This document shows positions 1 through 64,000 of a stretch of 64,000 bases of DNA, in pieces. The DNA comes from Bilabrum cf. latius (Eukaryota). Every line of letters starts with the position of its first letter. Position 1 is the stretch's first letter. The DNA is taken from NCBI GenBank assembly GCA_965178125.1, contig OZ237745.1, positions 1,240,001 through 1,304,000 on the forward strand, given 5' to 3'. Below the pieces are notes generated by a model. The model was not told where the DNA came from. It did not search any database and saw only the letters and a list, made by a program, of their open reading frames with translations. Position numbers and translations under genes: made by a program.

Positions 1-1165
1 TCGCACAGCTTTCCCAGGATACGGTCATGCCCCGCGGCCCGTCCGAGCGGCCCCGCCTTCTCAGGAGGAGCCAGACAGGCCAGAAATGGAGTCCCGCAGC
101 CAGTATGACTGAGCGCCGGAGCCGCCTCCGACAGCGGCAAATTCCCTGATCTCGCAGTGGCGCGAATGCGACGGTACCCTCGGGATGGGGGCCCTCCGCT
201 GACGTGTGGCCACTGCTTGTTAGCACGTGTTGATACATGCGGTCCGGCAAAGCGGCGCCGAAGCCAAAACTTACAGGTTTGCAGCAGACGAAACCTTGAG
301 TGCGTAGTTATCGGACGGGATGTCACAACTGCCTGTGCCAGAAGAAAGGAAGCAGCATACCGTTGTAAAGAACGAATGGCGCAAGTAGCCACTGAAGCCG
401 GCAATAGCTTCCAGGCAAGTGGAAAGTGTCGAGGTCCAGATTAGTGGGTCGGGTGCTATAGTGCCCCGCCCAACACCCGAGGACCCCGCTCGTTGGTCTA
501 TCTTGGATCGCCCATGCCGCAGTACTTGCACCTAGGTTTGGCGCAGTCCCGCACGGAGAAGGGGCGTCCGAATGTGGCATTTCCACGCAATGCAAGGACT
601 GAAACCTCTCACACGTTGGTCCGATGTATAAAGTGTGGTGATATGCCCTGCTTGACGCAAAAGCACTCGCAAGGAACACCAGCCGTCTCGCAGCCGCACA
701 TTTCGTCGTCTGCAAGAAGATAGAAGTGTACACCCGCGCGTAGACCGAGACAGTGGGTGGTGCGGCTAGGTCGATAACGAGTGATGCATAAAAATGCACT
801 ACTGTCGGCGCCAGTTAGCGCCGCTCTTGCCTTAGGGATAATTTAGGCAGAACAGCGACTCTAGATCTGAGGCCTTCTTTTTATCCATACGAAGGATCTT
901 ACACTTGCATCCAGTCCACACAATCATAAAATTATTCCATGTTTATCTAACCGGAGAGGCTAGACAAGCATTCAGATGCTTCAGTCGAACATTTGGGACG
1001 AGAGAAGTGCGTCCTGTGCTTCAAACTTGCTGTCCGCTTTTATTGAAACAGAACGCAACAAATTCTCAAGCGAAGGTTCGGCGATCTCGCGGACCGGTCC
1101 GGTCACCACCGGACTCACCGGTGCATGCAATCCTCGTGGCGACAGAGCGCCGAGTCCGCTTATTC

Positions 1166-2551
1166 TCAGTCAGAATATGTCCATGAGGCAAGTCCCATGC
1201 CTTCCAGCTCCTCCCAGAACGACTCCGGGATCTCCTGGCCCTCCTTGAACACCGCCGAGTTCTCCTGCGCCATGGCCGCGCTGTCCGCCCCTGGGATCAC
1301 CGAGGCAACGCGAGAGTGCCGCAGCGGGAACGCTAGCGCGGCTGCCTTCAGCGACACTCCCCGCGCCTCGCACACGGCCGCAAGCTCAGCCGCCCGCTGC
1401 AGAGCGTACTGCGGTGCATCGGCGTAGTCCAGCTTGAGCTGGAAGGTCCCGTCCTCCCCTTGTTCCCTGGCCCGGCCCTTCTCCAGCAGCGACTTCCAGG
1501 CATCCGCCACCGAAGGATCAGCCCCCGCTGGTGGATCCCCTCCTCCTCCTCCTCCTCCCGCCCCCTGCTGCGCCCCCACAGCCGCAGCCACCAGCACCTC
1601 AGCCGGGGCAGCCAGCAGCCCGCTGTTGTAGGCGCCCCCCACCAGCACCCCCACGCTGTGGCTGTCAGTCTCCCGCTCGTCCAGCAGCTGCAAGAACCCC
1701 CTGCGCCCCTCCCACCTGGTCCTCGCCTCCTCCCCCCCCTGCAGTGAGGCATCGATCGGAGCAGCGTTCTCCATGAGGCTCATGCGCCCCGCCACCAGGA
1801 AGAAATCGAGCAGCGGGGACCCGTCCTCCTCCTTCAGGTCCAGGAACCGCGCCGTCCGGGCCGGGTCCAGCTCGTTCTGCCCTGCGCCCACGGCCTCCAC
1901 GCCCTCACCCTTGCCGCCGCGCATCCGCCCGAGGGCCGCCGCACCGCCCCCCTCGGTCAGCTCGGCGAAATGCTTCTCCGTGCTCTCCGGGGTCTGGTGC
2001 CAGGGATCTAGGTCGTGCAGCACCAGGGAACAGACGTGTTCTCTGGAGAGTCCCAGCCGCTGCAGCGAGTCCTCGAAGGAGCGCGTCAGGGCCGGCCCCG
2101 TGAAGTCGAAGTGCCCGTTGAACTGCAGCCCGCCCGCCCACTGCCCCGGGTCATGGTCGCTCTTGCGCACGGGAGTGAGCAGTCGACCCACTTTTGTTGA
2201 GACCACAGGGGCCTGCTCCTCCCCGTGCTCGCGAATGACCTCGCGCACAAAGTCTCCCACGCGCCGCTCGCTCTAGCCGAATCCGTAGAACGGCGCCGTA
2301 TCCACGATCCGGGCACCACCCCGGTACCCCTCCCAGAGTGCATCCATCGATGAAGAATGAGAAATCTGGCGATAAAGCTCGCCAATTCCCGCTGCACCGG
2401 TGCCAAGCGGGCTCGCTACGGCATGCAACCGAGAGCTGGCATATCGTAGCTGCTGCACGGCCGCGGACCGGATCGGCCTGGTACTTGCCAGCCGTATCGT
2501 TGACAAGGAGCGCGCAATTAGCCTGGATCCTGACGGCGAAACCCTCGACAT
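1166..2551 (-). CDS. Aldo-keto reductase (D-threo-aldose/L-fucose dehydrogenase-like) with a probable mitochondrial presequence; 1 in-frame TAG
   Basis: ORFs 2273..2551 and 1166..2260 are in the same frame and join through TAG 2273-2275 inside the AKR signature DTAPFYGFG[TAG]SERRVG. Downstream motifs: STKVGRLL, FDFT, SLQRLGL, LHD, GAYNSGLLA, SLKAAALAFPLRH..V.SVIPGA. Ends at TGA 1166-1168. The N-terminus is Arg/Ser-rich. Confidence 0.88.
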
Positions 2552-2848
2552 GACTCCTGCGAACCGTAATACGAATAGCTAAGCCTTTACAGATAGCGTA
2601 TCGCGCGAATGCTGTGCAATTCCAGGGCATTTCATGCCATTGATCTGCACTGTTTCAAAGCGATCAAACTAATCTCTAGTTACAACTCACTGATGGTGCG
2701 GACTGAGTCTATTTACAGTCGATAATGTGCAATTTGTGGGAATGCAGCCTCGTGCGCGTCATTCAAAATCTTCATCTTTCAAATATCGAAAATTGAAATT
2801 CTACTTTCCCCCCCCTTGCAAGCCGCGTTGTGTGCTTGGTGCTAGAAT

Positions 2849-4090
2849 ATGATATTGTCTGCAATTGTATGTTTATCTGCTTTTGCGTCTGCAAATAACC
2901 AGGAAGACGGACGGGTTCCTGTGGTTCTGGGCACGGACATTGGCGCAGATTTCGACGATTCTTTTGCGCTGGCATACCTGCTGTCAATTCCACAGGTAGT
3001 AGATCTCAGGCTAGTAATAACAACACTGCATAACACTACCGGTCGGGCTTGCATCGTTTGCAAGTTCTTGCAGCAGGCAGGGCGACTAGATGTCCCAGTC
3101 GCTGTCGGGCAGGAGACCCCAGACGACCACGTCGCCCCGCAGGGTGTCGGGTATCTGTGGCCGTGGGTGGCAAACTACACCCTAGAGAGAGACTGTCGCG
3201 CGCCTTTGCACATGGATGGCCCCAGCGCGCTGGAGCGAGAGCTCATGCGCGGCACCCCCGAGAACCCCGTCTACTTTGTGTCCATTGGCGCCCCCATCAA
3301 CCTTGCCGATGTACTTGGTCGAGCAAATCAAACCGACATCCGAGGTCGTATCCGCATGGTGGCGATGAGCGGATCCGTGTTCAGGGGCTACGACGGGTAC
3401 CCCCCGCCATCCGCCGAGCACAACGTGAAGGTCAACGCGTCGGCCTCCCGGGCCATGTACGACTTCAGTCGGGTTTCGCTCGGCGCCCGTGATCGTGCCT
3501 AGCGAGCTAATCCCACGTGGCCACTGGTCACAGCCCCCGTGGACACGGGCAAGATCACGAGAGTGGACGGGGCCAACTTCTAGGCGCTGCTGAGGGGGGC
3601 CGCCAGTGCCAGTGGCACCTCCAGGATCGCAGCTTCCCTGCTGGAGCAGTTCCGGGTATGGTACTCCAACGGGGGCGACACCAGACACTACCCATGGGGC
3701 CCCATCGGGCCCGAGGTTGCAACCGGCAGCATGTATGACTTCCAGACGGCCATGCTAGCGGTGCAGCTGGCCACTGGAGTGACGCAGAGGCACGGAGCCA
3801 AGGAGGCAGACAGTAGCACTTCAGGGGATCAAGGCGGGCTGTTGGCCACAGGGCTGGGGGCGCCGCCCGCCACGCCCTTCCTTCGATTGCAGCCGCTGTG
3901 GCTGGCAGTAAACCAGAGCGGCTTCACGAACGTTCTGGCGGAGGGCAGTCCGGAGGGCGGGCCCGTGTGGAGCGCCACAACCTGGAGACAGCCGTCAGAT
4001 CCCGCTGGTGTGACGATTGATGGGTGGGAGGTGGATGAGATGCGCACCATGGTGGCAGGTGGCATTGAGGCGATCCTCGGTGCCTAGTGA
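2849..4090 (+). CDS. Inosine-uridine nucleoside hydrolase family protein with signal peptide; in-frame TAGs at 3500, 3581 and 4085
   Basis: A hydrophobic N-terminus is followed by TDIGADFDD..ALAYLL, VPVAVG, SIGAPINLA, MSGS and AEHNV. The frame continues past TAG 3500 into ..APVDTG.. and ..MYDF.. (C-terminal half of the fold) and ends TAG-TGA at 4085-4090. Confidence 0.85.
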
Positions 4091-4168
4091 TCGAATCTAG
4101 GTCAAAGTAGGACCATGCGGTGGCAGTGATATGCAAGCTGCTAGCAAGCACCTCAACAATCATTCAAT

Positions 4169-7100
4169 TCATGCGATACTGGCCTCATCGATGGGGTCGA
4201 AGTGAACCGCCTCTGTGCCTCCTCTGGCAGGGGCGCGGGGGGGGCTCCTCTTCATTACCATCATCGGCTGCAGCTGCTGCTGCTGCTGCTGCTATCGTGC
4301 CTCCCCTGCAGAAGCCACGTCAAACGCGCCAGCTGAACGCAAGCCTCCTTCCATCGGCAAAGACCCGCCCAAAGACTCGCCCATTGCCGGCGCTTGGGCC
4401 CACGCACTCGCACTCGCCCTCGCGGCCTCGTCCTCGTCCTCGTCTTCATCTGCCTGCTGCCCCCCGTACACGGACTCGGCGATCGACAGAGACTCCACGC
4501 CATCGCCTGCTCCCATCCCGAAAGCAGACGCTGCCAGTCCCCCGGGCACGTCCGACCGCACCGACGCCGGGCCAGTACGACCGCAGCCCCCGCCCCCCAT
4601 GCCCATCTCGCTTACCCTGCCGTGCACGCCAGGCATGCCGGTCGTGAAGGGCACGCCCCCCATGCCATCGGCAGGGAACATGGGGCCGGCCATGCGCCGT
4701 ACGTGCGCGGCGCAGCTGCTCTGCTCCCCCTTGTGCTCGTCCTCGGGCCCGCAGCACTCCGAGCCGATCCCGATCGAGGCGCGGGAGGCACCATCCGGAT
4801 CCGTCGAGGTCCCGGATGCACTGCACTGCTGCGGAAGTCCGTGCTCCCCCAGCATGACCCGCGCCTGCCAGCCGAAGGGGTGCGAGGCCCTGTCACGCTG
4901 CGGGTGTTCAGAGTCCCCGCGCGCTTGGTCCTCCACCTGCCCAGTGGCTACGGCAACATGCGCCGCCACGATGGGGCTCATCATCACGGCCACATTCATG
5001 TCCGGCCGGATGGTCAGGCTGGGGGTCACGTCTACGGGGTTGTGGTGCGCCCCCTGGTCGGCCTGGGACTGCTGCCCCGTCCCCGCAGCCAGGCGCCTCG
5101 CCTGCGCGTGGAGGACCTTTGAATGCTCCATCGAGGCTGCCTTGAGCCGGTGCAGGTCCCGGAGGCCTGCAGAGCTCAATACCTGCTCTCGAATGGCGCG
5201 GACACGGCTGCGGAGCGGCTCCGGGATCATAGCTACAAGCTCAGCTGGAGAGGGAATTAGGCCCGGGGCCTGTGCCTGTGCCTCGGCCCCGACCTGGCTG
5301 CCACGCGAGACGGGACCGCTCCTGTCCGACACCGCTGCTGCTGGACGTGAGCCAGCTCCACTGTCCGAGTTCCTGCCAGCCCGCGGCAGCTCCTGCACAG
5401 CCTCCCTGGACGCGATCTCTGCGTCGATGAGCCGAAGCATGAGCTTGGAGAACCGCGCAGCAATACCGAGATTGGCAGAGTTGCTGAGCACGCCCATCGC
5501 GTTATTGCTGGGAGCCACGGTCACTCGCTGGCTGTCTCCGAAGCCCTTCTTGTACGACATATTCAGCGAGCGAGTGACGCCAGCGGGGGTCCGAATGCCG
5601 ATCTGAGCCGCGACTCCGGAGGGTAATGATTGAGATCTGCCCTTTGACGCCGCTGCCCCCGGTGACTCTCGGCCGATCGCATCCTCGGAACCATCCGCGC
5701 TGGCCTGTTGAGCAGCATAGTGGGGGGAAGAATGCCTGAACGAAGGCCCATCTGCGCCGCCGTCCATCCAGAACGTGCCAGAGGCTTGCTTGGCGCCCCG
5801 TCCCGAAGCTGTGCCAGACCTGGAGCTAGAACTGGCTTGCTGGGGCCCCGTGGCCGGCATGCCGACTCCTGCGCCGTCCCACGCGTCCACGCGACGCCGC
5901 TAGGGGGCCTGGCCTTGGCTGCTGCGGCGAGACCTTGGCCCGTTGGAAGCCGCCGAGGGCGCGGTCGATCCTCTCGATGCACCAGTCGCCCCCTCTAGAT
6001 GAGTCTTCATCAGATTCATCATGTGCTTCACACGATTTGCACCTTCTTGCCCCGCCGATTCGGACACGAGCGCCATCATCTGTTCCACCATCCGTGGAGG
6101 CGGACCAGCCGTCGCTTGGCGCTTGGGCTACCCGTCCATCCCCGCCATTTGATGGCTGCTGGCAGCCCGGCTGGCACTCGCAGGCTCCCCCGCCGCCCCA
6201 CCACCGCCGCTCAGTTCGGCCATCCGCTGGGCCAGAGCGCCGTACGGTGCTGCCACCACGGCGCTGCCCCTCTGCATCGCCGCAGAGCGAACCATTCTCC
6301 CTGCGGCCGATAGCCGCGGCAGGCTGCCCTCCGCCTCGAGCGGCTTTTTCCCCATGCTCCGGCCGGCCTGCACTACCGTTCGCGGCAGCCACACCCCTGG
6401 CCTGCCCACGCGGTCTGTGATCTCCTTGAGCACAAGCTGCGCCCGCTCCGGCTCGGCCGCACCTGTCTCGAACAGAGGCAGCTGCACGCCACTCTCTCGC
6501 TAAGCGATCCGAAGCATCGCTGCAACGTCCCAGCCCCCGCTGCCGAAGCCAGCCGCCGCGCCCATGGCCAGCCCCCGGCGGGCAGCGCCTGCCTGCCTCC
6601 TGCCCACCAGCAGCCGCGCCGGCTCCCTCAGCGCCGCCGCCAGCCCCACGCTGATGGTCTCCGGCCGCATCACCGCGGTGGTCGTGGGCCCGGCGTCCAG
6701 GCCACGCACCGCGACCTGCACTGCGTCCAGTTGCTGTGACGAGTGGGCGGGGTCCCCGTGCGCCGCTGCCGAGGGATCAATGCCCGCCGCGGTGCTGTGC
6801 CGCTACTCCGGCCTGGGGGCAAGCCCGCTTGCGCCGCTGCATGGGTTGTCGCCGGGGGAATGCGCGCGCAGAGATGCGCCCACCTCCCCGCTGCGAAGAT
6901 CTATGCGAATTCCAGAGGACGGCGAGGAGGACGATGCCGCAGATCCCGCGGTGCTGGAATCGCCACCCCGCATGACACCCGCGGCATCCTCCGCCACCCC
7001 GTGCCGCTGCCTCCACAGCCTGTCCACCGACACGCCCTCTGCCGCATGCTCGCCCGCCATGTCGCCCCCCTGCGCGGCCGCCCGGACCTCTGCCTCTTCC

Positions 7101-10100
7101 TCGTCCGGGTCACCCTCTTTGCCCACCCTCACGAACCCGCTGGCCCACTTGAGGTCCATGGGGAGCAGCCCCTGCAGCGGCTTGATCTGAGTGAGCATCG
7201 TGGTGACCGTGCGAGGGCGGCTCCGCAGGATCCGGCGGGTCAACGCGGCGCGCACGGCCGCTGCCTGGGACTCTGGTGGCCTCAGCGCGCGCGTGATGGT
7301 GTCTGCCGCCAGCCGCCGCATGGCCCTCATCTTGAAGCTGCGCACGCGGGAGAAGAACTTGCGGCCCATCTTCTCGAAGCCCTTGGCGCCCGGGTCCCCC
7401 TGCTAGGAGGGGCAGCAGGCCCCGCCAGTCTCGGGCTCTTGCCCCGAGTCGCCATCACCGCCGCCCTCGGCCTCTCCTCTCTCGCCGCTGCCCTCCTCCG
7501 AGTCGGACTCGTGGTCGCTGTCACTCGCCCCCGCCAGCTCCTCGGCCAGCTCCGGGGAGAGCCCCCCCGCCGCAGCCGCCTCCGCCACCCAATCCGCCGG
7601 GTCCCTGTCGCCCCCGCTCTTCCTCCTGCGCCTGAACCCAGTCCGGGCCTCGGCTGCGTCCACCACGCAGTCGGGCCAGAACTGCATCACGCTCAGCTCC
7701 GTGGCGGTGAAGCTCTGGTAGTGCGCCAGGGGCCAGCCGTCGGCGCCCCACTGCAGGGGAGTCGGCAGCGGGCACTGCTCCGCAAACCCCTCTGGAGGCA
7801 GCACGCCGTCGGAGCCCGTCTCGGGGCTCCCTCGCCACCCCCCTGCGGCGCGGCTCTCGCCGGCTAGGTCACGCACCACGCGGAGGTACATGCCCCTGAA
7901 GTGCATCGCACGAATGCGCGCGGTCTTGGCGATCACGGTGGCCACCAGCCTGGCGGGCAGCGTGGCGGGGTGCAGCCACTGGATCATGTGGCCCCTGCGG
8001 ATGGAGGCCGCCAGGTCAACGGCAGTGGCCCCGAACAGGCGCAGCGCCGCCGCGTTGTGCATGACCGAGTGCGCGGTGAGGCCTTCCGTGCCGAGCCTGA
8101 ACCGGATGCAGGGGATGGGCAGCGCCGCGATGGCTGCCTCGATCATCGTGTCGGCCTCGTCCAGCGCCTCCTGCACCCGCCCAGGGTCTGCATCCGGGGC
8201 CACTGCGTCGCATGGATCCGCGTCGTACGGCAGCAGCTCGGGGATCGTGTGCTGCAGGGGCCGGAGCCGAGGCGGTGGGCGAGGGGGCGGGTCTCGCCCG
8301 GGCCCGGTGGCACCAGCAAACGAGGCAAACGAGGAAGAGGAGGAGGAGGCTGACGGAGCGTTTTCACCCTCCATGGGCGGCTGGGACGCGGCATCAGCCC
8401 CGCCCGCCATGGCTGGCTCGGCCCCTGCCGGTGCGTCCCATGCGAAGGTGGAGCCGCTGTGCGGAGGAGATTCCGGTCCAAACGCCGCCTCTGCCGCGTC
8501 ACCTCGCCTGCTTGCCCGCCCGCGTCTCCTGCGCTTCCTGGCCGGCTGTGCCTCGTCCTCTGCTGCCTTCCGCTGCCCCTTTCTTCCCACGTCAGCCTCT
8601 GCCCCTGCCCTCGCCCCTGGCCCGGATCTGGACCTCGGCAACGGCTCCACGAAGCTCCGGGCGATCCCGTGTCTCTCCATGCAGGCACGCATCACCCAGC
8701 CCTCCAGCCGAGTCACGCCCGCCGCCCCGTACCTTCCCGCCGCAGACAGCCACAGCAGGGCCAGGGCGCGGGCCCGCCCGAACTGGGCCGTGGTCCAGTC
8801 CTAAGCTTCTTCTTCCTCTTCCTTCTCCTTTTCTTCCTCCTTCTCCTTCATGATGCCTGGTCTATGATCAGCGGCGCCAGCACCACTGCTTCTGCTGCTG
8901 CTACTGCTGCTGCTACTGCTGCTGCTGCTGCTACTGCTGGTCGCCGACCCGCTGGTGGCAGCTCTACGCGTCTGCAACTGCGGCTAGGATAGCCCCTGCT
9001 AGTCCTCCCCTGTGGCCTTAGCACGGCGAGTCCCCCGTGCCCGCTGTGCGCCCGGCGAGTCCGCCAGGTCCACGAGCTCGCACTGCTCCTCGGGCAAAAA
9101 GTCGCCCACGCTGCACACGCCTGCGTCTCCTCGCTGGCTCGCCTTCGCGTGCGCACCCTCGTTTGTGCTTCGAGTCGGCGCTGCTTCTGCTTCGAATTGG
9201 CCCGGCGAAGACGACTGGGGGGCGCCCTGCGAGGATCCCACGCTACCGCCCTCTGCCGCGCTGCCCCCCGACCGCAAGCCGGCCCCATAGAGCCCCAGCG
9301 AGACCTGTTCAATGTTGGCGCAGTCGCCTCCTGCCGCCGACCGCAGGAAGTCTTTGTCTCCGCGGGTGAGCCGCAGCTTCAGCTGCTCCCGCCGCACGGT
9401 GCCTGGTTGGCGCGGTTCCTAGCCGCTGCCTCCCCCCATGGCAACACTCGCGCCCCCCTTGTTCCCCCGTGGGCCGGCCGCTTGCCGAATGACCGGGGCG
9501 GTTGTTTCCTGGATGGCTGCCCGGCTCTTGCCCTCCCTCTCGATCAGGTCCAGGGAGGGCACGGAGACGCGGGCACGAGCGGGGGCCCGGCCCACCATCC
9601 ACGTCGACTGGGACACGCCCTCGCCGGCGCTGGAGGTGGAGGTGCTGGAGGTGGTGCGACCAGTGTGCACAGCATGTGCGCCCAGCAGCCGATGCCTGGG
9701 AGCAGCCAGCAACCCGTCGGACCGCCCCACAACGGAGAGCCCGAAGATGTCGGGCAGCACCGTGCGCGGCCGCAGCCACCCCTGCACCGCCACCCCGACC
9801 CCGAGCCTGTCCAGGATCTCAGCCGCGTCCGCGAGCCCTCGCCACGGGCCCATGCTCAGGTCTTGACGGGCCTGCCACGGGGCACTGACCACCCTACCTC
9901 TTGTTCCCTGGCCTCTTGTTCCCCGGGAACCCCTGCTGCTCCTGCGATAGGGCATCAGCACGCCCTCGCCCCCAGGGCCTGAGCCGTAGGCCGCCTGTGC
10001 CCTGGCAGTCAGCCGACCCATCCCGTCCTGCCGGGGAGGCGCCTCTTTCCCCTCTTCGGTTGTGTCCTTGGGGGTGCGGCCGGACCACTGCACCTCCGCG

Positions 10101-12028
10101 TGGCCCCAGCCCAGCTGAGGCTCGGGCTGCTGCTGGAGGGCCCCTGCCTCGGGCGCTGTGCCAGCCGCTGCCACGGCTCGCCATCCACCCCCGTCCTGAG
10201 GCGCATCCCACACCGACGCGCGCTGCCCCGCTGCCAGCTCCACCGCTCTAGATCTGAGTACGCCTCGCTGGCGCTCCGACCCAGCCCCGAGCCCAGCGGC
10301 ATGGTCCCGCACCGCCGTCTGCAGGAGGTCCAGGAGAGCGCCCCCCGCAGTGCTGCCCTCGCCCTGGCCGCCCACCCCCACTTTGGCGTCCGGGATGGCT
10401 CCAGTCTCGATCCCCACGGCCACAACCTCGTCGTCTTCCTCCTGCTCAAGGGCGGCAGACACCGCAGTGGCTGTCGAGCCAGCTGAGGGATTCCGGGTCC
10501 CCCTGCCAGCGAACCCCAGCTGAGACCCTGCACCAACACCGCTGGCATCCTCATCCTCCTCCTCCTCCTCTGCACCCCCCAAATCGCCCCGTCCTCGTTT
10601 CCTGCCGGCCAATCCCCGGGCAATCCGATCGAGCAGCTGAAGACGGGCTCCCGCCCCCATCAGCGCCGCCCGCGCCGCCTCCACGCCGGCGTCAGCGCCC
10701 ACGGCGAAGTCCTCCTCCATCTCCAGCTGTTCCCTCAGCCGCACCGCCTCTTCGAAGTCCTCCTCGCCGGCTCCAGAGTACCCCGAGGCCATGGACCCAG
10801 CATCGGCATCGGCATCCTCGGGCATGCCCCCCATGCCCAACATACCTCCCGGGACGCTGTGGCCGTGAGACCTGCTGCCGTCCAGCCTACAAACTTCGGA
10901 TTCCCCGTCGTCCTCATCATCCATGGTTAGCCCGCTCCGAATGGTCAGCCCGGTCCGACCTCCCACGGAGCTGCCCGCCTGCGACATGCCGCTGTCCATG
11001 CGAGAGTCACGCCGATTGCCCCCCTTCTCCGCAGGACGCCCCCTTGACCATGGCGCCGCTCCCAGTAGCGCCCCCTGGTGACCCCCCGCATCCTCCTCCT
11101 CGCCGCCGGCGCGCCTGTAGCCCAGATTGCCTCCAGCAGGTCGATGCACACCCAGACCCAGACCCAGACCCAGGCCCAGCCCCCTGCGCCCGTCCTGCGC
11201 CCAGCTCCCCGTGCTGGACCCCGCACCATCCTCCACCACCTCCTCGTCGCCTGCACCGGCCGGGGGGCCTGCCCGTGCCCACACTTCCTCTCCGCGGAGG
11301 CGCTGGTGCAGGCGTATCCTGCCCTGCAGCGGCTCGGAATCGACCGACGCGCCGTCGGTTCCCCCCTCGTCGTCATCCTCGCTGCCCGAAGTCGAGTTGG
11401 TCGAGTGCCCGCTGACAGTGGCCGTGGTCGCCCCGGCCGTGCCTCCGAGGGACTCCACCGCACCACTTGCGAGCGAAGCTTTGCCAAATTGGGTGCTAGA
11501 CGAGGGCCTATTGGCCGCTCTCGCCCGATGCTCCGCGCGCGCTGCTCGCTCCTCCTCGACCACCAACATGGCAGCTGCCTGCCTCGCCGTGGCAGCCGCC
11601 AACTGCCTTGCGGCTTCGATAGACTCCATTCGCTCGTCCCACTCATGCTCATCTCGCATCATTACCGATACACTCTGTCTTGAGCGCACATCTCGCGCAG
11701 ACAAGAGCGCGTGAGGACGTAACCGCTCCGGAACTCCGCTGTGACTGGAATTCAATGCCAGCTTCATCGCTGCCTGGGCCTGATCGAAGCGATCCCTTGC
11801 CTGCTTCCTGCGGCGAACAGTTGCCTTGGTGTCTCTACATTCTCTTCCTAGCTTCTTGCAGCGCGAACAGGGGCGGTCTCCATCACATTTGCGTCTAGCC
11901 TTCGAGCACTCAGCACATGCAGTACCGTGGGCAGCTTTCAGCAGCTTGAACCCGCTCAAGTCTGTCGACACATTGCCATTCGCATCTGTCAAGCCACTCG
12001 TACCGACTGAGGCGTGCACTGACTGCAT
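4169..12028 (-). CDS. Very large (~2,600 aa) Zn(II)2Cys6 binuclear-cluster transcription factor, mostly low-complexity, with a possible central PAS-like region; about 10 in-frame TAGs
   Basis: CAECSKARRKCDGDRPCSRCKKLGREC lies near the N-terminus. ORF-track fragments 9419, 8999, 7403, 6803, 6500, 6128, 5900 and 4292 all share one frame and each ends at TAG, with further TAGs at 8984 and 8801. The first TGA is at 4169-4171. The start codon is tentative. Confidence 0.8.
4268..4294 (-). repeat. Coding polyQ tract TAG-(CAG)6-CTG-CAG
   Basis: Read directly in the frame of the Zn2Cys6 gene. Confidence 0.85.
8885..8938 (-). repeat. AGC/AGT trinucleotide tract encoding poly-Ser
   Basis: In the Zn2Cys6 gene frame it reads as Ser codons. 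Confidence 0.75.
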
Positions 12029-12279
12029 TTCGTCGATTGGAGCAGCCGAAACTGAACTTTCCTGGAAAGTGTCCCAGCTGGCGCTATGGTTTCGTTTGAG
12101 GTACCAATTGCAAGCTCAGGAAACGTGGATATCAATTTGAATATATTCGGGCTGTTGCTGTTTCTGCAGCCGATCTGTACGGTCCGCGCACGAAATATCC
12201 CGATTAATCCGAAGTCCCGTCAATCATTGCAAAAAATGAAGATGAAGATAGATCACCACCGAGCAAGTCTTCATCACCT

Positions 12280-14248
12280 TCACCAACCCCTGCGCTTGAG
12301 CTCCTGGAAGATCCCATCTCGGGCTTTCTTTGTCTTGGCGAACAAGATCTCTGGGGTCACCTATTTGTGCGACCATCCGCCGCTGGGCTCGCGGAACACC
12401 GTGTATCCCCCGATCTATGCGATGTTGCCCACTGGCTGCCCCTTGCTCCTCTAGAGCACCTCCATCCGCAGGCGGGCCTCCTCCATCCAGCGGTCGCACT
12501 GCCGCCGCACCTCGTCTGCCTTGAGCCGGAAGTGCGCCAGCACGGCCTCTCGAAACTCGGCAGGGGGCCTCTGCAGCGGCTCGAGGATGAAGTGCTGCAT
12601 GGTGGCGGCCCTCACGTGCGCGTTGTAGGCTCCCGACCTGCGCCTGCCCCCCTGCTGACCGTAGCCAGACTCATGCCCAGGCTCGTTGTAGTAGGGATCA
12701 GCCACCAGGATCTGGCTCTGGATGGCCAGCAGCACCTGCGCCAGGGTGCTCTCCTTGGGCCTCCACCCGGGGCCCGACCATGTGCCCAGCAGGCTGAGGC
12801 AGACCTTGCCGTCCACGTACAGATTAGGATTCACGCGGGCGGTGGAGGGGCTCCTGAATTTAGCCACGGGGGGCACGTCGGGGTAGGAGGCGGGCAGGCA
12901 CACGTCAACGAGCAGCACGCCGCAGCTGTACGGGCTCCCGCTCGGGCCCATAATGGCGGCCCGCATGACGTCCATGCGCGCCTGATCCACGCGGGCCAGC
13001 ACCGCGGACTCGTACTCGAGCGCGAGACGGGGCAGCCCGGATAGCTCCGAGCTCACGCGCATCAGCCGCCGCATGCGAGTGGCTCCTCCCGCGCCCGCGG
13101 GCACCAGCTTGGCCGCCATGTGTCCGTTGGTGAGACCCTCCACGGTCTGGTACACGAGCGGCTCCATGACCCGCTTGTAGGCCTGCCGCTGTTCCTCCGT
13201 GGGGAACACAGTGTCCCACCTGGGCATGCAGGCAGCGGGAGTGTGCCGCTTGGCCTGAGCCGCCCTTGCTGACGCCGCATCCCTGATTGCAATGGGCCCG
13301 CTGCGCACCAGCGAACAGCCAGCGGGCCAGCCGGCCCCAGTCGCAGGCTTTACGGGGCCTTCCTTGGCGGCCTGCCCCCCCGCAGCGGCGGCTCCTGTCG
13401 CGCCCCCCCACTTGGAGTCCATCCCGGGGAGCCCCGCCTCCTGCATCGCCGCGATGGCCCGCTCCACTGCCACCCAGCAGGCCGAGGCCCACCTCCGCAT
13501 GCCCCTGCCCATCACCTCCAGGCATGCCTCGGCCCGCCGCCCCAGGGACAGCATGGCCTGGTACTGGGCTTCCTCCTCCCGAGTGCCCTGCATGCGGGGG
13601 GCAGAAGCGATCGATGCGCCAGAGGCCTGTGCCTTGGACTTGGACTTGGACTTGGGCTTTTTGCTGCTGGCTGCCGCGGCTGCTGCTGCTTGCTGGGCCC
13701 TCTGCCCGGTGGAGCGGAAGACCTCCGCCTGCTGGGCCAGCTGACGCACGCAGCCTCCCAGCGAGCCGGCGGAGAGCAGCCCCACCAGCTCGCTGGTCCC
13801 ATCCTGGACACCGTCGCGGACCGCCTCCGCCGACATCTCGGTGGAACCCGCCCTTGCATCCGTCCGCAGCGCGTTGATCACGGTCTAGTAGCCCCTTTCG
13901 GCGCACATGGACCGGATCCAGCCCAGCGGAGACACCCGCCGGATGCAGCTCTCCCGCAGCTGGTGAGACGACGCGGACTGCTTCTGCCCAGAGGCCGCAG
14001 CTCCCGAGGAGGAACCAGACCTCCGCGACTTCGACACGCCCTGCAGTAGCTCTTTGGCCTCGTCCTCGTCAGCGGGCGCGTACCCTAGGAAAGGGACGGT
14101 GGAGGGGCACTGGCCCACGGCCTCTACCAGCGATAGAGCAGCGAAGAAAACCTTGCTGCGGGCCTGCATCTCCAGCAGTCCAGTGCGAAGGAGCGGGAGC
14201 AGCGCGGCGTGCAGCACGGAGGGCGCGGGGGGCTACACGGCGCCACTG

Positions 14249-14284
<36 letters not shown>

Positions 14285-14567
14285 GAGGCTGAGGCCCGGG
14301 GTCTCTTGGCCCCGGCGCGTGAAGGTGACCCGTCCTGCTGCGCGGGTAGGGCCAGCCCGTCGGCTGGGGGTGTGCCCGACTGCAGGAGAGCCAGCAGCAG
14401 TGGGTTGCACACGGCTTCCCACTCGCGAGGGTCCAGCAAAAACAAAGACACGCCTTTGCTGGCGCTGGATGCAGATGACGACGAAGAACAGGACAACGAT
14501 GCACCAGATGCGCTGCCCTTACCCTTGCCCTTTCCGTTTGACCTTGCCTTTGCCCCTGCCATGCCCC

Positions 14568-14600
<33 letters not shown>

Positions 14601-15744
14601 CCTCCTCCTCGGAGTCCAGTAGGTCCACCACCTGCGGGCTGCCAGTCCCTCCCATCGGCTGGGAATCTGCCTCTCCCAGCGTGACTGTGGCGGCCCGGCT
14701 ATGTTCCCACTGCGACTGCAGCAGCGGGATGCCCCTCCTGACCGCCTTCAAGGCCTTGCACAGCGCCCCGTCCTCCATCTCCTGCCTTCTGCGAGCAGCT
14801 TTCTTCAGCAAGGTCGTGTTCGCAGAGGCGGCCGAGTCTTGCTGGCTTCCCGCGAACCCGATGCCGCTGCTTGCTTGCGAGCCTTGGGTTTTCTTCGCGG
14901 CCGATGTTCGCTTGGCCGCCGCCAGCTGCACGCCCTTGCCCTTGCCCAGCCCGAGGGCAGTGGCGAGGCGAGCGGGCGACAGACCGTCCAGGAGGACAGA
15001 GGCGCGCCGGATCTCGGCCACCTGCTAAACCCCGGGCCACAGCCGCGCTACAAATCGCATCGAATCTGCGTGCCCCGGCTGGAGCTTGCCCTGCCGGCTC
15101 GTCTTGGAGTACTGCGCGAAGCCGGGCACCGCTCGGCCCGAGGCAGAGGAGACGACTGCGGAGCAGCTCTTGCAGACCGCCGTATGATCCGTGGCACTCG
15201 ATTGCAGAGCGAGCTAAATGCAGATGGGGCTGCCATTTTGGTCGGTTCTCGCGAACGGGCTGCCGCTGCCCATGCTGGCTCCCGGTGGTGAGGCTGATTT
15301 GGACATTGCGACTGCAACCGCCTCATCTCCGTTGTCACTGTCGCTATCAAGCTCTATCGCTGCAGCACCAGCTGATGACTACTATACTTTCTTATTTTTG
15401 CCAGCCGAAGATCCTACAGGCTTGTCGTCATCGCTGGAATCACATAGCTCCACCACGACCACCTCTGGGCTGCTAGCAGCTTTGGCTTTTCGCCTGCGTG
15501 AGGCCCTTCGTTTCGCCTCCGGAGCAGCATTTTTTAGTAATTCCTTGGGTGTAAGCACCGCTGAGCTGAAACCAACACTCTTTAGGACGGAAATAACCTC
15601 TTCATCCGGCGCGGACGGAATCAGACCTTCCACTGCTGATCCACATGACCCGCAAGGCAGGCTGCCTTTCGTCAGAAAAGACACGGTTTTTTGAAGTAAA
15701 GGGAAGTCTTTTGACTCGGATTCGTGCAACTGGGGCCTTTGCAT
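12280..15744 (-). CDS. Ubiquitin-conjugating enzyme (BIRC6/UBE2O-type UBC domain) with a long N-terminal extension; multiple in-frame TAGs
   Basis: GPSGSPYSCG..DVCLPASYPDVPP..NPNLYVDGKVCLSLLGTWSGPGW..STLAQVLLAIQSQILVADPYYNEPG, with the catalytic Cys intact. One frame is broken only by TAG (15382, 15379, 15214, 15025, 14233, 13885, 12451, 12415, 12361) and ends at TGA 12280-12282. The ATG at 15744 is tentative. Confidence 0.82.
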
Positions 15745-16012
15745 ATCGCCCACGCTGCCTGCGAGCAAATGCGTGGGTACTTGAGTCGCACTTTACTTAA
15801 TACAAACAACGATTCTGAAAATATACTCAGCACAGTACTATGTATTCATACCTCTTTGACTGAACCACCAGTTCACTGGCAAATTCATTGCTGTATCCGA
15901 GGAATATTGTAGCATTTCACCATATGCCCAGCAATTATTGTAAGGTGCAGAAATATGGTGAAAGTCTTGATTGGCCTGTTTTCTCGGCGACAGATTCAAG
16001 TAGCGAACAGCC

Positions 16013-16207
16013 ATGCACTTGATGTTTTACATGAAGGATGGAAAGAGGGTATACACTTTGTAGAAGGTCACCCCTGACGGGAAGTTGCCGACCAAGTCTG
16101 CGCACCCTGCTAGGTTCAGTCCCGACGACAAGTTCCAGGAGTACAGGGTTCAGATGAAGAAGAGGCATGGCAAGCTGCTCACGCAGAAGCCCGTGACACC
16201 CATGTGA
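16013..16207 (+). CDS. NOP10: H/ACA snoRNP subunit Nop10 (64 aa); in-frame TAG at 16061
   Basis: Manual translation gives [16 protein letters not shown][TAG][62 protein letters not shown] is the Nop10 signature. It is missing from the ORF track because the TAG splits it. Confidence 0.93.
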
Positions 16208-16344
16208 ATTGATTAATATATAGATTTTACTTGTGACGCATCTCTGCGGAGCAACTTAGCAGATCTCGTACTGGCGAAATATCGCTACATCCAGAGCCAA
16301 GGTTTGTTTCATGCCTTCATCCAATCCATGCACACGTGCCTGGA

Positions 16345-17489
16345 TCACATGCAAAATGTCCCGACGTCCTTACCGCGCCCGCCAAGCCCGCCGATGGTGT
16401 ATCGCCATACCTCGAGCAGCACGGTGACCGCCATGCAAGCAGCTAGCGAGCTCTGAAGCGTCTCAGCGAGCGTCCAACCGCGCTGAGCACGTCCTCCGGC
16501 TAGGGCTACCTTGTTTTTTAAGCCTGCTTCCTCCCGATCCCGCCATCCCTGCGTCTCGCTGGAGCTAGTACCCTCCTCGCCAGCGCCTGGCGTGCTGTGC
16601 TCGTCGATCTGCAGGAAGGCCGGGAATGCCACGATGAAGTAGAGTCCGTAGCACACGCACCCCACGGTGTACATATAGGCTCGGTTCTCGATCCTGTAGT
16701 AGGGGAAACTCGAGATGGTCACCGTCTCGATGAAGCCAGTCAGCCAGGACAGGCCGGCGGTCACCACAGCCACCACCGCTATCTGCCCCCAGCTCCCAAG
16801 GCCCAGGCCATGCCGCGCCCAGTTGCGCGCCCCCCTCAGCGCAAAGTTGGAGATGACAAAGTACGTGGCAAAGTACGCATGCGTGCAGAAAATGAGGGCC
16901 ACCGGTACGTTGTTCAGGCGGTGCGCCGGGAACGAGTAGTCGGCGCCGAGCAGGTTATAGAAGTAGTGGGTCCAATGAATGTTGCCAATGTAGCTGATCA
17001 CAAATATCCACAGGTTTGCCTTCACCCAGTAACGCATGTGGAGCGGCTTGCCAGCATCAGGGCTCTTGGTCCACTGCGCGGGGTTGGGAGAGTGTGAGGA
17101 ATGTTACAATTATCGGTACCGACATGCAATTAGCACTATATACGCATTAATATTGCACAACTCACGGCTGGGCCGATTTCATCCGCGGCAAAAGGAAGCA
17201 AGAAGACCGGGAGAGCCATACCCAGCCCTACGACCATGTAGTGCCAAGCTCCAAACGACTCATATGCCTGGAATACAACAATTGCACCAAACCATAACAC
17301 CCAAACTAGTGAATAGAACAAGAAAAAAGTCTCAGCCCATCTCTTTTGTGGAGTTGGGGCCAGGAACCACGATCCAAGCTTGGATTCAGCGCCAGAAGCA
17401 CTGGTACTGCCCCGTTGTAGGCTGCTACTAGTAATCATCCCATCTAATTTTCCGTTCCTGGACCCGCTTCGTTTCCTACCGGTGCTCAT
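16345..17489 (-). CDS. CPI1: Cyclopropyl sterol isomerase (cycloeucalenol cycloisomerase); 2 exons (17489-17166, 17073-16345)
   Basis: Motifs KRWAETFFLFYS..W, RYWVKANLWIFVISYIGNIHWTHYFY..LGADYSFP, THAYF, ETVTISSFPYY and MYTVG..CYGLYFIVAFP. A phase-0 GTGAG..CGCAG intron at 17165-17074 joins the two frames. Ends at TGA with no internal TAG. Confidence 0.9.
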
Positions 17490-17617
17490 GGCAGCTCTTG
17501 TGTTCGGTTTCTTCAAGTTGCGGGATTGCACCAATAACCGGAAGTGCAAACGTTTTGGGCTGGCGATCGGTGGGGGAAACCTTTCACTCAACAGCGACGG
17601 GTATTCAAGGATCCGTT
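17490..17617. promoter_or_regulatory. Putative compact bidirectional promoter between CPI1 and the 3beta-HSD-b5 gene
   Basis: Only 128 bp separate the divergent start codons. No specific motif was identified. Confidence 0.5.
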
Positions 17618-19829
17618 ATGGCTAGCAGCGCAGTAAATATTGGTGTATCTGCTGAAAGTGCGGATGGCGCTGGTATTGCTGGGCTTTTGCTCTCTCCCTA
17701 CGTCCTGACAGCGCTTGGACTCCTTGTACTCCTCGTTGCGCTTCGGCAGGTATTCAAGATTTCCAAGGTGAGAAACGAATGTATGTGTCTGATCGAACGG
17801 ATGCTGACATGCATATTAATGATTTCCCTCTGCTTCAAGGGGGCAAATAAGTCACAATGTGCCAGGTATTCGTTGTATCCCAGTCGTTGCGCAGCCAGTA
17901 GAACTCAAGCTGCCAAAGGGCATCGCCAAGAGTGCCTATTCTAAGTCTTATCCCACGTACGATGTGAGATGCCTGCTACCTCGCCCCTTGTCAACTGGCG
18001 GGTTCTGGACTACAATCCCCGCACCTTCTGCCGATCCGACCCTCCCGTCGCAGCTTCCCCCCGGGCCATACCTGGTGACTGGCGGATGCGGGTTTGTGGG
18101 AACTCACATCGTAGACGCTCTATGCCAGCACGCGGAGCGAGCCGGCCTCGCTGGCGCACAGGGCGAGGTGCGCGTGTTCGACCTGCGGATCGTGCCGCGG
18201 CCAGCACTCGAGAGCGAGGGGCGGCAGCGGGGCCGCGTGCGGATGATCCAGGGCGACCTCACCAAGCCCAAGGAGGTCTTGGATGCGGTGAACGGCTGCT
18301 CCATCGTGTTCCACGTCGCCTCCCCCGACCCCAACAGCCCGAATCGCGGCCTGCTGGAGGCCGTCAACGTGACTGGCACGAGGAACGTGGTGGCTGCCTG
18401 CCGCGCCGCGGGGGTCCGCTCCCTCGTGTACACCTCCTCCGCCTCGGTGGTCTTTGAGGGAGCAGACCAGAAGGGCCCCACGGAGGCCATCGGGTACCCC
18501 GCCCGCTACCGGGACATCTACAGCGAGACCAAGGCGAGGGCGGAGCGGATCGTGAGGAGGGCGGGCTGCCTGCCGGTGGTGCTCGAGGGCGAGGGGGAGG
18601 AGGGCAACAGGAAGAACGTCCCTCAGTTGGCAGCGGCGGAAGGAGTGGAGGACGAGAGGCTTGCCCTGGAGAGGGCGCTGGGGTACGGCGCTGACCTGGC
18701 AGACCTGGAGGCGGAGGACAAGGACGAGGACTGGAGGTTGGAGAACAACGGGGGGCTGGCCACAGTGAGCGTGCGCCCGCACGGGATCTTTGGGTCCAGG
18801 GACCGCGTGCTTGTTCCCTCGCTGGCGGCGCAGGGAGCCGCCGGACGAACCAAGTTCCGGGTCGGAGACGGGAACAACGTGGTGGACTTCACGTACGTGG
18901 GCAACGTGGCGCACGCGCACATGCTCGCGGCCGAGAAGGCCGTGCCCCCGGCCGAGACGCAGGCGGGGCGGGCTGCCGTGCAGGCGGCCTTGACCGCCGG
19001 CAAGTCGGGCGACAGCTCGGTGAAGGGGCACAAGGAGCTGTCCAGGGGGGACGTGCGCGTGGGAGCGAGCGGGCAGACGTACTTTGTGACCAACGACGAC
19101 CCCATCCCGTTCTGGGAGTTCCTGGGGCGGCTGCTGGACGGGCTGGGCTGGCCCGTGCCCTCGCTGTGGCTGCCGTACGGGTTCATCCTGCCTCTGGCCA
19201 CCGTGGCCGAGTCGATGAGCAAGGGCATCGCTGCCCTCAAGGGGGCCCGGCCCAAGCCCATGACCTTCTCGCCCGCCCGCATGCAGATCGTGGGCACGTG
19301 GCACTACTACGACTGCGGGGCGGCCAAGCGCGAGCTGGGCTATGCCCCCGTGTGGAGCATGGACGAGGGCGTCTTCCTGACGCTCAAGGCCTTCGCGGGG
19401 CAGCGCAACCCCAAGGCGCGGTCCTCCAAGGTGCAGCTCGAGGGGGAGGTCAACTCGGGGGGTGACGTGGTGGGCGACTGGCAGCCAGCATTCACGAAGG
19501 AGGAGGTTGCACTGCACTGCACGGAGGATGACTTGTGGATCACCATCGAGGACAAGGTGTATGACGTCACTCGGTACCAGCCCAAGCACCCCGGGGGCGG
19601 GGACAAGCTGCTGCGGCACGCGGGACAGGACGCGACCGAGAAGTTCGTGAAGGTTCGCTCGCACCCCGAGGGCGTGCGGGACATCGCCGCGCAGTTCATG
19701 ATCGGCACGCTGGCCAAGGGCGCCCACCGCGCCACCTCGGGGGCCTCTGGGGAGGCGGCGGGGGGCAGCGGGGCGGGCGGGTTTGCCGCGCTGGCGGGGG
19801 AGGGCGAGGCCGAGCAGGAGGAGGAGTGA
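17618..19829 (+). CDS. Sterol-4alpha-carboxylate 3-dehydrogenase (3beta-HSD/C4-decarboxylase; ERG26/NSDHL family) with an N-terminal TM anchor and a C-terminal cytochrome b5 domain; intron 17768-17894
   Basis: VTGGCGFVG Rossmann motif, VFHVAS, NVTGTRNV, YTSSASVVF, YSETK (YxxxK), RPHGIFG, DFTYVGNVAHAH and GQTYFVTNDDP. The C-terminus FTKEEVALH..DLWITIEDKVYDVTRY..HPGG..AGQDAT..SH is a cytochrome b5 domain. A phase-0 GTGAG..CGCAG intron links the upstream TM exon. Confidence 0.88.
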
Positions 19830-20242
19830 ATGTAGGGGGGTTGGAGTGGTATCTGAATGGGACGACGGGGGAATTTTTCGCCGGGAAGAGTGCCCCGCCT
19901 GCCACTGGTGCTGGCAGAATCGCTGTGTGCCGTGTGTTTGCTTCGTGATGCCTTTGCCGCCTGTGCGCCGGGCCCGCAGATTCGCTCCGACCCTGTCGAT
20001 CTCCACGGTCGGCGGTCCGGGCCGCGGTCCGTGCGCACATCTCGGTGCATCTGTAGCTTGAATTTTTGGCTTCTTCGACCACCAATGGCTGTGCGATTCC
20101 ACCTCGCGATTCACCAGGCCGCCAGGCGGTATGAAACGTTCGCTGAGAACCTCAGCGAACCTTGTTTCCGTTGCGACCGCCGCGTGCTTTTCATTCGTCC
20201 AGGCACTTAATACTGCGCTTAATTGCGTTGCAAGGTGCTAGT

Positions 20243-23200
20243 ATGAGTAAAAATTATAGTTTAGGCCCGTCATCCGCGATGCACGGCGGAATGGGGGTCG
20301 ATCGATCGCCGTTGCGGGTCCCGAGACAGCTGCCAGGCCACACCAGTGAAACCGCAGGGCTAGCAAGCCCCGCAGATATGCAGAGACCAATACGTCGATC
20401 CCACATTCCACATGCCACCGAGAATCGGTACATCTCTCGCCCAACCGACGGCCGAGAACATTCGCGAGCGAAAGCATCAGGAGGCGACGCCATCGCAATC
20501 GAAAGCGTCGAGGCAGCGGATGAAGTTGTTGCAGAGTACTTGGCCTGGCGTGGTGCGACAGATGCCTTGGGTGCATTCGCAGACGCGGTGCACGCCAGTG
20601 GAGCGACTGCGGCGGCTGCCAAATCGCAGTTGGACGAGGAGAGCAAGTCCAGGGCGGCGGGCGAAGCGGGCCCCAGCGCGCGGGGAGAGGCTGCCATCAA
20701 GGTATTGCCCGCGTACGTGCGCGCCGCTCCGTCTGCAGAGGCGGCAGAGCGCGCGATGCTCCGCGCCTTCGATCGCGGCGACCGCGGCCGTTTCCTGCGG
20801 CTGTGGGCCAGGCACGTGCCATGGGCCGCGGTGCGCCGTCATGACGGCCTCGCCAGGCGGCTGGAGCTGTACCTTAGGGTGGGGCTAGCCCTTCACCGGC
20901 ACATGGAGGCGGAGAGCGCGGCCCAGCGAGCGGCGGCCCTGGACGATGAAGCGGCGGCTCTGCTGGAGCACGCAGGCATGTCGGGAGGGGGAGGGGGCGG
21001 GTCCCCGGGAGCGGGGGCGGGGGCCCGGCGACGGGCGCACCAGGCCTCTCAGAAAGCTGACGCGGCGGCGTAGGAGGCCGAGGACGTGGCGGCGGTGGCA
21101 CAGCGCTGCTGGCCCAGGGACGCGGCCTGGCTGGGGGCGTACCTCAAGGGCCCCGGGCGCATGCTGGCGAGGATGCCCGAGTTTGCGGGGCTGGCGGGAC
21201 TGTCCACCTGCGAGCGGCCGGAGGCAGACCCCAGGTACAAAGAGCTGGTGCTGCCCAGCTGGCATCGGGGCCTCCGGAGCAAACTGGGAAGGTTCGTGGA
21301 GCTGGTGGTGAAGCCTCCGCTCCTGGCAGCATCCGCCGCCCAGTGGTCACCTCCGAGGCAGCGCGCGGGAGTGTCCCCCGGGCAAGCCAGGGACAGGGAA
21401 CAGCGGCAGGCCCGTCCACCGCTGCTGCCCCCGCCCCACATCCTCTCCGAGAGCGTGCTTCCGCCCCCGCCTCAGTCCGCACACGCAGCCAGACAAGGGG
21501 CCCAAGCGTGGGATCGAGAGGATCGTGCGACGGACGGGACGAGTGATTCCGCTAGTGCGATGCATGGGAATGTCGCGGCCGCTGCTGCTGCCGCTGCTGC
21601 GGTGAGAAGGGCGCACGCGGCAGCTGCCGGCCTCCGTGGGGCGGGGGACGGGCTGTGTGCTGCCGCCGTGGGCGTGGGACTGGAGGCGGAGCGGTTGCTG
21701 TCCGGGTGGGGCGGCGAGGGGGGCGAGAGTAAGGAGGAGGGGCGGGAGGATAAGCTGCTGGGGTTCCTGCAGAGGGCCACTGCTCGCCTGCAGGAGGCCG
21801 CGGCGGACTGGAGAGGGGGGAAGACAGAGGCGGAGCGGCACCTGCGCCACACCGAGGATGGGTTCGGGGCAGGTACCTCGGCCGAGACGGATGGAGCGGC
21901 AGCCAACGTCTCGTCCTCAAACCGCAGAGGCAGGCTGGTGCGGTCGATCAGCGGCAGAGACACAGCGGTGGCCACGGCCAACTAGCCGCTTCCCGGGGCG
22001 GAAGACGGCGATGGCGATGAAGCGGAAGGTGCTGGTCGTGGTAGCAATCCTACTGGCATGCGCGCCGGGGTGGGGGCGGCCGGCGGATCCTCGAGCGCCC
22101 CTCGCATGGTGCGCGCTCTCGGGCACCCGCTGCCCCCTCTGGACTGGCCCCTCCTGCGGCGGCAGATGGCCAGGCTAGCGGCCGTGGCTGCGGGACTGCG
22201 GGGGGGCGGGGCAGACTTGGACCCGCGGCACGGGGCCCGCGACGTGGACAAAGAGGCTCCTCCAGCAGCAGTTGTGGGGGCGGATACAGGGCCAGGGTCC
22301 TTGCCCGCAGGGGCTGCGGCAGGCAGTGAGGTGGCCGGTGACTCTGCCGCAGCACCGCGCGCCGCCGCCTGGGAGCAGGAGCGGGAGGCCGCCGAGCGCA
22401 GGGTATGCCTGATCCTGCAGGCCCTCCGCTGGAGGGTCACGAGGTCGGCGCCCGGGGCACACAGGGCCGCCGCTGTGCGGGGGCTGTGCCACGGAGACGC
22501 GGCCGGGCTGCGTGCGGTGCGGAGACTTCACGGAGACACGAAGCGATTGCAGCCTGCGCCCGGCGAGAGTCCCGCAGGTGGTCGCACGGCGGAGGACTAG
22601 GAAGGGAAAAGCCCTGGGAGCGACGGTGCCGCCGCTCCGCTTGCCCCCCTTCTGGTGCGGCTGCTGCTGCACCCCTGCGCCTCTGTGCGTGAGGCATCGG
22701 CCCGGCTGTCCAACGCACTCGCAGGGGAGAAGAGGGGAAGGACCTACCTGCTGACTGGCGCTAGGAGCGGAAGCGGACTGGAGCAGACGGTCAGCGTCGA
22801 GGGGGCGATAGGAGGCGCATCGCCTCCCCCCACCGTGCTTGGCGCGCTCCTCAGTCTGCTCTTCGGGGACGACCCCCATGGCCCCGAGACGGCGGCTCGT
22901 CGGGCGGCGCTGGGCGCGCTTCAGAAGTGTTCCCTGCGGCCGTCGGCTCGCGAGGAGCTCGTGGGAGCTGGGTGCGTGGAGTGGTGCGTGGAATCTCTGC
23001 GGAGGCACTTCGCGGCGAGGGGGGGCGCGGGGGCGGGGGACGAGGACGAGGAGGACGTGGGCGAGCTGAGCACCGGGAGCGGGGCGGGAGGGGGCCCCAG
23101 GTCCGGAGGCCTGTCGGAGTTCAGCGCTGAGTTTGCCGCGGCGCTGCTGATGAACCTGTGCCTGGGGCCCTAGGGCCGGGCCAGGGCGCACGCGCTGAAC

Positions 23201-25084
23201 GAGGCCATGGACGCGCAAGGGGGCAAGCGATCTGCTGGGGCGGGGCAGGGGCAGGGGCAGGGTGCTCAGGTCGGTGGGGGAGGAGAGGGCGATGGGGAGG
23301 ACAGGGAGGATGACACCGGGGAACAGAGCGCCAGCATGGGATCGGGGGGAGACGGGGTGGTGCTGGCGACGCTGGCCGAGGGCCTCGAGGCCTGGCCTGC
23401 GACAGTGCGGAGCTTCGTGCAAGGCACGCTATTCGTGCTGCTGTCGCACCCCGGGCTGCGACGGGACGCGCGACGCATGGGCCTGGGCGAGATCCTGGAG
23501 GGCGCGCGGGTGCAGGAGGAGGAGGAGGCCGAGATCGCCGAGGAGGAGGCGCGTGAGGCGGCAGGGGACGCCGCTCGCAGGGTCCAGGAGGGCAGGGCGC
23601 GCTGGAGGCGGACTTTTGCGCAGCACCTGCAGCTGATCGGGCAGATGCTGGGGCGTGCACTCCCAGAAGAGGAGGGCGGGAAGGACGAGGCGGAGCAGGA
23701 GCAGGAGGGGGTGGGTGACCTGGGCCCTCGTGGGCACGAGGAGGAAGACGAGGACGAGGACGAGGTGGAGGCCATCGAGGCGGGCGAAGAGGAGGACGAG
23801 GAGGAGAACAGCGCGAGCAGGCGGTGCAGTGGTGCAGCGGTGCAGGAGGCAGAGGGCTGGATCGAGAGCCCAGACGCGGACCAGGGCTTCGTGCTGCGGG
23901 CGGATGGGGGCCGCGGGGAGACCGAGGGCGAGACGCTGCTGTGGGAGTTTGCAGCAGCCGGGGCCCGTGCCAGCGAGGCATGGACCGGCCCGATGGGCAG
24001 TGGAGCTGTGCACGAGACCGGCCGCATGCCCTTGGCTCCCCCACCCGTCGGGGGTGTGGAGTTCAGCTAGCCCGGTGGTGCCCACGTGCGGCCTGCGGGG
24101 CACGGGCATGGGCTCTCCTTGGTTCCGGAGATGGAGGGCGAAGGTGAGGGGGAGGGCGATGGGGGCAGCAGCCAGGGCGGTGGCAGCAGCGCCCGAGGCC
24201 CCATGGAGCTGGAGGCAGGGTCCCGTGGGGCGCGCAGTCCGGTGGGCGTGCGGGCTTAGGCTGGCGGCCTCGGGGCCAGTGCCAGGGACTCGCTCGCTCT
24301 GTCGGCCGAAGGGGCCTCCATGCGGGATAGCGAGGTGCGCGGGGAGAGGAGAGATGGGCAAAGGGGCGGTGGCAGCGGCCGCCTGACGGAGTGGGGCTCT
24401 GACCTCCGTGGGGGCAGTGCCCTGAGCAGGGCGGGGGCTAGTGTGCTGGGGACGACTGCGAGCCAGGGCCAGGGCCAGGGGCAGGGTCAGGGACAGGGAC
24501 AGGGCGATGGGAAAGAGGGAGACGATGTGCCGGACGAGACGCAGCCTGAAGCTGCAGCCTTCGTGTCTCGCAGCAAGCTGGCGAGGACCCCCGATGGCTT
24601 GAGGGGGAGGCGGCGGGCGGGGTGGGGGCATGAGGGGGCGGAGGGGGAGGGGTTTCGAGCGGATCCAGGTGCAATGCATGGTGGTGCAATTCCCCGGAGG
24701 TCTTCTCCCTTGCGGCCGAGAAGGGAGGGTGCACCGCACGGTGGCGCGGGGGCATCTCCTGCTGACGGCAGCATGGAGGGGCGCTCGGGGCACGCGTCTT
24801 TCGGAGGCGGCGGCGGAGGTGCTGGGCGCGGCAAGGACAATGGCAAGGGGTAGGGGTAGAAGGAGCTGCCTGGTGACACCCGCGAGCTCGTGGCTTTCCG
24901 GGTGCAGAAGCAGCTGCCCAGGACGCCGCCAGGGGGTCGGCGGGCGAGGGGAGGGCACGACCCGAGGGGTCCACCAGCAGGGGCAGGTCCTTCTGGGGGC
25001 GAGGCCTACTTTGAAGACGATGCGGGCCCACAGGGCTATGGCGGTAGGGGTGGTTACGGACAGGATGGATAGCAGGCATGGTAA
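20243..25084 (+). CDS. ARMC9: LisH/armadillo-repeat protein, ARMC9 homologue (cilia-associated); about 9 in-frame TAGs
   Basis: LisH-like DEVVAEYLAWRG, FDRGDRGRFLRLW..RRLELYL, LQALRWRVTRS, GALQKCSLR, LSEFSAEFAAALLMNLCL, VRSFVQGTLFVLLS and a C-terminal AF.SRSKL.RTP. Fragments join at TAG 21071, 21983, 22598, 23171, 24068, 24257, 24851, 24857 and 25070. The first non-TAG stop is TAA 25082-25084. Confidence 0.82.
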
Positions 25085-25222
25085 ACGGCAGGCCGAAAGC
25101 AGCACGCCACACCGCCCAGGCAACTCGCGGCAGTGGGCTGCAGTCGCGAGGACGTGTTTGCCAGCCTCCCGGCATCGTATTTTGTGGTGACTGCAAGAAT
25201 GGATGCGTACAGACAACTATTT

Positions 25223-28200
25223 ATGTTACACAGTGCACATGGTAGGCTGCTCAGTTAGTTTCTGCTGCGGGGGATGTTGCAAAGCGGTCGACGTGGCACA
25301 ACCGGAGTGCCCCAACACCTGAGACGCCGTAATTTCAGCTCTGCTCTGGTATAGAGCAAAGGTTGCGGCAATATTGTAGTGCAGCCGGCCATTCAGGTGG
25401 CACGCCTGGCTCCTGCTTCTGCTCGCTCGCGCTGCGGATAGCTGCTGCTGTGGGGAATATCGAGAAGCTGCGCTGGCGAAGCACGCCGTCCAAGTGTTGA
25501 AGTAGGCACAAGTCCGCGGTAGAAATCAGATAGTCTTAGAAAGTCAGCGGGTGTCCTGAGAGCAGCTTCGCTCCATCTGCTGGGATGGACAGCAGATCAC
25601 CCGGCAGAGACAGCAGTTGCCGCTGCGCTCGATCAATACGGCGCTGAAGATGCCGAGCAGCTTTGGAAAGCCCTGTTGGACAGTGTCCCACCCGGTTTTG
25701 CCAGTATTTAGGGCTATACGCGTCCTCTTCTGTCCAGGCGATCGTACGAGTTGCTCGTAAAGTCGCTCGGGAAGGCTGCCCTGCGAGAAGCGATGCGACA
25801 GGACACAAGCCATACGACTGTGGTGTGGGCCGCTCGGCTACAGGATTTGGTAGAACACATCGCCAGATCACGGGTGCTGCTTCCTTCTCAAGACCGAGCC
25901 CGCGCTTCAGTGGCCGCGGAGCTGCTGTTCCGAGCGAGGGGCTGCCTCCTCAAGGCTCGCCGCGAGCAGATTCGAGCCGATCGGGCGAGCGGGAGGCAGG
26001 GCGGAGGCGAGGGTAAGGGACGCAAGTGGGCTATCCCGGGGTTAAAAGCGCGCAGCCCCGCTGACCTCGAGTCCATGGCTCGCATGCGGCTGGCTGCGCG
26101 GGCGGCCGAGACTGCCAAGCTGGAGGCTGGGCTCTCGAGCGGGGGCCACGGCAGCGGTGGGCCTGCGCTATCTGGCGCTGGGGATGTGGCAGGGGACAGG
26201 GGCATGCGGTTCCCGCGAGCAGCGGTCCGGCGGGAAATGGTGCGGATCGTGGAGGAGGCAACTGGTGGAGATGCACTGCATGGTGGCGCAGAGAGGACAC
26301 TACGCGAGCTGAGTCTGCGCCCTGGCGATGTGGGTGAGTTTGCGCGGCTGCTGCTGGAAGAGGGGGCGGAGGCGGAAGCGAGCGGGGGTGGTGGAGCAAG
26401 GGGGAAAGGAGAGGGAGAGGGAAAGGGGCAGGGGCAGGGCACAGTCGATCCGACAGGCCGAGTGCAAGAGGATGGTCAGCTGCAGGTTGGACAGAGGCAG
26501 GAGGCGAAAGAGCGGGTCAGGACGGGGATCCCTCGGCCAATGGGGCACCCAGGGCTGCCTGTCTCGCTGCTGCCTCCCGAGGTAGAGCTGCCCGTCCCCT
26601 CCTCCTCCGCCTCCTCCCCTCTTTCGGGTGAGGACCCAGTTCCCTCGTTGGAAGGACACAGAGAGCCCTATGACGCGCTGCTCAAGCCCTTCGGTCTGCT
26701 TCCCCACCATGCCCACGATTACCAGCCGAGGGCAGGGGGGCAGACAGGTGGATCGACCACCAGCAGTCGAGATGCCGACAGCCCGCCCCCATCCCTCGTG
26801 CCCTGCGGCGCGTCCCTGGGTCCCAGCGACCCCGTCACACTGCTTCGTCAGCAATTCGCTCCCTCTGACGCCGCGGCCTTTTTGGAGCAGCAGTGGCTCG
26901 GCTGGGCAGAGGCAAGGGAGGCCGCCCTGGGTCGACTGCAGGCACAGGGCAAGAGCGTGGAGGAGGCGCACGGTGCGCTGCCCGCCGCTCTGCAGCAGCC
27001 GCCCCCGCCCCCTCGGTGGGCGTGTGAGTTTGACCCCGAGGCTCACGGCGACTCGCTGCAGGCCGCTGTGGGAAGGGCGCTGGCAGAGCTCGCCCGGGCC
27101 CGCCCCACCGAAGCCATGGCTCTCGGAGCCAGCCCGGAGGAGTTCCCCGCCAGCTGCTCGGCGCTGATGCATCGCACTGCAGTACTCGCTGCGGTGGGCA
27201 AGAGAGGCAGGCCGCTCGATGCATGCGCCGCCCAGCTGCTGGCCCAGGCAGCGACGGAGACGGCCGCCCGCCAGAGGGACTGGCAGTTAGTGCGCGCGCT
27301 GACCAGGCGCATGGCAGCCGGCCAGCACGCGGCGACGGGAGGTGGGCTGCAGCGGGGCATTCCTCTGGCGCCGTCGAGCGGGGCGGCGGCTCGGTGGTCG
27401 AGGGCGTTGCGCAGAAGGGGCCGCGGGCAGGAGGCGATTCGGGTGCTGCAGGCGCACATGGACGCGGGGGGCCGCGTGTCTCACGCGACTCTCGTGGCTT
27501 CTCAGCGGGCAGCCCTCCTCGCGTGGGACGGGGAGGCCAGCGCGGCGGCGTGGCGGGCACACGTGCGCGGCATTGGGGGCGCCCCTGGGCTAGCGGCTCC
27601 CACGTCCTCTCCCCCGGGGGTGGAGGCCTACGAGATCCGCATGGCGGTGTTGGCCGCTGATGGGGACAGGGGGGCGGCGCTGCGGCTGCTGGACGAGGCC
27701 CAGAGGTTGGGGCTGCCTCCTACGGGCAGGCTGTACACGGGTGCTGCCGCTGCGTTGGCAGCCGCTGCTGGTGCGGGGCGGCCCCAGGGCCCCCGTGCTG
27801 AGGCGGCGCTGGTGGCCTCTGCGGGTCTCTCCAGGGAGGTGCAGGGGCCGCAGGGGCGGGGCAAGGGGCTCTCGCGCCCCACCAAGGTGTAGGTGCTGTT
27901 GGCGCAGGGGGCGGTGGGGAGGGCGGTGGCTAATGTGCTGACGCTGCTGGACGACTTCATTGCCAGGAGGAAGGAGCGCAGGTCGGTGGTCGGCATCCGC
28001 AGCGGAGCTCTCGCGCCGCTGACCCTGCAAGAGGTGCAAGCGCTGCTGGCGGCTGCTGCGCTAACCACTGCGGCTGGGGCTCGGGACGATCTGACAGCGG
28101 AGGTACTGCGGGACTATGCCGGGGAGTTGGGCGCACTGGTCGAGGCGGAGCGATCCCTCGTGGGTGGATCCAACGGGGTGTAGGTAGACGACGCAGACGG

Positions 28201-31200
28201 GCACGGTGGGGCCGGGGGCGTCGACGAGGAAGAAGGAGTCGGCTCACGGGTGGGCGTGGATAGCGGGGCGTGGGCGGCCATCCGGGAGCAGCAGCCACAC
28301 TCGTCACCTGATGGATCGCCCGGGGACCTCGTTGGCCCTGCCTCGTGGGTAGCAGCGCCGCCTCCAACCCTCACGGCAGCGTTGGCAGCAGTGACGTCAG
28401 CGTCTACGTCATCCCGGGCCGGTGAGTCAATCCGGCGATTGGCTGCCCTGCGTCGAGGCCTGCTGCGGGAGACGGGTGTCCTCGAGGAACAGCCCGGGGA
28501 GCAGGCCCTGCTTGGAAGGGAGCCTCGCTGGTGGGAGGCCTTGGAGCGACAGGCGCTCTGCGTGGGCGCGGACGTGGGCAAGTGGCCCGCGCACGTGACT
28601 GCACTCAAGGCGCGGGGGCTGTCGGGGGCGTGGAGCGACGGGCGGCCTGGGTTACGGTCGTCAGCCCTTGCTCTCCGGCAGCGCCTCGTTGGTCTTTCTG
28701 AGGCACCTCTGGGCATCAACAGTTCAGGAGCACCCTCCGTGGAGGAACAACAGGTAGTGGGCGCGCTGGCCCAGGCCTGGGGGCAAGAGGCGGGCACTCG
28801 CTCAGGAGAGGGGCACACAACGGGGAGGGCGCCGAATGTCAGCGCAGATGTCCTGGAGGCAATCGTGGGGGCGGGCCGAGGCAGCGCACAGGCCGACTGG
28901 GGCGTCGATGAGGGGGGTGACGTGCTTCAAGAAGGGGCAGCGAGAGCAATGCGGGCGGCACAGGCGCTCAGGAGGGCTGGCGGTCTGGCGGTGCTGGGCT
29001 GTGCGGAGGCCACGCGCGCGGGTGGTGCGCCACCCGCCTCTAGCGAGCACACGGCCACACGAGAGGACAGTCAGAGGGATGCCTCAATCATCGCATGGCT
29101 GGAGGGTAGTACTCAGTCGAGCGAGGATGGCAGCAGCAGCAGCAGCACTAGTCCAAACCTGGACCGTGTCGACGAGCAGCTGCTGCGGGCTGCAGACCTC
29201 GCGGATGCCGGCGACGTGGGACCAGCGGCAGCGCAAGTAGTCCGCGCACTCATGCGATGCAGTATGGCTGCTGCAGAGCACTAGCTTGGCTCGGGCACTC
29301 CTGAGGGACAGAATGATGATTCGTCATCTGTGACTGCGCCCGGGTGGCCGCTGGGGCTGCAAGGTGCACCCGTGTCTGCTGTGCGCTGGGCCGTCGCCAC
29401 GATGCTTGCGCAGTCTCCTCCTCAGGGAACAGACGCGCTGGCCCTCCTCGAGGAGGTCGAGGGCGACTGGGCCGCCCGTTGCCAGGCGCTCGCCGACGGC
29501 TGGAACGGCCTCGGGATCCGCGATGACGGGCCCGTTGAGAGTGCATTGCCGCAGTGCCCGCAGTGCATCCCCGTGGCTAGCGTGCTGCCTGTGTGTCCCT
29601 CCGTGCCCCTGGGTGCTGTGGGTCTAGCGATGGGCACCACGGGGAAGACCCTGAGGGCGGAAGAGTCGGACACTGACGTGCCGCTAGCAAGCGAGCAATG
29701 GGGCCATGGCACAGGCAGCCGGGAGCAGGGACAGGCAGACGTCGCTCGGCGGTGGCTGACGGATGCCCGGGCTGCCTGTAGAGCCGCATGGCGAGACCTC
29801 TAGGCAGGAAGGCATGCCGTGAGTCCGCCCGCGCTGAGGATCTCCGAGATATCCGGTGCGCTGGCCGCTGCTCGACGCGCGGGGGACAGCCAGCTGGCCG
29901 TCTCTGTGCTCCGGATTGCGCTTGGCGCCGATGGTGCGGATGGGTGGCCCGGGCTGGTGGCTGCGAGTCTCGAACTGCAGGCCAGGGCTGCTGCCACTGC
30001 AGCTGTGCTGCTGACGGGCTCCCCCGTGCCCCAGCACCTGGACCACGTGGGGCTGGGTCCCCTGAGGGAGGCGGCACGGCGCGCACACACGCTGGCTGCC
30101 GGGACGCAGGCGCGCGAGGAGGCGATGGAAGCACTGGGGCGGAGAGCCGCTCGGGTGGCGGAGCATGCTGCAGCTGCAGGGCAGTCCAAGCAGGCACTGC
30201 GGACGTGGACACCGACGCTGGCCGACTTCCGCTCTGGCCTGGACGCTTGTGTGAAGGCAGGATCCGAGGACGATGCCCGGGAGGTGCTGCGGTTGCTGTA
30301 GCGTGCCCAAGGCGGTTCTGTTCCGATTCCCGCCGAGATCGTGGACTCACTGCACGCGGAAGGAGGAGGTTTCCAACAGCTGGCGCTAGACGCTGCGCGT
30401 GGCGCGCTCGATGAGCGGCCTGCAAGTGAAGGAACGGGCTAGCTGGGCTCGAGCGATGCTGCTCCTGGCCTGAGCGAGGCCAGTGATGGAGAGGCTGAGG
30501 AGGAGGAGGAGGAGGATGAAGACGATGCCTCTGCCGATGACTTCCTGTCGCTATCAGACTTTGAGGAAGAAGAAGAAGATGAAAATGAAGAAGACGGCTT
30601 GGACGACGGGGGTTCATCCGATTCGGAGCAAGAAGTTGCAGGTGGTATGGGATCTGAATCTGACTCTGACTCTGACTCTGACTTGGTCGCAGAGGCAGAG
30701 GCAGATAGTGGCAAGACTCCGGCCGTTGTGCAGGTGGACGCGAGCGGTTCAGAACATGAGCAGGTAAGGCAAGCCCTGGCCGCCTACGGTCTCGCTGGGG
30801 CTTCAGCTCCGGGGAGCGATGCATTCAGCCAGGTGCCCGCGCGTCGGGGGGTCCTCTTTGGGGAGGCGCCTGGGGCTTAGGCGGGAGCCGTGAAAGTGTT
30901 TCCCGGCGCAACTGCTGCTGAACCGTCTGCCCCAGGGGCCATAGGCGCTGGTGAAGCCATTGAAAGCGCAGCGATGGCGGTGCGTGGCGGTGGCGAGGCT
31001 GTTGGCGACATCGACACTGAGAGGGACAGGGACGGTACCCCCACGAGCAGCCGCGCACGTGCCCGTGCCTGGGCCTAGGCCCTGGAGGGGGCTGCCATCC
31101 GCGCGCTGAGGAGGCACGGGGGAGAGGAAGGGCTGGCGGAGCAGATGGACTCTATAGTCGCGCGGGGAGATACGTGGTCCATTGCGAGGGAAGCTGTGGA

Positions 31201-31591
31201 GGCGGCCGGTAGGATCACTGGGAAGCGGCGGGCGCCCCGGCGGAGGGTGGACCAGATGCCTCCCGCGGTGCCGGAGCCGGTGGACTTGGAGCCTGTGGGC
31301 GAGGCAGCAATTGGCGATGCACCTGCATGCAGCAGGGGGCGGCTCGTGCTGCAGGGAGCCATGGTGGAGGCGGTGGCGGCAGCGAGCGGGCTCCGCGTGG
31401 TGGACTTGCTTAAGGTGTGCAGCGCGGCTGGCGTTAAGGTCTCGGAGAGGCGAAGGGACGCCATGCTGGCTGCGCTCGGCGAGCACGCTGCCAGGGTAGC
31501 CCTGCGAGATGCGTACAGCAGCCGGCACAGTGCCGTGGGTGGAAGCCAGCTCGCGGGCGAACTGGACTCGAGCCAGGAAGGGCGGCAGTGA
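25223..31591 (+). CDS. Large (~2,100 aa) helical-repeat protein with degenerate PPR-like motifs and a probable mitochondrial presequence; about 13 in-frame TAGs
   Basis: One frame is broken only by TAG until TGA 31589-31591. PPR-like units: EAYEIRMAVLAADGDRGAALRLLDEAQRLGLPPTGRLYT and TLADFRSGLDACVKAGSEDDAREVLRLL. N-terminus MLHSAHGRLLS..LLRGMLQSGRRG..LRRRNFSS. The start could be 25199, 25223 or 25274. Confidence 0.65.
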
Positions 31592-31808
31592 CCCGTTCGG
31601 ATGCAAACTGTGTGTCGATCTACTGTGCTAAGGCACGGCGTGCTTGAGCTGAATTCATGAGTTGTACAGCTACATCGAAACGGCCACACTCTTCCCTCTC
31701 ACTGCAACTTACTTGGCAGCCCCGACTAGTAGTCCGAACCTTTGCTCAACTGCACGTGTCACACTCACCTGTGTACAAGCAGCTCAGGACTTTCCTGTTG
31801 GGAGATGC

Positions 31809-34800
31809 TCAATCGAAGATTCTAAACTGCAGGCTCAGCAGCTCAGAGTCCTGGCCACCTGACTGCTGCTCGGCCGCTGTGCTGCTGCTGGCGGAGCCCT
31901 GCCCCGGCACCTGCGTCGACTGGGAGGCTCCCGGTGCCTGGCGCACTGCAGCGGCGGCTGCCGTGGCCTCGTCGTCCATGTCTCCCATGGCTCCGAGCAG
32001 TCCACCCGTCCCAAACAGGTCGCTCGTGCCAGAATCGAAGAGGCCGCCGCCCCCACTGCCAGTGCCGCCGGCCGCAGCCCCCATCGGCGGGCTTGCCCTG
32101 GTGGCGGCGGGGTTGGGAACGGTCAGGCCGGCGCTGGCGCTGGCCATCCCGCCGCCTGAGCCGCCCCCTCCTGGCAGCGAGGGCGCCAGCATGCCCCCCT
32201 CCGGCTCCCCCAGCGAGGACCCAGCGCCCAGGGCGGCCAGCGCGCCCGATGGGCCCGAGTGCCCCCCCCACAGCGAGCTCATCTCGAACAGGCGGGAGGA
32301 GTCCTGCACCCCAATGCCCGCGTCCGCCCCGTGCCCCGTGCTCCCGCGAGGCACCGGATCGAAGCCAGCCACGGCAGAAGCCGGCTGGTAGCCCCCAGAC
32401 ATCACGGGACGCTCGCGCTCCACCGGCTGCTGCTGCTGGTGGTGGTGGTTGTTGTTGTTGTGGTGGTGCGGCTGGGGCACGTGGGCCGAGGGTCCGCCGC
32501 CCACGGTCAGCGCGCCGAGGCCCGGGGTCAGCTGGCCCAGCCCGGTGGGAACGGGCCCCAAGCTCGTGCCCGATGATGCCCCGAGCAGCCCCGCCCCTCC
32601 CGCGGACAGCGGACCGCCCCTTCCCGCGGGGGACTCGCGCGCCGCCCCCATGCCCGAGCGACCCACCGGCGGGGTGGCGCTTGTGGGGGCGCCGGGCGTG
32701 GCCCTCTGGGGTGCCACCACTGCTGCGGCGGCGGCGGCGGCGGCGGCCTGCAGGTGGTGCGGCACGTCCTCGCCAGATCCCGTCCCCGCTCCAGAGACAG
32801 ACGCGCCCAGAGCCAGCCCTTGGCTCGGGCCAGATGGCGGGTCCCACGCCCCCCCGCGCGCCCCACCTGGAAGGCCCAGCCCTCCTGCCTCCCGGGCCTG
32901 GTGCCGGCTGCGGCGAGCTCCCGGCGTGGCCACGTGCCCGCCCATCCTCTGTTCCCTGGACTTGGACTCCTCGTGGGGGCCGCCACGGGCTGAGGCGGCG
33001 CTAGAGTGCTGCTACTGCTGCTGCTGCTGCTACTGCTGCTGCTGCTGCTGCTGTCTGGCTGCCTGCCGCTCCCTTCGCTTGGCGGCGTTGGCCCGGCGGT
33101 CCGACCGCGCGTCAGAGGCAGAGGCGGACGCGGGCTTGGCCTGTCCCGAGGCAGCCGTGAGGGGAGCTGCGCGCAGAGTCGCCGGGCCTCGCGACACGGA
33201 GGGGGTTGCAGCTTCCTGGGCGGCTGCTGACCTGCGCTGCGCAGCACCCTGCGTGGCTTTGCTGGCGCCAGCTGCCGGGGCTGTGGTGGCCACAGCCGCA
33301 CTGCCGCGCTTCTTCTGCGCCGCCTCCCTGTCCCTGGCCGCCTGCTGCTGCTGCTGCCTGGCCTTCTGCTGCTGCTCTTTCGCCTGCTGCAGCCTGAGGG
33401 CCTTGGCCGCCTTCTTGGCTTCTTTCTGGGCCTCCCGCTCCTTCTTCTTCCGGGCCTTCTCCTCCTCCTTGCGACGGGCATGCGCCTCCTGCTGGTGTCG
33501 CGCCTCCCGCTCCGCCTGCTCCGCCTGCTCCGCAGCCAGGCGGGCGTCCTCAGCAGCCTGCAGCGCCTCCTGCCTCGCCTCGTCCCGGGCCCGCTCCTCC
33601 TTGGCCCTCCGCTCCTTCTCTTCTTTCGCCTTGGCCTCCCTGGCGCGGCGCTCCTCCGCCTCCTCCTCCTGCTTTTTCTTGGCGGCCGCTTCCTCCTGCC
33701 TTTTCTTCTCCCTGGCCGCCACCTCCCGCTCGTGCTTCTTGGCCTTCTGCCGCGCCTGGCGCTCCTGACGGTTCAGCTCCTCGGCGGCCTTGCGCTGCTC
33801 GTCCTCCAGCAGCGCCGAGCGCAGGGACTTGGCGTGCGCCTCCCTGCGCTCCTGCAGGCAAGCGTCCACGATGCGAACCAGCAACGCGCTCACCACCGCG
33901 CTCTCGAGGTGCCCCTGGATCCCACGGCTCGCGTCCTCGTGCCGGTTCTCCGTGACGGCACGCCCCACCACCCGTAGCTCCTGGCGGGCCCCCCTTGCGA
34001 GAGTTGAGGTCCAGCGCAGCAGCATGGACAGCAGGCACGGGGCCGCAGCGTCCTCCAGGTACCAGAAGCGCTCCCTGTCGTCGCGGCGGAAGCGCACGTA
34101 GGACAGGTGCCCGTCGTTGCTGATGATGGGCCACACCCCGTCCCGGTGCAGATTGCAGCCGACCATCCCGCGGAGGCTCAGCCACAGGGGCTGGCAGTCG
34201 ATCACGTCGCAGGTCTCTGAGGCGGTGAGCGAAGCCACACGGGCGCGCTCGGCCGGTGGCAGCGACTCGTAGTAGCTCATCCACACGCTGGGCTGGGTCA
34301 CCAGCACCGACAGGATCTGCGCGGGGTCGCTCTGGCAGGTGCGGAAGAGCCAGGGCTGCTCCCACCACCAGAATGCGTCCTTGGGCCGCGGGGGCAGCGG
34401 GGTTCCGTCCGGGCTCAGGGAGTGCACCTGCGAGGACGCCGAGGACCGTCCCCCTGCCGAGCGGTAGTCGTCGTCCTCGGCCCCGTCAGCGGCGCTGCTG
34501 GCGCGGTCGTCAGAGGGTCGGCTCGCGGCCCCGCTCAGCCCGTCGGCGCGCCCTGTGGCAGAGGCAGCCGCGGCCCGGAAGCCACCCGAGCCCTCGCCCG
34601 CTCCGAGCGACCGCAGGCGCAGCAGCATGCCTACCGCGCCGTGCGTTGCCGCGAGCGGGGACCGCACGCTACCTGCGATGGGACGAGGGGCGCCGGTCAT
34701 GCCCCCCGCAGCGGACGAGGCGCCCAGGGCACCGCGCCGCGCCCGGCCCGCGCCGGCCCCGTGCCCTCCCCTGCGCCTCGAGGAACTCCCTCCCCTAGAG

Positions 34801-36512
34801 CCCACGGACCGGCCCTGGCTGCGGCCCCTGGCGCCGTGCCCGTCGGGCCCCTCGGCGGGTCCCCCCGGGCCACCCCCGTGCGTCGAGCCGTCCCCGTCCA
34901 GGCTGTCCCCGTCCGAGTCGCTCTCGGGCCCGATGCCGTCGCCGTCCCCGCCCGGGCGGTTCGGCACCACCGCTGCTGCCCTCACACCCGCGAGGGCAGC
35001 GAACGAGCTGGCAGCCGCCGCCGATGCCACGCTCGAGGGGACGCCCCCACTCCCTGAGGCCCCGTCCGCGGCTGCCAGTGCCGCGTCGGGTGCAGCACTG
35101 TGCGCCCCCGCGACTCCCGCCGCAGTCCCCGCCGCCACGCCTCGCAGCACCGCGGCCCCCACCGTCGCTCGGAGGGCGGCACCGCTGTCGCCTCCACCGC
35201 TGCTGCCGCCGCCGCTCACCCCCAGCAGGCCCGCGGCCGCGCTCCCGCCCCCGCCCCCGCCTAGAGTAGGTGTGCTGGAAGGCAAGCTGAGCAGCGAGTC
35301 CAGCGTGGGGCCCCCGTGCGCGGAGGAGGAGTGCGAGTGGGAAGACCCGCCACCGAACTGGCTCGCAGCCGAGGGCCCGCCCGCCTGCATGGCCGCAGCC
35401 CGGCCCACGGCGGCTTCCACCTGCTGAGCGGCTGCCTCGAGTGCCTCCGAAGAGGCCCCCGGCAGGCTCGGCCCCCCCGCGGTGGAGGAAGAGGCACCCA
35501 CACCAGGCATGCACGAGGCCCCCGCCAGCCTCGTGTGGTTGGCCCGGGCCTGCTGCCGCACGAGCCGCAGAGCCTTCTTTAGGTTTGCGGCAAAGACCGT
35601 CTCCTTGCCCGCGTCCGTTTCGTCCATCCGCACTGCCTCGCTGAGTGCCCTCTCGTCCTGGGGCAGCGTGTCGGGCACTCGGGGCAAGAAGTAGTCCGTG
35701 CCCAGCGCATGCTCCACGTCCCGGTCGAAGATCACGGAGGGCGGCTTGTCTGCGTCCGCCAGCCGCTCGAACATGAGGCTCACCGGCTGGGAGAGCCACG
35801 CGTCCCGCATGCGGTCGATCGCCTCCGCCACCAGCGCGTCAGTGGCGCGCTGGTCCACGAGGGCGGCCGCCACGTCCTCGTCCTCGTCCTCCAGCTGGTC
35901 CGCCAGCATCTCGCGCATGGCCTCGCCCATGACCCGCTGCATGAAAGGCGCGCGCTTGCTGCGGCGGCGGCTCCCGTCGTCCCCCGCCCTCTCTTCAGCC
36001 TCCCTGGCCGCCTGCTGCACCTCGAGGAGCGCCTCCTGCTCGCATGCCTCGAACACGCACACGCTAACCGTGTCTACCAGCACGTCCCGGCGCAGCGGCT
36101 CCTTGAGCACCAGAGCAGAGGCATACCTGAGCACGAGGGCGCGCTTTTCCACCCTGGACAGGCGCCCGTAGAGCGGGCACTTGGCCGTGAGGTGCGCGTT
36201 GTCCTTGAGGAGGATGCGGTCCAGGATGATGTGCACGCCCTCCTTGATCAGCAGCCACTGCTTGCCCCCGCCCCAGTCAGTTTTGGAAGATACGACCACA
36301 GGGAGCGGGGCATTCATCTGGCCCGGGTGGGGGTGGTGAGGGTGCACGTGCGGGGACAACGGGTGCCCCACAAGGTCTTGCACCGGAAGGCCAGTCCCAG
36401 GCTCCATCGGACCCGCAAACCCCACGGCCCCATGGCCATCTGGAGACTGTCGCACTGGAGGGGGCTCTTCCGGTCCAAACGCTGCCTGCCGGAGCTTGTC
36501 TCCGGGCAGTTG
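31809..36512 (-). CDS. Hypothetical large protein with a long K/E/R/Q coiled coil, polyQ and low-complexity tracts (main exon; the 5' exon is probably upstream)
   Basis: ORFs 33030..36455 and 31809..32945 share a frame and join through TAGs 33030 and 33012 inside a CAG tract. Ends at TGA 31809. A branch/acceptor-like CACTAAT..CCCGCAG ends at 36513, but the upstream exon is not resolved. Confidence 0.7.
33009..33053 (-). repeat. Coding polyQ tract (CAG)7-TAG-(CAG)5-TAG-CAG
   Basis: Read directly in the frame of the 31809-36512 gene. Confidence 0.9.
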
Positions 36513-37478
36513 CTGCGGGCGTTGAAAGGAATTAGTGCACCGGGAGGTTTGTTGGGTTCATCAATCCGGCACCTGCACATGTCACAGGCCGCAGAACAAC
36601 CGTGCCCATCGCGAGTCTACCTCAATTCGTAATCGTTGAATCACGCGAAAGTGTCCGCATGGGGGATCTGGCAGTGTGTCACTCCCAATGCACAATGCTT
36701 GAGCTGGGGCATCCGGCGGCATTGCCTTTCCCAGACACCCATCCCCACCATGGGACAGCAAAATCAGTATGGCATGGCAAATAGTATCATAATGTGCGGG
36801 TGAAAAACTACCCTTACCGCTGGATTGCTCATTCTGGCCGACGAATCGATTTCCTTGGCGTGGTATCGAAGTCAATCGATTTTGCTGGCGCCAGATCAAG
36901 CCGACCGCCAAATCTAGCTAGACTAAATGCCCACTGGTTTCAAATCAGTGGCACCGTATCGCCGACTCTGCTATGTGCTGCGCAGAAACACTGAAGATGT
37001 CCTCACTGGAAGAAAACGATTATTTTACAAAAGGCACACCTTACAAGAAAAGCCCCCGGTAACCGGTCAGCTTGTCCGCCACTCTAAACGACACATTCAT
37101 GATAGACACCCTATCGCGCATATATTCTCCGGTAAAGGTACATGCAGGGCATCAGATCTGCATCCGTACCTAATGGTGTGAAGGGTAGCCACTTCACGCT
37201 GTGCGCCGATGGGAAGGGAAGCTTCGGCGCTGCGGCAGTAAGCCACTTTGGGGACTGGGACACGCCCCCCTTGCTGGAGCAATTATAGTGACGAGGCCAA
37301 TGTATCAACTTAGTGCACATCCGGGCTATGATGAGAGAAGAGAGGCTATTCCCATGGACGGAGGCCCGGAACTTGCCTCGCGTGGACAGACGTGAGCGAA
37401 GCACACGCTACAAAGGTATCGTTTACGGGTGATGCTGGCGAGCTTCAGAACGAGCACTGAGTCGTACGAAAGTCAAAT

Positions 37479-38918
37479 ATGGCTTCAACCCCTGAAATCG
37501 ACGGTAAGGAAGCATCTTTTTCGGAATCCGTGTGCCTGTAACCCTTGCATCCTCAATGCTGGGTGTTGCAGGGCAAAACCTTTGTTTGACGTTTCTCCCC
37601 TGGGTGTGGTACCTTGCTCAGCAGTCACTGCTCTTTGTTCTTTCACTAGTTAGCCGTGCTAATGTAATTTTTTAATACTAAATAATTCGTATTGTGGATA
37701 AAATGCTGATTCTGAGAGCCCAGGGAATTGTTGACGCTCGTTTGATTTTTTCCCCTGCTGGGTGGATGCCGGGTGTTGTTGATGTCCTTGTACCGTCATG
37801 TCTGCTAGGCTGAGGATCCATAGCCCCCAATAACCATTTTAATTATAGTACGTCTGTTCTTTGCTACATTTGATGGCGGTCTGTTATTCTACTGAATCAG
37901 CCAACACGCAACCGTGCTGTTGTTGCTCGGTGGCGATACGAAGCTCTCTAGTAGAGTACAGCGCACATACTTGTTGCGTTCCGCGGTGCTCCTGTTTCCA
38001 TTTGCAGTGAATGCGATCATCGACAAGCTGCTGTCAGTTAGGGATGCCAGGCCTGGCACGCAGGTGCACTTGGCAGAAAGCGACATCCGCGGCTTGTGTT
38101 TGAAGGCAAGGGAGATCTTCTTGGAACAACCGATCCTGCTGGAGCTAGAGGCGCCAATTAAAATTTGCGGTGATATTCACGGCCAGTACTATGATCTGCT
38201 GCGCCTGTTCGAGTACGGTGGGTTCCCGCCTGACGCGAACTACCTCTTCCTCGGCGATTACGTCGACCGCGGGCAGCAGAGCCTGGAGACTATCTGCTTG
38301 CTGCTGGCGTACAAGATCAAGTATCCCGAGAATTTCTTTATGCTCCGGGGGAATCACGAGTGCTCGTGCATCAGCCGGATCTACGGGTTTTTCGACGAGT
38401 GCAAACGCCGGTACAATGTCAAGCTCTGGAAGCTCTTCATGGACGTCTTCAACTGCTTGCCGCTGGCTGCGACCATCGATGAGAAGATCTTGTGCATCCA
38501 TGGAGGCCTCAGCCCGGAGCTGACTTCCATCGAGCAGATCAAGAGGATCGTCAGGCCGACCGACGTGCCCGACACTGGCTTGCTCTGCGACCTGCTCTGG
38601 TCCGATCCGGACAGGGACATCGTCGGGTGGGGCGAAAACGACCGGGGCGTGAGCTTCACGTTTGGCCCCGATGTGGTCAGCGCGTTCCTGAAGCGACATG
38701 ACTACGATTTGATCGTGAGGGCCCACCAGGTGGTGGAGGACGGGTACGAATTCTTCGCCAAGAGGCAGCTCGTGACCCTGTTCTCGGCGCCGAACTACTG
38801 CGGGGAATTCGATAATGCAGGGGCGATGATGACAGTGGACGAAACCTTGATGTGCTCGTTCCAGGTGCTCAAGCCTGCCGAGAAGCGCAAGGCTGGCAGG
38901 CGGGGACCCGGCAGGTGA
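37479..38918 (+). CDS. PP1: Serine/threonine protein phosphatase 1 catalytic subunit; exons 37479-37503 and 38008-38918
   Basis: [27 protein letters not shown] and [13 protein letters not shown]. Exon 1 ATGGCTTCAACCCCTGAAATCGACG|GTAAG spliced to TTTGCAG|TGAAT gives [17 protein letters not shown]. Ends TGA-TGA with no internal TAG. Confidence 0.95.
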
Positions 38919-39792
38919 TGAAGTCGTTGGTGGCTTTCCGCGGGTTTAAGAAGCGATGAGCACTGGCGGTGGCTTTGTTATGCACGGTCCAAGTTTGAAT
39001 CCAACCTGCATGTTTTCGTTCAATTCTCTACATGATCTAGCGTGCTGTGCACAGCACCGAAGCCACGAAAAACCAGACTGGCAATTTGCAAACTACACAC
39101 TACTCCATGCGCATGCGAAGAAACCCCGGCCGCAGAGTGGGACTAAAAAGCCGGGCTTTTCCAGTGAGGTGCAATGCACTTGTTTGTATGTACAAAAAGC
39201 TTAGCATCTGCCAGTTCGGTACCCTGTAGCCCTGTTTGACCCTGTTGGCGGACTGCGGAATGCGACGGTTTGCAAGCCGCTTGCGCTGTACTGTTGGTTT
39301 TCCTTGGGGTTGTGTATAGCATGCATGCAGTCCGTGGCGTCATGAAATTTGAAATTTGTTGTACACTTCGAGTTTCTCGCCTTGACTCGTGGCACGCTAG
39401 TGTTTGTTACAGCTTTGGCTGCACACACCGCTTGGATCTCCTTGCCCCATTGTACATTTTGGCGCCTTGCAAGAGAATCTAGGAGCCTTGCCGTGTCGCA
39501 AGAGAATTTTAGGCGTATTTTTACCTGTGCACAAGGCAGAGCCTTACTCAGTACCTCGTGTTCAATGAGTCTCGGAGTACGTACCCAGCCACAACCTCTC
39601 GCAGTCCCACGATATTCGAGCTAGAACAAGGCAACATACGGTTTCGACCTATCTGCTCACTTGTAGATACAGTCTGCGGCATTTTAGACTGATCGCGAGT
39701 GCAGCGGCGACGTATAGCTGCTGCACGTGAGCTATAGGAGCCACTGATTGAACCCATCGGTTTTCGTACTTCGCGTCGGTCTCATTGCTAGA

Positions 39793-40536
39793 ATGGCGGC
39801 TGCAGCAAGCGGCAGAGACATGGGCGTAAGATATTTGGCCATCGGCCGGCGCACGGATGGGGCGGTGCTGACCTCGCTGGTCACACCGCAGGGGAGCTAG
39901 GCGTCGGCGGACCAGGGCAAGCTGGACGAGCTGGTGACAAACTTGCTGCAGCACGGCAGCTGGGACGAAATGGAGAGCGACGTGCTGCAGCTAGATGACG
40001 CAGACATGATGATTAACGCGCTGCAGAGCAACCCAGTGGTGGTGTTCGCCGTGACGGGCAAGGACTACCCTGACAGGCTCCTCTTCGCCAGGGAGAGCGG
40101 GCAGGCCGGCCTGCTGAACGAGATGCTGCAGCGGCTGGATGATGACTTGGGGAGGGACCTGGCCGTGGGGTGCGCCCCGGGGGGGCTGGGGCACAAGGGG
40201 CGCACCATGCTCTCCTCGGTGGCGGACAAGTACGGCTCTCCTGAGAAACTCGACAGCATGCTGCGGGTGCAGGGCAAGCTGGACGCGGTGAAGGGGGTGA
40301 TGATGGACAACATCGACGGGATGATGCGCATGACGGAGCGTGCAGAGGACGTGGAAGAGAAGACGGACGAGCTGAGGAGAGGGGCCAAGCAGTTCCAGAA
40401 CAAGGCAGGAGACCTCAAGTGGGCCATGTGGTGGAGAAACTGCAAGCTGTGGTGCCTCATCGCAGTACTGGTCATTTGTGTGATCCTCTACTTTGTCATA
40501 CCGATCATCCGCCCGCACCTGGATGGGGACAAGTGA
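39793..40536 (+). CDS. Longin-type R-SNARE (VAMP7-like); in-frame TAG at 39898
   Basis: The longin-like N-terminus (VRYLAIGRRTDGAVL) lies upstream of the TAG. It is followed by the SNARE motif KLDAVKGVMMDNID..EEKTDEL..AKQF, MWWRNCKL and a C-terminal TM segment. Ends at TGA. Confidence 0.88.
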
Positions 40537-40698
40537 CGGGTACAGGAACGGTGGATGGCAGCGGGGCTTGCCTGTATTCGGGCGGTGGGCGGGGGTGCCA
40601 CGACAAAAACCGTGCGATGTATTCTGTGCAAATGAGTTCTATGCTACAACGACTTCAAAGCAATCAAGTCACGCAGAGGAGCGGCGGCTCCACTCGGC

Positions 40699-41334
40699 TC
40701 AGCTCCGGGCCTCACCGCCCTAGCCTAGCATCACATCTGCCGCTGCCGCGTTTGAGCAAGCGTCGTAGCGGTCCACAAGCGGAGCACATCGCAGCGGATC
40801 CGCGTCGCCGTTTCTCGATACATCTCTATAACAGCTAACAACGGCCTCCCTCTCGGCCCTGCATGGCACTGCTCGTGCCGGGGCACGCTTGTACTGGGCG
40901 TGCGTACCGTCTACCGCACCGCCCAAAGCGGCCTCTCTCAGCTTCTGCACTTCCTCCAGTCTTGACGTTGCAATCTTTGAAGCCTACTGCGATCCAGACT
41001 CACAGAGATCATGCCAAACTGATTCTCTCTCTGAACTGGTTCGTACGGACATGCACGCTAGCACAAAACGAATGACGCCGTAGTCTCACCGCTTTCGCCT
41101 TTGACTCAGAATCTGACTGAGCAGCCGTGTATCCAGCATCATAGCCTTTCTTGAAGTGTTCTTCAACTGGCACCTTTGCCGCATCAATGGCGCCAGGAGA
41201 TGTCTAAGTAACGCCTGCGATCTCGACACGATATTTCATCTCAAATTGTGCACATATCTTGCACAATGCAGTTAACCAGTACACAATGCACAATATTACT
41301 CACCTTCTACGGGTTTAGATCCCGATGATCCCAT
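40699..41334 (-). CDS. N-myristoylated twin-CX9C (CHCH) protein, Mic19/MICOS-like; exons 41334-41304, 41214-41090 and 40986-40699
   Basis: Spliced product MGSSGSKPVEGVT[TAG]TSPGAIDAAKVPVEEHFKKGYDAGY..KAKA|[TAG]ASKIATSRLEEVQKLRE..PCRAEREAVVSCY..RCAPLVDRYDAC..VMLG[TAG]GGEARS-TGA. Both introns are GTGAG..CGCAG and keep the frame. Confidence 0.75.
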
Positions 41335-41542
41335 GGCAGATACGTTGGATCGTAATTAATGAAATTGATGTAATCTTGGTTAGGTTGTTCCGGTAATATA
41401 AACCACACGCTTTAAACAGATCGATTGGTCTGGTGACAATTGGTGTAATAAATTTATTTGTACCGTCACAAACCGTGCGTGTGCGGCAGTACGATTTCTT
41501 GAAGACAGATATAAGTGTCCACTCCCGGCGGCTAGTATCAGG

Positions 41543-43447
41543 ATGGGCTCTACATCGAGACCACCGCAAGGGGGACTCGGGGGGTGTTTTTCGCCTCTAG
41601 TTATTCTGATTGCGTTCACCATGACCAACATTATCAACTATATGGACCGGGGCATCGTTCCGGGGGCACCCGAGGAAGTAGGAGAGTTCGCTATGCATTC
41701 AACTGGCTCCACTAATCAGGATACCCTGATCGGTAGCCTGTAGAGCGCATTCATCGGCGGGTATGCTGTTGCTAGCCTTGTCTTCGGGCATCTTGTGCAT
41801 CTTTACCCACCTTTCAAGCTTGTGGGAATTGGACTTGCGATTTGGGTAGTGGCTATCGTAGCGAGCGGCGCTGCTCCAAGCTACTACATGCTTCTTGCAG
41901 CCCGCGTGCTATCAGGGGTAGGGGAGGCGAGCTTCCAGTGCGTGGTTCCTACCTACATTGATGATAACGCTCCACCTGCCCAGCGATCCTTGTATCTGGC
42001 TGTGTTTTATATGGCTATACCGGGAGGGACGGCTGTTGGGTATGGCTGGGGCGCTGCGATCTCGAGCGCGCTCTCGTGGCGGTGGGCCTTCTATCTAGAG
42101 GCACCTCTCATGCTTCCGTTCGTGATCCTCTGCTTTATGTTCCCTGACCCGCCGAAGCACGAGCACCCAGCCTTTTTGGACGAGCGGCAAGCGGGCGTAG
42201 ATGAGGCCGAGAAAGGCGGCCTGCTCGCGAACAGCGCAGAGGCTGATGGGGCTCCCTCCAGCAGCCTAGGGTCGGAGTCAGAACAGAGCCTGCTCTCTGC
42301 GAGCTACGGAGCACCGACCGACGGGGCCAGCTAGGCGGGACCAGACGCTCCCACCTCGGGCCCCCCCCGGCCGCCCACGGTGATCGAAGAGCTGATGGGC
42401 GTGCTGTCCTCGCCCGAGTACGTCTTCGTGGTGCTGGGGTACGCCGCTTACACGTTCGTGGTAGCCGGACTAGGGAACTTCGGACCAACGTTCGTTATCG
42501 GTTTGGGTCTCTTTGAGGACGAAACCACGGCCTCGTTGCTCTTCGGGGCCATCATCGCGGTGGTGGGCTTCTCGGGCACACTCATCGGCGGGCTCGTGAT
42601 CGACTGCCTGCAGGCGCGCAACAGCAAGGCATAGGAAGAGAGGATCGGCATCGACAACTTGTCTCCAGGAGATGAGGCTGGGCAAGGAGCGGGCCGTCGG
42701 TCCGCCGAAATGGTCTCCGTGGGAGGGTCTGCTGCTAGTCTCGGCCAGGACCAGAAGCGCGACCCAGAGGGCGATTTCGACCAGAACGGGGACTAGCTTG
42801 TGCCGAGCGATCGGTAGTCTAACCCCCGCGATGGTGGCAGTGACAGTGACGATGCTGTAACGCTCCGCAGCCTGGACCTGAAGCTGATCTCCACCACGCC
42901 ACTGACCTTTGGGTCTACGCTGGTGGGGTTCGTGCTATGCCTGCTGTCTCCTTTCTTTGCGGCATCCAGAGGCGGCTTCTTGTCAGTGCTGGGGCTGGGA
43001 GCACTGTGCCTCTTCATCAATACCGCTGCTGTCAACCTGGCCATCCTCGCGTCGGTTCCCCCGGAGTCCAGACCTTTCGCTGTGGGGCTAGGCACAGTGG
43101 TCTTGCACGCTCTCGGGGACGTGCCATCGCCCGTGATCATCGGACAGGTAGCGGACCAGTTGGCGCCTGGCACTACCAAGGATAGAAGCCACCGCGGGCT
43201 GCAAATCACGATGGTTCTGACGACAATGTGGCTGCTGTGGGCGCTGCTGTTTTGGGGTGGTGCGTGGTTCCTGGCTAGCAGGCGGATGGCGCGGCACGAA
43301 CGCGGGAAGGACTACAAGGAGCTTGGAGGCAGAGACACGGATGGACTTCTCGCTGATTACAAGAATGGTGGAGGGTGGTACCGGCAGCTAGGCATTCGGT
43401 GGTGTTGCTGTTCTCAGCCGGATTTGGCGGCTAAAGCCAGCATGTAA
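41543..43447 (+). CDS. Spinster-like MFS transporter; 5 in-frame TAGs
   Basis: NIINYMDRGIVPGA, IGSL[TAG]SAFIGGY, ARVLSGVGEASF..P.YIDD.AP, SWRWAFYLE and HALGDVPSP.IIG. TAGs at 41741, 42332, 42632, 42794 and 42815. Ends at TAA 43445-43447. Confidence 0.9.
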
Positions 43448-43630
43448 GGGTGACGCAGTCGACCTAGGGTGTCGTGGTTGCATGGGTTGGAGCCGTGGTT
43501 TGATAGTTTCATGGAAGAAAAGAGTAGTTTCATGTCAATCCAAGGGATCAATTAGCAAGAGTTCGAACAGATGCGATCACAAATGATCTGGCCCCAGTCG
43601 CGCAGTCCGGCACAGCTACCAAATTTTTCA

Positions 43631-46600
43631 TCACATCCAAGGGTGCCAGCTTGGCGAGGTCTGCGAGAGTCGGGCCTCGTCGACTGCTGCCTTGATCAGG
43701 ACGAGTGACCTCGTGCGGTAGCTCGGCGAAGTATCTTCACTTGTGGGGAAGGACGGATCGGCACAGATCGCCTGCGCGATGCCGAGCGGCCGCTCCGCTT
43801 GTACGGGCCGCTGCTTCGCATCCATCTCAGCATCCGTTCTCTCCTGTCCCTTGAGGCGGTTGTGGACCACCCAGCCCTAGTTCGGCCGGAGAACCCGCCT
43901 CGCAAAATCACTGATTGCAGTTGTGACCACTGCCGAGCCTGCTCCTGATGCCGCGCTCTCAGCGGAAGCACCGCCCTGCTCCGCGCTGGCCTTGGCGAGC
44001 TCCTCGTCGGCCGCAGCCGCACGCGCAGCTCGCATAGCCGCATGCTCGTGCTCGCCTCGCAGCCGCAGTCCCATGGCGACGATCTTATGCAAGTTCGCTT
44101 CTGAGTCAGGCACGGCCTCCTCAAGCCCCTGTGAGCCTGTGGAGCGCTTGCTGTGCGGAGCCTCGCCTTCCTACTTGCGGATCTGCTGCAGCCGATACAG
44201 CCGCCGCAGGGCAGCGGCGTGACGATCCCAGTCAGCCGGCGAACCCACCCTCCAGGCGTCTTCCTGCAGCACCCGCTGCGGGACCAGACCTTCCAGCCGC
44301 CCGAGTATGCGCCCTGTGTCACGAACATACGACGAGCGCAGCAGCAGTGCCAGCCGCTACAAGTCCGAATCCGTCCGAGCACCACCGTCCGCAAGGGAGC
44401 CTCCTGACCGATGGGCGTGAAGAGTGTGCCACGCAAGCGTGTCATTGCGCAGATGCAGCGCCAACGAGGATGCCACCCACTGACCACGCCGCACCAGCGC
44501 GCCCGCCACAGCAGACATGCTGTACCCGACAGGACCGGCCAGGCCAAACGGAGTCAGGAGCTGCTGCATGCCCCTGGACAGCCGGAATGGGAGACGCGAG
44601 CGCCAATCCACCTCAGCCATCCGACCTGACTCTGCGTACCGCACGTGCAGCGCGGCGTGCGTCATCTCTCCCCGCGCAAGAGACAGTAGGGTGTCTTCGG
44701 GGCCAGCGGCAGGCACGCCCATGGCGTGGGCCACGGTTGCATGGGTGCCAACATGAGCAGCAACTCGCTCCCGAAGGGCTAGCAGCGCCGATGGCGACGG
44801 GAGCACGCCGGCCAGCGTCTACACGAGGCTCGACGCGGGTACCACGGCACCGCAAATAGCGCGATACGCAGAGTGTTTTGAGGAGGCTGCGTCGGCTGCG
44901 AGATGCAAAGGATCGCTATCCGCACCACTGTGCAGTTTTCGTCGATTTGCAAGCACTCTGGAGCCAGCCTCTGCCGCCATGCGCCAGGGCGCCTCAACTG
45001 CCGCCTCAACGTCGCAGTCGTCGTCTGTCAGGGCGAGACGGGCACATCGGTCCTGAAGGAGTTGAAGCATGCTTGCTGACCCGGCCGTGTCAGCCTATAC
45101 TCTCACACAGGAAGATAAAGGCACAACAGTGGGAGTGTTCAGCCGCAGGCGCCTCCGCCTAGAGTTGGCGTGGCGTAGCAGCGACGAGGTCACCAGCCTT
45201 CCAGTGGCCGCCATGAGGATGTCCCGCTGTGTGGCCTGCGAGTGGGAGCTCTGCACTAGCAAGCCGTACGAGAGACCGTCGTCTCCCCTTAGCTCGATTC
45301 TTCGCTACACCTAACCGTTGGCCTGCAGTCGCACTCCCACGCGCGGCTCCACCCCGACGACTCGAGCAGCCTTCACAGCCGACGAATCAGAGAGTAGGTC
45401 TCCGATGTGGTGCCGACCAGGCACCTCGAGCCGCCTCAACTGCAGCTCCGCGAGCCCCCAGGAGGTCTCCACGAGTCGCTGCGAGGCAACGTGGCGCCCG
45501 AGGCCGTTCCAAGCTGCCCCCTGCCAGGCGGCCCAATCTTGCGATGGGTGAGCCAGCATGGGCCGTCCGTCAAGGCCTGCCAGCACGGCGGCCTCTACCT
45601 CAGACTTTGAGCCACCTTGTGCCTGAACTGCCACACCTGCCAATAGGCGAGACCTCCAGCGCCTGACAGCCACGAGCAGCTCGCCAACCGTCGCTGGGAA
45701 CTGAGCACCACCGGAGGCGCTTCCAGCACCCGGAGCTGCGCGCGGAGCCAGCTCCAGTGCCATATGTGACAGTACGGATCCAGGCACCGCTTTGCGAGTC
45801 CGCTCGTGCAACTTTGCAAGCTGCTCCCGCATGCCGGGGCGAAGATGCTCCGTAGCTTCACCAGTGCCCACCGCCGCGCGGGCCAGAGGCAAGTGACCGG
45901 CATCCACGATGAGCTCCATCTGTCGCGCGCATTCTTGTAGCATGGATTCAGGGACAGGGAGGCTGGCGTGAGACATTGATCCCTGTCCGGCAGATCCCGC
46001 GCCAACGGCAAGCGCCTCGGCCTGACCGCACAGTGACCGGAGTAGCAGGTGCATACGCTCCGCAGCTCGATCCAAGTGATGAGGAGCCAATTTGCGAGCA
46101 ACGTTGTCGGCAAAATGCATCATCTCACAAGCCATGGACGTGTGATTTCGGCGAAGAAGGGTGTGCGTCTCGTCTGCTTCTCTCTAGGATATCTCAACAG
46201 CAGGTGCGCTGGCAGACGTGCCTCCGTCATCCTCCATGGCGGCCTACGCCTTGCCATTGGAGCTAGACCCGGCCGATCCATCGTGGCTCCGCGCTGACTT
46301 CCTGCGGTGCTGCATGCCACGCAGCTGGTAGTAGATAGCCTGCGGATGCCTCAGGGCCAGCGCCTGCAGCATGTCCTTGGCGGTTCGGAACTCGTGATGT
46401 GACAAGGCAGCAAGCAGAGCGGGGAGCTGGGGCACCCACTGCTGTGCCTGCACAAATCGACCGTGTTTACTCGCAGCCGCGCTCAGAACAGAGGTCTGAT
46501 CATCAAAACAGAGCAGCCAAAGCACCCTGCCTAGCTCCAGCGACGTATAGTTGACGCCGTGGGTGCACGCCAACAAGTAGGCGACGATGGCTTGCGCACC

Positions 46601-49600
46601 TACGTGCAAGACTCCCCGCCTGTCCGTTGGCTTGGGGGATCGTCCTGCCGAGCTCGACCTAGACTACGCTGACGGTGCCATGCCGCCAAATTGAGCCGAC
46701 TAAACTGACGACTTTACGATGGCCTGCACGGCTTTCCGTACACCATCTGGCGAGGGCACGTACTTGCGAATCAGCTCTGTATGCGGGCGAACGGGCGGAG
46801 ATGGAAGCACAGGTGCTGGCGGGGCCACGCCCGGCTACAAACCAGCACTGGCCGCCTACTTGGCAGCCTCTGTATCCTCCTTGTGTTTCTTGACGCTAGC
46901 TTCCTCCTCCTGCTGTGTTTTGGCCTCGTCGTCGGGGGACCAGCCTCGGAGAGCATCCGCGACTGCCTCGGCAGCAACGTGGTCGCATTCGCCCTCAGCT
47001 TGCCTGCGAGCCAGATCGGAGAGATCGTGGTCATCCGGCAGACGCCCACCCACTGTTTGTCCTCCCATCGCTTCGTACTGTCTGACGTGCGCCAGATACA
47101 CTGAGTGAAACAATGTGTCCAGGAATCGGCCCCAGGACAGCCAAGCCTTGCGGTGTCGATCGTGCACCTGCACAGCGAGCGCAAAGGTGCGGTTCGCTTC
47201 ATACCACCGACTCCCGTCGTGACTGCTCAGCTCCCTAAAGAACAGGGCGCGGACGCGGAGCAACTCCGCCTTCTGTGGCGGCATGAAGTAGGTCAGGTTG
47301 GTCCCCTGCAGCAAGGACAATCCACCACGCCTCTGACCATGCACCCGCTCCGGGTCCAGCGGGCAAAACACCGCTGCAGCCGAAGAGATCTTGGTCTTCT
47401 CATCATTTGTAAGGTGCGGTGGGTGCTGACGGGGCAGGGCAGCCAGCTCGGCCGCTGATGACGGGCCCGACGGGATCACGGCTCCCTGCGGAGCAGCGTT
47501 TTCGCGGATGGCACGCAGGCCCGCCTCACTGTCTCGCACCAGCGCAGTATGGGCTGCCACCAGGCCCTAGACAGACTATTCTGCGGCTGGGTTATCAGGA
47601 GCAAGACTGGCACCACCGGGCTCTGCCGGGGCCACCCCAGCATTGAGCAGAGAAGGGCCCATGTGAGGAGGCAGAAGCGAGTCATCGCCTTCCGAATGCA
47701 GGCAGGCCAGAATCTGCTCACGGGCCTTCTGGAATGCATCATACACGTCCATGGTAGCCAACTGGTACAACCTGGCTAGCGTTGTTGCGCTCACGTCGAT
47801 CAGGCCGAGCTTGCGGCTCACGTGGGCGAGCCGGATCACCGTCCATGGCGCATCGTGCACAGAAGACAGCTCATGCGGATTACCATTGAACATAGGCTGT
47901 AGCCAGTTCGTAACGAAAGCGAACACGTGGTGCCTCCAAGTGAGCAGGCTGTCCCACACACTTACCCCGTCCCATCGATTGGGCAACCTGTTGCGCCAGT
48001 CCGACAACACAGGCTGAAGATCTGGCTTGTTCTGCTTCTTCTTGCCTTGCTCTGAGTTTCTTTGTCGCGTTATCTTGTTCAGGGCTTGCAGGATCCGAAC
48101 GGCTTCCTGCGACTCGAGAAGCTGCTGGGACTGCGCCAGCATGGCTTCGCGCATTCCCACACCCACACCAGTGCCTGAATACATCTGAAACTTGGATAGG
48201 GCAATCCGCATTGCGTTGTCCCAGGTGTGCATAGCTTGCTGGGAGTTCCCGCTCTGCACGGCGACCTCGACTTCGTGAAGCCTTCTGGCTGGGTCCTTGC
48301 TTGCTTCCATAGTCACGACTGGGTTCTTCAGCATTGTGCGCATCACATCCCACTCTGCCAACTTGCTCGAAGCCTCTGCTAGCATCACTGCATCGCCCAC
48401 TTCCTGCGCAAATCGACCGACCACAGTCCACTGGCAGAGCTGCTTCGTAGACGCAGCCCAGCGAGACTGCCAAAGCTCCACCTCGGTCCGGGACGGGCAA
48501 CTTGCCCAGATGCTTGGCAGCAAGTCGTGGGTTCCAGCATGACTATGGCTACCGGCTCCAGACAGTCCACCGGCACCACTTAAGCCTGCTTGTGCCTGTG
48601 CATGACCTGTCAGCGAGCCTCCAGAACCAGTGGCACCTGAACCAACGCTACCAAGCATCCCGCCGGCTCCATTGGGTACCCCGGTCTACCCAGTGATGGA
48701 AGAGGAGCGCAGCAAAGCGACCTATGGGTGCCAACGCGGCACGCCGGTTGACGATCCACCCGACTGCACTCTAGCAGCCGCAGCCTGTTGCGGGGCGGCA
48801 ATTCCATCTCCCAGACCAGGCGCGATTCCCAGCACGTGAAGTGGCGGACCTCGTCCGGTTCCAGGCGCTGCGCCCGGGTTCTGCACAACTGCACCCTCCC
48901 CGACAGAAGCACCGGACGAAGCAGGCCCGGTTGCCCCGCGCTTGCCCTTGCGAGCCGCCGCTGACGATTCGGAACCCGCCGAAAATGTTCCAAGCGAAGC
49001 GGACCTGATGCCAAGCTGCCTTGCCTCAGCAGCAGTGCCACCATAAGTAAATCCAGTTGCGGGGGCCGCCACCGCGGGCACGAGGCCAGACTGGAGCGCT
49101 GAACGTCGAAGCTCCTCCTCCCCGCTGCCTAGTTGTTCCGTTTCCGCCGGCTCGCCAAATGAAGCTAGTCTTCGCTGCAGTGGCATTGCAGCATCCACGA
49201 TCGAAGCCTGGGCAAACTCGAGCTGCCCAAGACTACCCAAGCTTAGCTCACGGTCACTGGGACGAGTGGACGTGAACTGCCGTGTCACAGCAGATGCATC
49301 CAATTGTTCAGAACCTGGCATAGCAGAGCTAGAGCTGGAGCTGGCAGATGCACTAGACGACGAATTTCCTGCTGTGCCGCTGCGTTCCATGGCCGATGCC
49401 AAATGATCGCCGCTGGGCATCACGCTGGCGCCACGTATTGCAGCAGGCCCATCGTAGTCGGTGTGAATAGGCTCTATGAGCGGTACCGAGTGTGACGATA
49501 CGGCTCGTTCAAGCACAGCTGGGGACAGCTTAGTCTCGGGCGCGCGCTTCCGCCGGCGTCTCTTCGTAGGTGCACCTGAGCGTGAATGCTGTAGTGCCCT

Positions 49601-52600
49601 TCGCACCGCGAGGGGCATTGTGCCCAGCAACGAGACTCTGACACCAGCTGCGCTCGTGTCCACCTACTGGCCATATCCCGCTGCTCCAAGAAGCACGCTC
49701 TGCGCTGCAGTCTTTGACGCAGACTAAATATTCGAAGCTGAGTGAACGACCGACGAGGAGGCCCGGGCCAAGGCAGGTGGAGACGGTTGCACAGCCGAGG
49801 CAGCTTGCTGAGCGCTACCAGTGGTTGCATTTGCCACATTAGCCCTTTCTGATACCCTGATTGACTTGGGCAGCACACTTTCAATTGATTTCATCCTCTC
49901 CCGAGCGTTGCTGATAGCGCGACGCTGCTGCCCCGCCCTCGCAAGAGCTGGTACGCCGGCATAGACTGCATAGCTGGCAGCGCCAGCAGTGGCTCCAAGC
50001 CCAGAAGCAGTCGACAGCGGAGTGGCACCGAATACAGGATCAATCACAGCTGCCTGGTCGCTGGCAGTTGCAATCCTGTCCGAAACTGCAGTCGGCCGGT
50101 ACAGGTTCTTTCCACCTGTCGACACTGGCGCTGCACGACTGCTGCGTTGTGCAATGGTCACCGGGACGGCGGCACAGCTCGCAAGAGCTGCCTGGACCGC
50201 GCTTTTTTGCTCATTGTCCAGCCTAGGCAGCTTGTTTGGTGGCTCAGATGCACCAGAACTTCCACCCTTGCGTGACTTTGACTGCCGCCCGCCGCGGCCT
50301 CGACGAGCGCTACTTGCCTTAGCCTCTCCTGAGGCGCGTTCTTCATTGTCACTTGTCGCCCCACCAGCCAATGCGGCATCGACGCCGGACAAAGCCTGCT
50401 TCGCACTTTGTATCATGTCTGTGGTCACGGCGACCCCATCCTCCTTGCTCTCAGCGTGTTTGGCAAGCGCAAGCCTGCTTCGCTTCCTAGATCGCCTTGG
50501 CCCCATCACGCTTGAGGTGCCCATCAACTTCGCCATCTTGAGAGTCTTAGAGTGCAGAGCCCCCCTCGATGCTTCAACTTCCTACTTAAACTCAGCCAAA
50601 GCAGCCGCATGCTTCTCTTCAGCGGACATCTGCACGGTATCATGCTTTTTCTTGTTTCCAGCATTAGAGCCTCGCTTTCCACCTGGTTTCTTTGAGGTTG
50701 CACGCTTGCCACCCTTCGACCCTTTCCCTCCTTTTGCGCCACCGGCAGCAGCCGGCGCACTGCTCCCTTGGGCCAAGGCAATATCATCCCAACCCTCGGC
50801 AAGCTTGGACTCTTGCTCGCGCTGGAGATTCAACATCTTGCGATGAGACTGGAAGCTTACCATGAACCTGGAATGAGCTCTCAACATTGCTGCGTGCCAA
50901 CACTCCTGAGCCTCACGCCACATGCCATGTGACTCCAGATCAAGCCCGAGGGCGGTCATGGGGTCTGCAGACGCCGATCGACTGAGGCCGGCCTGTAAAT
51001 CAGATTCACCAAGCGACTGATACACCTCAGTCAAAGCGGACAGACGAAGTGCGTAGTACGAAGCGCTTGGTGCCTGCGCTGGGGTGCGCAGCTGCTCACC
51101 ACTAGGCAGCAGCTCTCGATTCTCCAAAGCACGCTGGGCTCGGGCGTTACCTTGTTCCTCGTCATCCACATTCATGGCTTCGTCTGCCCCGTAGGAGCCT
51201 GGTCCAGTCAAAGCGTGAGCGAGGTGAGCACCTTCAGCGAATGCGTACGTGCCTGCCCTTGCAGCCCCAGCGAGAAGCTCAGGCGGTAGCTCTATCGCGT
51301 TCGTACTTGCTGGTGCAACCCCACTCTATTCTTTCAGCGCAGTTGCTGTTCGCAGTGCTACCTACGCAGAGGCACTGGCACTGCCAGGCAACCGGGAGGC
51401 CTCCCGCGGGGCTTTCTGTGCAGCAATAGCCGCGCGAACCAGAGCACCGGTTCCACGGGAGTTAGTTGGTTTCGTAAATACAGGGATCCAAGCATCATGG
51501 GGAGCTGCTGATACCACAGCTTGCCGCTTCGTCTTCCCAAGGCTGCTACCGGTTTGACTCCTGCCACTTTGCACAGTATACGGTGCACTGCCAAATTCAT
51601 CACCCGGAAGTGTCTATTCACTTGTATCCACGCGTCCCTTGGCAGCAGTGCGGCGGCGCTTTGAGGCACTTGGGACCTCTCCCATAGACCTCTTCAGGGC
51701 TCTTGCGTTCGTGGCATTTGAGCCAGAGCGCAATGTCTCGGCGATGATGCGACCTACGCTTGCCGGCCCTCCAGCGTCCACCCCGGTTCCCATCACAAGG
51801 ATCTGCTATTCTAACAACAGTGAAGCAGGACCCCACGCGGCATACACCGTAGCCAGGTATCGCAGCAGCTCAGGCCGAAGCAATGGCGCAGGTCTGCAGC
51901 TCGCCAGCGCCCGAAGAATGAGTTGAGGCACCGTTGCCATCCGTTGGTACGGTGAGCAGTCAAGCGAAGCCCCTGCCACGTGGCCTCCTGGCTCATGCGC
52001 TTCAGGTGCCATCCAGCCCCCGTCCTACTGGGCCGCCAGATCACTGACGCTGTTGTCGAGCGCATCGTGGACGGCTCCACCTGTTGAAGCATCAGCACCG
52101 TGGTGCTAGGGAAGGCCCGCAGCAAATGCAGATGCGTCCAACGGAGGACTGACTCGCTGATACTGGTGGTAGTCCTTCACTGATAGTGCACCCAGCATGC
52201 CCGTGAAAAGATGCCTCTGTCTGTCAGACAATGCTTGCCACGCAAGAGGCAGCAGCGAGAGCCAGAGATCTGACGCAGCGTCCGCATTCACGCCTGCAAG
52301 CTCCCCAGCTGCTGCTACAATAGGCGCAATGCCCTGCTTATCATCGCAAACATCCCCAGAAATCCCTGCCGGCAGCATGCAAGCTTCCAAGAGAGGCTAC
52401 CTGGCTCGCTTCTGCGCTACCTCCAATGCATTCTCTGCAAATCCAGCATTTTCCGGATGAGACCAGGCGCCAGCTGACGGGGCTTCGTAAACTAGTGCAC
52501 GCGCGGGCTGATCGCGACCATACTGCACGCTCGCCACGACACAAGCTTCTCTAGCGGTATTATCAAACGCAATGCTCTGCATGGGTCCCGCTCGACTGGA

Positions 52601-55600
52601 CATATCTGCTGTAAACGAAGAGCTTGCAGTCCACACAGACCCTGCGTCTGAGCCTAGTCCGTGTACAAGCAACTAGGTTGCCTGCGGAATCCAAAAGTGC
52701 CCAGCTAATGTGTCCCATCTTCCCCCGACTACGTCTTGCAACGCTGAGAGGGCCCCGTTTCCTTTTCCGCCCGTAGCTCTGGGCATCTCATACCATTGGG
52801 AACGCAAGAAGTTCCTTATTTCGGGGTCCCGGGGCGTCCAAGCTTGGCCGCCAGCCATCGATCGTGCCGACGCCCCGGCGCCAGGCGAACTCTCCCAGTA
52901 GGATCTCGGCCTTCCTATTTCTTCGCGCCACTCGCGCATCTCAGTTGCACGTTCACACCGACCCCACGCTCGCTCAATGCTGAGAGCAGCGTGTCGCACT
53001 CTTGCATCTGCGGCTGCAGCTGATAGGACGACACGACGATGATGGAGCAGTCTAGTGGGTCGGTTGATCAAGCTACCTGCATCAAGTGACTTCTGCTAGA
53101 AGTCGGGCGAAGAGGAAATGACAGCCTGAACCAGACCGACGGCATCACTCGAAGCAGCGCGCATCATAGTCAGGTCCGCACCGAAAGCAAACGCAGCGGA
53201 AATGCCAATCGTTGGTAGCACCCAGCTCTGGATTGCGCCACGACACCACGCATGCCATGCACCATCAGTCCCTGTGGCAGATCGAAGTACAATACGGCTT
53301 GCGGCAGTCTACAATGGGTAGTAATGTCTACCAAGAGTCTGTACCCGAGCCATTGACAGGGAAGCTCCCCAGCCCCCGCTATCGTGGGACAAAACGCACA
53401 AAGATCCGAGAGCATGAAGGATTGACTGCCTCTCCTTCTGCGTTACGCCTAGTGCGCCTACCTCGTCTCCAACCACGACTGATGTTCCGCGCTCGAATGA
53501 CAATTGCGACCTCTCGCCGGCTTGCAACCAACCTGATGCCAGCCGCAGACAAACTCTGAGTACCAGTGGATCCTTTGAGTTTTGCATGAGCTTGCATGCG
53601 ACGGAGATGATGGTACTTCGGAATGGCGGCTGCATGAGTGCTCTCTCGCCGAGCATACGGAGAATCAGTAGGAGTGCCCTGCGGCGGTCCTGCGATCGGC
53701 TCGCTGCCGCCGCTGCGCCGTTGTCAGTCGAAGTGGACGACCCTGTAAGTCCAGATCTATTCGTCTGAGACGAGTCTCCTGCGGCCTCGTTGGTCTCGTC
53801 GTCTCCCTTGCCACGCTGCCTCTTACGTCGATCAGCATCATCGTTGTTTTGCTCGTCCTCGCTCGAGACAGACAAGTCAAACGCGCTGTCTTGCCGACCC
53901 CGTAAATGGTCAACGGCAAGCGTCTACAACAGGGAATGAAGTGTTGCAGCAACCACGTCAATAACGTGCGGGACAGCTCGGTTAAGCTCACGAACAGTTC
54001 GAAGCAGACCGATGAGATTCCTACAGTCCACGCAGCCGTGTGGAGTCGATGACTGGGAGCCAGGCCCATCATCGAGCGCAACAGACGGCCTTGCAGAGGT
54101 GTACCCGCGCTACTCGTTTTGTTCCCTCCTTTGCTTTGCGAGTTCACAAGCAGCGTCTAGGCCACCATATCGGTCGAGTTGGTCCAGAGCAACACCTTCC
54201 AGCCCGGGCGAGGCAGCCGCAAGGGTATCGCGCATTTTCCGCCAAGCCGATGCTGCCTGCTTGTCATCATCAGCCTCACCGCCCGTCATTTCATCCGGAA
54301 GAGCTGGCTCGTCGCCAAATGGCCCCGTTCTCGTCCCATCGGGCATCTTGATAGATCGTGGCACCTGGGTTCGTGGCTCAAGCTACTCCGCAGCTATTTT
54401 CGCAAGCTGACGCTGCTGGTCCGGCGGCTGTCGCACTGCAGCGCACAGCCTGAAACTCAAGCATGACACAACCCATGGAAAGAATCGCACGTGGGCGAGT
54501 CTCCACGGTGGCATAGCAGGTGGATAGAGCTGCAGGATGACCCGAAGGAGCCTCCTTAGGAGTCTATGAACCCGCAGGGAAGATGATGAAAAAGCAGGAG
54601 TGAGCCGCTGCATCAGTGCCCCGGCATTGTCCACCAAGAATCGCTAGCTTGGCGTCTGGCTCTGCGATGCAATCGCGTTCAATACCTCGAGCACTGCAGC
54701 CAGCGTTTCACTAGAAGTATTGCTGGCTGAGTCCGATGAAGATATTGTGCCCCGGGAGCTTACAGACTAAATCCGATGGAAGTAAACGGATCGCAAGGGT
54801 GCGTTCTTCCACACTTGGAGCACGTGTCGAACAAGGCGCAGGCACCGTCGAGAAACGCCTCTCGTCTCTGGCGATTCTGCAGTCACAAAGGCCTGCCTTA
54901 CAGCAAAGTTTGAGACCATTTCTACCATTTGGCGACCAGCAAGCCCATGAGACTACAATGCAGACGATGCTGGCCGTGAGGACGACTGGTTCTTGTCGGT
55001 CCATTCTGTCTACGAGTCACGAAGTAGTTTCTCAAGGTATGCCTGGCCGCGCTCTTGTGCCACCTACTTGCGCGCCCGTAGCTCCCAAATAACCATCACC
55101 GTTGCAAGGTCAACTGCTAGGAACCTATGAGGCATACTCAGGCTTTGTGGAAGACCAAGTCGAGGCAAAGCATTGACCAACAACGTGGTGAACTACTTCC
55201 TGAACTGGAAGAAGAGACGTTCGTGAGCAGCAATAAGCCTCCACAGATGCACAATTTGTGGGGTCGCGTGGCTCTCGTCGTTCAAGATTTTCTTCACCCA
55301 ACGAACTGCTCGTGCAAGCTCATCGGAAGATAACCAGCGACGCATGCTGCGAACAATCGTAGTCAACGCCCGCCGGACAGGCACTCTGGTAGTGGCACTC
55401 GTGTCAGGGCGGCAGTCTCTCAGCAGCGAGACAAATACCTGGAGCACAACCTTCGAAGGGGTGTCGAAGGTTGCTATGAACCGAGTTACAAGTCCATAAG
55501 CCCTGTACTTCAACGGAGTATCGCGATGACGCAGGTGTTGCCACGCAAATCTAATCAGTGTCCGCCTCTCTCGCATCAATGCGATTGGACGAACCGCGGA

Positions 55601-58600
55601 CAAGCATGACGATGCCCGGAGTAGTTGCATTAGCAAGCTATCGCCACGACGAGCGGAAGCTGACACCCCGCCCACAGAATCCCATACTCCTGCCACATCA
55701 GCATTGATACCGCCGGCATATGAGGATCGCGGTGGGGGCACGCCGTCCACAAGGGCGCGGCAAGGCATGACAGCACTTCCAGTAGGAGCCAACAAGCTCT
55801 CATCTGCAGAACCCGATAGCCCATCTGAAAGCTTGAGCATTCGTTCAAGCACGTCCAGTGACAGGCTCGCCGGCATGGAATCACGGGTCGGAAGTACAGA
55901 GCCGAGGAGCTCGGGGGGACTAGGAAGCCTAGCCAAGTCCAGCGTTGGCCGTGATGTCACCGCATGTGACGAATCACGTTGCTTTCCAGCTGAGCGTTCT
56001 GCACTCGACCCGTCTAACCCACTTGAACCAGCAGCACGTTCCAGGCGGACGCCCATGTCCAGCAGGCCAGCTGAGCTGACGCACGCCTCAACGGCACGCA
56101 AATCCTGCGATTTAGTGCGTTCTAGAGACAACGTTCGCCGCATGACTGGAGTAGCCACCAGTCGCAGCATGAGCGCCTACAGTTCGCGACCTGGGACCTC
56201 CCCATCAGTTGGGTCTTCAGTGAGCAGACCATTGGGCTGTTGGATTCCAAGCAAGAATTGAGGCAACCCATTACGTGCCGGGAGTCGCCGCTGCGCAGAC
56301 GATGGACCATCAGCTTCGCTCGACTCTGCTCCAGATGCAGCTGTTTTCTTCTTCGAAGCCGATGAGGACTCAGCTGCACTAGATGACCCAGATTTGCCGG
56401 CTTCCAATGCCAGCTTGGCTACTTTCTCTCTAGCCTCAGCGCTAGTGACAGCTGCAAGTGGGCGGGCCTGCGCCTGTCCAGACAAAATGTCTCTAGATGT
56501 CTTTAGGAGTGCACGGCGAAGTGCGGCAGGCGCGTACGAGGGGAAAATCCGTGACAGCAGCGCCAGTATCGGAGTCACGTCGAATGCTCCGTTTGGAAGC
56601 AACAGAATGGGCAGCAGGTCCAACACCGGGCCCATGCACCCGGGGCGAGCTGCTTGCATTGCTAGAGACACCAAGATGGCGATGCAGTCCTCCATCTCTT
56701 GAGCATACCCAATCGTATCCATAGTATTCGAGCCTCCTAAGGTACGGGCGGATGCATCAGCAGCCGGGGTCCCGTCCAACTTGCGAACCGCTTCGCAATA
56801 TGAATCACCTTCGTCCTCATCCACTGCAGATACAGCCACCCCGTTGCGGCTTTCCTTTTTGGGTGAGCCCAGCGAGTCGCTGGAGTCCTCTGTCCGGATC
56901 GTGCCGTCCCGCATGTGGGCTCGCAGCTCAGCAGCCCTGGCAGGGCTACAAGCGAACTTTCGAATGGATTCCCTTGCAGCCATGGCACCGGCGCTAAGGA
57001 TCCATTTCGGGTCAATATCACAGAGCATTCGACAGATTGACAGTCCTCGGCGAAAGAGTTTTCGGCGTACCTCAGGAGTGAGTTCGACCGCTGGTGGGGG
57101 GCGGCTAGGTTTGTCGCTGCCATCCTACTTCTTCTCAGAGCCCGCTTCCGCTTTATCATCCGCTCCGGTCGAGCCAACTTCTGATTCTGCCTTGTCAGGC
57201 GGTGCGGTTTCCCCAGCTGAAGACTTGTCATCTGAAGATGCCCTCGGCTTCTCACCATCCAGGCTATCGGTTGATTTCGTGCTGCTACTGCGGCTGCCAC
57301 GCCGCTTTGCCTCCTGATCAGACATCCTGCGATGAACCTTTTCATAATCAGCTCGGATAGCTGCCCGAAGGGCTGGTTGGCCCTCGTCCGGATAAAAGCA
57401 AGCGCTGGCAATGAGTCGGGACCCCTCTTCCGATCGCATGTGGTAAAACAGTGTGCGACCCTCCCGGCTGCGAATTGTGTATTGCAACAAGGTAAACACT
57501 CGGTCATCCAAGAGACTTGATGCGCACAGGAAGTGTCTGGTCGACAGCTTCGAGTAACTAGATAAAAGGGATGCCAGTGGATCTCTGAATGGACTACTCA
57601 GAGCACCGAAAGCCTGCGATACTGGTAGTGCCGCTTCAAGTCGCACAACAGCATCGATGGTAGCTGGAACAACGTGTGATTCCACATGATTGAGGTACGG
57701 CAGAACATTGATGATTCCAGTGGCTACCCGTGGCTGCGGCCTCAGCAGGTTGGTCACTTGAACCAGGAACGGCGGGAGCGGCTGTGCTGGCAGCCGAGCT
57801 CCAAGTGCTTGTGGTGGCCTAAACACTGAAGGGTGGATCACAACAGTGCTTTGCTCTTGCCCTGCGCTCCCAGGCCTGCCAATCGGCTTTACAGTTTGTG
57901 GCTCCTCTCCAAGCTTCACAGCGGCATTGAACGCATCGGCTACCTCGTTGCCACCGGCTTCCTTAAGCATGTCGCGGAGGACGTCTGGATCACACCATCG
58001 CTGGACGTCACTGAGCAGCTTGGAAGCCAAGTCGGCATTAAAAGCCTCACCAAGAAGCGTTAGAAGCGCTGCGATCGATTTCAGCAGAGGGATACTCAAC
58101 TTAGAGGGGTCTTGGAGCACCTCAGGCACCTTGCGCATCTAAAACCGAAGCGTCGAGGGGCTGATCTGCTGCTGCCTGGGATACTTCCGATTCGCTGTGA
58201 GCATCCGCATCAGTGCCCCGTGTGCGCACGCAGTTACGGCAGAGCTCCCCTGTCTCAAAGCCTCAAGCAGCGTTGTGGCACACTCATCCTTGATCTTGGA
58301 ATCGCTGCTCTGAAACAGCACTTTGGGAGCCACGCTGACTGTGGCGCGGATCGTATCAGCAAAAGCCATTCGAAGCAAGTACGGATAGCCAAGTGGCTTC
58401 AGCTCCACATCAGGCGGTGGCAATCCTACAGCGGACTCTCTTATGTGCTTTCCAGTCATGCCTTGAGGAGTCACGCCGGCGCCAACGCTTGCACCCCATG
58501 ATGCGCACTCCGGACCGTCTCTACCCCATGCCCAACCGCCTTCAGGTAGCAGCCAATCACCAGCACCAACGACTCTTGAGCTGAGCGCGCCAGCAGATCC

Positions 58601-61600
58601 AGCGTGTGGATGTGTGCTCGGCATCCACCACGGGATGATATCATTATGACAACCACCAGGGAAGGGCTAGTGCTGCCTGGAAGCAGCGCTCTGGACTACT
58701 TGCTCTGAATGGTTGTGTTGCTCCAACTATTGGGTGATCGAATCTGCAACTGCTCGCTCAGAGTAGCTCGCCTCGCTTGCCAGAGTGCTTGCACTGTCAC
58801 CTGCAATGCCCACAGTCACGTCGTTGATGCCATCGCGAGTAGCGACGGCTCGATGAGTTACTAGAGCATACTAGACAGCTTCTTCAGCGCTGCGAGCTGC
58901 AGGGTCACAATCGCCAAGCTGGGGTGTTCTGAGCTTATGGTCCTGTAACAAAGTCGCGAGCTGCTTAGCCTCATCACTAGCACCAGGTGCTGCCGCGGCT
59001 TCGTTTGCAGCCTGCAATGCGTCGCTGTAGGCACGGAGTGCGCCAGGCTCGTAGAAGTGGTATCCAGGTCGATGCGTATGGTGCTGATGGTGCGATCCAG
59101 AGCCTACCGGTCCTTCAACGCCAAGGCCCGGATCATCCCACATCACTTCAAAACCACACACGCTTAATGGCTGTGGCCATTGGAATGGCGCTGCCATGGC
59201 AACTGCACCAAGGTTGTAGGCCTCTGCCAAGCCAGGCTGGGGATACTTGGTAGGGTCAGCTCTACGAATGAGATCGAGCGCCTGCTTCAGCTTCCTCACA
59301 AAACTCGTATCAACGGGGATAATAGAGTGCTCAGGGTCCGCTCTCAAGCAGGTCAGCATTGAGTACAGCACGCCCAATCTAGACACGGGCGGAAGGTAGT
59401 GCAGCTAAGCATCGTAGAGAACGGCCTTAATACCCTCCCGATAGGGCGCGAGCAGCCGGTGCAGCTTCATCCCTCGCACCAGCGCAACAAGCTTCAGCGC
59501 AGACAGGGCTGTTGCGCGCACGCAGGCCCTAACCGCAACCAGGTCAGAGCATGCCCGCTCAGTCACCTCGCGCAGGAGATTATCTGCCTTACTCCCTTCA
59601 AGGATATCGCTAGTGGCAGGGTTCAAGGGAGGAACATCGCCCGGTGCCACCCACGCGGCAGTAGGACACGCGAACTCACCTATGTCCACTGGAGCAGACC
59701 CCAACTTTGATGCGGCCTGCTTTGACCTGCCGCGCCCTCTGCTGCCGATAGCCCCGCTCGGTTTTGGCGTGGCTGGACTAGCGCCGTTGGGCCGGGTCCC
59801 GGTGAGTGCAAACATCACTTGGGTGGCTAGCCAGCCTGCCGGAAGCACAGAGTGGAGTTCTTCCACCGCCTGCTTTGGTAAGACCCCGATCTGCCTCAGC
59901 ACCTGCCTTTCCAGCGCCACATTCCCCGCTCCGAGTCCACACCACGCAAGAATCTCATACGGGGGTGCCCAGTCGGAGCGAGCCAGAGCCCACGATGGAA
60001 TCAAACTGAGGTAGTCCATAGGGTCGCCATCGGATTCAGCACTATACCCGCCAGCTTCGTCTAAGCCAACCGCTTCCCTCAAATGAGATGTTACGTTTGC
60101 GAGTGCGGCCACGCTCGAGCAGCCGGGTAGCGCCTGGAATGGCGGGGCTTTGGGGCTCTTTGAAGTACCCCTGCGTCCATCAGATGCTCGCTGCTCTTTC
60201 CCACTTTCTTTCGAGCGTCTTGACTGTTTGCCCGCACCAGCAGCCTGGGCATCTTGGTCTTTCTTAGCCTTATAGATCAAATTACCGATATAAGCTCCGT
60301 CTGCTGCTACTGCCGCCCCGTTTGCGAACAGCCCCACAGGAAACTTGATGTCCCCTGGGAGACACGCCACGGCAACACTGTGGCGACCACCACTCACAGG
60401 AACCTGCCGCAACGTGGTATCACGGGGGAAGGCAACTTCGCTGTCAAGTCCGATTGGAGCCGCTGGGCCTCCACCCAGGCTTTCGCCATGACCCAGGGTT
60501 CCATACCAGGACTATGAGGGAGCTGGGCTGCCCAGGGACCAGCCAGGCAGACTGGCACAAAGGCCGTCCCCGCCTCTAAAGGCCTAGGTTGGCTTCCACC
60601 GCGCAGCCCTGCGCTGAGCTGCCAGCGAAGTCTGCAGGTGCAGGAGCCTAGCCTTGGCAGCGATAGCGTCAGGCGTTGCACCAGCTGTACGGTCCGCAAA
60701 TTCGCCACTGAGGCTAACAAGTTCCAGATTAGCAGCTTTCACACGGGCAACTTGGGCTCTCGCTGCCTCCAATGCAGCTTTGGAGCCCGGTACCCACAGT
60801 TGGTACGGGTCCTGCCCAGCCGCGGCCCACGCCCTCCGAGCAGACGCCAACTAGGGACGCATTACATCTCCAACTACCACTGGCCTCGGCAAGAGTGGAC
60901 CGCCGCTGTGTGGACCCAATGCGCCTGTTCTTGCTCCATCCAGCAGCTTGGCCTGAGGCTGCGACTCCTTCTGACGAGAGGCTGCCTTCGAGTCCGAGCT
61001 CTCGCCGGCAGCAGAAGACGCGTCTGCCACCTCCATATCTGGAAGTCCAGCCGCATGACCCGGAAGAAGTTGCGAGTGCCACCTCCACAGTGGGCGCGCG
61101 TAGAACTGTCGACCAGCACCACCGCCGCGCTCGAGCCTATCTGGCAAGAAAGGAGCAGGCCCGGGCCGCGGAATGAATGGAAGCAAACCAGCACGCAAAC
61201 TGGTCCTCACCAAAGTAATCGCACCTCGCACAGCCTACGCGGCTCCTTGCGCTCGATGGTGGTGAAGCACCTGCACTGCAGCTCGATACAGCTCAACCCG
61301 ACCACTTTCAGACCAACTAAAATGCAGCATTCGGCAGCAAGCAATAGCAAGCGCGGTGCCGCCGGTCTGCGCAGTCCACCTCCGCGAGTGGCACGCCAAG
61401 CAAACCTGAGCGCGCAAAGCAGCGAACAGGTGCCTCCCAGCACGAGCGATGGCATCACGCTCAACTCGCGCAGCTAGGCCTGCAGCTACGCACTTCCCGG
61501 TACTTTCGTCGGCGCTTAACAGTTTGCTTGCTTCTGTCGGCACCACCCCCGACCTTTCCAGGGCAATCGAGGAGACTAGCCTTGTAGTGTCTCGGACCTC

Positions 61601-64000
61601 TCGGACGATTCGAATTGCAAGCGACAAAAGCTCTTCGTGCCTAGGTCCGCTAGCTAGAGCTGCGACGACATCCCACATAACTGATGCATCAACAGAGTCG
61701 GCAGCCAGAAGCTACGGCACCGTACGAGGGGCACCAGGCTGTGAGTCCTACGGATCAGGCTGGACAGTGCGCACGATTGTTTGCAACGTGATCAGTCTCA
61801 CAGTCGACAGGAGCAGTGGGGTAGCCATTGAGTGCAGGTGCCTATCTCCAGCAGCCAAAGCAAGGCCTAACAAGACCCTTCTTAGAGACAGTTGGGATGC
61901 CTACCTATTACCGGCATGCCTGAAAGGGGCGGGAAACGACGCTTTGCTGCCAGATGAGATCGGAGACTTGGAGAACCCTGAAGCAACTCGGTCCACAGCG
62001 GCATTGAGAAGTTCGCTCATCGAGTGTTTGCCTGTTGAGATAGATTTGCTCGCTATCAAACCGGCGAGGGTTGCTCTCAGGAACTGAACTGCACATCGCT
62101 TGGCATGTACAGGGCCTCGAGGGGCCTCCTCAACCGCTTCTTCCCACCCCCATCTAGCTATTGCTGGGACTGATCCAGGTTCCAATCCGTGCGCCGCCTC
62201 AAAAAGTCTGGCATCGAGCTCTTCCAATGGGGAAGGGTCCCCAGGAGTGTCAAAAGGTGATGCAGCTGCAGGTCGTCCATCGGCAATCTTCGGTTTTTTC
62301 ATCTATCCAGCATCCAATGGCCCCTCCCTGGCAGCTGTCATGCCACTTTGCTGCTGCAATTTGATTTCATCAAAGTACGGGCTTTGCGCCCAGGGCACTC
62401 TTGGATCGAGCGAGCCCACAGTTGTCGTGCTGGCTGCCCGAAGCGGCGTTGCCAAGTCGTCCTCACTTTCCCCATCATCAGATCCGCAATCGACACCAGC
62501 ATCAAGCTAGTTGGGTTGGTCTCTTGCTACAGGGACATCGCCCTGGGGCGTCGATACATCCCCTTTCCGCCCGCCACGGACAGTCAAACCAGGTCCTGGC
62601 GGGCCAACTAAAGCGAATGCCGGCAAGTGCGCCTCACCACCGGCAGGAAGAAAGTGTCGATTCAGCAGTCGGAAAGAGTGCAGTACCATGGAATCCAGCG
62701 GCAGCAGCGCTCCACGCTTGCCTATATCAACAGATTCATTGCCAGCCTAGCTATCGTGGACTGCCTGTACGTCATCTTCTCCTACTCCTTCTTCATCAAC
62801 CATTTTGCGTGATTCTGCGGCACTTTCAGCACGTGGGGAAGACTCTGACGCTGTCGTGCGCCCCGTAGGCCCCGGCTTCCAGGCAACCTCAGCCACCACA
62901 CCTGCTTGCGGCGCGGTTGCTAGTGCTATTCTTGGTGGATCGATCAAAAACTTTCGATTCTAACCGCCAAGCTTGCCGAGGACTCGAAGTGCATCGGTGC
63001 CGTACGGAGCTGGGGACCCTAGCAAAAGGGAGGACAGTGCCGCCATCAGAGGGCGCAGGATCGTTGGCTTCGATAGCATCGGGAAAAGGAAGCTTGGGTT
63101 GAGATTGTCGATCCAGAACTCAAGCGTTCGCAAACCGGTCCCAACTAAATCGGTTGCCGCTAATGTTTCGCCGAGCCGTGAGCCGTCTGCCCTTTTCTTG
63201 GAGCTTGCACTGGACAAACTGTCGTCGCGATCGCTCTGCCCGTCTGCACCTGGACTCACTTGCGCTGCCGATGGCGATCCGATGGCTGCGCCCATCGGAG
63301 CCGCGGCATGCTTTCTTGCGGAGCCTGGAGTGTGCGAAACTCCTGCTGGATACACAGCTGGTGCAGCTGCGACTCGGCCATCCCTTTCAACTGGACCAGC
63401 GCCGGTCCCAGCTCCATACTATGGAGACGGGCGTGACCTGAGCGCTAGAATCAACGGGCCCATCAACCTAGGCAGCCACTTGAGCTGGTGCGAAAGTCTT
63501 GCCGGCACGATCAGCAGCAGCTCAGTGCACTGGTCACGGAGCTCCGGGTCGACCATGGTAGATCTACAAGCCAGCAGTGAGTCCAAAATGAGCGGTAAAT
63601 GGGGAGGAAACGCTCTGAACAGGTGGTCTGACCTCGAATTTGCTACTTGCTTAAAAAGTTGTCGAAGCAAGCTGAGATGGTACACTGGTCTCTTGCACCC
63701 CGGCATGCTGCCCAGAATGCCAACGAGGAGGCTGGAAATAAACCGCACCAGGATTCTATCGTGGACTCTGAACACCTTTGCTAGAGAATACAGCACTAGC
63801 CTGCATAGTCGCACGACAGTAGCCGCCCTGGCATGTGGCGGAAAGCATGCCAGTGGCGTCTCAGCAGTGATCGGCGGCGATAGCGGGTCCCTGACGTCTG
63901 GGCCAGGAGGCGGTGGAGTTCTGTTTACACCAGGCCGCGGCCCTTCTCCTGGCCTCCCCTCAGCCGACGGCCCATCTGAAGTCGCGATCAAAGCTGTATT
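43631..64000 (-). CDS. TRRAP: TRRAP/Tra1 PIKK pseudokinase (5'-truncated at the window edge), more than 6,780 codons in one frame
   Basis: HEAT-region motifs ELLLIVPARLS, GLRTLEFWIDNLNP.FL.P, LRVLGKLGG, LSSPFRDPL and AVRWVKKIL. FAT motifs WRNRLPNRWD..VW.SLLTWRHHVF and HPQAIYYQLR. The degenerate PI3K-like domain lacks DRH/DFG (LPFRLS is present) and the FATC end is SPSWHPWM-TGA. I read the gaps between ORF-track fragments by hand and found only TAG interruptions. Confidence 0.93.

Follow-up and report, generated by a model that had tools for sequence, protein, structure and literature searches.

We analysed a window of 64,000 nt, by which we mean the whole stretch of DNA under study, from a genome with a GC content of 0.63. 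Fifteen genes were recognised in the window. They are listed here with strand, family or structure matches, TAG codons within the frame, and the codon at which the frame ends.

1166–2686, minus strand: aldo/keto reductase gene (Pfam PF00248, E 9e-22); ends in TGA
2726–4090, plus strand: inosine-uridine nucleoside hydrolase gene (Pfam PF01156, E 7e-12); 3 TAGs in the coding sequence
4169–12115, minus strand: 2,648-codon gene whose low-complexity product contains a Zn(2)Cys(6) cluster; 10 TAGs; ends in TGA
12280–15792, minus strand: gene whose large product has a UBC (ubiquitin-conjugating) domain (Pfam PF00179, E 3e-17); 9 TAGs; ends in TGA
16013–16207, plus strand: NOP10 gene of 64 codons (match to Nop10 in the PDB, E 4.8e-17); ends in TGA
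16345–17615, minus strand: membrane-protein gene in ORF pieces 16345–17103 and 17130–17615; no Pfam family; ends in TGA
17823–19829, plus strand: fusion gene of 3-beta-HSD (sterol-4-alpha-carboxylate 3-dehydrogenase) and cytochrome b5 (PF01073, E 5e-56; PF00173, E 4e-22); ends in TGA
20147–25084, plus strand: ARMC9-like (cilium-associated) gene (Pfam PF21050 and PF23138); 9 TAGs; ends in TAA
25085–31591, plus strand: gene without a known family, at most 2,168 codons open; no Pfam family; 13 TAGs; ends in TGA
31809–36557, minus strand: gene without a known family, 1,582 codons, with low complexity and a coiled-coil stretch; no Pfam family; 2 TAGs; ends in TGA
37896–38918, plus strand: last exon(s) of a PP1 catalytic subunit gene (Pfam PF00149, E 5e-48); no TAG; ends in TGA-TGA
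39793–40536, plus strand: synaptobrevin-type SNARE gene (Pfam PF00957, E 3e-25); 1 TAG; ends in TGA
40699–41420 (upstream end of the first exon approximate), minus strand: short spliced gene encoding a cysteine-motif protein, from its spliced translation; ends in TGA
41543–43447, plus strand: Spinster-like MFS transporter gene (Pfam PF07690, E 2e-33); 5 TAGs; ends in TAA
43631–64000, minus strand: TRRAP/Tra1 gene of at least 6,789 codons (match to Tra1/TRRAP in the PDB, E 1e-57, and FAT domain); 58 TAGs; ends in TGA-TGA

Counted from the first ATG, the aldo/keto reductase gene has two in-frame TAGs, one of which lies within a conserved N-terminal motif. The final sense codon of the nucleoside hydrolase gene is TAG, and TGA follows it immediately. 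The TAG of NOP10 is codon 17, at 16061–16063, and five of the 13 TAGs in the gene at 25085–31591 fall in its first 209 codons. No TAG was found in the 3-beta-HSD/cytochrome b5 fusion gene, whose best named relative is that of Cafeteria (40%), or within the parts of the membrane-protein gene that look coding, where an intron is presumed from the sequence to lie between the two ORF pieces. The GC content drops from about 0.72 to about 0.55 past the TAA of the ARMC9-like gene. Two assignments made by eye were dropped: the product of 16345–17615 as a sterol cycloisomerase, for which Pfam gave no family, and that of 40699–41420 as a MIC19-like protein, for which the last exon is without a Pfam family.

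Positions 37000–56999 were compared with contigs of four sequencing runs from three studies, of which one is DNA-like and three (X5, X6 and X7) are RNA-like. X5, X6 and X7 are taken as RNA because of their joints, a poly(A) end and their uneven depth; no RNA source is on record for the window, the labels are guesses made by the search tool, and X5 was flagged as probably DNA. Runs with a small share, among them an 'algae metagenome' and a 'protist metagenome', were given no weight. Contigs of X5, X6 and X7 were joined across both GT..AG introns of the cysteine-motif gene (40987–41089 and 41214–41302), and the spliced message contains three in-frame TAGs, one of which opens the last exon. The PP1 transcript is polyadenylated at about 39023, where a poly(A) loose end was found in run X7. 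The TRRAP/Tra1 gene, whose 5ʹ end lies beyond the window, has no intron in the RNA-covered part. Sequencing depth in the RNA-like runs differed more than 100-fold among genes.

Reading frames and termination codons

When TAG was left open, 11 long stop-to-stop ORFs were obtained in the window, together 18,662 codons. They contain 113 TAG, 9 TGA and 2 TAA codons in frame, and TGA or TAA was always the last codon, with no internal occurrence in the 18,662 codons. Across these stretches, the two remaining frames have 126 and 121 TAG, 277 and 338 TGA, and 49 and 63 TAA codons. Thus TAG is about as frequent in frame as out of frame, whereas TGA and TAA are kept out of the frame interiors. Chance cannot produce this pattern. 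The richness in GC is no explanation either, because the base composition of TGA and TAG is identical. No ORF needed a frameshift, and translation with table 15 opens the frames of the window.

TAG is present inside 12 of the 15 genes. Thirteen genes end in TGA, two in TAA and none in TAG, a small sample for the statement that TAG never terminates. The earlier note on this DNA, made from the letters alone, had claimed that UAG is a sense codon while UGA and apparently UAA still terminate. The 113 in-frame TAGs and the closure of all 15 genes by TGA or TAA bear this out, with UGA and UAA as the sole terminators seen. Its counts of genes with TAG and of stops (13 TGA and 2 TAA) were reproduced, as was its statement that internal TAA, internal TGA and frameshifts are absent. 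Both conserved genes that it had named as carrying TAGs also stand: TRRAP with its 58 TAGs by the Tra1/TRRAP matches and the FAT domain, and NOP10, in which codon 17 of the 64 is TAG, by the Nop10 match.

TAG makes up 113 of the 876 TAG, CAG and CAA codons (12.9%), near CAA at 141. The base following TAG is C in 38 cases, G in 38, A in 21 and T in 19, a spectrum similar to that after CAG; a readthrough context is not seen. No tRNA gene was found in the window by ARAGORN, no Rfam match in the window reached the gathering score, and the eRF1 gene does not lie in the window.

Codes in which one codon serves both as stop and as sense are used by Condylostoma, karyorelicts and Blastocrithidia, and UAG might in the same way be ambiguous here, read as sense inside genes and as stop near the 3ʹ ends of mRNAs. 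Just 15 gene ends were seen, and the gene at 2726–4090 ends in TAG-TGA, so that its TAG could be a real stop. However, none of the 15 genes ends at a TAG without TGA or TAA directly after it, every frame is closed by TGA or TAA, and several genes have a TAG between 3 and about 80 codons from the true stop. We regard a dual meaning of UAG as improbable, and UAG as a plain sense codon as the better reading, although rare use of TAG as a terminator may go unseen in so few gene ends.

The residue specified by TAG

Two relatives of the organism were informative on the amino acid. The TRRAP of a near-identical strain is present as fragments of ORFs called under the standard code, with 91–98% identity to the window. 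At the nine TAG positions of the window's TRRAP that these fragments cover, the strain has Q at eight and E at one. Moreover, seven fragments of this strain and one of a more distant relative terminate exactly at TAGs of the window.

The second relative, L001, came from a scan of metagenomes with the fragment P0141; a metagenome scan with the 1,200-residue end of TRRAP found no relative. L001 is 70.5% identical to the window, and its own frame contains 23 TAG but no TGA and no TAA in 1,666 codons. Its TAG positions mostly differ from those of the window. The codons of L001 facing TAGs of the window were CAA (4), CAG (1), TAG (3) and eight others, once each. Conversely, the codons of the window facing TAGs of L001 were CAG (6), CAA (1), TAG (3) and others (13). 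Among the 33 partners of TAG that were not themselves TAG, 12 were CAG or CAA and 21 were not glutamine codons; within the latter, the most frequent residue was Asp with three, while Ser was found at two and Leu at one of the 33. Window codons TTG, CTG, TCG, TAC and AAG never faced a TAG of L001, and GAG did so in 1 of 57 cases, compared with 6 of 62 for CAG.

At a conserved column of the MFS transporter that holds a TAG in the window, Q was found in seven of the 12 best hits with a residue there; in a MAFFT alignment, this column reads Q 19 times and S 22 times among 66 hits, which we count in favour of glutamine. Against distant homologues, the TAG columns are mixed and not dominated by glutamine. 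In one such column of TRRAP, 84 of 123 hits have V, I or L, and the TAG of NOP10 stands opposite K or A in proteins of known structure. Neither the distant-homologue columns of TRRAP nor the PDB alignments settled the amino acid.

Leu, Ser, Glu, Tyr and Lys are readings of UAG in other lineages, and one of them, or a mixture produced by near-cognate tRNAs, could be inserted here instead of clean glutamine. The mixed TAG columns against distant homologues, the K or A at the NOP10 column and the E at one position of the near-identical strain would fit such a reading. Against it stand the eight Q among nine positions in the same strain and the CAG or CAA at 12 of the 33 L001 partners, where the next residue, Asp, reaches three and Leu one. 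The window codons TTG, CTG, TCG, TAC and AAG, which never face a TAG of L001, and the rate of GAG below that of CAG, point the same way. We consider another residue, or a mixture, improbable as well. The change from stop to glutamine is the easiest route both chemically and mutationally, TAG and CAG being one transition apart. Judged from these comparisons, the code with UAG as glutamine is common to at least one near-identical strain and to one relative with a protein divergence of about 30%.

TAG codons in RNA and in sequencing reads

The sequence of the window and the four runs agreed letter for letter across the 20 kb from 37000 to 56999. In this region 48 TAG codons were counted, of which the contigs cover 48 in X5, 12 in X6 and 12 in X7. 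Differing letters, indels or joints were found at no TAG in any of the four runs. Splicing out, editing and CAG in the reads, the outcomes that the earlier note had named as counting against its claim, were thus not seen at the TAGs of the four runs over 37000–56999; the TAGs are retained unchanged in RNA. That they are not translated as written, owing to errors of assembly or sequencing, pseudogenes, U-to-C editing or splicing, is hardly credible: nothing was found in its favour, and against it stand the agreement of four runs from three studies with the window over 20 kb, the RNA-like contigs that keep the TAGs with no joints there, the lack of internal TGA and TAA in 18,662 codons, and the same pattern in the divergent L001 at mostly different positions.

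We conclude that the nuclear code of the organism is very probably NCBI code 15: UAG specifies glutamine as an ordinary sense codon, termination is mainly at UGA, and UAA is a less used stop. In such a code, a glutamine tRNA with the anticodon CUA would decode UAG, pairing with UAG but not with UAA, and eRF1 would recognise UAG less well or no longer, but UAA and UGA as before. Both steps are drawn from other such codes, as described by Panek et al. 2017 (PMC5304391).

Lineage and comparison with known codes

The organism is probably a stramenopile on the side of Bigyra and the bicosoecids, as suggested by sequence similarity and trees. The best named protein matches were stramenopiles. In a tree of the C-terminal part of TRRAP, made from 29 of 150 hits and L001, the window and L001 fell in one clade (SH-aLRT 99) together with every named stramenopile (MAST-3, Pythium and Achlya), while the haptophyte and the opisthokonts lay outside. 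In a tree of the MFS transporter, the window grouped with Cafeteria and a TSA sequence with SH-aLRT 81. Both are trees of a single gene, and their taxa include no named alveolate or rhizarian sequence. The earlier impression that the genome is not that of a ciliate agrees with these matches and the two single-gene trees, which point to stramenopiles. An aphelid origin, considered at first because of Amoeboaphelidium, was rejected; that organism is reported to read UAR as glutamine, and in the TRRAP tree it groups with fungi at a large distance from the window.

Among relatives in the databases, the nearest that have a full-length TRRAP were called whole under the standard code, which suggests that the reassignment is limited to a small clade. 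No report of a nuclear code change in stramenopiles was found in the limited literature collection that was searched, which is consistent with the suggestion, made at first sight of the sequence, of an independent and possibly undescribed reassignment. We see roughly even chances that this is the first nuclear code change of any stramenopile and that UAG alone was here reassigned to glutamine independently, in a small clade that includes cultured strains and uncultured relatives and whose nearest relatives with full-length TRRAP in the databases use the standard code, and in a GC-rich genome terminating mostly with UGA.

To our knowledge, UAG and UAA are nearly always reassigned jointly. Lineages that uncouple them are few and serve as natural experiments on discrimination by eRF1 and on the origin of tRNA(CUA). 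Most reassignments of stop codons have been described in AT-rich backgrounds that terminate with UAA, and the present case, if true, would add one more independent origin, in a supergroup for which our search found none, and in an unusual background of high GC with UGA as main stop. Several runs have already yielded genome and RNA data for the organism. There is also a practical consequence: public protein collections contain its TRRAP in pieces of 64 to 405 residues that break at TAG. Gene callers using the standard code have shredded the genes of this organism, and annotations and phylogenomic matrices that draw on it stay in error for as long as table 15 is not used.

Amber-recoded phages read TAG as glutamine ('code 15') by means of their own suppressor tRNA. 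The codon and the amino acid are the same as here, whereas the phage genomes are viral and the present one is the nuclear genome of a cellular eukaryote, which has spliceosomal introns, polyadenylation and a TRRAP gene.

Among nuclear codes, UAR is read as glutamine (table 6 type) in many ciliates, ulvophycean green algae, Hexamita, Streblomastix and Amoeboaphelidium protococcarum, according to PMC11687900. These codes share the change from stop to glutamine, but TAA is sense in them, whereas the window has no in-frame TAA as sense and two genes end in it. UAG is uncoupled from UAA, in non-ciliate nuclear genomes as here, in the uncultured rhizarian exLh, where it encodes leucine, and in Scotinosphaera, where it encodes serine, both as cited in PMC11687900 and PMC5304391. 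The difference lies in the amino acid: among the 33 partners in the L001 comparison, Leu was found at one and Ser at two, and the near-identical strain has Q at eight of nine positions and Leu at none.

Table 15 itself, with UAG as glutamine, occurs in Iotanema and in certain ciliates. The ciliates reported to reassign UAG alone to glutamine are Protocruzia tuzeti and two lineages of phyllopharyngeans (McGowan et al. 2024, PMC11687900). They use the same table as the window, whose best named matches are stramenopiles and not ciliates. The fornicate Iotanema spirale (Metamonada) has nuclear UAG as glutamine with UAA as a stop, and its eRF1 carries the change T32G in the GTS motif, according to Panek et al. 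2017 (PMC5304391). Its likeness to the window lies in the same table, reassignment of UAG alone to glutamine, uncoupled from UAA, and the prediction of a tRNA(CUA). Iotanema belongs to an unrelated supergroup, and UAA is the dominant stop there, whereas 13 of the 15 genes of the window end in TGA.

Genes of the window and their in-frame TAG codons

The DNA of the window is eukaryotic and nuclear, with a GC content of 0.63 overall and 0.55-0.74 by 4-kb window. When read with the standard stops, it splits into many medium-sized ORFs; when TAG is left open, it forms a few very long ORFs. Most genes were identified by Pfam and PDB searches.

Long ORFs (TAG read through) and genes identified by Pfam and PDB searches
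43631-64000, minus strand: ORF of 6,789 codons with 58 TAGs; TRRAP/Tra1 gene
4169-12115, minus strand: ORF of 2,648 codons with 10 TAGs; Zn(2)Cys(6) protein gene
25085-31591, plus strand: ORF of 2,168 codons with 13 TAGs
17823-19829, plus strand: 3-beta-HSD/cytochrome b5 fusion gene
Aldo/keto reductase gene
Nucleoside hydrolase gene
UBC-domain protein gene
NOP10 gene
ARMC9 gene
PP1 gene
Synaptobrevin SNARE gene
Spinster-like MFS transporter gene

The coding frame of 11 long ORFs (18,662 codons) contained 113 TAG, 9 TGA and 2 TAA codons, and every TGA and TAA was a final codon. In the two non-coding frames of the same DNA, TAG was counted 126 and 121 times, TGA 277 and 338 times, and TAA 49 and 63 times. 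Because TAG and TGA have equal base composition, GC-richness does not explain a frame that admits TAG and bars TGA. The in-frame TAG pattern is real and well past chance. Gene ends were counted in 15 genes, 13 of them taken from the first ATG: 13 ended with TGA, two with TAA and none with TAG, and TAG was present within 12 of the 15, so that the recount reproduced the numbers of the earlier note. NOP10, if read with the standard code, stops at codon 17 of 64. Tandem TGA-TGA ends were observed in TRRAP (43625-43633) and PP1 (38916-38921). The nucleoside hydrolase gene ends with TAG-TGA (4085-4090), thus its final sense codon is the reassigned codon.

The TRRAP frame runs off the edge of the window without closing, so that its length of 6,789 codons is a minimum, and the gene is intron-free over the 13.5 kb spanned by an RNA-like contig. 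TRRAP/Tra1 chains with solved structure have about 3,700-3,900 residues (PDB matches); relatives in the same TRRAP tree clade also have about 6,200. The 3-beta-HSD is a sterol-4-alpha-carboxylate 3-dehydrogenase with a cytochrome b5 domain at its C-terminus, and the same two domains were precomputed for the Cafeteria roenbergensis match and several further matches. The Zn(2)Cys(6) binuclear cluster, a domain type known chiefly from fungi, forms the N-terminus of a low-complexity protein whose host resembles a stramenopile. At 25082-25700, a single TAA separates the ARMC9-like ORF from the next ORF in the same frame. The 209 codons 3ʹ of this TAA contain five TAGs and no TGA or TAA, despite GC falling to about 0.55; they may have remained open by chance or may encode an N-terminal presequence, rich in arginine, of the next gene's product.

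TAG codons in RNA

Four sequencing runs contained the stretch in full, and three others with different organism labels contained 0.70-0.91 of the sampled words. Four runs, X1 (DNA-like) and X5, X6 and X7 (RNA-like), were mapped on 37000-56999. Contigs of X5, X6 and X7 were spliced over two minus-strand GT..AG introns (40987-41089 and 41214-41302), X7 had a poly(A) run at 39023 directly past the PP1 stop, and depth differed more than 100-fold between PP1 and TRRAP. Splice joints, poly(A) and uneven depth are marks of RNA; the run kinds are guesses of the tool, which flagged X5 as "probably DNA". The MFS and TRRAP genes are convergent with 183 bases between them (43447-43631), and their RNA-like contigs in X5 overlap at 43507-43524, suggesting overlapping 3ʹ untranslated regions.

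The listed pieces of X5 covered all 48 TAG codons in 37000-56999, and those of X6 and X7 covered 12 each. A single X5 contig of 20.8 kb traversed 13.5 kb of TRRAP with no joint. No differing letter, indel or joint was found at any TAG in the four runs over this region, and therefore editing, splicing-out and assembly error are not supported. The scenarios named in the earlier note as refuting, that the TAGs are spliced out or edited or that reads carry CAG, were not seen in these runs.

Amino acid at UAG

The amino-acid call was drawn from close relatives, as distant homologues were not decisive: the TRRAP TAG columns held mixed residues, the NOP10 column K or A in solved structures, and one conserved MFS column, among 66 matches, Q 19 times and S 22 times. 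A near-identical strain provided TRRAP fragments of 64-405 residues (91-98% identity, one 34-kb contig) that had been called with the standard code. At nine TAG positions of the window, these fragments had Q in eight and E in one. Seven of them, and one from a more distant relative, terminate precisely at window TAGs. In public protein collections, the TRRAP of this clade is stored as short "proteins" (P0124-P0128, P0136 and P0278-P0282), each starting from an internal Met and cut off where a TAG occurs; these entries are artefacts of gene calling with the standard code.

The metagenome contig L001, carrying TRRAP of a more distant relative (70.5% identity, 1,643 codon pairs), contained 23 TAG and no TGA or TAA in its own frame. 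Window TAGs were faced in L001 by CAA (4), CAG (1), TAG (3) and eight single others, and L001 TAGs were faced in the window by CAG (6), CAA (1), TAG (3) and thirteen others. Glutamine codons made up 12 of the 33 non-TAG partners, every other amino acid three or fewer. L001 TAG was paired with 6 of 62 window CAG codons and with none of the window TGG, AAG, TAC, TCG, TTG and CTG codons. TAG accounted for 12.9% of TAG, CAG and CAA codons, near the share of CAA, and the base following TAG resembled that following CAG, indicating that a readthrough context is absent.

UAG is very probably decoded as glutamine. The comparisons showed three or more related genomes translating UAG as glutamine, with UGA and UAA terminating; the code is NCBI table 15. 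The earlier interpretation of UAG as sense and UGA and UAA as stops stands on frame counts and gene ends, with the amino acid and the clade now added.

Placement and comparison with known codes

The best named matches were Cafeteria roenbergensis (42%) and next oomycetes for the MFS transporter, Cafeteria with the same fusion (40%) for the HSD/cytochrome b5 protein, and Pythium, a MAST-3 single-cell genome, Achlya and Lagenidium for TRRAP. In a TRRAP C-terminal tree of 29 of the 150 matches listed plus L001, the window paired with L001 (SH-aLRT 100) within a seven-row clade (100) that also held a transcriptome sequence and TRRAPs of about 6,200 residues, called whole with the standard code. 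This clade was sister (99) to one containing MAST-3 and oomycetes; a haptophyte and opisthokonts including Amoeboaphelidium lay outside. In an MFS tree (45 of 120 matches), the window grouped with Cafeteria and with a sequence from the same transcriptome (SH-aLRT 81). These two single-gene trees, in which few rows bear names and no named row is an alveolate or a rhizarian, suggest that the organism is a stramenopile and probably belongs to the Bigyra side.

By analogy with established cases and with passages of Panek et al. 2017 (PMC5304391), UAG, and not UAA, would be read by a tRNA-Gln whose anticodon is CUA, and changes in the eRF1 N-domain would remove efficient UAG recognition. The 64-kb window contained no tRNA gene, Rfam match or eRF1 gene.

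No nuclear code change in stramenopiles was found in the literature searched, outside of which lie subscription journals, supplements and database notes. In a 2024 stramenopile overview codes appear only in a reference on mitochondria, and in a bicosoecid paper mitochondrial code 4 is the only code change reported. According to this literature, a code with UAG alone as Gln has not been described in this supergroup and genomic background (GC-rich, UGA-terminating). Passages of McGowan et al. 2024 (PMC11687900) list reassignments of UAG alone for Iotanema, Protocruzia tuzeti and two lineages of phyllopharyngean ciliates (Gln), for a rhizarian and ciliates (Leu) and for Scotinosphaera (Ser), and give both UAA and UAG as changed in Amoeboaphelidium, ulvophytes, Hexamita and Streblomastix. 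The variant itself is already known, and its reassignment in this organism probably had an independent origin.

Follow-up and report, generated by a model that had tools for sequence, protein, structure and literature searches.

Nuclear codes in which UAG has been split from UAA are rare, and the available sections of one source name a rhizarian, Iotanema, Scotinosphaera and a few ciliates (PMC11687900). In the fornicate Iotanema spirale, UAG encodes glutamine while UAA and UGA are stops, according to the accessible parts of its descriptions (PMC5304391; PMC9161772). The ciliates Hartmannula sinica, Trochilia petrani and Protocruzia tuzeti are described, in the available text, as having the same table-15 code on the evidence of alignments at conserved glutamines (PMC11687900). 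As far as the sections on mechanism in Iotanema go, UAG can be read without UAA only by the anticodon CUA, for which a duplicated tRNA-Gln(CUG) is the simplest origin, and eRF1 must cease to recognise UAG, for which a T32G change has been proposed (PMC5304391). The closest named relative of the organism studied here is Cafeteria roenbergensis, with a genome of about 70% GC, and the non-standard code given in the available part of its genome description is mitochondrial only, with UGA read as Trp (10.1101/751586). The accessible text on Cafileria likewise mentions a non-standard code for the mitochondrion only, again with UGA as Trp (PMC6723347).

Here, we analyzed a 64-kb stretch of DNA, hereafter the window, for which an earlier note had proposed from glutamine tracts that UAG encodes glutamine in a code like table 15. 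This proposal is supported by comparison of orthologues and by TAA and TGA, which are absent in frame and end the genes. UAG is very probably glutamine genome-wide, with UAA and UGA as stops (translation table 15).

Coding content and gene ends

The window is nuclear DNA of a GC-rich, intron-poor protist. GC content ranges from 54 to 74% per 2 kb, and introns appear to be present in some of the genes. With TAG read through, scattered frames became whole eukaryotic genes, i.e., those for an aldo-keto reductase, nucleoside hydrolase, Zn2Cys6 protein, ubiquitin-conjugating (UBC)-domain protein, 3-beta-HSD/cytochrome b5, ARMC9, PP1, synaptobrevin, MFS transporter, and TRRAP (Table 1). Reading TAA, TGA, or TAA together with TAG as sense made the main frames not meaningfully longer than reading TAG alone, and TAR as sense would only join the ARMC9-like gene to the next gene over one TAA.

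Table 1. Genes and sequence patterns of the window, with their TAG codons and stops.
Feature	Position	Strand	Details
Aldo-keto reductase	1166..2635	-	TAG within domain (codon 121), ends TGA
IU nucleoside hydrolase	2846..4090	+	two TAG within domain, last two codons TAG-TGA
Zn2Cys6 protein, 2619 aa	4169-12028	-	10 TAG, ends TGA
TAG-(CAG)6	4274..4294	-	near end of 2619-aa Zn2Cys6 protein
Ubiquitin-conjugating-domain protein	12280..15744	-	9 TAG, ends TGA
ARMC9-like gene	20243-25084	+	9 TAG, ends TAA
GGG-TAG-GGG-TAG (Gly-Gln-Gly-Gln)	24848..24859	+	in ARMC9-like gene
2130-aa protein, no Pfam match	25199..31591	+	13 TAG, ends TGA
Host gene of polyGln tract, 1532 aa with TAG read through	31809..36407	-	ends TGA
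PolyGln tract	33009..33053	-	residues 1119-1133 of host protein
PP1 catalytic subunit, last exon	38007..38918	+	no TAG, ends TGA, lineage marker
Synaptobrevin/VAMP	39790..40536	+	1 TAG, ends TGA
Spinster-like MFS transporter	41543..43447	+	5 TAG, ends TAA
TRRAP/Tra1 gene	43631..64000	-	6,789 open codons, runs beyond window, 58 TAG, no TAA/TGA

Eleven genes with 18,030 codons contain 109 TAG, 610 CAG and 140 CAA codons in frame, and neither TAA nor TGA. TAG is present in nine of the eleven and constitutes 13% of their glutamine codons (109/859). In the two shifted frames, there were 119 and 114 TAG compared to 109 in the coding frame, 43 and 55 TAA compared to none, and 280 and 333 TGA compared to none; hence TAG is not depleted in the coding frame, whereas TAA and TGA are barred from it. 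Table 6, in which UAR encodes glutamine, was rejected on the basis that no in-frame TAA occurs in the 18,030 window codons or in the 3,402-codon frame of the second sequence described below, L001.

Nine of the eleven genes stop at TGA and two at TAA, and three further frames beyond these all end in TGA. None of the 14 gene ends inspected (TGA 12, TAA 2) needs TAG as terminator, although one gene ends TAG-TGA. UGA is the main stop in this organism, ending TRRAP (WHPWM-TGA), PP1 and others; for UAA there are only the two terminal examples. These ends bear on the alternative that UAG is dual, i.e., read as glutamine within genes but as a stop close to the poly(A) tail, like the context-dependent codes of ciliates and trypanosomatids. 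The nucleoside hydrolase or the ARMC9-like gene, in which a TAG lies four codons upstream of the TAA, could end at its near-terminal TAG, and the gene ends seen number only 14. However, all 14 have TGA or TAA in frame, both near-terminal TAGs precede a normal stop, and the UBC protein runs for 57 more codons after its first late TAG. On these 14 ends, we regard a dual UAG as improbable.

Other features of the window genes were also recorded. The TAG-TGA end of the nucleoside hydrolase (4085-4090, +) is either a final glutamine or the relic of a tandem stop. The 2619-aa protein (4169-12028) carries at its N-terminus a Zn2Cys6 cluster of fungal type, in a genome that is stramenopile-like. The ARMC9-like gene and the gene of the 2130-aa protein are in the same frame (junction at 25082-25199, +), and a single TAA splits their 3,814 otherwise open codons. 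The frames of 3-beta-HSD (18243-19829; 15 Gln, all CAG) and PP1 (37896-38918) lack TAG, and well-expressed genes may avoid this codon. Positions 16345-19829 hold two probable sterol-pathway genes, head to head: the NSDHL-like 3-beta-HSD, which has a fused C-terminal cytochrome b5 domain, and a membrane protein with no Pfam match that we take to be cycloeucalenol cycloisomerase-like. A small frame at 40699-41085 (-) contains two TAG and paired Cys motifs, and looks CHCH/MIC19-like by eye, with no Pfam match.

Comparison of TRRAP with close relatives

The TRRAP of the window is a single open frame of 6,789 aa or more, and most of the evidence on decoding comes from it. Long insertions of low complexity make it far longer than the yeast homologue P0003 (3,842 aa), and there are relatives of 5,700-6,200 aa. 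TAG provides 18% of its glutamine codons (58/324). Four runs belonging to three studies have contigs over window 43500-63400, and the comparison lists neither differences nor gaps nor joints in any of them. In X1 and in X5, which are from different studies, a single contig spans the TRRAP stretch with no other letters and no gaps, X1 being possibly the source of the window sequence; X6 and X7 are guessed to be RNA and cover the gene patchily, in pieces. The runs with the stretch 37500-43600, X1-X7, carry three organism labels (A, B, C); these may be synonyms, or the flagellate may be present in other cultures.

A profile search brought up TRRAP fragments with 96-98% identity to the window. Two of these, P0148 and P0149 (96-97% identical), have glutamine at all five internal window-TAG sites, and P0148, P0149, P0155, and P0198 each stop one codon before a window TAG. 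From the protein records of these fragments, we infer that such ends would arise from a standard-code gene caller meeting shared TAGs, and that the unshared TAGs would be CAA or CAG in the relative. A search by DNA pattern yielded 10,207 bases of TRRAP from a second species, L001, which is 65% identical to the window gene over 3,338 aligned codons; metagenome and viral contigs gave no match to protein patterns. The L001 coding frame of 3,402 codons has 51 TAG, no TAA and no TGA, bringing the TAGs of the two species to 160, with TAA, TGA and frameshift all absent. P0150 and P0153 correspond to the frame of L001 and do not count as separate evidence. GC content of L001 (1-10207) is 56%, and TAG represents 28% of its glutamine codons (51/182).

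These alignments bear on a further alternative, in which a standard code applies and UAG is lost from the mRNA, either through U-to-C editing or through splicing of short introns that lie in frame and end with TAG. TAG can serve as an intron acceptor, and introns do appear to be present in some of the window genes. Nevertheless, the TAGs align gap-free, codon for codon, with CAA or CAG of the relatives, and the contigs of X6 and X7, patchy and only guessed to be RNA, have no listed differences or joints over TRRAP. Removal of UAG from the message is thus very unlikely compared to its translation as glutamine.

The identity of the residue was assessed on 2,132 well-aligned codons, defined by at least 60% local identity and no gap within five columns; 1,206 others were excluded. 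Opposite a window TAG, L001 has glutamine at 9 of 16 positions and TAG at two; opposite an L001 TAG, the window has glutamine at 13 of 26 and again TAG at two. Glutamine still came first when all aligned codons were included (11/27 and 15/49, respectively). The 38 non-TAG partners include 22 Gln (CAA 12, CAG 10), five Ser, two each of Thr, His and Pro, one Lys and one Leu, and the rate of non-glutamine partners (16/38) is like that of CAG and CAA. With Gln as the TAG residue, the log-likelihood was -66.8, and the next best, Lys, gave -127.1; as a control, the same test was right for 59 of 60 sense codons, with a matrix that includes their own pairs. L001 has TAG opposite 13 of 86 window glutamine codons, compared to 11 of 2030 other codons (p = 6e-13). 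This orthologue comparison is what settles UAG as glutamine, above all the 12 TAG-CAA pairs, in which the codons are two bases apart. TAG is exchanged with both CAG and CAA between the relatives.

We also examined more distant homologues. For TRRAP, 146 were used, with six close fragments excluded and an alignment with a misplaced P0153 (A1) dropped. Only three TAG columns have at least five well-aligned distant homologues, and one has a glutamine majority (column 2936, Q in 54/102; column 347, R in 9/12; column 2979, variable). Raw BLAST pairs with four distant TRRAPs placed Q opposite TAG in 6 of 72 cases. In the MFS transporter, the column of TAG codon 67 (41741-41743) has Q for 25 of the top 40 homologues and for 36 of all 120. 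PDB searches with the aldo-keto reductase and nucleoside hydrolase revealed no conserved TAG column, and the three PDB alignments listed have L or V opposite the TAG of the former. To judge from these alignments, distant homologues say little about the TAG residue and close relatives decide.

A different residue for TAG as a sense codon, such as Leu, Glu, Ser, Tyr or pyrrolysine, is highly improbable. Ser at 5 of the 38 L001 partners and the mostly Arg column 347 of distant TRRAP homologues would fit such a reading. Against it, glutamine is ahead by 60 log units and was found at all five sites in the close relative; moreover, Glu, Tyr and Trp partners are absent and Leu occurs once, even though GAG, TAC/TAT, TGG and TTG are common and one step away from TAG. 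Sequencing errors or pseudogenes have a negligible probability, given that the X1 and X5 contigs of different studies agree without other letters or gaps (albeit X1 is possibly the source) and that two species share 160 TAG without TAA, TGA or frameshift. We are accordingly highly confident, as far as sequence comparison can tell, that UAG serves as a third glutamine codon in the window organism and at least one further species of the same clade.

Glutamine tracts

The three patterns from which the earlier note argued are all present. It described (CAG)7-TAG-(CAG)5-TAG-CAG, in which the TAGs occupy 33030-33032 and 33012-33014, and TAG-(CAG)6 without giving the minus strand on which both are read; GGG-TAG-GGG-TAG is on the plus strand. 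The GQ repeats mentioned elsewhere in the same ARMC9-like protein also exist, coded by GGN-CAG at residues 1001 and 1409.

The protein that hosts the first tract has no Pfam match, a charged, coiled-coil-like middle and a low-complexity C-terminus. Without TAG read-through, its gene would comprise 1,126 codons up to the first TAG. We scored five segments of this gene with a codon model for which six other genes served as the training set. Log-odds were +34 to +127 for the Gln frame and -37 to -130 for the Ser and Ala frames; the two segments downstream of the tract TAGs scored +33.9 and +49.9 in the Gln frame, compared to -37 to -55. As the Gln frame is favored on both sides, the tract is not an out-of-frame AGC/AGT (Ser) or GCA/GTA (Ala) repeat, and the downstream scores indicate that translation runs 400 codons past it.

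The prediction that TAG would be enriched only in polyQ was followed within the window. Of the 27 codons in Gln tracts, 3 are TAG, compared to none of the 139 in tracts of G, E, S, A or P (Fisher p = 0.004); this is suggestive only, as the three TAGs belong to two tracts. A less strict flank test found TAG at 2/24 for Q but also 2/171 for A, with 0/41 for E, 0/38 for L, 0/7 for K, 0/90 for S and 0/93 for G. Enrichment of particular residues near TAG is weak (Q, z = 1.6-1.7; K, z = 2.9 three codons away). C-to-T is the commonest mutation in a CAG microsatellite, whatever the meaning of TAG. The polyQ argument therefore reached the right conclusion but is weak by itself, because CAG changes easily to TAG in any code and two tracts carry it. 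The TAGs in the polyQ tracts would be silent CAG-to-TAG transitions.

Lineage of the organism

The window most probably derives from a bicosoecid stramenopile related to Cafeteria, outside C. roenbergensis. The best named match was C. roenbergensis for both the MFS transporter (42% identity) and PP1 (86%, with other named matches at 83% or below). In quick trees, the window grouped with C. roenbergensis and one further row for PP1 (SH-aLRT 99) and joined the Cafeteria group for the MFS transporter (SH-aLRT 91, not starred). These positions beside C. roenbergensis, in two single-gene quick trees with one named bicosoecid, point to a probable bicosoecid stramenopile.

A TRRAP tree of 51 of 53 rows (two excluded as short or unmatched), which includes no named bicosoecid, placed the window and L001 in a long-stemmed clade (support 100) near giant TRRAPs. 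These neighboring giants are unbroken on record, at 5,668-6,211 aa, which suggests that TAG is not sense there; the reassignment appears limited to the clade that unites the window, the close relative and L001. P0152, a TRRAP near this clade, clusters with a Symbiodinium sp. KB8 record named TRA1, which may come from a flagellate in that assembly.

Mechanism and relation to known codes

By analogy with known cases, a tRNA-Gln with anticodon CUA would read UAG and not UAA, having presumably arisen from tRNA-Gln(CUG) by one change, and eRF1 would no longer recognise UAG. The 64-kb window contains no tRNA gene, Rfam match, rRNA or eRF1 gene.

This kind of code is already known, and the lineage appears new for UAG as glutamine. 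In the available sections of the open-licence PubMed Central and bioRxiv literature, we found no nuclear UAG reassignment in stramenopiles. The available parts of PMC11412368, PMC12574857, PMC12153298, PMC10120064, PMC13768787 and PMC6492006 give no nuclear case in this group, and those of PMC11687900 make no mention of a stramenopile. The balance tips slightly towards an unreported, independent change of UAG from stop to glutamine in the bicosoecid clade, the first nuclear code change in Stramenopiles. With similarly guarded confidence, we suggest a change that dates back far enough for species 65% identical in TRRAP to share it, and that arose in a GC-rich genome with UGA as main stop, unlike the UAA-dominated earlier cases. 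Translation-code tables in the supplements of protist genome and phylogenomic papers could already record the change, and the authors of three 2025 studies with the same sequence may know of it.

With a relative of Cafeteria, the codes in which only UAG has become glutamine gain a major branch of eukaryotes. Given that the well-sequenced Cafeteria stands alongside with no nuclear deviation noted in the available text, the changes in eRF1 and tRNA should be findable by direct comparison, and proteomics material seems to exist, since the same sequence is in runs of three studies. Standard gene calling fragments the proteins of this clade and hence hides it from protein databases. Cafeteria is host to a giant virus and a virophage, and one can now ask whether the code is a barrier to viruses or has been adopted by them.

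The table-15 code described here probably arose independently of those of Iotanema and the ciliates. According to the accessible text on Iotanema, this unrelated member of the Metamonada uses mainly UAA as stop, compared to TGA in 12 of 14 window genes, and UAG is likewise a minority glutamine codon there, at about 8% compared to 13% in the window and 28% in L001 (PMC5304391; PMC9161772). The table-15 ciliates are, in the available sections, alveolates that prefer UAA as stop, whereas the window organism is a GC-rich relative of Cafeteria (PMC11687900). Table 6, listed there for many ciliates, hexamitids, Streblomastix, ulvophytes and Amoeboaphelidium, has UAG as glutamine in common, but these organisms reassign UAA too, which the window organism and L001 do not (PMC11687900). 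Finally, code-15 phages of the crAss-like type share TAG as glutamine, as far as the available part of their description goes, but in a bacterial RF1/RF2 setting, whereas the window, with its TRRAP, PP1, VAMP and ARMC9 genes, is eukaryotic and nuclear (PMC9523058).
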